Source of the DNA: Mytilus trossulus
Lineage: Eukaryota
Length of the DNA: 64,000 nucleotides
NCBI RefSeq assembly: GCF_036588685.1
Contig: NC_086382.1
Span: 21,576,001-21,640,000, forward strand
Reading direction: 5' to 3'
Shown in pieces: positions 1 to 64,000 of this stretch. How positions within the stretch are numbered: the first letter of the stretch is position 1; the number at the start of each line of letters is the position of its first letter. A program made the position numbers and the translations under genes. The notes under the pieces were generated by a model. That model was not told where the DNA came from. It did no database searches and saw only the letters and a program-made list of their open reading frames with translations.

Positions 1-715
1 AGGCTTGGTACTCTCTAATGATTACATTTACAAAAAAGGACGTGACATGCTTCCACCAAATTCTGGGTCGTTCATTTTTTGCTCAGACACTGAAGACATT
101 TTACACATTATTATGAGCAGCAGTAGTCAAAGTTCACAAAAGTCTTACGACTGAAGTTGATTGTAATTATGACACAATTAAGGTCAATTCTACAAGTTTA
201 CGATCAACCCCAGTCAGAAGATTTCTGTGAAACTCATTCCTGTATATAAGGCAGTTGAAGCTGTAACTGTTGTGTCTGTTATCTCTAGTTGAGGACTTTT
301 AATAGGCACCTTTAAGAAAAGTTTGTAGTGGTAATGAAAGATCATCTTCAATAAACCTCTGTGTAACAGTAAATGATATCATGACCATTCAGCCATATGT
401 TTTAAAACATCTAGGGATTTATAATTGAAAGACAGTTTATTAACTTTCCTCATTTAGTGTTGATTGAAAAATAGATATAGTGGCATTCTTATTCATTATT
501 TCCCAACCTGTTTGGCAAAATTAAACCAAGAAAAAATAATGTTTAAGGTTTTTTTTCTATGAATGATTCTCATTTGATTTTGATAAGAATAAAGTAGGGC
601 TGCCGTATACAACCTTTGAGTTTGACTGTTCCTCTGGTATATTTCGCTCCTCTTTGATTATCTGTAGGACCATTTCCTATAATTTATTTGAACAAATTCT
701 TTGTTTATTTCTCAG

Positions 716-1045
716 GAATACAAGGCGAACCAAACTGGATAGTTCAAGGAAAAGTGACAGGTTATGGGGACAACTTGACACTATTCTGTTCCGTTGATGA
801 CTGCTGCGTAAAACCAGCAGGATGGATTAAATTTGATCCTGATTATGAAACAATATATTTAGATGTAAGAGATTCTAGAAGTAGTGCTTCTACAAAAGAC
901 AAGTATTCTGCAACAACAAAAAGTACAGGATTTAGTTTAGTTATCAAAAGTCTGCAAATAAAGGATTTAAACATAGTTTATGCCTGTTTGTATGGTTTTG
1001 AAAGAAGCAGGGAAAAGCTACTACATCCTTCGGATGTTTTCAAAG
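716..1045 (+). CDS. Internal exon encoding a V-like immunoglobulin domain (Ig-TM-ankyrin gene, first exon in window)
   Basis: Acceptor tttatttctcag at 715 and donor AAG/gtaaat at 1046; 330 bp, phase 1-1 as is typical of Ig exons. Translation has LTLFC (B strand), AGWIK (C-strand Trp) and FSLVIKSL..KDL...YAC (E/F strands). Confidence 0.85.
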
Positions 1046-1586
1046 GTAAATTAGGTACAAGATGCAGTAAGGGCCTTAATCAGTATATTTGTTTGTTTTA
1101 TTTTTGATATTTTAGCACAAACATATAGTTGTTTTTTAACCTACAAATATGGAACTAAAAAATATATTCTTATGCTGAGGCGGCTAAACGCAAACACCGA
1201 TCAAAGATATCTTATGAAAATATAGTTTGGTACTTCATGTCCTAGCATATCATGTTCATAATAAAACAGTGAACTTGACTTTTAAAAATCGCCAAAACGG
1301 GTTTTTTTACTGACAAGGGACCTGAGGCAATATATAAACGTGACTTTGTGACCTAAGCGGAGCATAATATTAATAATATATAGTCTATAAGAATCTACCA
1401 ACCAGTAAACTTAATAGGTATTGGATCATCAAAATTGACAATACTACACAAACAGGAAAAATTATATGAGTCTAAAAGATTGTGTAACAATACCGATAAA
1501 TAGATGGAAAACAAAACACTAAAAAGTATTGAATATCATCGCACAAAGATGGAAAAACTGAACAGATGATGTAAATTATACAATAA

Positions 1587-1628
1587 TTGCAAATATTTCG
1601 GCTCAACAAATGGCCTTCTTCGGTGCAA
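1587..1628 (-). ncRNA. Minimal type I hammerhead ribozyme in PLE pLTR (variant core; mirrored copy at 2331-2372, + strand)
   Basis: UUGCA-CCGAAGA-AGGCCAUUUGUUGAGCC-GAAA-UAUU-UGCAA; the core is CCGAAGA instead of CUGANGA. Confidence 0.6.
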
Positions 1629-1764
1629 AAGTTTTAACAATACTGATATATAATGTATAAGGTGTAAACATAGATCAGTAATAATACAGGTAAGTTTTGG
1701 TCGATTGATTTTAATCCAAAATCCTGAATATAATAATATTAACACGTCTAAACTGTAAATTTAA

Positions 1765-2230
1765 TTATTTCTTTCTATTGATTCCGTCTGGATGGAGGAC
1801 ACCCAGTGTTTTTATACAAAACTTCTCCCGATTCTCTCTTTGCCTATTTTGCCATGTACAATCCTGTTCGATCACAAGGATCTTTATGTGATCAAAATCT
1901 TTCAGATTGTGATCTGGTAACCTGAAGTGTTGGCTGACCGGAATATACGGTTTTTTTGTGAGGTCACTCCTGTGGCCATTAAGGCGTTTGTGAAATGGCT
2001 GCATAGATTCACCAACATATTGGAGACCACATCTAGGACACTCAAGAACGTAAATCACGTTTGAGCTTTTGCAGTTGACATTGCAGAAGATCTTGTATGT
2101 TTTTCTGTAGTCTTACTGTGAAATGTTGATGAATGCTGCAATTGGTTGCAACTTTTGCAGCGCTTATCCCAACAAGGCTGGCAATTACCTACAGTGTGGT
2201 TAGGTTTGGAAAGGTCAGCACGGACAAGTA
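1765..2230 (-). pseudogene. PLE GIY-YIG endonuclease relic
   Basis: ORF 1765-2058 plus the frameshifted upstream Cys-rich linker. Confidence 0.85.
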
Positions 2231-3102
2231 TTGGTGAATTTGGATTAAAATCAATCGACCAAAACTTACCTGTATTATTACTGGTCTATGTTTACACCTT
2301 ATACATTATATATCAGTATTGTTAAAACTTTTGCACCGAAGAAGGCCATTTGTTGAGCCGAATTATTTGCAATTATTGAATAATTTATATCATCTGTTCA
2401 GTTTTTCCATCTTTGTGCGATGATATTCAACACTTTTTAGTGTTTTGTTTTCCATCTATTTATCGGTATTGTTACACAATCTTTTAGACTCATATATATA
2501 CTAAAGAAATATTGACACCGAATGTTTGTGGCACAACATCCTGTCCACAAGTTAACAATTTTTTTTTTCTGTGACGTATTAAATTTATAATAAGATCCAT
2601 TTTGTTACAACCTGTGATCAATTTTATTTGGCAATCGCCAATGGCAGTCAGCAGGGTTAAAGAACATCAGTTGTTCGACCTGTTAGTCAAATGCGTTTTG
2701 TTTAAATATACTTTTTCACTCTTTTTTGGTCTTTTGGAAAATGTTGTTTGTGCTGTTTTTAGACCCTTTTACAACGAAATTTGTTGGACATGCACACGTA
2801 TAAAAATTGTGGTTTTTATCCAACGCAGTCATAGGTTTGAACGTAGTTTTCAATTTAGACTCGTTTATATATATATATAAGTACGTCTGAGTCAGTGACA
2901 ACTCTACAACAGATTTATCCATCGGATCACCAGCAAAGATGGTGATACATGGCTGTGTACATAATGTATATACAACTCGTCTAAACAGCAACCCAACAAT
3001 GTTAGATCTGTAAATTTGCTTTCGCAAATTTTTTGTTCTTCCATCGCTGGGATTCGAACCAATTTACAGATCTAACATTGTTGGGTTGATGTTTAGACGA
3101 GT

Positions 3103-3136
<34 letters not shown>

Positions 3137-3274
3137 TACGTCTGAGTCAGTGACAACTCAACAACAGATTTATCCATCGGATCACCAGCAATGTGTACAT
3201 TATGTATATACAACTTAATCTGTAACAATAACATCTCCATGCCTTATATATCATGTACTGTAGTTCGCCGCTAG

Positions 3275-3327
3275 ATTAAAACTGACGAGGAAAGGTAAAT
3301 CACGGCCACCGAAAGCTTTATTTTAGT
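3275..3327 (+). ncRNA. Candidate minimal type I hammerhead ribozyme upstream of the tRNA-like head
   Basis: AUUAAAA-CUGACGA-GG..CC-GAAA-GCUU-UA-UUUUAGU, with palindromic AAAGCUUU; stem II is weak. Confidence 0.5.
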
Positions 3328-3330
3328 GAA

Positions 3331-3424
3331 GCCCAGGTGGTCGTGTGGTCTAGCGGGACGGCTACAGTGCCGGCGATTTGGTGTCACGATATCTCAGTAG
3401 CATGGGTTCGAATCCCGGCGAGGG
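3331..3424 (+). ncRNA. tRNA-derived Pol III promoter (SINE-like head), not a functional tRNA
   Basis: GCCCAGG TGGTCGTGTGGTCTAG (A box) ... GGTTCGAATCCC (B box); poor acceptor stem. Further copies at 43877-43971 (+) and ~45584-45678 (-). Confidence 0.7.
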
Positions 3425-3743
3425 AAGACAAAAAAAAAAAAAAATTGCGAAAGCAAATTTACAGATCTAACATTGTTGAGTTGTATATATATATATAAGT
3501 AAATATATAAACGAGTCAAAGTTGAAAACTACGTTCAAACCTATGATTGCGTTGGATAAAAACCGCAATCTTTTAACAACTGATGTTCTTTAACCCTGCT
3601 GACTGCCATTGGCGATTGCCAAATAAAATTGATCACAAGATGTAACAAAATGGATCTTAATATAAATTTAATACTTAACAGAAAACAATTAACTTGTGGC
3701 CACGATGTTATGCCACAAACATAAGGTGTTAATATTTTTTTGT

Positions 3744-3787
3744 ACACCAGATCCGGATTTCGACAAAAAATGTCTCTTCAGTGATGT
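3744..3787 (-). ncRNA. Type I hammerhead ribozyme (module A)
   Basis: ACAUCA-CUGAAGA-GACA UUUUU UGUC-GAAA-UCCGGA-UC-UGGUGU. Confidence 0.85.
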
Positions 3788-4448
3788 TAGGGATCGAAAC
3801 GATATTTGGAAGGCCATATTAAATGTACCCTCATTTTTAGGTAGACTCTTGAATTATAAGAGTCATATATATTTATATACTCAGTTAATGTATACACTGA
3901 TTGTATATATAGGGAACCACTGAAGCATGACTTGAGCGACCCCCCCCCCCCCCCTTAGGTCAGTCAACGCACCCTCCCCTTATGTAAATGTCTTGATCCG
4001 CCAGTGGGGAGGACCCTACTGACATCAAAATCTCTATATTCCTGATACATGTATTTATTTAATTTTAAATCTAAAAAGTTATCATCAACAAAATTCATCA
4101 AAGGAAAACTTTGACTGAGGGAGATGCAACCCTATAAAATAAGAACAATTGAATTATTAATGAAACAGACATTCCAGACAGAATGAGGAATTTTCGTTTT
4201 GCTTGTTTCGAACATACGGAATGATTGGCTATCAGTTTGATGGTATCCTATGAAGCTAGAAGTTTTCTATCAGTGGCAATGATTCAGTAATTTTATAAAT
4301 ATTGAATGATATGAGGAAAACGTTCTAAATGACATTAAACAATTTATAATAAAAAATCAAAGTCAAAAGTCTTTTAATTCATCTTCCTGTTAACGTGCAG
4401 AAGTTTTGTCAGTTTTGTTTCACTCTTCCAGACCCGACGTCTCCGTTA

Positions 4449-5356
4449 AGCCTCGGTCACACCTTACCGGATAGCACGAACGGACGCCCTACGGATGGAA
4501 ATAAAAGTTGTCCGTTGACGAAATTATTATCCGTTGGGAGTCCGTTGATGTACTGACCGAATAAAACGGACGTGTAACGAATGCAGCCATAACGGACACA
4601 CACCGGATATGCAATGTACGAGTAACGGAAACGTACCGGACAGAACGGATGTCGAAAGTACATCCAACGGACGAGTACCGTATAAAACGGACACCTAAGA
4701 GAAGCGTATCGTATAAAACGGACGAACAAGATATACGAAAAAATTAAAGGCGACAATAATACATGTAAATCGCATTAATATTCAAAATGTTTCTGTGTAA
4801 CTGGTTTTGGTTTGTTCTTCAAAATACCGCCAAAGGGCAGTGTCTGGCCTGAAATAGATCTGCTTGATAGTGAAGACGTGCCTTTACTCTAAGATCGATT
4901 ATGAATAATAAGATTTCTGACGCAAAATTTTCAATTGGCATTTATCCGTTTCAGATCCGTTCATCATCCGTTTTATCCGTTATACGTCCGGTAAAAGTCC
5001 GTTTTTCATTCGTTCAACATCCGTTTTATCCGTCCGTAGAAAACCGTTGGTGAATTTATCTTCCAGACCTCCAACCGATGTATAACGGACACGTAACGGA
5101 AACAAAACGAAAACGAAACGGACGAGTACCGCACAACACGGACGTTCAACGGACATTTTATCCGTTGGACGTCCGTTCAAAGTTTTGAACATGCTCAAAA
5201 ATTTTCTACCGGACAGGACGGACGTCGACGGATAAAACGTACGCTTAACCGTACGCTTAATGGATACGTACGGACGTCTAACGGACATGAACGGATTGAA
5301 AAAAAGTTATCCGTTAGGCGTTCGTTAGAGCTATCCGGTAAGGTGTGACCGAGGCT
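4449..5356. mobile_element. Non-autonomous PIF/Harbinger-type MITE
   Basis: 27-bp perfect TIR AGCCTCGGTCACACCTTACCGGATAGC, TTA target-site duplication (TSD) on both sides, and many internal AACGGA/TCCGTT motifs. Confidence 0.9.
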
Positions 5357-6292
5357 TTAACATGGTTAAGCAATGAAAATAAAATTAAGGTAGATTGAGC
5401 CTAGTGCATGTTTTTTTTTCATTCGATTTAATAGCAGAAAAAAATGTTCGTTTTATGTTATGGCGATGTCTGCGTTGTCGTCTGAAGACATTTTGGTTTC
5501 TAGACAATAACTTGAGTATAAATATGCGAATCTCTATGAATTTGAAGTACAAGGTTCCATACCACAATAGGTTTTTTTGGTTTATAATAATTGTGTTAGC
5601 TGTTAATGAATTAGTTTGTATCGTTATTCGCCGGGAGAAAAGCTGTAGTAAAAATACTACTCAATGCACAACAAAGTTGTGATAACACATGAAGGAAAAC
5701 AAAATGAAGGGTCGAATGACATCCTCGGTTTTTTGAAAAATATAAAGCTTATGATATAAATAGGTGACTTACCTTGTGAATGTATAGCAATTTTTGATTG
5801 TTTATTACTTCTACTGCATACTCGGAAGTCGGTTAAACGCACTTGTTTTCATATTATTTGTGTATGATTTAGTTGGATTGGTGACAGTGTTATAGAATGT
5901 TTCGTCTTAAATGATAATACGATCAACTCTTTGGATTTGCATTGCTAGCCACCTGATTATCTGCCAAATGCCAAAAGCTACGGGGCAACGTCACATTTCA
6001 TCCTTCACTGTCAATACATATGAAAAACATAACCTTTCGAGTTTTGAGGCCTAAATATTCGCTAGACATTTCTGGTCGTCCGATAAATAATAGATGATCT
6101 CAAGACCTAAATGCGACAATATTCAGTTCTACTATGACAACAAATGTCAACAAATGTCTCACCTGCTTTACTTACCACTGATTTTATGTAAATAGTTTTA
6201 AATGTTAAGCTGTTCTATATCTATCACAAGAATTTAACATGATCCAAGAAAAAGATTTCAAGGACACAAAAACCAAACTGGAATTATAATAT

Positions 6293-7630
6293 ATATGTAA
6301 CAGGCATTTTCTAAATTTAGGCATTTTCTAAAATGTCTGAAAATTTTAGGCATTCTCTAAAATGCCTGCAAGATTCAGTCATTATACATAATGACTAATT
6401 TTTCTAGGCATTTTACAAAATGCCTGATAAAATTGAAAGGCATTTTACAAAATACCTGAAATTATTTTAAAGAATAAAATATTTAAAATAAAAACAATTG
6501 AAATCATTGAACACTGGAACAGTATTATTTATGATACTTATTACTGAATTAAAAATTAAGAAATTAAATCAAGAATAAATTTTACTGAATTACCCCCCAA
6601 AAAACTCGACAATTATTTATCATTTCTCAAAATGTTTGAATTAAAGATCTGTTACACAATATATGTCCTGAACTTGTGTAAATACATAACTGTTTGGCAT
6701 AACTGGTTTTAGCACTTCAACCATATTTTGAGAAACCGGAATCATCACACATTTAGCTCTAAGGCTTTCATTACCTTGACTGACAAATAACTTAACGTTC
6801 TACAGCATTTTGTTTCACAATAAGCAATTGTCAATTGACCCCTTATGGAGTTATTGCCCTGTTAGTAAAATGCAATACTGTCTTCACGTTAAGAACTTTT
6901 TATTTTTATTTATGGTTGTTCTGCAGGTGGAATTTTCTGTCCCTGTCTAAAATACCTTCATTTCAATTGCAAGCGACAGTTGAAATGTCGGTACTTTATC
7001 CGGGTCAATCCCCTACAGGAATAACCGATATGAATTATAACCAAATTGTTCACGTCTAAAAAATGCATGACATATTCGCTACTGAAAGCAGCAAACAAAA
7101 CACAACCAGTCAATTAAAAAAATCTGTTTCTCTGCTTCATATGTTTCATTTGAATTTACTGTTTTGAACCCAGAATTTCTAAAATTTCTATTGTAAATTT
7201 TGTTATATATTGACAGAACAATTTGTCCTTCTGCCATTTTGACAAAATAATCTCAAATTCTCTATTTGTATCTGAAATGCAGAGAAGGTACTTTATGTAG
7301 TTTCACTTAAAAGTACACATCATATGACATACAAACCTTCACAGCTGGTTTTTGGAAAATAAAATTAGTTCTACCGAACCATTATATATATTTTCTTTAC
7401 AAGCTATTGTGTTTTGTCCTCTTTTGTCAATGGTAACTGTCTCTACAAATTGCCTGAAACTGAACAGGCAATTTGTTGAATTTTGCTTCAAAATTTCAGT
7501 CATTTTACAAAATGACTAGGTATTTTTAGTCATTTCGTATAATGCCTGTCAAGGTTAGGCATTTTATAAATTGCCTGAAAATTCAGTCATTTTACAAAAT
7601 GCCTAAATTTAGAAAATGCCTGTAACATAT
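6293..7630. mobile_element. Foldback-like MITE
   Basis: ~35-bp TIR TATGTAACAGGCATTTTCTAAATTTAGGCATTTT (one mismatch), with AGGCATTTT/AAAATGCCT subterminal arrays at both ends. Confidence 0.8.
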
Positions 7631-7684
7631 ACACCATTAGATACTAGTACACCATATACGCTTCAAATATTTAAAGAACCTTTG

Positions 7685-7875
7685 AGGCATAGATTACTTT
7701 AGCTGAATTTGGCGACACTTTTAGGAATGTTGGTCGTCTATGCTCTTCAACTTCGTACTTTATTTGGCCTTTTTAACTTTTTTGGATTCGAGCGTCACTG
7801 ATGAGTCTTTAGTAGACGAAACGCGCGTCTGGCGTATATAAAATATTTAGTCCTGGTATCTATGATGAGTTTATT
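7685..7875 (+). mobile_element. Retrozyme-like repeat fragment
   Basis: Homologous to 38588-38731 and 28388-28570; contains an HHR. Confidence 0.75.
7792..7835 (+). ncRNA. Type I hammerhead ribozyme
   Basis: GCGUCA-CUGAUGA-GUCU UUAGU AGAC-GAAA-CGCGCG-UC-UGGCGU. Confidence 0.88.
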
Positions 7876-7894
7876 TGCACATCGAAGACAAACT

Positions 7895-8800
7895 TAACCA
7901 TGAAAACTTAACATTGATCAATGAACCCTGAAAATGAGGCCAAGGTGAATTTGAACCATGCAAGACTGACATATATGCCTTACAATCAGAAAGTGCTTTC
8001 AATAAAGTTGACAAATTACATTAAGTATCTAAGAAAAACACTAAACGGAAAAATTAAAGATTGAGCAATGAACCTTGAAAATGAGGTCATGGTCAGATGA
8101 TAATTTCAAGACATTGAAGACTCATTGGTGGCCTTCGGCTGCTGTCTGTTCTATGGTCGGGTTGTTGTCGCTTTGACACATTCCCCATTTCCTTTTTCAA
8201 TTTAATATTCACCTTACAATCGTTCCATACACCAAATGTAGTTGACCGTTTGCTATTAATGTAAGAAAAACAGACAAAATCCAAAATAAATCAATATTGA
8301 GCGTCGAAATGAGGTTAACGTCATATAAAACATATCAGACTGACATGTATATCTAAAAATAATCTCAAACACCAAACATACTAATAGTTGATATATTGCT
8401 TGATCTCTTGCATACACTTTAAGAACACTAAGAAGAACAGGCAAACACTTTTAACTTTAACCGCTGAACCATAAAAATGAAGAGAAGGTCAGCCGACACC
8501 TGCCGGATAAACATGTACAACTCACAAGTCAATCAATCCATACACCAAATAAAGTAGACCTATTGCTTCTAGCTAGTATATGAGATACGGACGAAAACTG
8601 TCTGACGGGTATGAGGATCTTGCAAGGAATTCACGTACCAAATATAGTTATCATATAACTCATTATAAGAGAGAAATTGAGAATTCTAAAAAATCATTAC
8701 CCAATTTTATCAAGTAGTCACTGAACCATGAAAATGAAGAAAAGGTCAAAGACAGACGAACTTCATAACATAAGACATATATGTATGAAGAATCCAGGTA
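7895..8800 (-). repeat. Degenerate ~150-bp repeat array (HINE-type internal repeat)
   Basis: Recurrent AAAATGAGGTCAAGGTCA-like motif; reverse complement of the array at 21715-22170. Confidence 0.55.
8110..8203 (+). repeat. Abundant interspersed repeat (also ~21330-21553 and ~22732-22855)
   Basis: Shared CATTGAAGAC..TTGGTGGCCTTCGGCTG..GACACATTCCCCATTTCC..CAATTT. Confidence 0.7.
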
Positions 8801-8899
8801 TTCTACCTTCTGAAATATTAACCTCTTATCATAAAGTGGTTGATAGAAATAAAAGACGTCTTGACTATTTGATAGATGTATTAGAAAAGCATAGTATAA

Positions 8900-9190
8900 A
8901 TGTTTGCACCTGTCCTAAGTCAGGAATCTGATGTACAGTAGTTGTCGTTTGTTTAAGTAATATATTCGTGTTTCTCGTTTCTCGTTTTGTTTATATAGAT
9001 TAGACCGTTGGTTTTCCCGTTTGAATGGTTTTACACTAGTAATTTTGGGGCCCTTTATAGCTTGTTGTTCGGTGTGAGCCAAGGCTCCGTGTTGAAGGCC
9101 GTACTTTAACCTATAATGGTTTAATTTTTAAATTGTTATTTGGATGGAGAGTTGTCTCATTGGCACTCACACCACATCTTCCTATATCTA
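8900..9190 (+). repeat. Interspersed repeat (second copy ~36530-36770)
   Basis: Shared TGTTTGCACCTGT.CTAAGTCAGGAATCTGATG..TTAGACCGTTG..TTTGAATGGTTTTACAC; it truncates the outer BEL LTR. Confidence 0.7.
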
Positions 9191-9865
9191 TAACACGTCA
9201 GGGAGACGTGACGTTACATAAAGCGCGGTAAATAGTAAACGTCGAGTGTGCGGTATTTACGATATACTTGGGGCCGCACAAAAGTGAAATTAACAAAAAA
9301 CATTGAATTTAACTATTAAGAAAATAAAATATCTAAAAACTTTAAGCATTTCTCAAATGAGTTAATGTCCATGGAACTAAATTGAATCTCGCTATTAACA
9401 CATTTAAAGTCTTTTTATAATTCACTTAGTCCATTTCTTTATCTTCTCCATGGCAACCATTTTGGCTTTGCGACATGTTTTAATTGAACAGTCTGTATTA
9501 TCATCATCGCTATTCAAACTAACTTCAAGTGGGTACAGTTTTGTGATTGGACGCGATGTTAGTCCATTTTTGGTCCGTATGACGGCAGATCTTGCTAGTC
9601 CGTCTTCTCCTACATTGAGTTTTTCGACAACGGCTAGTGTCCATTTGATCCTCGGCGAATCTTCATAGATTTGTACCACGTCTCCAATGGTGATCAGCTG
9701 TCCTGTATTGCGATGATATTCTCTTAGAGCTGTTAAATATTCGTGTTTCCATTTATACAAAAAATTTGAATAATCTGTGATTTCATCTTAAACAGTTTAT
9801 TCGAAGATTTATGTGTCATATCATTTAGTGAATGTTCCAATTCCTGATTCGTAGGGTAAGGTAGT

Positions 9866-10038
9866 TGTTCAGGACTGTGTTCATTAGACGTTCGCGGTAC
9901 CGCTATGTATGTATTGTAACGTCATGCGACTTATGACGTTGAGATTTATGGGCAAATGGAGTTTAGAATCAATACAAGTAGAAACAGCTAGTATTTCTTA
10001 TTTGTGCCTAACAAGTCTGATAATACCACTCTAAGATA
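9866..10038 (+). repeat. 5' LTR of the inner BEL element
   Basis: TGTTCAGG...CTAAGATA, followed by the PBS. Confidence 0.95.
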
Positions 10039-10057
10039 TTGGTGCCGTAGGACCAAG

Positions 10058-13000
10058 ATGAGTTCCAAACTACGTTCTATACGTGCAGGACACAGAAGCG
10101 TTATTTCCCGACTTTTGAAGAAATTTGACACATCCGAGACGACGGAGACGAGCCCGTGAAAACTGAAAGATCGTTTATGCTTTAACTGTCTAGGACACCA
10201 TAGCTTGTCCGCATGTAAATCTACAAAAACTTGCAACAAGTGTCACAAACGTCATCACACCAGCATTTGCAAAGACAATGTTAAAACAAATGAAGACAAC
10301 AAACCAACAGGGGATATAACCGTAGGCACAATTCAACACAACGCGGAGGAACCAGACACTGTTTTACACTCGCAATCGACAGATCGTGTACTTTTGAAGA
10401 CAGCAATTAACCCAGTAAGTTCAGAACATGAAATACTTGATGTAAAAATAGTGTTTGACGAAGGCGCACAGCGCTCATTTATCACAGAGGAATTAGCCGA
10501 AAAATTGAAACTCAAACCTACTGGAACTGAAAGCGTTAACCTATCCGGATTTGGAGACAATGCAAATAGTACTAAAATTCGCCATTTGAGTACAGGATTG
10601 GTATATCTCATAACGGCAGAGGTTAAACTTCCGATTCGAGTCTTGATCGTTCCAGAGATCGCAGTACCGATGAGAACCTATGTACACCAAGCAGCAAAAC
10701 TTACATATTTGTCAGGAATCAAATTAGCTCACCCAGTAACAGCAGATGAAAACTTTGAAATTTCTATTCTAATTGGAGCTGATTACTTCTGGTCAATTGT
10801 TCAGAATGATATTATCCGAGGCGAAGGACCGACAGTTGTTCAATAAAAAATCGGATACCTGTTGTCTGGAATGCTATATTCACACAACTCTGACACAGAT
10901 GGATACAAGAGAGCTTCAATGATGAACGTGATGATCGCAACAAAAACCGATGAGTACGACTTGGAGAAATTTTGGAAAATAGAGTCACTGGCTACCGAGA
11001 AAATTAACACTACAAAGTTAGAAGAACAGATGGATATTCAAAAGACTTATGAAGATAAACAAATTCGTTACCATGACAACAGATATTTTGTAACGTTACC
11101 ATGGAAAGAGGATCACCCTACGTTACCGACCAATAAAACCATTTCACAACTTAGGACGGAAAGTGTAGTAAGAAGACTTAGCAAAGAACCCAAACTTCTG
11201 GAAAAATATGGAGAAATAATGGCTGAGCAGGAGAAAAGGGGTTTCATAGAGAAAGTGGATACTACTAATGAGGCCGATGAAAAGAGCAAAATACACTATA
11301 TTCCGCATCATGCTGTGAGAAAAGATTCAACTACAACACCAATCAGGGTCGTATTCGACTGCAGTTGTAAAGCAACACCAGAATCGTCTAGTCTTAATGA
11401 TTGTTTGATGACTACTCCACCCAATTTAAATGACTTAGTCGGCATTCTTTTAAGATTTCGTTTACACCAATTTGCCGTTACTACTGATATAGAGAAGGCG
11501 TTCTTGAACGTTGGATTAGAGACACAGGATAGAGATGTCACACGTTTCTTTTGGTTCGATACACCAACAGACCCATCAACTCCACTATCAACTTACCGAT
11601 TTAAGTCTGTATTATTTGGAGCCACTTCATCGCCATTCATACTGAATTCCGTTCTATAAAAACACTTGAGAGAGAGCCGTTGTGAATATACTGACACTTT
11701 AAAGAACGATTTGTATGTTGATAATATACTGTCGAGTTTTCCTACAGAGAGTGCATTACTGAAATATTTTGATACTTCAAGAGACTTATTCATTAAAGCA
11801 GGATTTAACTTGCGCTCATGGGCTTCAAATTCTCAACTTTTGCGAGACCGCGCAAATTCACACAGCGTATTAGACAAAGATGAACTCATAAAAGTGCTTG
11901 GATTGAGATGGAACACTTGTAACGACACACTTACTTTCGCCAAACCGGAATACACCGATATTGAAGATACACGTATGACAAAACGAGATATTTTAAGACA
12001 ATCGTCTAAAATCTATGATCCACTCGGACTTATTGGTCCAGTTACTGTGCGTAGTAAGATGCTTATGCAGACTTTGTGGGAGAAAGGATTAAATTGGGAT
12101 GAACCTCTTACATCTGAAATTGCAACAGAATGGAAGTGTGTACTAAAAGATATTAATGAATGTTCACATTTGGAAATTAATAGACCGTATTTCAAAGAAA
12201 AATCAGACAATGTAGAATTACATGTGTTTACGGATGCAAGCTTGAAAGCCTATGGAGCATGCGCATATTTAGTCAGTGGAAAAGAAACCGTACTTATCAT
12301 GTCAAAGAAACGAGTGACACCACTGAAACAGTTAACAATTTCGAAGTTAGAACTCAGTGCAGCTTTGATAGGCGCAAGACTCGTCAAGCATTTGAAATCG
12401 CACTTGGATGTTACAAGCGTCACATTATGGAGTGACAGTCAGATAACTTTAAGTTGGCTCACTACTGAGAAACAATTACCCGTTTTCGTTTGTAATCGAG
12501 TGAAGGAAATTAACGAAATTACGCAAGAATACACATGGAAGTACTGTCCGACAGATTCAAATCCGGCAGATATGCTATCGAGAGGAGTAACTGCAACCAA
12601 ATTCCTAGAAATGGATCTTTGGATGAAAGGACCCGAATGGCTCACTGACAAATCAAACTGGCCACAGTGGAAGAATAAAGAATCACACATTCTTAGCACT
12701 ACCATTGAGCAAGGACAATCAACTAGTGAACCGCAACAGAAAATCAGATCTTATGAAGGAATAAGTAAAATTATGGATATACAACGCTACAGCTCATACC
12801 AAAAACTTTTGCGTATAACTGCATACATGTACCGATTCATAAACAACTGTAGAAATAATGACAAACTAACAGGAAATCTTAGTGTCAATGAAATTCAGAC
12901 TGCTTCGACTTCATGGATTCGAGATTCGCAACTGCGTAAATACCCGGATGTTATTGAGAGTTTAAACAATAAATCAGAGAAAAATGCGCTAGTGAAGCAA

Positions 13001-14359
13001 CTTGGATAGTACATGGATAAAATGAACATTATCCGTAGTGGCGGGAGAATTAACAATGCACCTATTGATGAATCAGCTAAATTTCCAGTACTAATACCGA
13101 ACAAAGACAGATTTTGTCAATTAATTGTGATGGATGCACACGCAAAGAATTTTCACTCTGGATTAGAAAGTACAGTGACATTTATTCGCCAGTCTTACTG
13201 GATTCCGTCGATTCGACAATGTGTGAAATCAATACTCCGTAATTGCGTTACTTGCCGTAAAATTACCGGAAGACCATATCATACACCCGACCCACCACCA
13301 CTGCCGTCCGACAGACTTAATGATTCACCAACGTTTACTGTAATCGGTGTCGACTTCACAGGAGTATTGAAAGTGAGAACAAAAAGCAACAGTATTAGTA
13401 AAGCATATATTTGTCTATTCACCTGCGCTAACACTAGAGCTGTGCATTTGGAAATCGTTGAAGACCTTACAGAACAAACATTCATTCTAGCGTGTAGGAG
13501 ATTCACCAGCCGCAAATCGTTACCAAAAATCATGATGTCTGACAATTGTACAACATATACCGCAGCAGCGAAGGAAATTGAAATGCTTACAAAATCTACT
13601 ACTATTCAGGAACAACTCAACATATATGGAACTCAGTGGAAATTTATTCCGAAGCGTGCACCATGGTATGGTGGTTGGTGGGAACGATTGATCGGCTTGA
13701 CCAAGAATTGCATAAAGAAAGTGTTAGGACGAGCACTAGTTACTTTTAGAGTGCTAGAGACAATTGTGATCGAGATAGAGGCTATATTAAATGATCGACC
13801 GTTAACCCTCGTATCAACGGACCTTACCGATGATGAACCGCTTACACCGTCTCATCTTCTCTATGGAAGACGGGTTAAAACTTTACCGTATTCAGGAACA
13901 ATTAATTTCAGCAGTGAGGAGAACGTACAAAACTTAACACATTACACATCAAATAGACAATCTAGTGTTCAAAAACGCATTATTCACGACTTTTGGAACA
14001 GATGGCGACGAGAATACCTCACTTCACTTAGGGAACAACATAGAAACACCGGAATTAACACTCAAATCAATAAAGTGGGCGACATTGTACAGATTCATGA
14101 TGATACCCCAAGGACAGTGTGGAATATAGCGATTATCGTTAAGTTAGTTTATGGGAGAGATGGACTTTGTAGGTCTGCTATTTTACGCACTAAAAATGGC
14201 ACGACGTCTAGACCAATAAGTAAGCTATATCCACTTGAACTCTTATCAACAGATAGTCCGTGTGATTCAAGTGACAACACTATTACTTCAACCAGAAAAG
14301 CAAAAACTGATGCCAAGAAGAAAATCAAAAGTTGGATTCAACCGTTCCGGAAAGCATAA
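10058..14359 (+). pseudogene. gag-pol polyprotein of the inner BEL element: one frame with four in-frame stops
   Basis: ATG at 10058 (MSSKLRSIRAGHR); stops at 10157, 10844, 11657 and 13007; all listed ORF pieces share one frame. Motifs VFDEGAQ, DIEKAF, YVDN, VFTDAS, GVDFTG and SDN. Confidence 0.92.
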
Positions 14360-14474
14360 AGACTGTTTAAGTGTAAACGGTTAAAGTTTTATTTCATTTG
14401 AGAGACAATAGTTATTTCATTTTAAAGTTTTTTCTTTATTTATTGCTTAAATTTTCATTCGCGGCCCCCCAGGA

Positions 14475-14647
14475 TGTTCAGGACTGTGTTCATTAGACGT
14501 TCGCGGTACCGCTATGTATGTATTGTAACGTCATGCGACTTATGACGTTGAGATTTATGGGCAAATGGAGTTTAGAATCAATACAAGTAGAAACAGCTAG
14601 TATTTCTTATTTGTGCCTAAAAAGTCTGATAATACCACTCTAAGATA
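14475..14647 (+). repeat. 3' LTR of the inner BEL element
   Basis: Direct repeat of 9866-10038, preceded by GCGGCCCCCCAGGA and followed by the TSD GTAGT. Confidence 0.95.
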
Positions 14648-17600
14648 GTAGTGATGTTATTCTACGTCCGTAAAGTAAGTGGGACGGGGTGAGCGGTTCA
14701 TCTAAGGGGTCGGATGATACGTACATGTATGTTAAAGGTCTGTCGTTGAGTATAGCTTCAACTTCCGTAACAATGGTTCTTAATAGTTCAATCTGAATCA
14801 ATGAACGCACTAATACCTTTTTGATAGAGTCCTTCGTTAGTCCTATAAGCCTCTCCCAAAAGCCACCATATTACGGTGCTCGTTTTGGTATAAACTTCCA
14901 AGTAGTGCCGAAGTTGTTCAGTTTTTCAATAACGGATGATGATCTTGTTAATTGCTTGGCGGCTGCAATGAATGTTGTACCGTTGTCTGAAATCATAATT
15001 TTTGGTAATGATTTTCTACTAGCAAATCTTCGAAACGCTAAATTAATAATATGAATGTCTCTTCAGATAAATTCATCACTACTTCTAAATGTACAGCACG
15101 AGTGTTTGCGCAAGTAAATAGACAAATGTATACTTTACTGGTAAGTCCATCTGTGGTTTTAACATTCAAGGCGCCAGTAAAATCTACCCCGGTTACTGTG
15201 AACGGGGGTGCTTCTGTTAGTCGGTCTTTAGGTAAAGGAGGTGGATCTAGAGCCGAATACGGTTGACAAGCAACTTTCTTGCAGATCACGCATTTATGTA
15301 TAATGCTCTTGATAACTTGTCGTATCGATGGTATCCAATAGGTTTGGGGTAGTAATGTTACGGTACTCGATAATCCTAAATGAAAATGAGTTACATGTGC
15401 GTCCATTATGATAAGTTGTGTCAATTTGTCCTTTGCGGGTAGCAATATCGGGAATTTTGTATATTCTTCAAGAGGTGCATTATGAATGCGTCTGTCGCAG
15501 CGAATTAATTTGTCTTTAGCTATGTATAATTTAAGTTGTTTGACAAGATTGTGTTTTTTCCCCTCTCCTGTTTACAAATCTTGAATGATTTCTGAATAAT
15601 GCTTTTTCTGTATGTATTGTATCCACGTTAAAGATGCGTTTTGTATTTCGATCGTGTTTAACATACCTGTTTGTATAGCTCGTGTTCTATAGTTTGTAAT
15701 AAATCTTCTCACGTAAGCGGTAATTCGAAGAAGTTTCTTGAATGAGTTGAATTTATTAAAATCGATGACATTTCCGATCCCTTGTATCATGTGTATAGTT
15801 AATTAGTTCTGTGTAGCTTGTACGGTATCTACTACGACTTCTTGGTGCGAAATAGTGGATAAAATTTGTGCTTCATCTCTGTTCCATTCTGGCCTATTAT
15901 CTTCAAGTGTGAGCCAATCTGGGCTATGCATCCAAAGTCAGTTGTCTTTGAATTTATCAACGGTTATCCCTCTTGACAGTAAGTCAGCAGGATTTGACTT
16001 ACTTGGACAGTATCGCCAGGTTAACTCTTCTGTTAGCTCTGTTATTTCCTTAACGTGGTTTGAAATGAACGGTTTTAAAGTTTTCTTTGAACTTAACCAG
16101 GTCAAAACTATCTGGCTATCACACCATAAAACTGCACGGGTTATCTGCAAAGTGTTCCTAATGTGTGGTAAAAGTCTGCTTCCAATTACGGCAGCCATCA
16201 ATTCTAATCTTGGTATTGTCAGTTGTTTCAGAGGTGCTACTCTGTTCTTTGCCATTATTAAAGAACTTTTTCCGTTTGCGACAATGTACGCGCATGCGCC
16301 GTAGGCTTTCAAACTAGAGTCTGTGAATACATGTATAACGTTGTCGTTGTTTGTGTCTGAACTTTCATCAAAGTAATGTCGGGGTACAACTGTCTTCGTG
16401 GCTTCTTGTATATACTTTCTGATATTCACCCATTCTGTGATCGTTGAGTCAGGTAGTAATTCGTCCCAGTTGAAGTTTTTCTCCCATATGTTTTGCATCA
16501 ACATTTTTTTGCGGACGGTTATAGGGCTTAGTATTCCTAGCGGGTCATAAATCCTTGATGATTGTCTTAGTACTTCGCGTTTTGTTATTAGTTCTGATGT
16601 ATGTATTAACTGTAACGAATCCTAATGTGTCACTGGCTATATCCCATCGTAATCCTAAGATTTTAACTAGTTGATCCTTGTCCATAACATTTACGGTTCT
16701 TGCTAATACTTGTAATAGTTGACTGTTGGAGGCCCATGAGCGCAAATTAAATCCTCCATCTGCAAATAGACTACGAACGAGTTTAAAGTATTTCAACAGT
16801 TCTTCTTCTGATTCAAAGCTTGATACAATGTTATCTACATATAAATCTTTGGTTAGTTTTTCAGTGAAATCAAATGGATGGTTATTCAAGTGCTTTGATA
16901 ATACGGCGTTCAATATAAATGGCGAGCATGTAGCACCAAATAGTACGGACTTGAAACTGTATGTTGTTAAATCGCTGTTTGGGTCTGTTGGTTTACTCAA
17001 CCAGAAAAACCTAGTTACGTCCCAGTCCTCAATGTCCAGTCCAACATTTAGAAACGCCTTTTCGATGTCTGTAGATACTGCATACTTATTCAAGCGGAAT
17101 CTGAGTAGTATGGCGGTTACTTCATTTAATTTAGGCGGTACATTCAGTAAGCAGTCATTCAAGCTAGCACTATCTGGTGTCTGTTTGCAACTACAATCAT
17201 ATACGATCCTAATTGGCGTCGTGACTGAATCCTTCTTTACTGGGTGATGTGGTAGGTAATGCAGCTTGATATTTTGTTTGATTTCTTCGTTATCAACTCT
17301 CTCAATGAACCCTCGCTTTTCCTGCTCATTAATTATTTCTACGTATTTTAAAAGTAATTTTGGTTCCTTTTGTAAACGTTTAAGTACACTCTCAGTCCTT
17401 CTGAAAGCAACAGCTTTGTTTGTTGGTAGCGGTGGATGTTTGGCTATATACCTGTTGTTATTGAAAGATATTGCTGTTTCTTCGTACATTTTCTGAAATT
17501 CGTCGTTTTCAGTATTTCCGGTAATCTTCAACTCCAAGCGATTCAATCTCCCAGAATTTCTCTAGGTTTAATTCCTCTGTCTTGTGTGATACGATAACAT

Positions 17601-20600
17601 TAAGAATAGAGATCCTACTTGTGGTACATGTACTTGCCGTTGTGGGTCCTGATAGGAGGTATCCAAGCCTGGATTCAACGGCGGTTGGTCCTTCACCTAT
17701 AATAATGTTATCTCCAACTATTCTCCAATAATAATCTGCTCCGATTAGTATTTCAATTTCGAACATGTCTTCGTCCGATACAGAATGTGCTAATTTTAGT
17801 CCTCGTAAGTGTCTCATGTTAGTAACGGATTTCATGTGAACTTGTAGTGGCATTGCAATTTCAGGAATAATTAGTACATTTAGTGGTATATTTTCGCCTT
17901 CATCTGTTTGAATATAAACTGTTGCCGATTTCATGTCTTACTTGTCTATTTTGTTCTCCGAAACCGGAAAGGTGCACTACTTCGTTTCCGCTTGAAACTA
18001 AATCCAACTTCTCTGCAAGTGTCTCCGTTATGAAGATCCTCTGCGCACCTTCATCTAACAAAATATTGGCTTCTGCACTTTGTTTTCTCGAACTAACAGT
18101 AGCGACGGCTGTCTTTAACAGTACATTTGTAGTTCTTTGTGTTAGGGAAGAATGTAATACCGTATTTTCGGTTTCTTTGGCTGGCGGTCTGCTCGATTCC
18201 TCAGATTTCTCATCTTTACTACATATGCTAGTGTGATGACGTTTGTTACAATTTCGACAGATACTTTTTGATTTACAATCAGCTAGTTTGTGGTGACCTA
18301 GGCAGTTGAAACACAGTCGTTCGCTCTTGACTATATTCATCCGCGCGTTAGCGGTTTTGACTTTAGTGCAGTTAACGGGTGTGTGTCCGATTTCGTGACA
18401 AAATGCGCATTGCTTTGTGTTTATCTTTTTATCCGAATACGACCTTTCGTTCTTGTTGAATGAAGATATTGTACGTGATTTTGCGTTGGTCAAGAATGTA
18501 GCGGTAGCGAGTGGGTTTTCTACTTTTTCCGGTAATTTGCCGGCTTCCATAATATTTAGTTCTTCGAGAAGGGCTTTGCGTAAATCATGTAGTGTCCAGT
18601 TTGTGGATCTGTGTTCTCGTGCTAAATGTTGACGTATCTCTGCGGGTAATTTATTTAGAATTACAGGGACTAGTAGTGATCCATACGTATCGTCTGTCTG
18701 TCCGAGTGACTCGAGACTTCTTACATAAGTTTCTGTCTTATCATAGTAGTTACGGAGACTAGTAATTGTATGATTTGGAGCCTGTAAATCAAGTAAGGCC
18801 TGCATGTAGGTTTGGACGATTTTATGAGTTTGCCCGTATCTTTCCTGGAGTAATGAAATTGCTTTGTCATAATTTGTGTTCGTCATGGAAAAACCTGCAA
18901 TATTTTGTAAAGCTTCGCTTTGTAGAAGGCACTTTAGGTAGTTGAATTTTTGTGCATCACTCAGTGAAGGATTTGTGTGGATCGCGGTTTCATAGGAGTC
19001 CCAAACCGAATGCCAGTCTAGTATATCTCCGGTAAATATAGGTAAGTTTAACTTTGGTAGCTTGTGATACTCGGTGTTTGCGCTAGACGATGAGCGTGAA
19101 CTTGAGCTATGCGTATATTGTTGGTTTGCAGATGTTGAAGGTTGACTAATAAATGTAGATGGAACTGATTGTGTAAAACTATCGGCATGAGGGTTCAAAT
19201 TGAATGAAATTGGTTCATTTGCGGGTAAACTCTAATTTTGAATTGACTTTGCCAATTTTGTAATTTGTCGTAATTTATATTCTAAATTGAACATGTACTC
19301 ATCTGATTCCTGTATTTCCACTGCTACATCTTCATCCGAAGTTTGCTCCAAGATCTTCTCGTTGATGTTCTCTAAAGTTCTTTTCTTCTGAGTGACTACT
19401 TCTAATAATTTTAAAATTTCCTCGTAATCCGCTTCGGAACTTTGTTGAATTTCTTCAAATTTCTTCAGGAGTTTCGTTACTGCACCTTTGTGTCCCGCTC
19501 GGACGGCTTTCATCTTCGTATCCATTTTCCCTTTTGTTTTAAGCTAAACATGCCACTGACGATCCGGCGTTATCCACATAGTAAGCTTTTTGCAACTGAC
19601 TTCGTAGGCTTGACAAAAATGAAGTTTGGCTTAAAATTTATACAAAACATATAGAATATATGTTCATGCTCTCTATATCTCTAATATTTACCAAATACGA
19701 ATGCAGCTGGTGTATACACCAGACATCCAACTATTATTTCTGTATCCGACATTCTGCTCAAATGCGATGCTCCATCTATTTTAAAATATTAACGTATGTG
19801 CAAGTGTCTGGTCTTTAACGCCACGAAAAGGGAATTTCTTAAATAAGGAAATAAACTGAAAAACGAGTCAAATGAGACTCACTTAAATTGTAAAACACGG
19901 TTTTTTCTGTGAAAGGGGTATTGAGTTTGAAAAGGCACGTGATATGCTCATAAAACAAGAAGGGTAATAAGACGTAGAGATACCTCTTTGGACAGCTTTC
20001 ACACTGCGAATCTGCAAATGCAATTTAAATATGTAAAATATTTATTGACAAATCATTAATAAAAATTGGATTGACTCTAATACCAAATTAGCGACAAGTG
20101 ACAACATACGCCATCCAACCATTTTTGTACATCTAAAAACCGTTGTTCGCATGCTTTGCATATATTTGATTACTAGTACATGTACTCTTGGGCTTTTGAC
20201 GGTCATTAAAAAATAATTGCCATGTAAATCATTAAGGCCGAAATCCCAAGTATCTTTATTGGTTTAAGAAACTGGTTTCTTGTTATTCACTATAAGAGCA
20301 CCTTCTTTTAAAACACAATCGCTATCCAACTAGGAATTTGAACTAAAATATTTAGCCGATTTTGACAATACCTAAACTGAAAAAACAGCTCTCCATTACA
20401 ATTGTTCTCCTTAGTCTTCTGTGTCTGGGTTAAACTCCGCAAAAAAGTATAGCCACCACATCAATGTTCTAATTCGCACGAGGTGCAACGCTGCATTGGG
20501 TCTATTACTACCAACATTTAGTCTTTTTCGCTTCGAAATTGTCGTCTTTCCTAAAGATACTGTAACTGAATATTCATTTCTCTATTTCTCTTTTGAGGCT

Positions 20601-21641
20601 TTATCATTAGGCTTCGTCACTAGTGAGGATGGAACTGGATTGTTGAAAAGACCGGACACACTTAAAAGTCATACATGTTTAAGTGTTTTACTTTATAATG
20701 AATTTGTATGAAAGTGCAAAAAATAAGTTTTCACAACTTTAATTAGACTAAATTAACAATTTAATGATCAATGAACATGATGTCAAGGTGAGATAAATCT
20801 TTTCAGACAGACATGGAGGCCGTATAAATTCAACCCAAAATGACATATGTAAAACAATTCAAACGAGAAAATATAAATCATCTCGGAAGCAAAGTTTAGC
20901 ATCATCAAGAAATAAGAAATTTGACTAATGAACCATTAAATTAGGTCATTGAAATATGACACAGACCAGACAGACAGTCATGTACACCTTACAACTATCA
21001 ATACACAAGATATAAACATGACTTAAATATAACTTAATTATACTATCTGAGAAACTGTTAACACTATATTATTATTATTAAGCATTTCAGTTTAACTCTT
21101 TCAGTCTTCTCACAAGTAACAACTGGCTTGACGGTTTTTGTAGTAAAGTTCATTAAAATTCTGAAAACTTATGTAGCGTGACTTTTGTATTTTGTTAAAG
21201 TTTTTATTTCATCTTTATATTCTAGATTAATTTGACAAACTCCTAAAATCCGACCGTTAGCGTATTTTGAATAAGTACGTCTACGGTCTGGTATGGTCCA
21301 AATGCGCATATGGTCTGGAACTGTACATATAATTTTTAATTTTAGTTTCTTATTTAAATTTCGGAGTTTAGAATGACGTCCATTATCACTGAACTTGTTT
21401 ACATTTTTGTTTAGGGTCCAACTGAAGCACGCCGTCAGGTGCGGGAGTTTTTCGCTGCATTGAAGACCCATTGGTGGCCTTCGGCTGTTATCTGCTCTTT
21501 TAGTCGGGTTGTTTTCTCTTTGACACATTTCCCATTTCTATTCTCAATTTTAAAGCAAGTGATTACTATTTGATATAATTAGTAAGTAAACTTCTAAGAA
21601 AATGTAAACAAAACTTTACATTTATTTATAAGGTTATGTTG

Positions 21642-22287
21642 ATTTTGTCGAGCCTTCGACTTTAGTTGCAGAAAGCTCGACATAGGGGCAGTGATTCGAC
21701 GGCAAGTGTAATCTGACCTTGACCTCATTTTCATGGTTCATTGGTAGAAGTTAAGTTTTTGAGCTTTGATCTTCTTTTCTAATACTATATGCAATAGGTC
21801 AACTATATTTGGTATATGGAAATATTTATGATGTAACTGTCGGTCTGTCAGATTTTATTTGACCTTGACCTCATTTCATGGTTCATTGCTCATTGTTAAG
21901 TTTTTGTCTTTTGGTCTGTTTTTCTTAAACTGTAAGTAATAGGTCAACTATATTTGTTGTATGGCAGGATTATAAGCTATTCATGTCTACCTTGCATGGG
22001 TCATCTGACCTTGACATCATTTTCATGGTTCATTGGTCAGTGTTTAGTTTTCCTGGTTAAGTCTATTTCTTAGAAACGATAAGCAATATGTCAACAATAT
22101 TGAGTGTATTGAATGACTGTAAGGTGAACATGTATTTCTCATTTGGTTTATATGAATTGACCTCATTTTCTTTAATCATGTTAAGTTTATGTAATAGTTG
22201 TTGTAAAGTTTAATATTTAGGACTATCAACATAATATCAATGGTTAGTATAAAGGAGCCGAGACATTTCAGCATATGCACTCTTGTT
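21642..22287 (+). mobile_element. Helentron-associated (HINE/DINE-1-like) element with ~150-bp internal repeats
   Basis: 5' TGTCGAGC..GCTCGACA inverted repeat, tandem TGACCTTGACCTCATTTTCATGGTTCA units and a 3' GAGACATTTCAGC..CTCTTGTT end. Confidence 0.55.
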
Positions 22288-22930
22288 ATAAAAAAAGAAG
22301 AAGACACAAGTATCAACTAGTTTATGCAATTTCAGCCAATTTTATTTAGGAGTGTTTTGATCAAATTTGCATCTTCAAATTGTGTTAAAGTCACCTACAA
22401 CATATGTATGTTCCAGACCATATGAGTATTTTGACCGTACGCGTACGGTCTACCTAATTTTAAGAAGTTTGTCAAGTGTATTAGATCCAAATGAACATTA
22501 CAGATCAACATAACTGAAATCTAACAATTAAATCGCAACTGAAATACAACAAAGGCGCGTTCATTTAATTTGTTAATCTCCTGAATTTAGCATGTCAGTA
22601 ATACATGAAATTGAATAATGCTCGTTAAAATTGAATTTATTTGAAGTAAACATAATGTGGGAAGAAATTTTTTTAGATTAACGAAATGTACGAAAAAAGC
22701 AAATGGAAAGGAATATGCATGAACTAAACATGACGCCTCCGGGTGCGGACATTTTTCGCTGCATTGAAGACCTATTGGTGACCTTCTGCTGTTGTCTGCT
22801 CTATGGACAGGTTGCTGTCTCTTTGACACATTCCCCATTTCCATTCTCAATTTAATGTAAATGTTCCTTGTGGGCAAGAGTGTCAAAAAGAAAATATATA
22901 ATTCATTTCAACTGATTGAATGCTCGCTTA

Positions 22931-23297
22931 AGCTAGGTTCACACTGTCGATCAGATTAAGTCGGTTAATAACGATCAAGACAGATTAAGCGATCGGGAAA
23001 CTGGTCTGGCTCATCGACAAGAATGTTCGGGATTGTCGACCTTGGTCGTCATCGATCTGACTTTCTACCCGGCAAGAGTTTTTGACATGTCAAAAATATT
23101 CGAGTACGGACCGAGAAGCAAGTCACTCGTGGAGAGATCGAGAATTCATCGAGTAGCGGTTGAATTGATCGGGAAAAGATCGTGAAGAGATCGAGTTTTG
23201 GTCGGAATACAAATATTTTACCGATCATCGATCAGTACTCGATTATCTTGATCTTTGCTCGACTAATATCCGATCATTTTCCTATTAACTCGACCAA
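22931..23297. mobile_element. Truncated Harbinger-type MITE
   Basis: TTA followed by AGCTAGGTTCACAC (similar to the TIR at 4449); GATC/TCGA-rich body; no second TIR. Confidence 0.5.
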
Positions 23298-23899
23298 TGC
23301 CCTGGATAAAAACCGCAACTTTTACACGTGTGCATGTAAAACAAAATTCGTTGTAGAAGGGTCTAAATACAGCACATACAACATTTTCCAAAAGACCAAA
23401 AAAGTGAAAAAATGTATTTTAACAAAACGCATTTGACTAACAGGTCGAGCAACTGATATATATATATATATATAGAGAAGTCTATAAAAAGGACCAACCA
23501 GCAAATTTACTATGTACCGGATCGTCTAGAATAGACTATGCAGATAAGGAAAACATTATATCAGTCTAAAAATTTGCACAACGGTATTACTAGATTTATT
23601 TCAAATGACTGGGCGGAGTTGAAGAAGTTCGCTCATTTAAGACGTCAAGTCCATAGATCTATAGACATGAGTTTTGGGATAAGCTCATCAATGAAGTGTC
23701 CAGTTATTCGTCCCATATCATACACTCAGTTCTTTTGTTTATGCGTTTTGTGACACTGATTAGTGATTATAATTCAATAATAATTTAAACGGCAATCATC
23801 CTTATCTATCTTCAAATAGACTGTGTCCTTATGTAAATTAAAACATAAGCTCCGCCCGATCAGTTGAAATAACATTGGTTATACTGAGATAAGATGTTA

Positions 23900-26155
23900 T
23901 TATATGAAAATGTTGTTATTAAATCGTGTTGACAAATATTTTGGCTCAACGAATGGCTTTCGTCAGTGTCAAAAGTTTTTTAAAACAATACTGATCTAAG
24001 TGTAAAAATAGATCAGTCATACAGGTAAGTTTTGGTTTATTGATAATCTCATAATATAAACAAAACACTATAATTCAATATACGTGACTGTGTATATTAA
24101 CATTAAAAAAATGAGTGAAAAACAAAACTGTTAGTATTTCTTATCGATGCCGTTTGGGTGATGCACATTTAGTTCCTTTATCCAAAAGCTTTCCCGAACC
24201 TGTCGCTGAATCTTCTGTTCAATAACAAGAATTTGCATGCGGTTACTGTCATAAAGTTTGTGACCCGACTCTCTGAAATGCTGAGAAACTGGGAGAAGTA
24301 GCTCCTTAGAGATATCACTCCTATGGCCATTGAGGCGTTTGTGGAAGGGCTGCTTTGACTCACCATCATATTGGAGGCCACAAACCGAACATTCTAGTAT
24401 GCAAATTACATTCATACTTTTGGAGGTAACATTGAAAAATATCTTATAGTTATTTTCGGTTGCCTTACTGTGAAATGTTGATGAATGCTGCATCTGTAGG
24501 CAGCATTTGCAGCGTTTTTCTTCACAAGAACGACATTCTCCAGAAGTCCTTCTATTATCAGACACTTAAGCCCGCACCACCAGGTTCCGTAGACTATTAG
24601 GTTGCCTAAAAGCTATCATAGGAGGCTCGGGAAAAATCTTGGATAGTTTGGAATTCTTTTCAACTGCTTTCCAATGCTCACCAATGACACCAAAGCTGTT
24701 TTTGAGAGAAGGGTGGTAAGTAAGAACACATGGAGTCCTTTTAATTTTCCTTTTTACTTTGAATTCCAATAGTTTACGCCTAGGAATTGATTCCGCTTTC
24801 TGAAAACCTTTTTTGATATTTCTGTGTTTGTAGACCCTTTTCTTCAAGCGATTTTCAAGTTGACGTAGTTGTCTTTTAGTTGTTTCTGTGTTGGAACATA
24901 TTCGCTTGACTCTTAGTGCCTGACTGTACGGGAATGCTCTTGGTAAGATGAGCAGGATGGCAACTTTGAGGGAACAAATATTGATGAGTTTCAGGAGGTT
25001 TAGAATATAGATTTGTAAATATGATGCCCTCTGTGAGCGAACTTGAAGTATCGAGGAAGGCGATTTTGGATTTAGATTTCTCATGAATAAATTTTTCACT
25101 TGGATGTATGTTGTTGGCATGAGTGATAAAAGTATCTAAATCCTCGTCGCTTTTATTCTATTTCATATCCACATCATCTATACATCTAAACCAGGAAACC
25201 GGGTTTTCGATGGAAGATTCAAGGAGTTTCTCTAATTTGCCCATAAATATGTTGGCATATGATGGAGCCATTTTGGTGCCCATGGCTTTAAGTACCAACG
25301 TGAGCATTTTGACCAGGCATTCAGTAGGTGGATATTTCACTGGTCTGGAATTCCAAACTTCTTTACATGCATCAATGCCATCTGCATGAGGAATATTAGT
25401 GTAGAGAGAGGTGACATCGATGGAAACAAGGGTCGTGTCGGAGGGAAGTGTATTTAAGGCCTGCATTTTTCTAAGATAATCGGTTGTATCTTTGATGTGA
25501 GATGGTAAGTCTTCAACATGTTGACGAAGGTGGAAGTCAACGAATTCCGATATTTTTTCCGTCGGATGACCGTTCGCTGAAACTATAGGTCTTCCTGTGT
25601 TATTGGCCTTATGAATTTTAGGTAAAAGATAACATCTCCACGGTTTTGAATTTTCTGGTTTCAAATATTCAAGAGTTTTGTCATTGATGAAACCATCGTT
25701 ATCCATTTGTACCAAACTATCAGTTATTTCTCTGCTAAAATATGTTGTAGGATCAGAGTCTAGTTTTTGGTAGAACCTTGCATCGCCAAGTTGTCGTTCA
25801 GCCTCTTGAATATAGGCATATTTATCTATGACAACCACTGCACTGCCTTTGTTTGCAGGTTTAATACGATATTGTTGTTAGATCGTTATTTTTTTCGTTA
25901 AATCATTGTCAAAAGGTTTATTGTTATTTTTAGTATTTCTAATAATGTCCAACTTAAAGTTATCAATAAATGATTCCAGGGTAGCATTTTTGCTCGGTTT
26001 AAGAACTCTTTTTTATAAATTTGTAGTTGTTCTCGTCTTCTGTAATTTCTGAGTCACTATCCGAGCTTATTATTTTATCCTCCTTCGACGCGAAATATTC
26101 CTTAATACGTAGACTTCTAGCAAAATTGTCAAGGTCTTCCGACAATTTGGTTTCA
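23900..26155 (-). mobile_element. Penelope-like element (RT + Cys linker + GIY-YIG), decayed
   Basis: [44 protein letters not shown]; PYSQALRVKRICS; CRSCEEKRCKCC; CSVCGLQYDGES..RESFWIKEL..PNGI. Its 3' region resembles the pLTR at 1560-1710. Confidence 0.92.
23929..23972 (-). ncRNA. Minimal type I hammerhead ribozyme in PLE pLTR (GAAA mutated to AAAA)
   Basis: UUGACA-CUGACGA-AAGCCAUUCGUUGAGCC-AAAA-UAUU-UGUCAA. Confidence 0.65.
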
Positions 26156-26648
26156 AGAAGGTCTACATGTTTTTCAGAGATTTTAAACGAAATTAGACTC
26201 TGACCCCACCCCTCAGTTCAACAAAGAAATCACCACAAACCTGAAAACATACGTGAACAGGGACATATTGATGAAGACACATTTAAATATCTAAAACCTG
26301 AAAAATCAAAGCCCGGGCGTTTCTATCTTCTGCCCAAAATACATAAAGCCAATAATCCAGGTAGACCAATTGTTTCTGCCAATAACCACCCTACAGAGAA
26401 AATATCAGAATTTATTGTCTTTCATCTGAGACCACATGTAGAAAATTTACCATCCTATATACAAGACACAACACTCTATCTCAAGAAAATGGAATCTCTG
26501 AACCCTCTCCCACCTGAAACGATCATTGTCTCGCTTGATGTTTTCTCCCTCTATACTAACATCGTATTGAAGCCTGTAGGGAAGTCTGGAACTCTCGTAA
26601 CACCTTACATCCACCCACTGAATGTCTCATCCAGCTTCTAACTTTGGT

Positions 26649-27629
26649 CAATTAATCAACTTGATTATACAGACAAAACCCCTATTGAAAATATGCATCT
26701 TAAGTTTTGTAAATCTACTCTTGGAATAAGAAAAAATGCATCCAATTTAGGAGCAAGAGTTGAATTAGGGAGATTGCCTATAGAATGTTTATTAATACAC
26801 AAACCCTTTTATATTTAGCTAGACCTTATAATAATAATATTAATCCATTGATAAAGGAAGCTTTTTCTCTAGCACAGTCTCTAGATTTGGCAGGAACTTA
26901 TTATTCATGGTATACATATGCCAAAAATATTGTTGAAGAGACTAATGTTGACCTTAATATTCGTTCTACTTGTAAGGACATTAAAGATGTAAATGAAATA
27001 AAAAACGATATAAAGTTAAAAATGAAAAATAGATATGAAGATTTGCTTCAAACTAAATTTGAAAACATTGATGATAAAAGTAAATTTTATCTTTATAAAA
27101 AACTTAAAAAAGATTACAAACTAGACTCTTATCTTAATACATCTAATTTTCAGATAAGGAGATTAATCACTAAATTTAGAATAAGTGATCACTCCCTCTT
27201 GATTGAAAAGGGGAGATATTTTAAAATCCCAAGAGAGGAACGACTTTGCCATAAATGTAAAATACTAGAGGATGAGAAACATTTTTTACTCTATGGTGAT
27301 TATAATAAAACTCTAAGAAATGACTTTTTTTAACACATATGTACTGACAATAATAATTTTAATAATTTAACTAAAGAAGAAAAAAATCATTATTTACTAA
27401 ATTCATCAACACCTCTACAAACAAATAAGTTAGGATCCTTCTTGAAAAAGTCATTAGAACTGAGGGCAGGGGACTGTTAACAGCTTGTTTGTTGTTATAA
27501 ATTTTGATGCTGTTTTAATGGTGTATGCTTGATATGTATGTATATATGTTTATTGTGTTTATTGAGTTAATATATGTTCGTCACAAACTGTAAAGTTTAT
27601 ACGACAATAAAATATTTGATTTGATTTGA
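26649..27629 (+). mobile_element. 5'-truncated non-LTR retrotransposon (RTE-X-like C-terminus) inserted into the PLE RT
   Basis: KFRISDHSLLIEKGRY..REERLCHKC..EDEKHFLL; AATAAA and an (ATTTG)n tail; flanked by TTTGGT on both sides. The PLE frame [11 protein letters not shown] rejoins across it. Confidence 0.85.
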
Positions 27630-28387
27630 TTTGGTATTAAAATGCAATAACTTCACATTCAATGGTGAACAATTCCTCCAAGTTAATGGAACTGCAATGG
27701 GAACAAAGATGGCCCCGTCTTATGCCAATATTTTTATGGGGAAATTAGAACAGAGAATTCTCAATTCATCTCTTCATCAACCCCTCTCTTAGTTCCGATT
27801 TATCGACGATATTGACATAATGTGGGACAATACTGAACAAGAACTAAATTTGTACATTCATCATGCCATCGATGCCCATCCCTCAATAAAATTCACATAT
27901 GAAATCTCTGACTCTAAGATCACATTTCTTGACACTACAACGCAATTGAGGGATGGAAACATATTTACAGATCTGAATTGCAAGCCCACAGACAAACATC
28001 AATATCTATCTCATTTGAGTTGTCATCCTAAACACTGCACCAAGAGCATTCCCTACAGCCAGGCCATACGAATAAAAAGGATTTGCTCCACCACCGATAT
28101 TGCAAAAAAACGTCTACAAGAACTTCGCGGTCACCTTAAACATCGGGGCTACAAAAGAAAAGACATTGATAGAGGTGTTTCTCGTGCTTACAACATCAGC
28201 CCAGATGAGGTTTTACAATATAAAGACAAAAAGGTCAACAAGAGGGTGCTTTTTGTGATGACTTACCATCCAAAATTTAATAGCTTATCTCACCTTATCC
28301 GCGAAAATTGGAAAGAGATCGAAAAACGTCCTAAACTATCCAAGATCTTTCCCGAGCCACCTGTACTGGCTTTCCGTAGGCCCAAAA

Positions 28388-28721
28388 TAGTTATCAACGG
28401 TACCAGGATTATAATTTAGTACGCCAGACGCGCGTTTCGTCTACATAAGACTCATCAGTGACACTAATATCAAAATCTTTATAAAGCCAAACAAGTAAAA
28501 AGTTGAAGAGCATTGAGGATCCAAAATTCCAAAAAGTTGTGCCAAATACGGCTAAGGTAATCTATGCCTGGGATAAGAAAATCCTTAGTTTTTCAAAAAA
28601 AAATCAAAGTTTTGTAAACAGGAAATTTATAAAAATGACCACACTATTGATATTCATGTCAACACCGAAGTGTTGACTACAGGGCTGGTGATACCCTCGG
28701 GGACGAAACGTCCACCAGCAG
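28388..28721 (-). mobile_element. Retrozyme-like monomer inside the PLE
   Basis: Non-coding unit with an HHR at 28421-28464 and a structured module at 28658-28721; related to 7685, 38588 and the 42703 array. Confidence 0.8.
28421..28464 (-). ncRNA. Type I hammerhead ribozyme
   Basis: GUGUCA-CUGAUGA-GUCU UAUGU AGAC-GAAA-CGCGCG-UC-UGGCGU. Confidence 0.85.
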
Positions 28722-29377
28722 CCTGGCATTCGGCCACACTTAGACAGATCTCAATTTAATCGACTGACCGTTAAAATCATTGACCACAACTCTGCTTTGA
28801 CTAAGGAGGATGGACTTGATCGGGAAAGATTTTGGATAAGAAAATTAACAACGTTGGCACCAAATGGGATAAATGAAAAGATGTAGTTCGACTCCGTGTA
28901 GTGCTTCACATTCAGATTATATTACTTATTATTACAGTCTCTGTTTCTATTTCTTAACCTTTCTCATTATTAAATAAATTTGTTGAAGATACCAATTCAA
29001 ATTGCTTAATTTTTTTAGGGATGTAAAAGTACCAAGCCACGTTCTCCTAGTAATACTAAGTCAAAACTTATTACATTTTAACGGCCGTCTGTTCGCAATG
29101 TTTAAATACTCAGACTCTGTTATAACTACTTTAATCTGTCAATTTGAAATATTTATAAATTTAGATCTGTCTATTTGGTAATTTTATTGACGTAATCATT
29201 ATCATTCTTGTACCATCATAATTGTCGTTCCCGTTAAAGTTTTAGAATTGTGCTAGTTCATATCGCACTTTATTATTTGTATTTAAAGCATATATTTGAA
29301 CTCTATGTTTTAATAAGCCATATAATCTATGTCATGTTATAAATCAACAAATTTTTAGAATGGTGCAAGCGTCTTAA

Positions 29378-29955
29378 GGTTCATCTGACGGAATTGAAAA
29401 ATATGGCCATTTTCACACCAAACAAAATACTATGAGTACAGACAAGATGGTGCATCTAGGAAAGTTTTAAGGCATGGCTGGACCTAGGTATTTACAAGTA
29501 ACATGGATATGAAGTCTATGTTTCAGAAAATTAATGGATTTTGACGTGCATTTTTTTTTCCAGTCTGCAGAAGATCGCAAAATAAACAAACACACGAGTT
29601 TTATTTGATACGGTCCACTCAGTTACACAGTTAAAATCACCTATTGTTTACAGGTGTCTGTTGTCCATCTATTGTCCATTTAAATCAATACTACTCACAA
29701 CATCGATTATCTGAGGGGAGCTTCTCAAACATTTTCCCAACTTAGTTTATTTTTGCACCTTCTGCAGGAATGAAAAAAAATAAATAGCAGAATCAAGAAA
29801 AGTTTATAATTTGCTGAACCATAAAATGCATTTAAAATATAATTATCTAGGTCCGGCCATGCCTTAAACTTTCGCAGGTGCACAGGTTTGTCTGTACTCA
29901 GAGTAAAATTGGTGGTGTAAATACGGCCATTTTAACCAAAAGGTTATGATGAACA
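29378..29955. mobile_element. Kolobok-like MITE
   Basis: TTAA on both sides; GGTTCATC/GATGAACA ends; long imperfect TIRs (TTAAGGCATGGCTGGACCTAG vs CTAGGTCCGGCCATGCCTTAA). Confidence 0.75.
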
Positions 29956-30051
29956 TTAACTGATGTTCGGTTTGATTTTTTTATTGTACAAATTTAAAGG
30001 TCGTAATAGTTTAATTTAAGAAGACTTAAAGATGATTCATTTAACATCAGA

Positions 30052-30093
30052 ATCTGACTGAGGAAGGATATCTGTTATCCGAAATATTTATAA
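30052..30093 (+). ncRNA. Minimal hammerhead motif at the PLE 3' end (stem I degraded)
   Basis: CUGAGGA-AGGAUA UCUGU UAUCC-GAAA-UAUU. Confidence 0.55.
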
Positions 30094-30115
30094 ATAATTA
30101 CATTTATAGTCACCT

Positions 30116-30990
30116 TTTGAGCTCACCTGGCCCAAAGGGCCAAGTGAGCTTTTCCCATCACTTGGTGTCCGTCGTCCGTCGTCGTTTTTAACTTTTACAA
30201 ACATCTTCTCCTCTGAAACTACTGACCCAAATTTAACCAAACTTCGCCACAATTATCATTGGGGTATCTAGTTTTAAAAATGTGTCTGGTGACCCGGCCA
30301 ACCAACCAAGATGGCCGCCATGGCTAAAAATAGAACATAGGGGTAAAATGTAGATTTTGGCTTATATCTCTGAAACCAAAGCATTTAAAGCAAATCTGAC
30401 ATGGAGGTGAAATTGTTTATCAGGTCAACATCTATCTGCCCTGAAATTTTCAGATGAATCGGCCAACCCGTTGTTGGGTTGCTGCCCCAGAATTGGTAGT
30501 TTTAATGAAATTTTGCTGTTTGTGGTTATTATCTTGAATATTATTATAGATAGAGATAAACTTTAAACAGCAATAATGTTCAGCAAAGTAAGATCTACAA
30601 AAATATCAAGATGACCATAATGGTCACTTGACCCCTTAAGGAGTAATTGCCCTTTATAGTAAATTTTTGTAAATTTTTCGTAATTTTTTGTTATCTTGTA
30701 CAAAAATCTTCTCCTCTGAAATTACTAAGACAAATTTAACCAAACTTGTCCACAATTATCATTAGGGTATCTAGTTTAAACAATGTGTCCGATGACCCTG
30801 CCTGCCAACCAAGATGGCCGACATGGCTAAAAATAGTACATAGGGTAAAATGCAGTTTTTGGCTAAAATCTCAGAAACCATTTAGCATTTAAAGCAAATC
30901 CGACGAGGATAAATTTGTTCGATAGGTCAATCGTTTTTTATATGTACATAGACCAAGGTGAGCGACACAGGCTCTTTATAGCCTCTAGTT
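30116..30990 (+). mobile_element. HINE / non-autonomous Helentron, full length
   Basis: Subterminal inverted repeats GCTCACCT / AGGTGAGC, a 5' hairpin, a (GTC/GTCC)n microsatellite, an internal duplication, a 3' stem-loop AGGCTCTTTATAGCCT and T-rich flanks. Confidence 0.8.
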
Positions 30991-32379
30991 TTGTATTTGG
31001 AGTTGTGTACACTTTTTTAGGCGTTTATATATACAAATATATATGTATATACAAAACAAATCTTTTCAAGCGGTGTACAGAATTATATATTAAAACTTAA
31101 ATACACAAAAAGAGTTTTAAAAGCAGCATTGTCTAGCGCTTTCAACTATCTTGGTACTTTTCAGGACTTTTCTTGAAAATTTGGGGAACTGTCGTTCGCG
31201 TTGGACTTGTTTTATTCACCAATCAAAATGACTTTAAGAATACTCATTTTTATAACAGCAGTTTCTATTGGTTAAACATTTTACCTAATTTACATTTTTA
31301 CATAATTTGGAGTTACTATTTTAAATTACTTAGAGTCGTAATAAACGAGTGACCGGTGAAAAATAATGTTATTCGAAGTCTTGAACCAATGCATACAAAC
31401 ATCATAAACTTCGTCTTCTGTGCATGATTTTATTTTTTTTTCGCTTAAATTTCGTATAATCGTCAATTTTTGTTTCAATCGGTCAGTGTTGTGAAAATAT
31501 GGCAAGTAATTAAAGTTCGTGTTTTGAAGCCGAAGTTTATAATTGTCACCTGTTTGTCAACAATCAACAAAAAGCATGGATATTATTGAGAAGGTGTTTA
31601 ACATGTACAATCAGATAATAGTTTATTTTAAGGACATTCATGCGTATTGCGATCACCGGATTTTTACGAGATGGGTCTCACGGAGGTCACTTTGCATACG
31701 GAAAATATGTCGGGGAATAATTATTGCTTCCTGGAAGGACACAATTCAAATGAAGTAAACTTCTTCTTAATATGAACAAATTAAAGAATTTTCTTCAGAA
31801 AAAAAGTATATGTACATAAGTTTCATAATGGAAACTATCCATTGAGCTATAAAAAAACATACAAACAGCTTTATACAATAATTATTTAGTTTCTGCAATT
31901 ACATTTGTTAAAGATTCACTTAGATTTATATGAAATATTAGAATTTATTTTTTTAAATATTTTACCTCAATTTACCTTCATTATAAACATGTAATGTGTC
32001 AGATTGCTAAATTCAATCCAAATCCAGAGCGATATTAAGTGTCAATGCTTGCTGTTCAATGTACCAATGCGGTCATTATCAAGCTGTATCATGTGGGGCA
32101 TTTATTTTTTGTTGATAGTTGTTTTTCTACTTAATTAAATGAGGCAATTGGTTTGCTTACGCTTATTTTAAATGAAGTATAATGGTGAACAGTTGTTCGT
32201 CCGTCCGTAAATCGTCGGTTTGTCTAACCGTCTTCAACATTTTAAACGATCATTACTCAAAATCTAGTGCACCAATGTTCACGAAACTTCAGTGACTTAT
32301 TTATATGTATTGACGTACATTTGAGATCCCTTTCGATTTTAATAAATTATATATTTTATGTTTCTAAGTCATGGGATGA

Positions 32380-32972
32380 ATTACGACAAAAGAGATAATT
32401 TCAGCTTCCCAATTGTAAACTTTTTATTTCTATGTAACAACATTCTAGCAGTGCTTGCATGCGAAGTACATATCTGCAAATTGAAACGATATTCCTTGTT
32501 TGTATTTCCATCATGATTTCCTTGATAGAGGGTTGTTGATCACAAGTAAGCTATCAAACCAAGAGTTCTAAATGGCGAAGTTGAAAACATCCCTTCGTAA
32601 TTTTACGGACGCCATCAAGATTTGGTTGACCATTATGGAATATTCGTTTCACAGATTATATCAGATATGTTCTACATGTTCCTCATGTCGTAACTACGAT
32701 CCCGTTCCCTTTTCACGAATGTGACCTACCGAATTAGACTATTTACCGGGTTTGAAAGAAATAAGCAACACGATGGGTGCCACATGTGGAGCAGGATCTG
32801 TTTATCCTTCCCGATCACCCCCAGTTTTTGGTGGGGTTCGTGTTGCTTAGTCTTTAGTTTTCTATGTTGCGTCTAGTGAACTATTATTTGTCTTTTTCTG
32901 TTTTAGCTATGGAATTGCCAGTTTATTTTCGATCTATGAGTTTGACTGTCCGTCTGGTATCTTTTCTCCTCT
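32380..32972 (+). mobile_element. Relic PLE-type RT C-terminus plus 3' tail (second relic ~46300-46680, - strand)
   Basis: Degenerate YDKRDNFSFPIVNF..NI..DFLDRGLLIT.KL.NQEF..KLK.SLR.FYGRH..LVD.YG. Confidence 0.6.
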
Positions 32973-33915
32973 TGTATTGGAGATCATTCATTAAAAAGTA
33001 GGATGATTTTCCAGCTTTGTGCAATTTTCATTAGACGTGAATTGTGTAATTTAATATGCATTGACAAATATTTTCTTTAGATTTTTTATCATTTCTGATT
33101 GTTACAATTTGGAGTATTCGGACTTCATTCATAAAAAGGTGGAGTTTCCAGTTTCGGACAACAACTCAGGAATGTTTTGAAAACTTTTCATGCCTCTTAC
33201 ATAGGCTCTCATTTTCTATTTTTACATTTTTATCTCTTACATAGGCTTTTCATGCCTTTGACATAGGCTCTCATTTTCTATTTTTATAAATTTCTGATAT
33301 ATGACATTGTGGAGTTTTATAACTTTATTTGTTTAAAAATCAAGGATTGGTGATCTGCATGTTCATGATGTATGTTAAAGTTTTATGGTCAAGTATGTAT
33401 CCCAGATACTATAAACAGGTCTATTATATTTGATGCGTGCAATGCTTTTATTTTTAAGTTTCATTGATAAATCTTTTGTCTTTTGTGTCAATTTTCTCTT
33501 ATACTATACTATGTATTTTTGTTGTGTGGAATAATTGTATGGTGTACATATCTGCAAGCAAGGGTTTATTTGTCCTTGAGCAAATGATCATAATTCATTG
33601 CATTGGCCTGCATTTAGTTTTTGTGGTTAGGTCTGTTTCTTAAATACTTTAAGTCATAGATTAACTATTTTTGGTCAAGAATTATTGTATGGTTTACATG
33701 TTCATATTGATGACTGATCATGGTGTGCTTATGTGAATCAGGTTCTTGTAGACAAAGTAAAACCTTTCCTTTAAGACTTTCAACATACGTTCAACATAAA
33801 AAGTAAAACCTTTCCTTAAAGACTTTCAACATACGTTCAACATAATCATATAGCATGCAAGACATTTCAGTATAAGCATCCTTGTTCAGTACCCAAAACC
33901 AATACATATTTTCTA

Positions 33916-34877
33916 TTATTAATTAACTACACTGTTATTGGACTTAATATGATGAAAACTGCCTATGCGATATAAGGTGTAAACTCGGCCAATACAGAAT
34001 AACTCAGCCATGGCAATAAATAGATTTTTTTCTGTATTGGCCGTGTTGACACAAATACAGGATTTCGGAACGTCTCTAGTTTTTACATCGAACGTCACGA
34101 TAAACACAAACTGAAAGTAAACAGTTGTTTGGAAGACGCAGTTTTCATTTAGCCATCATGAACATGTTGAAACGTTCAGTTTGGCATATATTTCAGGCTA
34201 AAGATGGTCATATTCAATCAAAAAGCATTTTGAAAGCAGACGATAAAATTATTTCAGGTTTGGGGAACGTGTAGATTATCACAAAGTTCATTTCTTGACG
34301 ACCTCACAATTTCACGATGGTACAAATCGATTAACTGTTTACTTTCGCTTTTTGTTTGTAAACTGTCGTTTATTTTTAAATCCGAACCAGGCATATGCAT
34401 TCTGTAATTATGCAAATCTTCGTTCTTTGGTAATTTGGCTTATGGACAGTTGTATGATCATTTTCAACTCCTACATTATTTTTTTTAAAATATATTCAAC
34501 TAGTTTCTGCATAACACATGCAATGGCACTACCTTTCCAATTACTATTTATGTGTTGCATCAAAATTTAAGTTGTAACACTTTATAGTGACCGGAAAGGG
34601 TAGATTCATCAGATGAGAAAATGCTGCGAAAACACCTGGAAACAGAACCAGATCATTAAAAATATTGCATTTAATAAAAAGAAAGTGATATTTGGATAGT
34701 TCCACTTCAAGGTAAAAATGTTTATCTGTTGTGAAATGAAATTAAAAAAAATATTGTAACACTGTAGTTAATTAATAAAGATACTATACTCTACGTGTAT
34801 TTCTGTATTGGCCTTGTTATTAGTCCTCGGCCAGTTGTATTGGCCTTCGGCTTCGCCTCAGGCCAATACAGAAATAC
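33916..34877. mobile_element. Non-autonomous element with asymmetric inverted repeats
   Basis: TTATTAATTAACTACA (33916) / TGTAGTTAATTAATAA (34763-34778), followed by an 18-bp-stem hairpin at 34797-34877. Confidence 0.55.
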
Positions 34878-34906
34878 TTACGTAATAATATCATATTATA
34901 TTTCAG

Positions 34907-35003
34907 AGATTTTCAAAGATGAAGATGGAAAAACAAACGAACAAACAACCCTTAAATGGTCTAGTACAGAGACTAAAAAGAAACCTCAATTAGGAGGAAT
35001 AAT
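34907..35003 (+). CDS. Stalk exon of the Ig-TM-ankyrin gene
   Basis: Acceptor tatatttcag and donor AT/gtaagt; phase 1 in, phase 2 out. Reads EIFKDEDGKTNEQTTLKWSSTETKKKPQLGGI, in frame with the neighbouring exons. Confidence 0.7.
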
Positions 35004-38000
35004 GTAAGTGTGAAAAGTTTAGCCTTATAAAAAGTATTTTAAAGAGTTGTCAAAATGAGTAAATATAAACATGTACAGTGATATAGTTGTTAAATTCTGC
35101 ATCAGCGATCTCCTGTAAATAGATTGGCAATCATATAGTTTACATCCATTTATTTTTCTGTGTACATTTGTACCTTTAATATTTGGGCATGGTTGCTGAA
35201 AGAATGTAGTCAAAGTAAGTTTATGTATAGAGTAAAGTGATTATTCACCTGAATTTGTGATTAATTTGTGACGCTTTTCTGATATGTTTCATGCAACAAT
35301 TTAACCACAATTTACCTTATGACCTTTATATAGTATCTTCCAAAGACATTTTTTTTTAGAGCTATTGTCCTTCGTACCGTTTCACAAAGCCTTTCTTCTT
35401 TTGATTATTTGAATATGCAAGCAACTTACATAATGCAAATCTAAGGTTTTAATATTTTTTATTTATCTTATTTCCTATCGGCGTCCGTCTTAACAATTTA
35501 ATAAATAGGCTTTCTATCACGTCCGCGTTCTGATATCTATTTATAATCATATCACTACAGGCACAGTGGTAATCGATAACACGTTTAAAGAAGGATGTAT
35601 TATTCCCATTTAAACCTAAAATCAGTGTTTCACAGTCAAACCAAATAATTATTTTTTGATAATTTCTGCCAAAAAGAAATGTATTAATTTTAATTAGAAT
35701 ATCGAAATAAACAAAATCTGATTTGGATTAGTTTTGTTGTCAACTATTTAGATATACATGTAACTATGTCTTTCTAGACTCTCCTGACCAGTGCTCGATA
35801 ATTTAACACTGGTTTTTACTGTTTACCGACTGAATCGTGCAAACTGATTCATGACCTTTTGTTTGATCATAGTTGACCTTATTTGAAATAAAAGGATCTG
35901 ATTGGTTGTTTAATTTCTATTATAATGTCACCTTAGGGCATGCTTGATTCACATACTAAAAATATGCCAAATTTGAATACAAATTGACCAGTTCTCGATA
36001 ATGCAATAAAAACCTCACAATAAAAATAAAATAAGAACTATGATGTCTATTTGATAAAATGAACATTTTACTGATAATTGGCATTTAAATTTTACTGAAA
36101 TAGTAATTATATATTCATAGAAATTCTGAGATTCTAAAATTTATCAAAATGTTTGTTTGAAAAAAAAAAAATCTGTAAAATGTTCATAGTTCATTTTTCC
36201 TTTGCAGTACCATGGCTCATCAGTGACAAATGTATTTAGGTGGATCAAGGACCTCAAATCAAAAGATCCTATAGGTCTCAATTACTAATGGTTCATGAGT
36301 TATTAATACATCTCTGATGACAAATAAATAACGGGAAATAACCACCATATGGAATCTTCAGATCCCTTCGATAAAATTAATCTCGACAACCTATGGATAT
36401 GATAAGCAATTTGGTAGAATAATTTTGTCATAATCTTTGATGGTTCCGAAGAAGTTGTTCGCACAAGGAAAATAGTGGTCATGAATATATTTTTTACACA
36501 AACAAGTGTTCGGTAAAATTGATAATATATTGTTTGCACCTGTTCTAAGTCAGGAATCTGATGTTCAGTAGTTGTCTTTTGTTGATGTGATTCATAAGTG
36601 TTTCTCGTGTAGTTTGATATATAGATTAGACCGTTGTTTTTCCTGTTTGAATGGTTTTACACATATATTTTTTGGGAGACCCTTTATAGCTTGCTGTTCG
36701 GTTTGAGTTAAGGCTCGGTATGAAGACTTGTACTTTGACCTATAATGATTTACTTTTACAAATTGCGACTAAGATGAACTGCAGACTTTTCTCATTGCTA
36801 TATGAGTGCATATGTATGTAATCGGTATCTTCCATAGAATTGATTTTCAAAAGTTAAAGGGTAATATATAATTTTTTAGTATAACCATGGAAGCATTCTG
36901 CATTTATTTACCATGCATACAATATTGCAAAATGGGGGTGAAAATATCAAATATCCTCCCCCCCCAAAAAAAAAAATTGGACCAAACTAGAATTTCAATG
37001 CCTTTGAGTGCTACATTTTCAGAAACTGTTGACATTAATCTCCCTCATGAAAAAAGAAAATGGGTGTCTTTCGCCTCCTTTTTTCGTAAAAGGAGTAGAG
37101 CAATAAGGCCCTTATTTGGCCAAAATATTACTGGAAATTATAAAATTACCATACATATTCTTAAATGTGTCATAACAAGACCAAGGTACAAGGTATTTAG
37201 AAAATAAAAACAAATTTCACATTGATCAAGCTTACCATGGCAACAAACCATAACATAATTTGCATGTTTTGTAAAATTTAATGATTTTCCTTGTTTTGCA
37301 TCAAATTTTAAGTATAATTTAGATCGGAAAAGTATGTGCGCACGCAATAAACAACTTTATATTTGGTGAGGTTATTTTAATAGTCCTAATAAAGCTTCTC
37401 TTAAATTATTTTGTTGTTTCTTGGCTGTGCACGATGTTTCCACAATGGAAATAACGATGAAAAACTGCATAAATTCTTTATTTTTCATCACTTTAGAGAA
37501 AACGGTACATACTATGACGTGATTGTCACGTCATCAGATAAAAATCTTTATGTTTTTCATTTATATTTTTTGACCCTATGCATTTCCATTCATTATGTGC
37601 AAATCTGAAATAGTTGTCTAACAGTTTATTTCTTGGGCCAAAACCAGGCCTTAATACCCCTACTCCTTTAATCACAAAGTCCAGTAGACAAAGGTTGGAA
37701 AAAAACATTACAATATTTGCCGGACCAATGTTTGGTATGGATATGCAAATACGGACTGTCAAACAGAAAACAGCCTATATTACATATATTGAATAATCTT
37801 GATGTTAATATAAACCCACCATGAAGGCTATTTTAATATTAAGCTATCCAAAAATTAATTTTATTGCACACTAGCTCTCATATTTGAAAAATCTACAGGG
37901 GCAAAAATGCGAAACTTCACAACTTACTGTGGAGTTCTACCTAAATAGAGACATAGCGTCAATAAATTTGAGGATACGTAAAATAACCTTTGAAACACGT

Positions 38001-38629
38001 GATCGCCATTTTCAATGAAAACAGTAGAATGTTACACCATATGTTTTATTATTTATTATGATTTTAACCTTATGTTACATGGTTTCCATAACCACAGTAG
38101 TCACAGGTGAATGACACAGGCTCTTGGGAGCTTCTAGTTCTATGTAGATGTGGTGATGAATTAATAGCCTTGATTCAATAGTCCTCAAGGTTTGACTATG
38201 CTTACATGAAATATTTATCAGTAGAACAGCTGAATTCATGAATTTAAATGTGTTCAATGGTTTTTTCTACAGTCAACATTTGTATGCTTCATAAAAATAA
38301 ATACCATTCACAAAACCACTCATGACAATTTTCAATGATACAGTTACAATAATGACCATGTATAGCCATGATTAATACATGCATACATTGTCTTAGACAA
38401 AATGTGATAAACGTGCATGATTATAGACAGGAACTAAAATTGATAGATTAATATTGATTCCATATACAATAAATGAGTGAATTAGTCTTATGGCAGAAAG
38501 AGGTTTACAAATGTAATGCGAAGAATTGAACAAGCTGAATAAGCTGCAGATGATTGATTTTAAAAACCACTTTTATTATATGCCAATCAAATAAACTCAT
38601 CATAGATACCAGGACTAAATTTAGTATAT

Positions 38630-38673
38630 ACGCCAGACGCGCGTTTCGTCTACAAAAGACTCATCAGTGACGC
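38630..38673 (-). ncRNA. Type I hammerhead ribozyme in retrozyme fragment 38588-38731
   Basis: GCGUCA-CUGAUGA-GUCU UUUGU AGAC-GAAA-CGCGCG-UC-UGGCGU. Confidence 0.88.
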
Positions 38674-38950
38674 TCGAATCCAAAAACGTTAAAAAGGCTA
38701 ATAAAGTACGAAGTTGAAGAGCATTGAGGACGATGGTATATCAATATCTGCCCATCCGCCGACTCTTTGTACGATAACTATAACCCGCTTAAGACAATTC
38801 CCACATAACTTAAATACAACATTAGAATGGATGGACGATAGCTTCCTTTTGATTTTGTTGTTTTTGACTTTGTCATTTTAGAATAATGAAAATTTTACCT
38901 TTAGATTTTAGACAATATTCACAAAGAGTGCAATTACTCCGGTATTCCTT

Positions 38951-39320
38951 AATAGACCAATTTCGAGTTATGTCCTTAACCGGAAAATTTAGTCAATTGT
39001 ATGTGCCTTTGTGATCTCATTAACCAGATGGAGGAGATAGCCTGTACCCAGCATCGTTGAAATTGTTATTATGCAGGATAAACTAAAAATAATATTTGTT
39101 CAGCAATTTACTAAATCAAAATTTCCTAATGAAAGCAGTGCTGAATATCAGTTATAAGAATATAATTTGCCGAATAATTTGTGCAATATAGCATTTAATT
39201 TTTTCAACCAATCGCTCAACATAGGAACGGAAGTGACGACGCCCCTAAAAGCGCGAATTATGTTTACTTTTGAAACCAAACTTTTTGACAGATATGCAAC
39301 GAACTCGAAAGTTGTCTATT
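38951..39320. mobile_element. Small MITE
   Basis: AATAGACCAATTTCGAGTT / AACTCGAAAGTTGTCTATT inverted ends (2 mismatches). Confidence 0.6.
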
Positions 39321-39743
39321 GATTCCCACCAAACTTTACATTATTTTAGGAATTGCAATTGGTGAAAGGAAATTGATTTATTTTGATTTGCGGTTTATCT
39401 TTCTAGATTTCTACTTTTGTTTAGAACTTAAGTTGTCACATTTTTGTAAATTGTTCGTCTATTAATCTTACAATTTTAAATGCTTTGGTTGATTAATTGT
39501 AAATTTACATGACTGTTTGAGAGCATTTTATTTGCTCCTGATTAAATGACTTTGAAATATCCCATTTTCATCTTTCAACGAATTCAAAATGCATTATAAA
39601 GGCATATCATGTGTAGTTCACTGTTTATATTCGAAAAGAACAAACCTTGAAAAATAAGAGAAAAAATATATATAAAGAGGTACAAATAGAAATGTTAATG
39701 TTTAACAAGTTTATATTTATTATTAAAACCTTATTATTTGCAG

Positions 39744-39847
39744 TATGGCAGTGACATCAGCTGTGTTGATATGTATAGCGATTGGAGCAAACCTCGTTGT
39801 TATCTTGAAATCTCAACAAGAAAAGAGATTAGCTATGAGGAACAGAT
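39744..39847 (+). CDS. Transmembrane exon of the Ig-TM-ankyrin gene
   Basis: Acceptor ttatttgcag and donor AT/gtaagt; phase 2 in, phase 1 out. Reads (I)MAVTSAVLICIAIGANLVVILKSQQEKRLAMRNR: a hydrophobic helix followed by basic residues. Confidence 0.75.
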
Positions 39848-40483
39848 GTAAGTTTGTAAGCTCCACTTGTCTGTTCATCGTTTATTAACTGTAAACTTTT
39901 CTTTAAAAATCTTTATCTCTAAAACTGTTCTATGGATTGAAATCAAAGTTTATCTGATTCATTTAAATCATGTGAACTATAACAGTGTATAAAGTGTGTT
40001 ATATTTGTCCAGGTTGATGGCCCGACACGGACACCTGGTATACGAATAGAACATGTTGGTCAAACTACATTGTTGGCTGATATTTCTAAAACTTTAGCAA
40101 TAGGTAAAAATGGTAAAAATAGTCAGTTTTACAAATCTATTTACCATGAAAACATGGGGAATTTTTTCCTTTCTATATATTTTGGAGTTATTGCCACTGA
40201 AATGTAGATTTTTATCATTTTTGCTTTTCCTAGCCATTTTTATGATAACTATAGAAGTGTAAATTGATCAGCATGAAAAGATATATCCGACCTGAAAATT
40301 GCAGAAAATTTAACTAATTATTTTGGATTTATTGCCGCTGAAATATTTTTTCCTCCAATTTTTTGCAATTATTGACTGTTTCTGTGAAAATTATAGAAGG
40401 TAGATTAGGAATAATACCATGGTTAATTGGAAAAAAAATTATCTGTCAATGTGTTTTACAGTGTATGCTCCTGAAATATCCAT

Positions 40484-41170
40484 TTTTAGCCCACCTGGCC
40501 CAGTGAGCCGAGTAAGCATTTCTTATCACTAAGGATCCGTCGTCGTCATCCGTCGTCTTCGTGCGTCGTCCGTCGTCTTCGTCGTTAATTTTACAAAATT
40601 CTTCTCTGAAACTACTGTGCCCAATTTAACTAAACTTGGCTTAATTTATCCTTATGGTATTTAAGTTTAATAAATGAATCCGATGACCCCGCTCATCAAC
40701 CAAGGTAGATGCCACGGCATAGAATAGAACAAGGGGGGTATAATGACGTCTTTGGGTTATATCACTGAATTTAAGCATTTAGAGCAATTCTCACATTTGG
40801 GTAAAAATTTCCATATGGTCAAGATTTATCTGCCCGGAAATTTTCAGACGTATCAGACAACCCGTTGTTAGGTTGCTGCCCCTGAATTGGTAATTTATGG
40901 CAATTTTGAAGTTTTTGGTTATTACATTGAATATTATAAAAGATAGATATAAGCTGTAAACAGAAAAATTGTTCAGCAAAACAAGATCTTCAAATACGTC
41001 AACGTGATTTTAATTAATCATATAAGAAGTTATTGTCCTTTAATTTCTGTTTTTCACCATTATTCGTAAACTTCTACACTTAATCTTTTTAGTCATATAG
41101 AAGTAAATAACGCTACAATTTTCAATAGGGTAAAATGTATCTCATGACCTGTCATCCAACCAGCATGACC
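40484..41170 (+). mobile_element. Degraded HINE copy (same family as 30116)
   Basis: TTTTTAGCCCACCTGGCC.., a (CGT)n tract and a homologous body. Confidence 0.7.
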
Positions 41171-42727
41171 TGGTTAATGGATAATAACTTTTAAGTAAAA
41201 TTTGGATTACCTCCCTCACACTACTTAAAATTTGTAAGTATGGTTGCAAACTCCATTGTAAATTTGAAATGAGATGTTGACCATAGCTTGAGTGAAAGAA
41301 TTGTTTTTTCAGGGGGTAATGTAGAAGAAATTGTTGGAAAAGGGGGGGGGGGGGGTAAACATGAAGTTGTTGGGGACAATTGTTCTTAAGATTTCAAAGA
41401 TTTAAAAGACAATTTCTTCAATTTTTTATATTTTTGCCAAAAATAGGATTGAGGGAGTGGGGTCGATTCTCACCAGCTTAGTGTATTGCACACAAGCACA
41501 CAATAAGAAAAAAAGGGGTGGTCAATTCGCAACAGCATGGTGTATTGCACATAGCAAAAAAAATGAATATAAATTCAAATCATATAACAAATTCTAAGTT
41601 CTTTTGACTACAGTTATTCTGTGTCAGAAACTTATTATGTGTCTAAGTGCTAGATTAAACATGTTCATTGCAAGAATGATCAGCAACGCTAAAATAACTG
41701 GTAAATTTTCAACAAAAGATTGTATTTCCTACTTTGTCATTGTATTAGCTATCGATGAATAAATAGTTTAATGAGTTCAATCTGAATATTTATTTTTCTA
41801 TATAATTCGTCTAAACAATGTTAGATCTGTAAATTTGATAATGAGTTTTACATGTTTTAATTATACCAATAATATATATCTATTGGTAAAGAAAACAAAG
41901 CAGACAATAAAGGTGTAATGAAAATTTAATTGAATAGTTTGATCTAACTTATGTATATAGTTTATAAATGTTTTCTATATATTCAGGTATTTTTTTGTTT
42001 TTTAATTCCATTTTCATTTGTATAGAAAAAAATGGATGAATGGAGTATTTTTTTTTCTGTCAATAATTTAATATCAACTCAGTCTCGATCCGGACCATAA
42101 GAGTATAATACTAGTTTGATTATTTCCGGCCCGGACCATATGAGTATTTAGGTATTTTTTAAATTACATTATAAAAGTTTCAATAATACAAAAACTGTAT
42201 CTAAAAAAAACAATGATGGTTACATGACAATGTATTGTTTTTATATTTCAAATACTACGTAAAAATTAAATATTGATGCCATAGTTAGTTTTAATCGCTA
42301 AGTTCATTCTTGCATGTAGGCTTGGGGTGACATTTACTTCCACATGGTATCATAGGTTTTTTGCATTTGCAAGTTTTGGTTTTGCACGATCCTTTTCATT
42401 TACACATTTTGTTTGCGAGTGAAAAGCTACCCTTGTTGAAGCTGCGTACAGTGATATTACATCTATGGTGATACCGAGGTCTTGGGCCATTCCGATATTT
42501 CTACGGTGTTTTAAAGAAGCTCTAGATCTCAAATATCGTCAAAGGATTGCAACACACCATATTCACAAGACAACTTAAATAAACTATTTTACTTTCCAGT
42601 GACTTCTTGTGTATCGGTTCATTAAGAAACTTTTGGAATTTTTTTAAGTCGACATATTGCCATTCACTCGTAATAACAAATCGGTAACGACCATTGGTAT
42701 CATAACATTAAAGGTACCAATTTTTCT

Positions 42728-42771
42728 GCACCAGATGCGCATTTCGACAATACATGTCTCTTCAGTGATGC
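42728..42771 (-). ncRNA. Type I hammerhead ribozyme (intact)
   Basis: GCAUCA-CUGAAGA-GACA UGUAU UGUC-GAAA-UGCGCA-UC-UGGUGC. Confidence 0.9.
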
Positions 42772-43078
42772 TCGTGGCCAAAATATTTGAAATCCAAAGC
42801 TTATATAAAAGACGAAGAGCTATAATCCAAAAGGTCCAAAAAGTATAGCCAAATCATTGGAAGGAATCAGAGCTTTGCATGAAGGAGATACATTCCTTAA
42901 ATTATAATCATTTCTAACATTTTGTAACAGCAAATTTTAATAACACAAAAAAATCCGTATTTTCATGCTAGTACCGAAGTACTGGCAACTGGGCTGATGA
43001 TACCCTCGGGGACTAACAGTCCACCAGCAGAGGCATCGACCCAGTGGTAGTAATAACATTAAAGGTACCAATTTTCCT

Positions 43079-43121
43079 GCACCAGATGCGCATTTTGACA
43101 ATACATGTCTCTTCAGTGATG
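43079..43121 (-). ncRNA. Type I hammerhead ribozyme (GAAA mutated to AAAA, likely inactive)
   Basis: CAUCA-CUGAAGA-GACA UGUAU UGUC-AAAA-UGCGCA-UC-UGGUG. Confidence 0.75.
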
Positions 43122-43427
43122 GTAGTGGCCAAAATATTTGAAATCCAAAGCTTATATAAAAGATGAAGAGCTATAATCCAAAAGGTCCAAAAGGTATAGC
43201 CAAATCATTGAAAGGAATCAGTGCTTTGCATGAGGGAGATACATTCCCTAATTTATAAAAATTCTAACATTTTTTAAAAGCAAATTTTGATAACACAAAA
43301 AAAACGTATTTTCATGCAAGTACCGAAGTACTGGCAACTGGGCTGGTGATACCCTCGGGGACTAACAGTCCACCAGCAGAGGCATCGACCCTGTGGTAGT
43401 AATAACATTAAAGGTACCAAATTTCCT

Positions 43428-43471
43428 GCACCAGATGCGCATTTCGACAATACCTGTCTCTTCAGTGATGC
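43428..43471 (-). ncRNA. Type I hammerhead ribozyme (intact)
   Basis: GCAUCA-CUGAAGA-GACA GGUAU UGUC-GAAA-UGCGCA-UC-UGGUGC. Confidence 0.9.
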
Positions 43472-44658
43472 TCGTGGTCCAAATATTTGAAATCCAATGC
43501 TTATATAAAAGATTAGAGCTATAATCCAAATAAAATTATCTATATGATAGCGTCTTTTTAATGAACGATCATACCATATGAAAAGTTAAGAAGTATTAAA
43601 AGTTAACTGTAACAGAGTGTTAGTTACCCCGACCATATAAGTATATACCCATATGGTCATGATCATACGCGTATGGTTCAAATACTCATATATATATATA
43701 TGGTCCGGAACATATATATATATATTTCTGTGACTGTATCCTTTACTATAGATAATTGAGCTGATCTGTAACAATAACATCTCCATGCCTTTTATATCAT
43801 GTACTGTAGTACGCCGCTAGAGTAAAACTGACGAGGAAAGGTAACACACGGCCACCGAACGCTTTATTATTGTGAAGCCCAGGTGGTCGTGTGGTCTAGC
43901 GGGACGGCTACAGTGCAGGCGATTATGTGTCACAATATCTCAGTTGCATGGGTTCGAATCCCGGCGAGGGAAGAACAAAAAAATTTGCAAAAGCAAATTA
44001 ACAGATCTAACATTGTTGGGTTGATGTTTAGACGAGTTGTATATACATAATTAGTACTGCAACCAGAGTTCATTTTTAAAAGTTTAATGGTCCGGAAGAA
44101 CACACACCTAAATTATATATCGATGGAAAGAGGAAAATGTGTACAATAAGAAAAGTTGGGTCGTAAAAATCCAGAGTGGTCACAATTATGTGAAATTGAG
44201 GTCAAAGGTCAGACCTAAAAATATCAATATTTCAACCACAAGAACAAAATTAAATTTATATATATATATATATTTTATTTGGCAATCGCCAATGGCAGTC
44301 AGCAGGGTTAAAGAAAATCAGTTGTTCGACCTGTTAGTCAAATGCGTTTTGTTTAAATATACTTTTTCACTTTTTTGGTCTTTTGGAAAATGTTGTTTGT
44401 GCTGTACTTAGACCCTTCTACAACGAAATTTGTTTTACATTAACACGTATAAAAATTGCGGTTTTTATCCAACGCAATCATAGGTTTGGACGTAGTTTCC
44501 AATTAAGACTCGTTTATATTTTTTCGTTTGGGCTTGTATCATATTTTCCCTCCGGTTTATATGATCAGTTCATCCTATATTGACTATTAAAATTCAAGAG
44601 TCTATCTAAAAGTGAGGGTACATTTTATATGGCCTTCCAAATACCGTTTCGATCCCTA

Positions 44659-44702
44659 ACATCACTGAAGAGACATTTATTGTCGAAATCCGGATCTGAT
44701 GT
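44659..44702 (+). ncRNA. Type I hammerhead ribozyme (module A, perfect stems)
   Basis: ACAUCA-CUGAAGA-GACA UUUAU UGUC-GAAA-UCCGGA-UC-UGAUGU. Confidence 0.9.
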
Positions 44703-44965
44703 ACAAAAAAAATATATATATATATATTGACATCTTATGTTTGTGGCATAAAATCGTGGCCACAAGTTAATTGTTTTCAGTTTAGTATTAAATTTATATT
44801 AAGATCCATTTTGTTACATCTTGTGATCAATTTTATTTGGCAATCGCCAATGGCAGTCAGCAGGGTTGAATAACATCAGTTGTTCGACCTGTTAGTCAAA
44901 TGCGTTTTGTTTAAATATACTTTTTCACTTTTTTGGTCTTTTGGAAAATGTTGTGTGTGCTGTAT

Positions 44966-45502
44966 TTAGACCCTTCTACAACGAAATTTGTTTTACATGC
45001 ACTCGTATAAAAATTGCGTTTTTTATCCAACGCAATCATAGGTTTGAACGTAGTTTTCAATTTAGACTCGTTTATATATATATATAGTTTTAGACCCTTC
45101 TACAACGAAATTTGTTTTACATGCACACGTATAAAAATTGCGGTTTTTATCCAACGCAATCATAGGTTTGAACGTAGTTTTCAATTTAGACTCGTTTATA
45201 TATATATATAGTTTTAGACCCTTCTACAACGAAATTTGTTTTACATGCACACGTATAAAGATTGCGGTTTTTATCCAACGCAATCATAGGTTTGAACGTA
45301 GTTTTCAATTTAGACTCGTTTATATATATATATAGTCTTAGACCCTTCTACAACAAAATTTGTGTTACATGCACACGTATAAAAATTGCGGTTTTTATCC
45401 AACGCAATCATAGGTTTGAACGTAGTTTTCAATTTAGACTCGTTTATAAATATATATAGTTTTAGACCCTTCTACAACGAAATTTGTTCTAAATGCACAC
45501 GT
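44966..45502 (+). repeat. 124-bp tandem repeat (~4.3 units) of the module A 3' end
   Basis: Period 124 (ORF starts at 45014, 45138, 45262 and 45386); each unit ends in GACTCGTT(TA)n. Confidence 0.95.
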
Positions 45503-47022
45503 ATATATATATACAACTCGTCTAAACATCAACCCAACAATGTTAGATCTGTAAATTTGCTTTCGCTCTTTTGTTTTTGTTCTTCCCTCGCCGGGATTCG
45601 AACCCATGCTACTGAGATATCGAGACACCAAATCGCCTGCACTGCAGCCGTCCCGCTAGACCACACGACCACCTGGGCTTCACAATAATAAAGCTTCACA
45701 ACTCGTCTATATATATATGTACAACTAATGACAAAACAATGAGATTCAGTTATAAAAATATAAAAGTTTATACATAATTCATTCGTTTGTGAATGATTTT
45801 CATGGTACAAATACACCAATATACAAGTTGTCTTTTATTGCAAACACAATTTATACAACATACGATTTAAGTTTATAAATGCATTGCATAAGGAAATAAA
45901 TAAAGCACTATTATAAAATAACATTTGAGGAAATATATGTATAATGATGGAAAATACAATTATTGTTTATTCCACACCTACAATAGTTAAATTCATACTT
46001 CCTGACTGTATTAGCCCTTCAAATACACTTCAATTAGGAAGTATAATAGACCTAGCAACACAACTCCCAATAAAATCTGGGAGAGAGATTGAGTGCCTAA
46101 AAAGGATAAACAGTTCATCCTCTCCTACCTGTTGTATTGCGCCAGCAAGTAAAACATCATGCAATACGTCGCTTTCTATATAACTTTTATTTTATGAGAA
46201 TAAAGTATTCATGTAATTTCACAATTGAGAAAAAGAGGATGGGATTTAAGATAAGACAATTTTAAAATATATTTCTGTTTCCATATGTGGTACAGATGTC
46301 GGACAATTCAGGATGATATCCGTAAAACTTTCAAAGGGATAACTTTAACTTAATTAGTTGGTCTCTTTGGTGCAATAACGTCCTTATAAGTTGCCAGTAA
46401 CTCTCTATCAAGAAAATCATTATAGGACACTCAAACCCTGGATTAGCATCAATGCTGGAATGTTGCTACTCAGAAACTAAAAGTGCACAATTGGGAAATT
46501 GAAGTCATCTCTATGGCCAATAGGTTTAAATCCCAACTGACCCTCAGTGTCAATTCCTAAATGTATATCAAGATATAAGGCAGAATGAACTATAACTGTA
46601 ATGTCATAAATTTCATGGTTCAAGTGGATAGATGTAGTCAAAATAGTCACTATTTCAACATAGTCTCTATATTTTTATTTATTATGTAAAAAGACATCGC
46701 TAAACAAAAAGTGAAGTTAAAGGATAAAGCCATGGTTTTGCAATACATTTAGCGTGTGCTTGAAAAGTTTCTGTTTAAGAAAAAAGAAAAGTTGTCAAAC
46801 AGAGGTCGCATGCCAACATACGTGCTGTGCCATGTGAAAAATATGACTCAGCTTGTTGAATTATATTGGCTACAATCTAATAAATAGTTATGCAAAGAAA
46901 AAATACATACCTTTGAAAAAATATTAACATTTATAAGTAAAGGATGATAACTTAAAAAGAATAACGTATACACAATCTCTGAGCTTTGTTATTGCCTGTA
47001 ACCACTATATAAAATATTTCAG

Positions 47023-48326
47023 GTAATAACCAATTTGAACTAACAGCCATGGATGAGTGTGAGCAAGGATTACTTCAAGATGACTTATTTGATCAGTATA
47101 TAAAAGAAATAAAAAAATTACAAGATGATGAGGACAAAACTAAATACTGTGCACTTTTTCTTTTAATTGTGTATAATGGATGTTTAAGCAAGAAAGTGTT
47201 AACATCAGATGGTGCATCTAGAAGGGGAGATATACTTAAAGAATTTGGCATATTTGACACAAGTATACTTTACATATTTGAACAGTTGAAAGCTCATGTT
47301 TATTTTTTTGTGAAAGCAACTAGATACATTACCACTAAGTTAAATACATATGATGAATTTGTCCCAATAGATGACAAAATGTTTGATTTTGTCTGTTTTT
47401 ATTATGGTAAGCATAACCAAAGAACATTTATTAAGTTTTCACATACTAAGATATTGAATGGACGAACACAGTTTGTCTCACTACAAGAAAAGTCTGACGG
47501 ATTAACAGTCATGATAACGCGTAATAATGAAAATGCTTATTTCAATAGAATTGTTAATGACTTGTTGAAGGGATGTGTCACTGAAGTAGTTTACAACCAG
47601 CAAATGAAGTTCCCGACATACAGATCAGCTTTGATTAACTTTATGGAAAATCTTGACGCCCACACAAAATTAAAAGTAGTAAATGCTGCTAGCACTGAGA
47701 GTGGTTCGACTTTCTTCATGTATGCATATTGCGAGAGTTATGATGACATAACACAATTTTTAATTAAGGAAAATGCAGATACTGATATAGCAAATTTTGA
47801 GGGACAAAGTACGATGAGAATTGCATGTTACGATAAGCAGCTAGAAACTGTTGATATCTTTTTAAAGAATGGGGCAAATCCCAATGCTTGCTTTGATGAT
47901 GGATGGACCCTTCTTACTGAATCCTGTTACGCTGGTAATTTAGAGATAGTTAAATTGTTGATAAATGCAGGTGCAGAAGTCAATCATGTCAATGGAAATG
48001 GAGATACTCCTGTAACGTCATGTGTTGTTTTGGGGCATTTCGAAGTTATGAAGCTGCTGACTGACAATGGAGCTACATTGAATACCTCTAACAAGTTCGG
48101 CGTTAATTCATTGACCTCAGCATGTTTCTATGGACATATCAAACTAGTTAGATTTCTTATATCTAAGAATGTCGATATAAATGAAGCAGACGCAAATTCC
48201 TGGACACCGTTGATGTATGCTTCCTTATTTAATCATAATAATATTATGAACCTACTGTTAGCAAATGGAGCAAACAACAATGCATTTGATAAAAATCAAT
48301 GGACATCACTTATGAAAAAAATCTAA
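47023..48326 (+). CDS. Terminal exon: helical domain plus ankyrin repeats (cytoplasmic part of the Ig-TM-ankyrin protein)
   Basis: Acceptor aatatttcag at 47022, phase 1, in frame with the 425-aa ORF. Six 33-aa ankyrin repeats (e.g. DGWTLLTESCYAGNLEIVKLLINAGAEVN, NSWTPLMYASLFNHNNIMNLLLANGANNN) and a truncated seventh. Confidence 0.85.
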
Positions 48327-50959
48327 GAACCATCCAGTCATAATTGAGTTTGCCATAATATACTATAGGGAACTAACTCTCTAATTACTGACAGTATCAG
48401 CTTGAAAGTTGCTCTTCTAAGTAAAGAGACAAATATTTTAACAGCCATAATGATAATTTGCCTGATAATATAAATTGTATTTGTATTCGGTTTGAAAAAG
48501 GATAGAAAAACTTTGCAAAACCATGCTATTATTGTCTACCTGTTTCTATGCCTTGAACAAAGAAATCTTATATTTTAATATAATTTATAGGTATTCCATA
48601 CTGAATTTATATGAATGCTAAAGTGCCATCTGTCATTACCGTTACAATCAAATTCAGATGTTTAAACTCACTTTTTGTTTTTTGTTTTTGAAGTTGCCAT
48701 CTCTATCTAACTGTTAAGAATTCAACGATAGATTTGAAAATAATAACATTTACAGGAACTGACATCTGTTAATAAACAAGAACAATATATTTGTTACAAA
48801 TCCTTATATGATTAAATTTTCTTGAAAAAAGATTATTTCCAGAACACGAAGTCATAGAGACATGGGACCTTCGTCAATAATATATAGCTTTTTCTTCAAT
48901 TTCAATCGAAATGAACACATAATATGACTAACATTAAATACATCGAAGTAAAAGGTGACCTATTTGCAGGGTGTATATGTGTGAGTCATATTATATTTTG
49001 TACATATCTAAAGTATCAAAAGACATTGTATATATAAAGTATGTGTCGTGTTAAAGTAATCAGGACATCAGAATTTAAGGAATATATTGTACAGCGAGAT
49101 GACTTTTATATTGGTAATGGCGCTACTAACAGGTCCCTGTAAATATTCATATACATGTGACTTTATTCATATTCGTATCCTTCGGGAGTGCTCCTTATAT
49201 AGGAGGAACATATCAGTAACAGTAACATGGAATTGTCCACACCGATACAGGAGAAATACGTAGAGTAATAACTGTGGACACCAGAACAGGAAGTCATAGA
49301 GACATGGGACCTTCGTCAATAATATTAACTTCATTAGATCTTTCAATTCAACCGAGGTCAAAGGTTATAAGGTGCACACAAAGAATCATTTTCCATGATA
49401 CATTGATCAATATCAAGTATTCGTGATTTTGTCAGTTGTCTGATACTTTTAGCAATTGGTCAGCAATATTTAGTGACGTGATGATTGTAAAGTGAACATG
49501 TCTGTCTGGCAGAGTTCATATGACCTTTTTTCAAGGTTCATTGATCAATTTTTTTTATTCTTTTTTTACCTCTTTTGAAAAACTATACTCACTAGGATCA
49601 CTACATTGGTTCACGGAATGAGTGTAATGTGTCTTGGTTCATCTTACCAAACCTCGTTTTTATGGAACATTGATATTATTAAAATTATGGGATATTTGTA
49701 GTAAAACCTCGATATTATATACTTTACCATGTGCACTGTTCTAAAATTTTGCGAAAATAATTAACTAAACAGGTTAATTTGTAGAATTTGTTCAATTCAT
49801 TCAACAGTTCAAACCCAATTAACTGAAGAATGCATTACCCGAAATGTCTGGTTATCTTTTTTTTTCAATTTCAATCGAAATGAACACATAATATGACTAA
49901 CATTAAATACATCGAAAGTACAAGGTGACATATTTGCAGGGTGTATATTTTTGTGTCATACTATATTTTGTACACATATATATATAACATGCATGTTGAT
50001 TCACAATGTCATTATAACAAATTGATATGAAGTACTTGCTTATTAAAAAAAAAATCTGTGTAATTAAGTTTGACAAATAACAAAAGCCATAATTAGTTTG
50101 AAATGTTTTTACCTGATATTGTGTGAGATTTATTTCTAATTCTGTTATTATTGACTTAATAGACATTTACTGATGAATGCTAAGGTCAATGTCAAGTCAC
50201 TATGAAATATTCTTTATACATATCTCATTTTTATAAAGTGATTTTAGAATTTATTTCACATTATAATACTTGAAATATGTGATAATCATGACCTTTCTGA
50301 CCTTTTATATAAAAATAATAAAGTTGTTGTGCTGGAACTCATCTGACAGGAATGCCAATTTTTAATTAGAATTGTTATACTGTAAACAAAGAAGAATGTA
50401 AAATAAAAGTTAATGGTCTAAAACATATGTGTCAACCGATAAATACATTTTTATTGTTATCATATTTTATTTTTCAATGAAATTTCTTTTAAAGCTCATC
50501 TTGACCAAAGGCCAATTTGAGCTTTGTGTCCGTCGGATGTTAAGAAAATTCAGTTTAAAAGTCTTCTGCTGGACTGTTCATTATATTGAAAAAAAGGTTG
50601 TCTGCTTCATCTGTAGAATATATACTATAAAGTTTGTCATTTTCGTTTAGCTGCATAAACCAAAGTACCAGTCTAAAACTAGAACGAAGGGGGTCAAACT
50701 TAAGGTTTGTTTGAGAGTTTTAAAACCAAGTAAAACTATTGCAGGGTTAAAATGATCAACATAACAAGTTTTGTCTACCATAAACATTTTTGAAAAGTGT
50801 GCTAGCCTATTATGGAGATATTGCAATGGAAATGCAAATATAAAATATTTGAGCATTTTCTAGCCGATTTCACAAACTATAGGAGCTAGCTTAAAAGATT
50901 TTAAACTGCAAAAATTATCAGCATGCCCCTGAATTCCGATCTCCTGTCCTCAATTTCTA

Positions 50960-51975
50960 GCAGTTATTGGCTAAAATTGCAAAAATTGTAAGAGATTAAT
51001 ATGTAAATTACAAAAATGATTAGCATGTCAAGATCGATAGCATTAACTTTGAAAGTTTCTAAACTCTTTTTTGAGTCGTTGCTCCTCAAATATTGATTTT
51101 TACTGTTTTGACTGTTGATTGCATAATTGCATTGATGAGCATCAACAAAAATAATTACTATAAAGTTACAAATAAGAATAATTACGATTGTTTCGTACAA
51201 GCTTCAGGTTAATGATACAGGCAAAGTGTTACTGTGCCTCTTGTGTGTGCTGTGAATATTTGTTAGTTTATTACATAATTATGTGTTATTTGTTTTTTGT
51301 TTTTTTATTTATCAATTTGTCAAAAGATATCCGCCATGTTGTCAAATACTGAGTTATGATCTTAGTTCTTGTTATATATAGATATAAAAATTATTCATTT
51401 GATGAAGTCTTCAAACATTTAATTTGCGAAAGAGTTTTCTGTCAAAAAAAATCTGTAATATTGAAGCCTTAAGTTAATAGCATGATTCAAGGTGTATTCA
51501 CCCTAGAAATCGGACAAAAATTGAAAATTTGTTTTTGATGTTATTGCCCCTGAAATACCGATGTCATGCCCCAAATATTTAGCAGTTATTGGCTGCAATT
51601 GTGAAAATTACAAGAGCTTATGTAAGATCGATAGCATTAACTTTGAACATTTTTAACTCTTCTCTGAGTCGTTGCTCTTGAAATATTGATGTTTACTGTT
51701 TTTGCTGTTTTTGCTGTAAATTACATAGATGAGCATCAACACAAATAATTACTATAAAGTTACCAATTAGAAAAAATACAATTTTGGTCCGGACCAGCTT
51801 CAGGTTAATGATGCAGGCATTGTGTTACTGTGCCTCATGAGTGTCCTGTGAATATTTATTTGTTTATTACATAATTATGTGCTATTTGTTGTTTTTTATT
51901 TTCAATTTGTTCAAAGATATCATCCATGTTGCCAAATACAGAGTTATGATCTTAGTTATTGTTATTTATAGATAT
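50960..51975 (+). repeat. Diverged direct duplication (~50960-51385 vs ~51580-51975)
   Basis: Shared AAGATCGATAGCATTAACTTTGAA, GATGAGCATCAAC, GCTTCAGGTTAATGAT and GAGTTATGATCTTAGTT; offset ~600 bp. Confidence 0.8.
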
Positions 51976-53841
51976 TTATCATATATACTGAGCATTACTA
52001 TGATAGCTTTTGGATATGTGTAATGAACGGAAGTATACAAGCCATAATTTCACACCCGGGCTGATAACCAATATCCATGGCCTCTCGTGCAAAAAAAACC
52101 ATAACAGTGCTTCTCGTGTATTTCTGGTATCGTTTGTTTACTTTGCCATTGTAGCGTCATACATTTTTTATTATGACGTCAAATTTTACGGGAACTTTTG
52201 TTATATAGTTATCAAAAGTACCAGGATTATAATGTTCAGTAATGGCGGACAAATAGCGATAATGGATATTGGATCCAGTGCTAAATTTGTTTGTACAGAA
52301 CCAGCTGTTATTTAAAAACAGATGTAAACATGCTTACATTGAATGATTTTCAAAATAGTAAAAGTTTAGTACTTTCTAATATGGATCTACAGGAAGTAAC
52401 AAAGGCCATTGCCAATTATGGATCATCTTTATAAAGTTTTTTGGCTGTTTAAGTTATTTCATTTGTTTATTTGCTGTACATAAAACAATTGTCGGAAGTA
52501 TATGATAAAGAGATTAATACATCACGGTGGGTATGGTTGTCCTGCGAGAGAACGTTCTGTGCTGGTGATTCGGTCCTGACGGGTGCTGCTGATCAATGAA
52601 AAAATGTAAACAAAGACGAAAATTATGATTTTTGACGTTTTCACTCAAAAAAAATGGAAGAAAACAGTTGAGATTTTCCAATTTTGTTTCTTATGGGTTC
52701 ATATGTAAACCATTAAAAAGTTGACCCTCTAAACTGTTTCAGTAATCGTAATAAAAAAATGCTCATTTTCAGAAAATCTCGAACTGAAAAAATAAAACAA
52801 AAGTGCTCATAGAGTCCGCTTTCTATACCGCAATCCACACGACAAAACTATTTTGTGAAAAAACATTGCAATTTATAAAAATTTAGCATTTTCTCAATTT
52901 ATTCATGTCCTGATACTGTGCTGGTGGGTCCTGTCATTGTGCTGGTGGGTCCTGATACGGTGCTGGTGATTTTGGATAAGAAGTTGGTCATATTTGAAAC
53001 AAATGTTACAAAATCAATAAAATTGGGCAGATAATTGTTGTCAATAGGATCTATGACTCCTATTTTAGCTCTTGTGCATCCATTTGGCTGTTTAATATGT
53101 GTTTTCAAATGATCGTAACTCGTATTACATAATTACATAAAAGAGCAACATCTTTCGTCCAATATCAGATAACAATATATAGTGTCTAAAATAAGAATAG
53201 TTTTATTAAGATATTAAATGCCCCTTACATTGATACTTCAACAATGATCAAAGCCCAAGCCGCATAGACATGTTTGTTAGCGCTCCGCATACCCCTCCCC
53301 ACTTCCACCCAACCAACCCTCCTCATTTCCTCCTTCATTGTTACAGTGGTGTACTAACACAACAATTTATCACATAAAATAATAACACAAAGACACACAT
53401 TATTGAACAACGAATGCTCGCAGGTACTAAAAGCTAGTTCAAAGCCGCATTTTAAACTAATAGATAAACCATGTTATCATATACAAAAATCCCAATCGTG
53501 TCGATTAAAAATGTCTCAAAACTTAAGTTCACATTTTAATGTTTGATGAACTTTAAAGGTGAATCTTGTGCTCACAACAGTTATTGTCATAATTATGTTT
53601 ACAAAAGACTTATAAAGGAATTAAGAAGGTACCAAGAAATATTTTACAGTTCAATTTAATAATCATGAATGGAAGGAAATGTTACGGAAGTTTACATAGG
53701 ACAAAAATAAATTGATATTATTTTTTGGCGAAAGACTTAAACGCTTCTTTGCATTATATAGTACAGCTCTTCTATAAAAGCATGCAAAAAAAAGAAATAC
53801 ACATAAGTCAACATGACTAAAATGGTCAATAGACCCCTTAA

Positions 53842-54303
53842 GGTGTAATACCACCATTGATTTTTCCCTATTAGTCTTTGTTAAATTGGCACTTTTAAAA
53901 AAATTGTACAGTATTTACCTTTATTTCAACCAAAGAAATACTTTTCATGTGTAAAGTTTAATCCTTTCCAGTGACACAGTGAAAATTTCACACTACATTT
54001 CATTGCATATACGAAAATAATCATCACCGGAAGTAAACAACCCAATTTTTACACTGTCATTTACTGGTTATTTGATCTGGTAACTATGTAACCTTAACGT
54101 TCCAAAATATTTTATAAGACCATCAAATAAAAAAAGAATGATGCATTCAGACATCCAACATATATATTTACGACTCAGAAAAATTTAAGTGCATTGAAAT
54201 GCAGGGTTAATTTTCTACAACTGTCAAATTCAAGGGAATATTTTTTAAGGCCTACTTTCGTATGCAACCGGATGTGGCGTACCATGATTTGCTGGTATTA
54301 CAC
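53842..54303. mobile_element. Kolobok-like MITE nested in a HINE fragment (~53790-54560)
   Basis: TTAA-GGTGTAATACCA...TGGTATTACAC-TTAA; the empty site GACCCCTTAAGGAGT is visible in the uninterrupted HINE at ~30631. Confidence 0.85.
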
Positions 54304-56413
54304 TTAAGGAGTTATTGCCCTTAATAGTAAATTTTTTAAAAATTTTAAAAAATTTTGTAATTTTTGTAATTATTTTCAACTGTCACTTCTGGGCCAAATT
54401 AATTATAGTTAGAGATAATTGTAAGCAGCAACAATGTCCAGTAAAGTAAGATCTACAAACACATCACCAACACCAACACACAATTTTGTCATGTGCCCCT
54501 TGTTTAATATGCCTATATAGAGACCAAGGTGAGCGACAAAGGTCTTTAGAGCCTCTTGTTTGTGTTTATTCTGGTTAGATCTTGCAATATTTTTACATGA
54601 TTTATTAAATGATTTTGTACGAAACTCGTTTCACTGCCCAACAATCTCTCCTTTTGAAGAGGATTGTAGGTTTGTTTTGAAATGGATTTAATAAGATTAA
54701 AAAAAATACGCATACCGTATAATATTCATCAGCTCGGAATCACATAATATTTTTTGGTATATAATGCAGATGCGTATACGTCAACGTATATGATACGATT
54801 GATACGTTTTTAAATGACCGGCCTCTATTACAATGAGAGACTTATTTGTTGTAAATATACTCTTAATTGGTTACTAGACAATACTTGATAATATTTTATG
54901 AAGATTTAAAACCTTAAAATATTATATAATCAATCATTACAGAGGCGCCGGTCAAAGCTAAAGACCGATCGGATGAATTTTATTAAAAAAAAAAAACTTT
55001 AACTTTCATCTCGGCAATGGAATGCTCTCTATTTCGCAATTAAATGCCAACATTAAATGACCTTCAGCATGTTTAAGTTCAAAAACTGACAGCAGGGTAA
55101 AAATGTCTTGATGACAACTCTCATTCTCCTCAGTGCCTTGATTATTTAACAACTTAGCAAACTGGAGCCGGTAACAAGAAACATCTCTAAACGTTCTCGT
55201 AAGTCATAGTTTACGATAGCACAAAGAGTGCGCTAAGAATATTTTAAGAGTGTAACCAGAACCATTTTTTTCTCGCCCTTTTCCTTCTCTTAAAATCTTA
55301 CCATAATACCGTCTTATTCTAAGTACACTTAATTACTTTCAGTCACGAACGTCAACATGTTATTTCTTTGATTTAGTCATTGCCAAATAATAATCTCTCA
55401 TTCGATTTGAAGTAACAGGATTTTTTGTTACTCATTCTGCTCAACTATCTGATCCAGATTAATTATATAAGTTCAAAATGTGCGAATATTTGAGAGAAAA
55501 ACAATGTAATCGCACAGTGCAAAAGACCAAGAAAATTGTAATTAATGGAAGAGGAAATATTCCCCCAAACATACACAACGGGAAAAATTGACATGACCAG
55601 TTAATCATGGGTGCATTTTCATTGGTCATCTATCAAATAAAGGAATTATTTCATTCATTTTCCTAAACCCGAACAAATCTAAATACGTAAGTCTCTAATT
55701 AACTTACAGACGTCTTTAGATTTGTTTTTCCAAGCTGTAAAGCAGAGTTACAGGTTAAATTCTGTGGCATCTATTCACGCGTCTCTTTGTGTATCCAGTA
55801 TTACTAGCCCTGTATACATTTTGTGATATTTATGAAATTTGTATCCAAAATTATCAAAACCAGTACTGATTAGCTATTTATGTTTCTTGTTATTCGCCTG
55901 CTGATGATATAAAATGTGGATGTAAACTGCACAAAATCAGCATTTCGCCAAAATTCTGTGTTAATTATAATAATGAAACATAGCTGTGAGGACGAAAGAC
56001 AAGATTTTTGTTCCGAAAAACATTGTTAGTTTAGACAGAGCCATGGTTATCAATGTTATCATGAGTTTTAACAATCTATTATATCAGCATGAGTTATTTT
56101 ATCTATTAAACTGAATGTTCTTTTATCATTGTCTTTAAATTTAAAAAAAAATAGTAAACTATATATGACGGTATATGCAAAGCAAACATCAATATTTAAT
56201 ATGGCGAACAAATGATCAACCGTCTCTTTTAAAGGTAAGAGTATAAAACCCTGAGAGAAAGTATTATAGGTCAATCGTGTAAACCAATCAAAATCTGTCA
56301 TTTTTATGTTCAAGAATTTTGATAGTGTCATCTTTCACTATTTAACTGATACATTAGTAGATTTAAAATAAGAAAATATAGTACACTACCAACAATTTGA
56401 CTAGCGTTTACAT

Positions 56414-56629
56414 GTACATTAAATGCCGCTATAAAAACAGTACTTTTAGGAAACATTACTAATCAGTACATTAAATGCCGCTATATAAACAGTACTTTTA
56501 GGAAACATTACCAATCAGTACATTAAATGCCGCTATATAAACAGTACTTTTAGGAAACATTACTAATCAGTACATTAAATGCCGCTATATAAACAGTACT
56601 TTTAGGAAACATCACTATTCAGTACATTC
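56414..56629 (+). repeat. 52-bp minisatellite, 4 copies
   Basis: GTACATTAAATGCCGCTATATAAACAGTACTTTTAGGAAACATTACTAATCA. Confidence 0.95.
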
Positions 56630-56671
56630 ATTTTTAATTCATTTTCAGTAATGTTGAGAAAAAGTTGTTTA

Positions 56672-56870
56672 CAGTACTGAAAATTTCAGTCATTTATCAG
56701 TACTGAAAATTTCAGCCATTTTTCAGTACTGAAAATTTCAGCCATTTTTCAGTACTGAAAATTTCAGCCATTTTCAGTACTGAAAATTTCAGCCATTTTT
56801 CAGTACTGAAAATTTCAGTCATTTTTCAGTACTGAAAATTTAAATCATTTTCAGAACTTAAACTTTTTGT
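56672..56870 (+). repeat. ~26-bp minisatellite, ~7 copies
   Basis: CAGTACTGAAAATTTCAGCCATTTTT units. Confidence 0.95.
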
Positions 56871-56989
56871 CATCTTTAAGTACTTCTACACATACAATAT
56901 AAGGCCAATGTCAGAAAAATATAAAATGTTTTTATACTGCAACTAGTTGTGTTTATTTTATATAAAATATTGTAACAAAGCTCTATTGT

Positions 56990-57492
56990 GTACGATGTCA
57001 ATTTCATCATGGCACACTTTCTCCACAATCAGGGTTCCATGAAGGGATAAAAATAAGTCTTTCGTTTGTGTTACGATTTGAATAGCTATCAATTTATTAA
57101 TTTATGTTGCAGTATAAAAGCAATATTAGGTCAATGTCAGAAAAATATAAACTTTTTTTGTGCTTGGCGCAAAACTGGGGAAGGGCTCGGTAGAACCTCG
57201 CCCTTCCCCAGTTTCTTAGCCTCATACAAAAAATATGTATGAGACTGCGAAACTGGGATAGGGCAAGATTTTACTGCGCCCTTCCTTTCTCCAGTTTTAT
57301 TCAGAATACTAAAAAGTTTATATCTTTATGACATTGATCTAATATTGTTTTTTTCCTACTGTAACCTAAATTAAAATTGATATTTAAATCGTAACTGTCA
57401 TATATTATTAGCATAAATATCAAACTGTTTGTATCCCTTAATGAACCCCTGATTGCGGAGAAAGTATTGCATGATGAAATTGACATTGCATA
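56990..57492. repeat. Imperfect palindromic (foldback) element
   Basis: ~56995-57060 is inverted at ~57423-57490, with nested hairpins at 57171-57298. Confidence 0.7.
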
Positions 57493-59137
57493 AAATATAG
57501 AAATCAACGACAACGGAAGCCCGCAATGAACGGTGTTTTAATCTTTTGCTGACGACAACTTCCAAATCTACTTAGGACCAGGATTTTTTAAGGTAAAAAG
57601 TTACGAAATATATCAAAGTAGTTCATATTTCATTTGGTTAGTATGGTGATCACGAAATCAAATAACGTGTTCAAACTTTGGGCATTTTAGTTGGTTGCAG
57701 AACATGTCCGTCCTGGGACAACTCGGACCGTCTAAAAAAGACAGCTAGGACCATCTATAATGACAACTCAGACAGACAAAAGGTACATGTTTACTAAGTT
57801 TCAAGTTGATTGGACTTCAACTTCATTAAAAACTACCTCGACCACAAACGTTTACCTGAAGTGGGACAGACAGATGGAGAGTGCACGCACAGACCAGAAA
57901 ACATAATGCCCATAATTGAGGCATAAAAAATTGTAAAATAACAACCTTAGAAAATTATGTATCAAGTATATTGCAGCAAAATAGGCTCGAAAGGGCTAAA
58001 GAGAAAAACAGTATCAGCGAATACATTGGTTGTCAGAAAATTAGACTTTGAAATAAATAAATAAATAAAAGATTTAAGGAAAAATAACGAGTCTGATGAG
58101 AAATATCTAAATTGATACTTCTTTTTTATTCCAATTTTGAGTATATATAAAATTATAACGTAAGCATTAAATTTGCCTCAATGTAGTTACTGCCCTGTAA
58201 TAAAAGTGAGGTATGTGTATCTGACACAATATAGCTCAAGTTAAATGAAACCCTTTTTCAGACATTTCAAGTATATTTTAAATAATATTAAAAATCTTAT
58301 TACATGTATATGAACTTTTCGGAAGTGTTTCACGCCTTTTTTTGGGAAAAAATGAATATTATGAAGAAACTGTTGCCATCTTATACGTTCGAATAGACCT
58401 GCAGAGTTTATTTTCAATGCATTGTAAGTCAGGTTATGTATTTTGAAACTACCACAGAACAAACCATTTATTTTTGCCCCAACCCCCCCCCCCCCCCCCC
58501 CCGAATATTAAACAGTTGCCTCCTTAGAAGGACACTATATGGATAACTAGCTGGATAAATAATAAAACACACGGACAATAACAGTCAGGGTACGACCTTT
58601 TGTTATTCTAAGGATGGGAATGGGGCAGCACGATTTTTTGCGGATTTTTTTTATTATTTTAACTTGTCTTAACTTGTCGCTAAGCATGCCTATTGATTCC
58701 AGCTCTTACCAGGCCACCATATTCATATTCAAAGACCTCCTGCCACCTCCCCCTTTTAACCCCAAAAAATAATTGATTTTCTACTTATTAAACACGAGTT
58801 TAAATTGATTGATTGTTAGTTGTTTGCTTTTAACGTCAAGCGACTAATATTTCATATATAGTTTAGACAGGACGCGAAATTTAAAGTCATGTACGAAAAA
58901 TGTATACAATATCATAACAAGTAAGGAGATGTGGTATGACTGTCAATTTGGCAAATATCAACTGGAGATCAATGAAGTAGTATTATCAATTATAACCAAC
59001 CGTGCGGCCTTTGACAAAAAATGACAAATACCCATACTGTATATCAGTTATAACAGGCCACGTCAAAAAAAATGTGAAACAATTAAGACGAAATAAACTA
59101 ACGGCCTAAGGGACGACATCAAATTTCAATGAAGGAT

Positions 59138-60225
59138 AACTAGAGGCTCTTAAGAGCCTGTGTTGCGAACCTTGGTTTATGAGTGTATTAAACAAAGGAA
59201 AACGATGGATTCATGACAAAATTGTTTTTTTGGTGATTGTGATCTGTTCGTAGATCATACTTTACTCATCATTCTTGCTACTTACAATTTTCTCTATCTG
59301 TAATGAACTTGGCCCTTTAGTTACAGAGGAACACATTTTGTAAAAACTTACCCAAATTTACCAAATTAATGAAAATTGTTAAAAAATTGACTATAAAGGG
59401 CAATAACTCCTAAAGGGGTCAATTGACCATTTCGATCATGTTGACTTATATGTAGATTTTAATTTGCTGAACATTAATGCTATTTGCAGTTTATCTCTAT
59501 ATATGATTGCATTCAAGATAATAACCAAAAACGGCTAAATGTTTTTAAAAATTACCAATTGGGGGACAGCAACCAACCAACCAGTTGTACAATTCATATG
59601 AAAATGTTAGAGCAGATATATAAAAATATACTTAAATAATGATTTTGGCTCAGTTTGGTTGAATTTGGTCCAGTAGTTTCAGAGGAGAAGATTTTGGTAA
59701 AAAAATTACGAAAAATTGGTTAAAAAATGACTATTAAGTGCAACAACTCCTTAAGGGATCAACTTACCATTTCAATCATGTTGATTTGTTTGTAGACCTT
59801 ACTTTGGTGAACATAATGGCTGTTTACAGTTGGTCTCTATCTATAATAATTTTCAAGATAGTAACAGAAAACGGACAAAATATCCTTAAAATTACCAATT
59901 CAGAGACAGTAACCCAACAACCCATTGTCCGATTCATCTGAAAATTTCAGGACAGATAGATCTTGACCTAGTTAACAATTTTACCCCTCATCAGATTTGC
60001 TCTAAATGCTTTGGTTTCAGAATGATAAGCCAAAATATACATTTAACCCATATGTTCTATTTTTAGCCATGGAGGCCATCTTGGTTAGTTTGGTTAGTTT
60101 GGCGGGTCACCGGACACAATTTTTAAACTAGATACTCCAATCATGGTTGTGGCTAAGTTTGGTTAAATTTGGCCCAGTAGTTTCAGAGGAGAAAATTTGT
60201 TTATAAGTTAACGACGACGGACGCT
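59138..60225 (-). mobile_element. HINE copy (same family as 30116)
   Basis: AACTAGAGGCTCTTAAGAGCCT stem-loop end, a homologous body with a duplicated block, and an (ACG)n end. Confidence 0.8.
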
Positions 60226-61889
60226 CAAAATTCGGATTTGTGGACATATTTTTCCTGTCGACAGGAATACATAACTTTTTTGTATTAAAAGATAAACAGA
60301 TAAACATAATCTGTTTTATGTTATATTATTTGTAAATTCTGTTTTATATATAAAATGTGCTTTAAATGTGTGCAATTTGTTGGGGTTTTTTTCTTCAAAT
60401 AATCCATATTTTTTTAACGAAAGTTTACTTTTGAACACTATTTTTATTTGTTTTTTTTAAACTGAAAAAAGTTTTAAATGTCTGAATATCTATATTATTT
60501 CTTTTTATTAAATATAATTTGGCTAATTTATAAACTCTACACTTTCCCTCTTTTTTTGCCAAATTGAGTCCTGTTACCAGAAAATGGTAAACATATGGGG
60601 CTAAGGGTAGTAATATTTTTTTGTTAAGCTCATGTAGCTCTATTGAACTAATAAAGTTTAATTCCGCGGTCACACTACGATCTGTGAAAAAATGCAAATG
60701 TTGACGATCGTAGTGAAATCTTGAAGATCACAGTAAGGTCGTATCACGGTCGTGGTGAGGTCTTCAAGTTCGTGATGAGCATATACAACTTTGAACATGT
60801 TCAAAGCAATCGTGGTGGAATCAGGTATTAGTGAGTTCGCACTAAGGTCGTGGTAAGATCGCTAAGGTCGCTGTATCATTATAGCGAGAGAGTAGTGAAA
60901 GCGTGATTCTATTCGAAGAGACAAGTACCATAGTGTGGAAACGGAACTGTACGGTTTTCTAATAATTTGGTCATTCGGGAGACTGTCAAAAGGGGCCCCG
61001 ACATTTGCAAAAAAACAAGTTGCTTGATGAAAATTTGATGAACTCTTATGTTACTATATATAGCTATGTAACGTTTCTGCTTTAAGTTTTGGTAGCTAAA
61101 ATATTCTTATAAAGAACCAATAAAATAATAAGAAAGCTATGTGCATCCAAACGTTTTCCTTAGAATGATGGAGCTCCATGTGAAACGATCAAATTTGTCT
61201 CACAACAGCGATCAAAAATGTATAAAAAAAACATCAAAAAATGTCTAAAAAAAACATCGAAAACTCAATGTTTGCTACATTGTACCTGAATTTCCACATA
61301 AATATATTCATTTTCTCCATGTCGGATATTTTTATTGACTGTACAATCGCTTGCAAGTTTACTGTACAATCACTCTGAGCCTTTCTGAACAATATCTATG
61401 AGAAGAACATAAACCGTGTACTATCTCTCCTGCCACATTCATGATTTAAAATTAGTTTATGTTTTCCATGATACTTCTGTCATATAAATATTTATTAAAA
61501 CTACTGTAATCCAATGCTGCAACACATGTCTGGAATGATTTTCTCTCCTTTTTCTGTTACAATTTAATATCAGTTAGTAATTTTTTGAATTTTTATCAAT
61601 TTTTTATACCTAAATTACACACTAAAAAGTTGAGGGGAGAGGGAGTGTTGGTGATTGAAACCCCATTCAAGTTTTTCGATTTTTTTTTATTTTGTGGAAT
61701 TTCAGGGTGTTCCGTGGTTTGGATCCCGCACCTGATCTGATATCGTTATTGATAGTATTAAATGATGATCCGATCATTCAACTGATTTTTATACGACCGC
61801 AAATTTTGAAAAAAATTTCGTCGTATATTGCTATCACGTTGGCGTCGTCGTCTGCGTCGTCGTCGTCGTCTGCGTCGTCGTCGTCGTCT

Positions 61890-61923
<34 letters not shown>

Positions 61924-61934
61924 AATACTTTTAG

Positions 61935-62550
61935 TTTTCGCACTCTAACTTTAGTAAAAGTGAATAGAAATCTATGAAATTTTAACACAAGGTATATGAC
62001 CATAAAAGGAAGGCTGGTATTGATTTTGGGAGTTTTGGTCCCAATATTTTAGGAATTAGGGTCCAAAAAGGGCCCAAATAAGCATTTTCTTGGTTTTCGC
62101 ACTATAACTTTAGTTTAAGTTAATAGAAATCTATGAAATTTTGACACAAGGTTTATGACCAAAAAAAGAAAGGTTGGGATTAATTTTGGGAGTTTTGGTT
62201 TCAACAGTTTAGGAATTAGGGGCCAAAAAAGGGCCCAAATAAGCATTATTCTTGGTTTTCGCACAATAACTTTGGTTTAAGTAAATAGAAATCAATGAAA
62301 TTTAAACACAATGTTTATGACCACAAAAGGAAGGTTGGTATTGATTTTGGGAGTTTAGGTCCCAACAGTTTAGGAATTAGGGGCCAAAAAGGGACCCAAA
62401 TAAGCATTTTTCTTGGTTTTCGAACCATAACGTTAGTATAAGTAAATAGAAATCTATGAAATTTAAACACAAGGTTTATGACCATAAAAGAAAGGTTGGT
62501 ATTGATTTTGGGAGTTTTGATCCCAACAGTTTAGGAAAAAGGGGCCCAAA
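61935..62550 (+). repeat. ~160-bp tandem repeat, ~3.8 copies
   Basis: TTTTCG(C/A)AC landmarks at 61935, 62094, 62256 and 62417. Confidence 0.92.
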
Positions 62551-63080
62551 GGGTCCAAAATTAAACTTTGTTTGATTTCATCAAAATTGAATAATTGGGG
62601 TTCTTTGATATGCCGAATCTAACTGTGTATGTAGATTCTTAACTTTTAGTCATGTTTTCAAATTGGTCTACATTAAGGTCCAAAGGGTCCAAAATTAAAC
62701 TTAGTTTGATTTTGACAAAAATTGAATCGGTTGGGTTCTTTGATATGTTGAATCTAAAAATGTACTTAGATTCTTGATTATTGGCCCAGTTTTCAAGTTG
62801 GTCCAAATCTGGGTCCAAAATTAAACTTTATTTGATTTCATCAAAAATTGAATAAATGGGGTTCGTTGATATGCCAAATCTAACTGTGTATGTAGATTCT
62901 TCATTTTTGGTCCCGTTTTCAAATTGGCCTACATTAAGGTCCAAAGGGTCCATAATTAAACTAAGTTTGATTTTAACAAAAATTAAATTCTTGGGCCTCT
63001 TTGATATGCTGAATCTAAACATGTACTTAGATTTTTGATTATGGGCCCAGTTTTCAAGTTGGTCCAAATCAGGATCTAAA
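62551..63080 (+). repeat. ~260-bp higher-order repeat (alternating 134/126-bp monomers), 2 copies
   Basis: GGGTCCA(A/T)AATTAAACT landmarks at 62551, 62685, 62811 and 62946. Confidence 0.9.
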
Positions 63081-64000
63081 ATAATATATTAAGTATTGTG
63101 CAATAGCAAGTCTTTTCAATTGCACAGTATTGTGCAATGGCAAGAAATATCTAATTTCACAATATTGTGAAATAGCAATTTTTTTTTATTAGAGTTATCT
63201 TTCTTTGTCCAGAATAGTAAGCAAGAAATATCTTATTGCAAGAATTTTTTTTAATTGGAGTTATCTTTCTTTGTCCAGAATCAACTTAAATCTTTGTTAT
63301 ATACAATATACAATGTATATTCACTTTTTACTACCAACTGATAAATTTAAATGATCTTTACCATTCAGTGATAAAAAGCAGTTTTTTTTACATCTTAATA
63401 TTTTATGATGTATTTAAATGAGTAGTTATTGTTGCAAACTCCATTAGAATATTTTAATTGAGATTAGTTTTGGAATAAGGGAAAGGGGGATGTGATTAAA
63501 AAATTGGGTTCAATTTTTCTCATTTGAAATTTCATAAATAAAAAGAAAATTTCTTCAAACATTTTTTTGAGAGGATTAATATTCAACAGCATAGTGAATT
63601 GCTCTAAGAGAAAACAAAAAAATTTAAGTTCATTAGAACACATTCATTCTGTGTCAGAAACCTATGCTGTGTCAACTATTTAATCACAATCCAAATTTAG
63701 AGCTGAATCCAGCTTGAATGTTGTGTCCATACTTGCCCCAACCGTTCAGGGTTCAACCTCTGCGGTCGTATAAAGCTACGCCCTGCGGAGCATCTGTTTT
63801 TTTTATAGTTTGGTCTTGTGTTGTGATAGGTTGGTTTTTTTTTAGAAATGAGCGCACTCAGACATTTTTAACCCCCGCCAAATTCTGTATGTACCTGTTT
63901 TAAGTCAAAAGCCCGTAGTTCAGTGTTTGTCGTGTTTTCCGGCACTGGACGTTTGCGCTTTTTCATAGGACATTTGCGCTTTTTTTTGTGGACACTTGCG

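What the first reader, a model, noticed from the sequence alone, without database searches (positions are those of the whole stretch)
716..48326. Hidden four-exon gene for an Ig-TM-ankyrin single-pass receptor
The ORF track shows only an Ig fragment and an ankyrin ORF 46 kb apart. Two small exons (34907-35003, 39744-39847) with canonical splice sites link them with matching phases (1, 2, 1), giving ~611 aa plus an upstream leader: V-like Ig domain with an unusual vicinal CC (SVDDCCVK), polar stalk, TM helix, basic stop-transfer, ~210-aa helical domain and 6-7 ankyrin repeats. An extracellular Ig domain coupled directly to a cytoplasmic ankyrin array is an uncommon architecture. A lineage-specific immune or recognition receptor role is inference.
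Basis: partly seen in the sequence, partly recalled or inferred. Interest (0 to 1): 0.8.

Follow-up and report, generated by a model that had tools for sequence, protein, structure and literature searches.

The report
Mussel Ig receptor gene lacking ATPase
This is very probably a real, transcribed four-exon mussel gene for a membrane protein with an antibody-like outer domain and an ankyrin-repeat tail, but it is one truncated copy (its ATPase switch is missing) of a large mussel receptor family rather than a one-off design.

Summary
The four exons exist as described: AG/GT sites, open frames and chaining phases (1, 2, 1). Exon 1 folds as a V-set Ig domain (pLDDT 91). It belongs to a family of at least 59 exons in this genome, all with the same borders and a near-invariant vicinal CC. 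Exon 3 is a TM exon related to the TM segments of family members. Exon 4 holds about 6.5 ankyrin repeats.

The "210-aa helical domain" is the post-NTPase region of mussel nSTAND3-ankyrin proteins. The Walker A/B NTPase half (about 215 codons) is absent from the window. Intact paralogues (P0033, P0058, locus C5:3.33 Mb) are leader-Ig-stalk-TM-nSTAND3-ANK with the same exon order and intron phases.

An RNA-seq contig starts matching exactly at 47023 and carries 302 more letters upstream. Introns show no coverage. So exon 4 is expressed and spliced at the predicted acceptor. What it is spliced to was not shown.

No leader exon was found in 20.7 kb upstream. Junctions 1/2, 2/3 and 3/4 were not seen directly.

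Verdict: a new variant (NTPase-less, Ig ectodomain) of the membrane-anchored STAND-ankyrin receptor theme. This scan already noted that theme elsewhere in this genome (s1-829936, TNFR-like ectodomain). It may be a decoy or regulator, or a decaying copy.

The parts
716..1045 (+). Exon 1: V-set-like Ig ectodomain with a vicinal CC and one N-x-T sequon. Enters and leaves in phase 1.
   Evidence: Open frame and splice sites. At least 59 paralogous exons with the same borders. AF2 pLDDT 91 and Foldseek V-domain matches with TM 0.6-0.72. No Pfam Ig hit. omega 0.22-0.30 against the closest paralogues.
34907..35003 (+). Exon 2: polar Thr/Lys/Glu stalk, phase 1 to 2, ends AT|gtaagt.
   Evidence: Sites and frame. 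Its donor is the only strict-rule 1->2 donor in 38.7 kb; acceptors 34835 and 34862 are also possible. Same phase and same AT|gtaagt end as the stalk exon of the intact paralogue C5:3.33 Mb. Sequence similarity to homologues is not significant.
39744..39847 (+). Exon 3: transmembrane helix plus basic juxtamembrane stretch, phase 2 to 1.
   Evidence: Sites and frame. Hydropathy 2.56. Local alignment to the TM segments of P0008 and P0010 has z 7.4-8.4, with 0 of 300 shuffles reaching the score. It is the only strict 2->1 candidate. TM exons of the same phase follow both closest Ig paralogues.
47023..47720 (+). Exon 4, first part: post-NTPase helical region of an nSTAND3 STAND module. The first ~20 residues have no clear homology. 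The P-loop half is absent.
   Evidence: P0003 and P0004 (PF20720 carriers) and the paralogue C10:21.92 Mb align from residue ~20 on. No NTPase remnant in the window. AF2 model is of low confidence, with helices and one hairpin.
47721..48326 (+). Exon 4, second part: six ankyrin repeats plus a partial seventh, then the stop codon.
   Evidence: Pfam Ank families, E 1e-34 to 1e-20. PDB ankyrin and DARPin hits.
48327..50170 (+). 3' untranslated region of the last exon (approximate end).
   Evidence: RNA-run contigs cover 47023 to about 50170, with none in 45737-47022 apart from one repeat.

Best explanation
The window holds a real multi-exon gene of a mussel-specific family of single-pass surface proteins.

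Family design: members have a short leader, one V-set-like Ig ectodomain with a conserved vicinal cysteine pair, a polar stalk and one TM helix. The cytoplasmic part varies: short tails, BIR, Death, caspase, trypsin-like, or nSTAND3 NTPase + helical region + ankyrin array.

This copy belongs to the nSTAND3-ankyrin branch. Its large terminal exon lacks the ~215 codons of the P-loop NTPase (Walker A/B) and starts in the post-NTPase helical region. The product would be Ig-stalk-TM-helical-6.5 ANK.

Shown: the exons, their phases, the Ig fold, the family relations, the missing NTPase, and transcription with use of the 47023 acceptor.

Inferred: that the partner of that acceptor is exon 3; that a leader exists further upstream; and how the protein acts. 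Without a nucleotide switch it cannot work as a STAND/NLR-like oligomerising ATPase. Most likely it acts as a membrane-tethered ankyrin scaffold, either a decoy or a regulator of its intact paralogues. It would compete for the same outer ligand through the Ig domain, or the same inner partner through the ankyrins.

Origin (inferred): duplication of a whole Ig-TM-nSTAND3-ANK gene within the C10 cluster, then loss of the NTPase-coding part. dS is similar for the Ig exon and exon 4 against their closest C10 paralogues.
For: - Splice sites, frames and phases.
- Uniqueness of exons 2 and 3 under strict splice rules.
- An Ig exon family of at least 59 copies with conserved borders and CC.
- Ig fold.
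- Exon 3 is homologous to the TM segments of P0008 and P0010.
- Public proteins P0033 and P0058 are leader-Ig-TM-nSTAND3-(helical)-ANK.
- In this genome the locus C5:3327001-3347000 has Ig | stalk (1->2) | TM (2->1) | big exon (phase 1), the window's own pattern.
- TM exons of phase 2->1 follow both closest Ig paralogues.
- Exon 4 aligns to the post-NTPase part of PF20720 proteins.
- RNA contig X1 record 2 (615 nt) matches from 47023 on, starting at its letter 303. Depth is zero in the unique intron sequence upstream. A second run shows the same edge.
- dS is 0.64-0.66 for exon 4 and 0.79 for the Ig exon against the nearest C10 paralogues, with omega 0.2-0.5.
Against: - No read or contig was seen joining 1045/34907, 35003/39744 or 39847/47023. 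The 302 upstream letters of the RNA contig were not displayed.
- No leader or signal-peptide exon lies in the 20.7 kb upstream, and exons 1 and 2 contain no Met.
- No near-identical Ig-containing protein or transcript is in the protein collection.
- The only close relative of exon 4 there (P0001, 95%) starts at the internal Met of exon 4.
- Exon 2 has no significant homology.
- The exon 4 acceptor has a weak pyrimidine tract.
- Three runs carry an extra A after 48271 that cuts off the last 17 residues.
- A rough count of differences between the window and the RNA-run allele suggests relaxed constraint: about 21 amino-acid changes among about 30 base changes. This is my estimate, not a computed dN/dS.
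Confidence: 0.62

Rival explanations
1. The gene model is right, but the gene is a transcribed relic. It is a duplicate that lost its NTPase and perhaps its leader exon, is drifting, and makes no working receptor.
For: The NTPase half is absent. No leader lies in 20.7 kb upstream. A frameshift allele truncating the last repeat is present in three runs. The ratio of amino-acid to base differences between alleles is high (rough estimate). Several other short-frame copies of the helical region exist in the genome. No near-identical Ig-bearing protein is in the databases.
Against: All four exons keep open frames in an AT-rich, stop-rich genome. The Ig hallmark residues are intact. omega against paralogues is 0.2-0.5. 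The gene is transcribed and correctly spliced at exon 4, with a long 3' UTR, in runs from several studies.
Confidence: 0.25
2. There are two units. Exon 4 belongs to a transcript whose upstream exons are not exons 1-3 or are untranslated, and it is translated from the ATG at 47049 into a 425-aa cytosolic helical-ankyrin protein. The Ig-stalk-TM exons form a separate, short-tailed or dead gene.
For: P0001 (95% identical) is recorded as starting at this Met. Many family members are Ig-TM with short tails (P0005, P0008, P0010, P0141). The 3/4 junction was not seen. The leader is missing.
Against: No alternative terminal exon for the Ig-TM part was found by homology or by strict splice rules between 39848 and 47022. 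RNA runs cover nothing unique in 45737-47022. Exon 3 ends in phase 1 and exon 4 opens in phase 1, as in intact paralogues. The frame upstream of the Met stays open exactly to the acceptor. P0001 is most simply an ORF call on unspliced DNA.
Confidence: 0.1
3. Chance. The small exons are accidental open frames with splice-like ends between two unrelated genes.
For: With loose rules, 1130 AG..GT open stretches of the right phase exist in intron 1.
Against: Exon 3 is significantly similar to family TM segments. Under strict rules the two exons are the only candidates. The phase pattern equals that of intact paralogues.
Confidence: 0.03

Closest known systems
Predicted Mytilus proteins P0033 (1184 aa) and P0058: leader, CC-Ig domain, TM, nSTAND3 NTPase, helical region, ankyrin array
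   Same: Same Ig exon family (about 43% identity). Same order of parts. The own-genome counterpart (C5:3.33 Mb) has the same four-exon layout and intron phases.
   Different: They keep the Walker A/B NTPase domain and have many more ankyrin repeats. The window's copy starts its last exon after the NTPase. They are database predictions without any study.
Mytilus nSTAND3-ankyrin proteins P0003 (M. coruscus, named 'Novel STAND NTPase 3 domain-containing protein') and P0004; own-genome paralogue at C10:21921581-21923500
   Same: 55-61% identity over the helical region and ankyrin repeats, 71.6% at the DNA level.
   Different: Their open frame holds about 215 more N-terminal codons with the P-loop. 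Whether they have upstream Ig and TM exons is not known; an Ig paralogue lies 97 kb upstream of the C10 copy.
Receptor-like lineage-specific expansion in Crassostrea: Cys-rich ectodomain, TM, DED, TRADD-N and variable tails including STAND NTPases (Kaur, Iyer, Burroughs, Aravind 2021, PMC8195603)
   Same: A bivalve-specific family with a constant outer domain, one TM helix and shuffled apoptosis or immunity modules inside, STAND NTPases among them.
   Different: The ectodomain differs (Cys-rich, not Ig). It has a DED/TRADD-N core. It is from a different genus. There is no homology of the constant part.
TNFR-like ectodomain + TM + nSTAND3 + ankyrin gene noted by this scan in the same genome (s1-829936)
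   Same: A membrane-anchored STAND-ankyrin receptor in the same genome.
   Different: A different ectodomain, and the NTPase is present. I did not examine that locus.
NLR / STAND immune receptors in general, and truncated NLR genes that lack the nucleotide-binding domain (from general knowledge)
   Same: A sensor-repeat array C-terminal to a STAND module. Truncated copies are common in expanded receptor families and some act as regulators.
   Different: Classical NLRs are cytosolic, use NACHT or NB-ARC rather than nSTAND3, and use LRRs rather than ankyrins. No function has been tested here.

Membership tests
Immunoglobulin superfamily, V-set-like domain | Two-sheet beta-sandwich fold like antibody variable domains | tested here: met
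   AF2 with 64 sequences gave pLDDT 91.1 and pTM 0.85, with seven strands. The best Foldseek PDB hits are all antibody V or nanobody domains, probability 1.0, TM 0.6-0.72.
Immunoglobulin superfamily, V-set-like domain | Cys in strand B, Trp in strand C, and D-x-x-x-Y-x-C in strand F | tested here: met
   C24, W36, D83 and C90 are invariant and Y88 is at least 90% conserved in the 64-sequence alignment.
Immunoglobulin superfamily, V-set-like domain | Match to a curated Ig profile (Pfam V-set, I-set, ig) | tested here: not met
   No Pfam family at E <= 1 for exon 1. The family is too diverged for the profiles.
Mussel CC-Ig single-pass receptor family (unnamed; defined here) | Ig exon homologous to the family, with the vicinal CC and phase 1/1 borders | tested here: met
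   59 matches in this genome, 135 database representatives, conserved borders.
Mussel CC-Ig single-pass receptor family (unnamed; defined here) | Stalk exon (1->2) and TM exon (2->1) after the Ig exon | tested here: met
   Window phases. The same phases occur in C5:3.33 Mb and in both C10 paralogues. TM similarity has z 7-8.
Mussel CC-Ig single-pass receptor family (unnamed; defined here) | Short leader exon with a signal peptide | tested here: inconclusive
   No candidate in the 20.7 kb upstream on the + strand. It may lie further away, since introns here reach 34 kb.
nSTAND3 STAND NTPase (PF20720) | P-loop NTPase domain with Walker A and Walker B | tested here: not met
   No PF20720 hit in exon 4. 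tblastn with the N-terminal halves of P0002, P0003, P0004 and P0033 finds nothing in the window. The alignment shows the window starting after this part.
nSTAND3 STAND NTPase (PF20720) | Family-specific region between the NTPase and the repeats | tested here: met
   Residues ~20-225 of exon 4 align to P0003, P0004 and at least 150 own-genome copies, with 23 invariant columns.
Ankyrin repeat proteins | Tandem 33-residue ankyrin repeats | tested here: met
   Ank_2 E 1e-34, Ank E 1.3e-30, five separate stretches. PDB ankyrin and DARPin hits down to E 3e-83.
Single spliced transcript of exons 1-4 | Reads or contigs spanning each junction | tested here: inconclusive
   Only the acceptor side of the last junction was seen (contig edge at 47023 with 302 unplaced letters).

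The most novel reading that the evidence does not exclude
Mussels have a surface receptor system in which one diversified V-like Ig ectodomain (the CC-Ig domain) is wired through a single TM helix directly to interchangeable cell-death and immunity modules: BIR, Death, caspase, trypsin-like, and the nSTAND3 switch with ankyrins. The window's gene would be a naturally NTPase-deleted member kept as a decoy or dominant-negative regulator of its intact Ig-TM-STAND paralogues.
Probability: 0.2. Interest if true: 0.7.

Novelty: new variant of a known kind. Interest (0 to 1): 0.45.

Why it matters
STAND/NLR-type switches are normally cytosolic sensors. A family that anchors them in the membrane behind an extracellular Ig domain would link outside recognition directly to an intracellular oligomerising switch. 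Here that family has at least dozens of loci in one mussel genome.

The same Ig module is also found in front of BIR, Death and caspase domains. This points to a mussel-specific receptor toolkit built by exon shuffling, comparable to the oyster expansion described in silico by Kaur et al. 2021. None of it has been tested.

The window's copy is of narrower interest. It shows how such genes decay or are re-used: an in-frame loss of the ATPase with splicing and expression kept. It could serve as a natural "switchless" control for functional work on the family.

Tried and rejected
- A word search with the first 150 residues of exon 4, aimed at short transcript-derived proteins spanning the junction, found nothing.
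- A word search with the Ig exon found no near-identical protein; the best was 73%.
- A metagenome scan with a 28-mer of exon 4 found nothing.
- Leader exon search: DNA comparison with paralogue upstream regions showed no shared block. An ATG + hydrophobic core + phase-1 donor scan of 20.7 kb gave only one weak 10-codon candidate, at -2054 relative to the window. The hydrophobic 'N-termini' of P0006, P0007, P0012 and P0140 look like translations of the pyrimidine tract before the acceptor, not signal peptides.
- NTPase remnant in the introns: none, even at E 20.
- Is the acceptor at 47022 the ancestral big-exon acceptor, with an internal deletion behind it? The first 16 residues faintly resemble the start of the paralogues' big exon (Q-x-E...E-[WC]-E-Q). 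The DNA alignment is no better than shuffles. Left open.
- AF2 of the helical region with 13 sequences gave pLDDT 58, too low for a fold search, which was not run.
- Exon 2 homology to stalks of family members is not significant.
- Literature: nothing on this Ig family or on mussel nSTAND3 receptors.
- The joined four-exon protein was never built, searched or folded. All searches were done exon by exon.
Full report
**Setting.** The window is G000:C10:21576001-21640000 of a 1.3-Gb, 34% G+C genome. Its closest database proteins are from Mytilus coruscus, M. galloprovincialis and M. edulis.

**Observation.** The four stretches 716-1045, 34907-35003, 39744-39847 and 47023-48326 each follow an AG, and the first three end before GTAA(A/G)T. 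Each has one open frame.
- The phases chain. Exon 1 enters with two bases of a split codon and leaves one base. Exon 2 leaves two. Exon 3 leaves one. Exon 4 runs to a stop at 48324-48326.
- The split codons read E, I and C. The sum is about 610 codons.
- I applied strict rules: YAG acceptor, at least 10 of 15 pyrimidines, GTRAG[TA] donor. The exon 2 donor is then the only phase 1->2 candidate in the 38.7 kb after exon 1, with three possible acceptors (34835, 34862, 34907). Exon 3 is the only phase 2->1 candidate before exon 4.
- With loose rules there are 1130 candidates, so phase fit alone proves little.

**Exon 1.** Pfam sees nothing, but the exon is one of at least 59 homologous exons in this genome. 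All have the same phase-1 borders (borders checked in the 12 best). An exhaustive protein search gives 135 representatives.
- In a 64-sequence alignment C24, W36, D83 and C90 are invariant. The vicinal C29-C30 pair is at least 90% conserved.
- AlphaFold2 gives pLDDT 91. Foldseek returns only antibody variable and nanobody domains, TM 0.6-0.72.
- So the 'V-like Ig domain with a vicinal CC' is right, and the CC is a family mark rather than an oddity of this copy.

**What the Ig exon is attached to elsewhere.** Full-length relatives are leader-Ig-polar stalk-TM followed by different tails.
- P0005, P0008, P0010 and P0141 have short tails.
- P0028 has a caspase domain. P0031 and P0055 have Death domains. 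P0046 carries the trypsin-like domain by its sequence; one search tallied one such member without naming it.
- P0033 and P0058 have an nSTAND3 NTPase; P0033 continues with a long ankyrin array (P0058 ends before the repeats).
- Among 27 longer members, 5 carry BIR, 2 Death, 2 nSTAND3, 2 ankyrin, 1 caspase and 1 Trypsin_2.
- P0044, an apparent 'Ig-ankyrin' protein, reads the TM exon in a wrong frame and is probably a mis-spliced model.

**Exons 2 and 3.** Exon 3 has a 19-residue hydropathy maximum of 2.56 followed by K/R-rich sequence. It aligns to the TM and juxtamembrane segments of P0008 and P0010 with z 7.4-8.4, and 0 of 300 shuffles reach the score. Exon 2 is polar like the family stalks but has no significant similarity. 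Neither has a detectable paralogue in a six-frame search of the genome, which is expected for 31-34 residues.

**Gene structure of intact paralogues.** In C5:3327001-3347000, the counterpart of P0058 (94% in the Ig exon), the order is:
- the Ig exon;
- a stalk exon that enters in phase 1 and ends AT|gtaagt;
- a TM exon that takes one base and leaves one;
- a large exon that enters in phase 1 and encodes NTPase, helical region and ankyrins.

This is the window's pattern, down to the AT|gtaagt end of the stalk exon. All the strongest own-genome matches to P0033 start at its residue about 193-206, the start of that large exon, and several lie 13-50 kb downstream of an Ig exon on the same strand. 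Both closest Ig paralogues on C10 are followed by phase 2->1 TM exons, at C10:21841774-21841871 and C10:21673678-21673772.

**Exon 4.** Residues 232-433 are six ankyrin repeats and a partial seventh. Residues about 20-225 are not a new domain.
- They align to P0003 (M. coruscus, 'Novel STAND NTPase 3 domain-containing protein'), to P0004, and to at least 150 own-genome copies. The aligned part lies between the P-loop domain and the repeats.
- The closest paralogue, C10:21921581-21923500 (639-codon open frame), is 71.6% identical in DNA from 47087 to 48277.
- Its first ~215 codons, with Walker A (GxxGxGKS) and Walker B (hhhhDD), have no counterpart anywhere in the window, even at E 20.
- The window's copy is therefore an NTPase-less truncation.
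- It is open whether the ancestral acceptor was kept with an internal deletion behind it, or whether a fragment was captured. The first 16 residues faintly resemble the start of the paralogues' big exon, but the DNA alignment is no better than shuffles.
- An AF2 model of this region is of low confidence (pLDDT 58) and shows helices with one hairpin. I did not search with it.

**RNA.** One search for runs was allowed. I gave it exon 4 and obtained one RNA run (X1) and three probable ones. One laying of at most 6 kb was allowed, and the 3/4 junction spans 7.3 kb.
- All four runs have zero depth on unique intron sequence in 45737-47022.
- Coverage runs from 47023 to about 50170.
- Contig 2 of X1 (615 nt, 97% identical) matches from exactly 47023, starting at its letter 303. 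Its first 302 letters lie nowhere in the stretch.
- The depth figure for X2 shows the same edge.
- Exon 4 is thus transcribed, carries a 1.85-kb 3' UTR, and is spliced at the predicted acceptor to at least 302 nt of upstream exon sequence.
- Under the model those letters would be exon 3, exon 2 and 101 nt of exon 1. The tool did not print them, so the partner remains inferred.

**Weak points.**
- No leader exon was found in 20.7 kb upstream.
- Exons 1 and 2 have no Met.
- The protein collection holds no near-identical Ig-bearing relative.
- The only close relative of exon 4 (P0001, 95%) starts at the internal Met, most simply as an ORF call on unspliced DNA.
- Three runs carry an extra A after 48271, giving P0001's shortened end. 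The window's own frame matches the paralogue P0002 to the end.
- Against paralogues, omega is 0.22-0.30 for the Ig exon and 0.40-0.48 for exon 4, with dS 0.64-0.89.
- Between the window and the RNA-run allele, about 21 amino-acid changes among about 30 base changes suggest relaxed constraint. This is my rough estimate.

**Interpretation.** The most likely reading (about 0.6) is a genuine four-exon-plus-leader gene of the CC-Ig receptor family whose nSTAND3-ankyrin tail has lost its ATPase. Without the P-loop it cannot act as a nucleotide-driven switch. It could be a decoy or regulator, or be on its way to decay (rival, about 0.25). Two separate units (about 0.1) or chance (about 0.03) are less likely.

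**Comparison with what is known.** Kaur et al. 2021 (PMC8195603) described in silico an oyster expansion with a constant Cys-rich ectodomain, a TM helix and variable apoptosis or immunity tails that include STAND NTPases. This scan has noted a TNFR-like-TM-nSTAND3-ankyrin gene and many HEPN- or CARD-nSTAND3-ankyrin genes in this same genome (not checked by me). I found no paper on the Ig-fronted family.

Noticed in passing
window 48271: Contigs of three runs (X1-X3) have an extra A after 48271. This shifts the frame and ends the protein 17 residues early (the same end as database protein P0001). The window's frame matches paralogue P0002 to the end. It is either an allele or a homopolymer error in one source.
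   Followed up: partly
window 48895-49862: In two runs (X1, X2) a contig goes from 49862 back to 48895. This suggests a tandem duplication of about 968 bp in the 3' UTR of that haplotype, or an assembly loop. Depth also dips at 48681-48864.
   Followed up: no
window 9422-19525: Intron 1 holds two BEL/Pao-type LTR retrotransposon copies in opposite orientation, which explains much of the 34-kb intron. The + copy (about 10205-14359) has RT, Peptidase_A17 (E 3e-50) and integrase. The - copy (about 15038-19525) has DUF1759 gag-like (E 4e-37) and RT.
   Followed up: partly
window 24131-28419: There are further reverse-transcriptase fragments (25161-25838, minus strand, RVT_1 E 7e-5) and neighbouring ORFs without a Pfam match. 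ORFs at 1765-2058 and 24131-24565 resemble each other and look like the endonuclease end of a Penelope-like element; that is not tested.
   Followed up: no
window 45001-45736 and 46289-46472: A short repeat with a period of about 124 bp (the same 47-codon frame at 45066, 45190, 45314 and 45438) and a second repeat both have contig depth in the hundreds to thousands in all four runs. They are highly expressed or very abundant elements inside intron 3.
   Followed up: no
G000:C10:21670183-21673772 (L015) and C10:21824927-21841871 (L018, L020): There are two paralogous Ig exons (60% and 70% identity), each followed by a phase 2->1 TM exon. A broken inverted Ig copy with three stops lies at C10:21672938-21673132. 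Together with the full nSTAND3-ankyrin frame at C10:21921581 this looks like a local gene cluster.
   Followed up: partly
database protein P0044 (556 aa): This public 'Ig-ankyrin' prediction contains the TM exon translated in a wrong frame (compare the TM exon of C5:3.33 Mb) and skips the stalk exon. It is probably a mis-spliced gene model.
   Followed up: partly
database proteins P0006, P0007, P0012, P0140: Their hydrophobic N-termini match the translation of the pyrimidine tract and AG just upstream of the Ig exon. The annotated start codons probably lie in the intron, and the true leader exons are missing from these models.
   Followed up: partly

What the first reader, a model, noticed from the sequence alone, without database searches (positions are those of the whole stretch)
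3225..3495. Hammerhead candidate fused directly upstream of a tRNA-like Pol III promoter (ribozyme-SINE hybrid)
Module B carries CUGACGA..GAAA-GCUU-UA with stem I AUUAAAA/UUUUAGU, ending 3 nt before an A-box/B-box tRNA-derived segment, followed by a conserved tail ending at (TA)n. Copies occur at ~43730-44050 (core GAAC) and ~45505-45700. The last copy begins at the AAGCTT palindrome next to the predicted cleavage site. Unlike a normal SINE, over 100 bp of conserved sequence precedes the tRNA head. This suggests a retrozyme/pLTR that captured an internal Pol III promoter (inference).
Basis: partly seen in the sequence, partly recalled or inferred. Interest (0 to 1): 0.7.

Follow-up and report, generated by a model that had tools for sequence, protein, structure and literature searches.

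The report
Ribozyme-free tRNA-headed parasite of Neptune retrotransposons
The flagged 'hammerhead' is likely not a working ribozyme but part of a rod-shaped fold in a 441-base, tRNA-headed repeat present in thousands of copies, whose abundant one-strand RNA is likely circular and whose insertion ends match those of Neptune-type Penelope retrotransposons, which likely copy it into TA microsatellites.

Summary
The motifs are there, but the hammerhead fails. Only 880 of 5,745 exact core 21-mers keep CUGANGA, stem II has 2 bp, and stem I shows no compensatory change. A rod pairing the same bases with the tRNA head does covary, and a 476-bp sister family keeps the rod without any core. The window copy is a truncated member of a 441-bp head-to-tail unit (at least 6,925 copies). 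Its insertions end at two TA sites about 90 nt apart around an RTATC-stem-GATCC hairpin, as do Neptune-type Penelope families of this genome. In 12 of 13 classifiable inverted insertions the two arms use different sites, as in the Neptune insertions examined. 5' truncations peak at the tRNA head, and none lies at the predicted self-cleavage site. Three stranded RNA runs (one study) show about 500-700 reads per million, one strand, unbroken round the unit. Best model: a Pol III-headed, likely circular RNA copied by Neptune reverse transcriptase. How the circle closes is open. The scan found this family before on other DNA (e1-9956386, e1-9812081). The Neptune link, the truncation peak and the sister family were not in the parts of those notes shown to me.

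The parts
3218..3497 (+). 5'-truncated copy of the 441-bp unit (unit positions 162-419, 90% to a young unit, about 15 nt lost before the end), ending at TA site E1 and (TA)7
3268..3356 (+). Rod: 3268-3275 pairs 3349-3356; about 3301-3310 pairs 3336-3345 (A-box region); inner hairpin 3315-3332 with T-rich loop; 23-nt bulge 3276-3298
3282..3327 (+). Hammerhead look-alike (CTGACGA ... GAAA ... TA, claimed stem I); not conserved as a ribozyme
3317..3325 (+). T-rich loop (T7 in the dominant subfamily) just ahead of the head; likely Pol III terminator of the preceding unit (inferred)
3331..3423 (+). tRNA-derived head, A box 3338-3348, B box 3405-3415; leucine-tRNA-like; not called a tRNA by ARAGORN
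3125..3217 (-). Inverted arm of the same insertion: tail part of the unit (29-97, with a deletion) ending at the second TA site E2
2870..3110 (.). Second inverted pair of the same family: minus arm (unit 345-441 and 1-97) ends at E2, plus arm (392-441) ends at E1
2924..2948 (-). Tail hairpin RTATC-stem-GATCC shared with Neptune-type Penelope elements
43738..44045 (+). Further copy (unit 136-441, GAAC in place of GAAA)
45508..45696 (-). Further 5'-truncated copy (unit 257-441)

Best explanation
This is a truncated copy of a 441-bp non-coding repeat with a tRNA-derived head and no intact hammerhead, whose RNA is likely made by RNA polymerase III, likely accumulates as a rod-shaped circle, and is likely reverse-transcribed into TA microsatellites by a Neptune-type Penelope retrotransposon. 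Steps: (1) Inferred: Pol III starts 0-4 nt ahead of the head and would stop at the T-run one unit later, giving a unit-length RNA. (2) Shown by covariation and folding: the 3' part pairs with the head, so these two ends would lie side by side. (3) Inferred, weakest step: a host ligase would join them; reads run unbroken across this loop. (4) Inferred from shared ends: Neptune protein binds the tail hairpin and starts reverse transcription at two TA sites about 90 nt apart (E1, E2), one for each arm of an inverted insertion. (5) Inferred: an unligated template stops at the head (truncation peak); a circle lets the enzyme roll, giving arrays of one haplotype.
For: Fixed 3' ends: 301 of 378 ends away from locus edges at E1 (140 exit, 161 continue into the next unit) and 32 at E2. 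Three Neptune-type families (911, 934, 928-aa ORFs, RT plus C-terminal GIY-YIG; one printed protein has the CxxC-x4-CxxC linker) have the same two TA ends, with the RTATC-stem-GATCC hairpin 34-38 nt after the anchor used. The motif is in 7 of 7 tails compared, with different stems; chance is 182 in 200,000 shuffled 70-mers. Inverted insertions: 12 of 13 with both ends at E1/E2 have one of each (22 found; p 6e-6 at observed frequencies, 0.002 at 50:50). The same holds in 8 of 8 Neptune loci where ends on both strands were scored. Two internal start sites bounding the tail were shown in vitro for a Poseidon element (PMC11167929, passages). 5' breaks: 14 of 199 (12 independent) at unit 270-274 against 1.1-2.5 expected, p<=1e-5; window named beforehand. 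Rod: 94.5% of cells paired, 4 compensatory pairs, 0 of 500 shuffles; circular fold z -6.2, 0 of 60 shuffles. Arrays: 11 of 13 have mean within-array difference <=6 nt and 8 of 13 below 1.3, against mostly 1-8 between arrays (0 for a few pairs). One haplotype spans both arms of a 22-unit inverted array. RNA: 539, 723, 522 reads per million in X21-23, 10-100-fold one strand; sense depth falls 10-14% across E1 while antisense falls 55-61%. The sister family does the same although only 2 of its 11 listed ends continue in DNA and no array of three is among 64 hits.
Against: No circle, start site or polymerase was shown. Reads keep T7 in about 80% (T6 12-15%, T8 7-8%), so joining after the usual 4-5 U would not fit unless the run is fully copied or re-extended. 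No pile-up of read ends at the loop; depth there is about half the peak. A T4 run inside the unit is read through. X24 (another study) shows only 32 reads per million on both strands, so abundance rests on one study. RNA strand is inferred from the usual library convention. No long sequence identity with any Neptune, only the short motif and end pattern, so the helper family is not named. The covariation set of 15 was hand-picked by hairpin class, and related sequences can beat the shuffles. Breakpoints come from loci chosen by motif, mostly on one contig.
Confidence: 0.62

Rival explanations
1. Ribozyme-SINE hybrid: a working (dimeric) hammerhead cuts just ahead of the tRNA head, as in Schistosoma Sm-alpha.
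For: Core letters and a 7-bp stem I in the window copy. 20 of 232 collected copies pass a lenient core, stem I and triplet test. Minimal PLE hammerheads with a short stem III cleave slowly as dimers (PMC6765202, passages), and one is protein-assisted (PMC11167929).
Against: Core base lost in 85% of exact hits and most reads. The dominant triplet register is CTT-T. 0 compensatory pairs. The fold is 21-34 kcal/mol worse. No 5' breaks at the cut. The sister family lacks the core. True hammerheads of this genome have 3-5 bp stem II and palindromic stem III.
Confidence: 0.06
2. Same element, but the RNA is linear multimer read through tandem arrays (Pol II, or Pol III ignoring the T run), and arrays are copied from multimers.
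For: Long homogeneous arrays exist. Short reads cannot tell circle from multimer. T7 is intact in reads.
Against: Strong one-strand bias; few exits at E1 against 47% in DNA; the sister family has almost no arrays yet gives continuous RNA; the truncation peak implies templates that begin at the head.
Confidence: 0.17
3. The RNA is circular but is cut and joined elsewhere, by an unrecognised ribozyme or by a tRNA-processing nuclease acting on the tRNA-like head, and the hammerhead-like letters may be a relic.
For: Reads show no scar at the T loop. The bulge keeps TGAC and AAGGTAACAC in both families. In the sister family about 22% of molecules begin or end at one place 5 nt after the tail hairpin in 2 of 4 runs. 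RNase P would cut at unit 274, inside the truncation peak (knowledge).
Against: No Rfam ribozyme match. The head is predicted to be locked in the rod, with a poor acceptor stem. The peak is spread over 270-274. The pile-up may be a primer hot spot.
Confidence: 0.15

Closest known systems
Metazoan non-LTR retrozymes, incl. Mytilus galloprovincialis 350-390 nt (PMC7229834 passages; review PMC7761336 passages)
   Same: Short tandem non-coding unit, highly self-paired, abundant RNA that is circular in the published case, AT-rich, likely PLE-dependent
   Different: No valid hammerhead; 441 nt; carries A/B boxes, whereas the review says retrozymes seem to have no promoter and no motif pointing to the helper. 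The paper's supplement could not be read, so sequence identity with its families was not checked.
Schistosoma Sm-alpha SINE-like hammerhead repeats (review PMC6765202, passages)
   Same: Pol III-type tRNA promoter inside a tandem unit, so that one unit transcribes the next
   Different: Sm-alpha has a working hammerhead; here a T-run in a hairpin loop stands at the unit boundary and the ends tie it to Neptune
Neptune-type Penelope-like elements and non-autonomous PLEs such as MRC1 (PMC8557442 passages and supplement parts; PMC11167929 passages)
   Same: pLTR-like partial tandems, inverted arms, (TA)n targets, optional tail between two start sites
   Different: No ORF, no hammerhead, tRNA-derived head; tail about 90 nt rather than 30-40 nt
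TRIMp3 (Cassandra, Helenus, Ajax; PMC10886601 abstract and passages)
   Same: Non-autonomous retroelement with a small-RNA-derived Pol III promoter inside its repeat
   Different: Those are LTR elements with PBS, PPT and TSDs; this one has PLE-type ends
Canonical tRNA SINEs of bivalves (PMC11481361, passages)
   Same: tRNA-derived head at the 5' end of the inferred RNA
   Different: Circularly permuted, reverse transcription starts inside the unit, long and inverted arrays; that paper has 0 mentions of Penelope in the main text

Membership tests
Type I hammerhead ribozyme | Conserved CUGANGA core | tested here: not met
   880 A against 4,865 T exact 21-mers; present in the window copy; absent from the sister family
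Type I hammerhead ribozyme | Stem I kept by pairing | tested here: not met
   75.8% of cells paired, 0 compensatory pairs in 15 sequences; 7 of 7 pairs in 4 of 188 copies scored
Type I hammerhead ribozyme | Stable stem II and stem III (hairpin or dimer palindrome in register) | tested here: not met
   2-bp stem II, single A-U stem III; fold 20.8-33.5 kcal/mol above the rod; no Rfam hit
Type I hammerhead ribozyme | Self-cleavage | not testable with these tools
   Indirect only: 0 of 199 5' breaks at the site, no read-end pile-up
Metazoan retrozyme | Short tandem non-coding unit, highly self-paired | tested here: met
   441-bp arrays; circular fold z -6.2
Metazoan retrozyme | Self-cleaving hammerhead in each unit | tested here: not met
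   rows above
Metazoan retrozyme | Accumulates as circular RNA | tested here: inconclusive
   Continuous one-strand coverage; short reads cannot prove a circle
Non-autonomous Penelope-like element | Partial tandems, inverted arms, fixed 3' ends, variable 5' ends, microsatellite target | tested here: met
Non-autonomous Penelope-like element | End signal shared with an autonomous PLE of the same genome | tested here: met
   Two TA ends, tail hairpin and E1/E2 pairing shared with Neptune-type families; short motif only
Non-autonomous Penelope-like element | Mobilised in trans by the PLE protein | not testable with these tools
   needs an in vitro or cell assay
tRNA-derived SINE | tRNA-derived head with A and B boxes | tested here: met
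   52-60 identities to 82-84 nt Leu tRNAs of this genome; 5 of 6 alignments above the best of 200 shuffles; only Leu tRNAs compared
tRNA-derived SINE | Pol III transcription from the head | tested here: inconclusive
   Strand bias and truncation peak fit; no direct test
tRNA-derived SINE | Linear head-body-tail monomer reverse-transcribed from its 3' tail by a LINE | tested here: not met
   Permuted tandem units with internal start sites

The most novel reading that the evidence does not exclude
A class of ribozyme-free circular-RNA retroelements: Pol III start and stop signals placed end to end in a rod replace self-cleavage, a host ligase closes the circle, and Neptune reverse transcriptase rolls round it from two hairpin-defined start sites. 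It would be the Penelope-dependent counterpart of SINEs (LINE-dependent) and TRIMp3 (LTR-dependent), with at least two families (441 and 476 nt) in this genome.
Probability: 0.38. Interest if true: 0.82.

Novelty: new variant of a known kind. Interest (0 to 1): 0.6.

Why it matters
The helper of animal retrozyme-like circles was open in the review read (PMC7761336). Here a short hairpin and a two-site end rule tie three non-coding families to Neptune elements, which can be tested directly in the existing in vitro PLE assay. The one-arm-E1, other-arm-E2 rule also offers a mechanism for the inverted structure of PLE insertions. If the RNA is a Pol III circle, cells can make abundant small circles without ribozyme or splicing. 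As a caution, CUGANGA..GAAA matches in such repeats are not enough to call a hammerhead.

Tried and rejected
Twister, hairpin and HDV-like folds were looked for by eye from recalled consensus and by Rfam: no match. Naiad as helper: the Mytilus Naiad consensus ends in the supplement of PMC8557442 (part 21 read, term searches) do not resemble E1/E2; Naiad_Mgal was seen only in part. Homology to the 355-bp and 573-bp hammerhead families by BLAST: nothing below E 0.5. The idea that the upstream arm is a diverged inverted duplicate of the head: sequence alignment score 52 against shuffle mean 50, so not shown; G-U versus A-C count 8 to 5, uninformative. Literature searches for a prior description found none, but Repbase, Dfam and subscription papers are not covered. 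PMC5785218 (dimeric hammerhead variants) is not held, and the supplement of PMC7229834 was unreadable; both may bear on the hammerhead and identity claims. Search of earlier notes by sequence found nothing.

Full report
Setting. The window lies in a 1.30-Gb animal assembly. It is likely a mussel, judged from genome size and contig layout (my knowledge) and from its 355-bp hammerhead repeats; this was not tested. The flagged letters are present as described.

What the element is. A DNA search with 3215-3490 gave 3,121 first-look candidates. An exact 22-mer over the B box has 6,925 hits, many spaced 441-442 bp apart. Across 380 non-redundant fragments from 107 loci, 3' ends are fixed. Of 378 ends away from locus edges, 301 lie at site E1 (161 continue into the next unit, 140 exit, 86 of these straight into more TA) and 32 at a second site E2 about 90 nt further on. 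5' ends are scattered. The window holds two inverted pairs at 2870-3110 and 3125-3497, nested among copies of a 573-bp hammerhead family.

Hammerhead test. Rfam finds true type I hammerheads at 7792, 28421 and 38630 but none here. The genome's real hammerheads have 3-5 bp stem II and palindromic stem III. Here stem II is 2 bp. The last base of CUGANGA, a conserved core position (recalled), is T in 4,865 and A in 880 exact 21-mers, and T in about 85-89% of sense reads. In 232 copies, a set biased toward the window type, 100 have CUGANGA, 80 have it together with GAAAG, and 20 pass a lenient full test. On 15 hand-picked sequences the hammerhead pairs show 80% pairing and no compensatory change (193 to 500 of 500 shuffles as high). 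A rod over the same bases shows 94.5% pairing and 4 compensatory pairs (0 of 500). The claimed 3' strand of stem I is the variable loop of a hairpin whose stem changes on both sides between subfamilies. The enforced hammerhead costs 20.8 and 33.5 kcal/mol. None of 199 5' breakpoints lies at unit 258-269. A 476-bp sister family (64 hits at one mismatch) keeps the rod, the T loop and the head, with no CUGANGA or GAAA.

Head and likely transcript. The head resembles leucine tRNAs of this genome, more clearly in the sister family; only leucine tRNAs were compared. The longest T run on the sense strand (T7) sits in the hairpin loop directly ahead of the head; the only other is T4. 14 of 199 5' breakpoints, 12 after counting one tandem event once, fall in the 5 nt at the start of the head, against 1.1-2.5 expected. 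I had noted this prediction before the count, after seeing a few cases. This fits linear templates that begin at a Pol III start (inference).

RNA. Raw reads of 4 runs were laid on one unit. X21-23 (one study, stranded) give 539, 723 and 522 reads per million, 10-100-fold on one strand, covering all 30 bins. X24 gives 32 per million on both strands. By the usual convention the RNA is the A/B-box strand, and the sister family, laid in the opposite orientation, agrees. Across E1 the sense depth falls 10-14% while antisense depth and X24 fall 55-61%, near the 47% exit rate in DNA. Depth across the T loop is about half the peak, not zero. The sister family gives 133, 146 and 93 per million with no fall at E1, although 9 of its 11 listed genomic ends exit there and no three-unit array is among its hits. 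Of 13 arrays with 3 or more full units, 8 differ by under 1.3 nt within the array. A 22-unit inverted array has one haplotype on both arms, and T-loop length is mostly array-specific. A circle explains this most simply, but it is not shown. Against simple end joining, about 80% of reads keep seven T.

Helper. A protein search with a PLE fragment of the window found three families with intact 911, 934 and 928-aa ORFs. The 911-aa protein has RT, a CxxC-x4-CxxC linker and C-terminal GIY-YIG, the Neptune/Nematis layout described in PMC8557442 (passages). Each family ends at two TA sites about 90 nt apart. Between them lies RTATC-stem-GATCC with a family-specific stem; the 441 unit, the sister and the 573-bp family have it at the same place. 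Chance is 0.09% per shuffled 70-mer. Of 22 head-to-head insertions of the 441 unit, 13 have both ends at E1 or E2, and 12 of these have one of each (p 6e-6 or 0.002). The other 9 end at an edge or elsewhere on one side. In 8 of 8 Neptune loci with scored ends on both strands the same rule holds (18 loci examined). Two internal start sites bounding the tail were shown in vitro for a Poseidon element, whose protein is predicted to be a dimer (PMC11167929, passages). No long identity links the unit to one Neptune family.

Comparison and verdict. It works like a retrozyme and like Sm-alpha but fails the hammerhead test. It is best filed as a non-autonomous, tRNA-headed Penelope-type element, analogous to TRIMp3 among LTR elements. 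Nine literature searches found no description, with the gaps listed under Tried and rejected. Papers seen: passages of PMC7229834, PMC8557442 (plus supplement metadata rows and part 21), PMC11167929, PMC6765202, PMC7761336, PMC11481361; abstract and passages of PMC10886601. Earlier notes of the scan on the same family agree on ring-like RNA and a crippled core. Odds by step: no working hammerhead 0.93, PLE-mobilised 0.9, Neptune type 0.8, circular RNA 0.7, Pol III 0.7, closure at the T loop 0.4. Interest 0.6.

Noticed in passing
L200:1828-2303 (minus): 476-bp sister family with the same rod, T loop, tRNA-Leu-like head and tail hairpin, no hammerhead core, expressed on one strand; about 22% of molecules begin or end at L200:2035, 5 nt after the tail hairpin, in 2 of 4 runs.
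   Followed up: partly
window 2503-2870, 3505-3871, 44272-45505: Roughly 550-575-bp family with a well-formed hammerhead (CTGAAGA core, 4-5 bp stem II, palindromic stem III); shares the TA target, E1-like end and tail hairpin, so likely also Neptune-dependent.
   Followed up: partly
window 7792-7835, 28421-28464, 38630-38673: Canonical type I hammerheads of the abundant 355-bp retrozyme-type family.
   Followed up: partly
window 42688-43530: Tandem of about 320-bp units with a broken hammerhead-like motif and a motif resembling the 5' end of Naiad consensus sequences (compared by eye).
   Followed up: no
L200-L212: Inverted Neptune insertions end at E1 on one arm and E2 on the other in 8 of 8 scored loci; the 911-aa family has a degenerate hammerhead-like motif in its 3' UTR.
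   Followed up: partly
window 10160-14359 (+) and 15038-19231 (-): Two broken BEL/Pao-like LTR retrotransposon copies in opposite orientation (family name recalled from motifs).
   Followed up: no
window 24566-25877 (-), 27793-28419 (+): Broken Neptune-type PLE pieces.
   Followed up: partly
L094:900-3000: 583-bp variant unit that has captured flanking DNA and a second partial head, then been copied as a tandem.
   Followed up: no
L218-L247: Long tandem arrays of tRNA-Leu(AAG) genes with a 1,290-bp period, 527 motif hits in all.
   Followed up: no
window 47013-48326 (+): Ankyrin-repeat coding exon.
   Followed up: no
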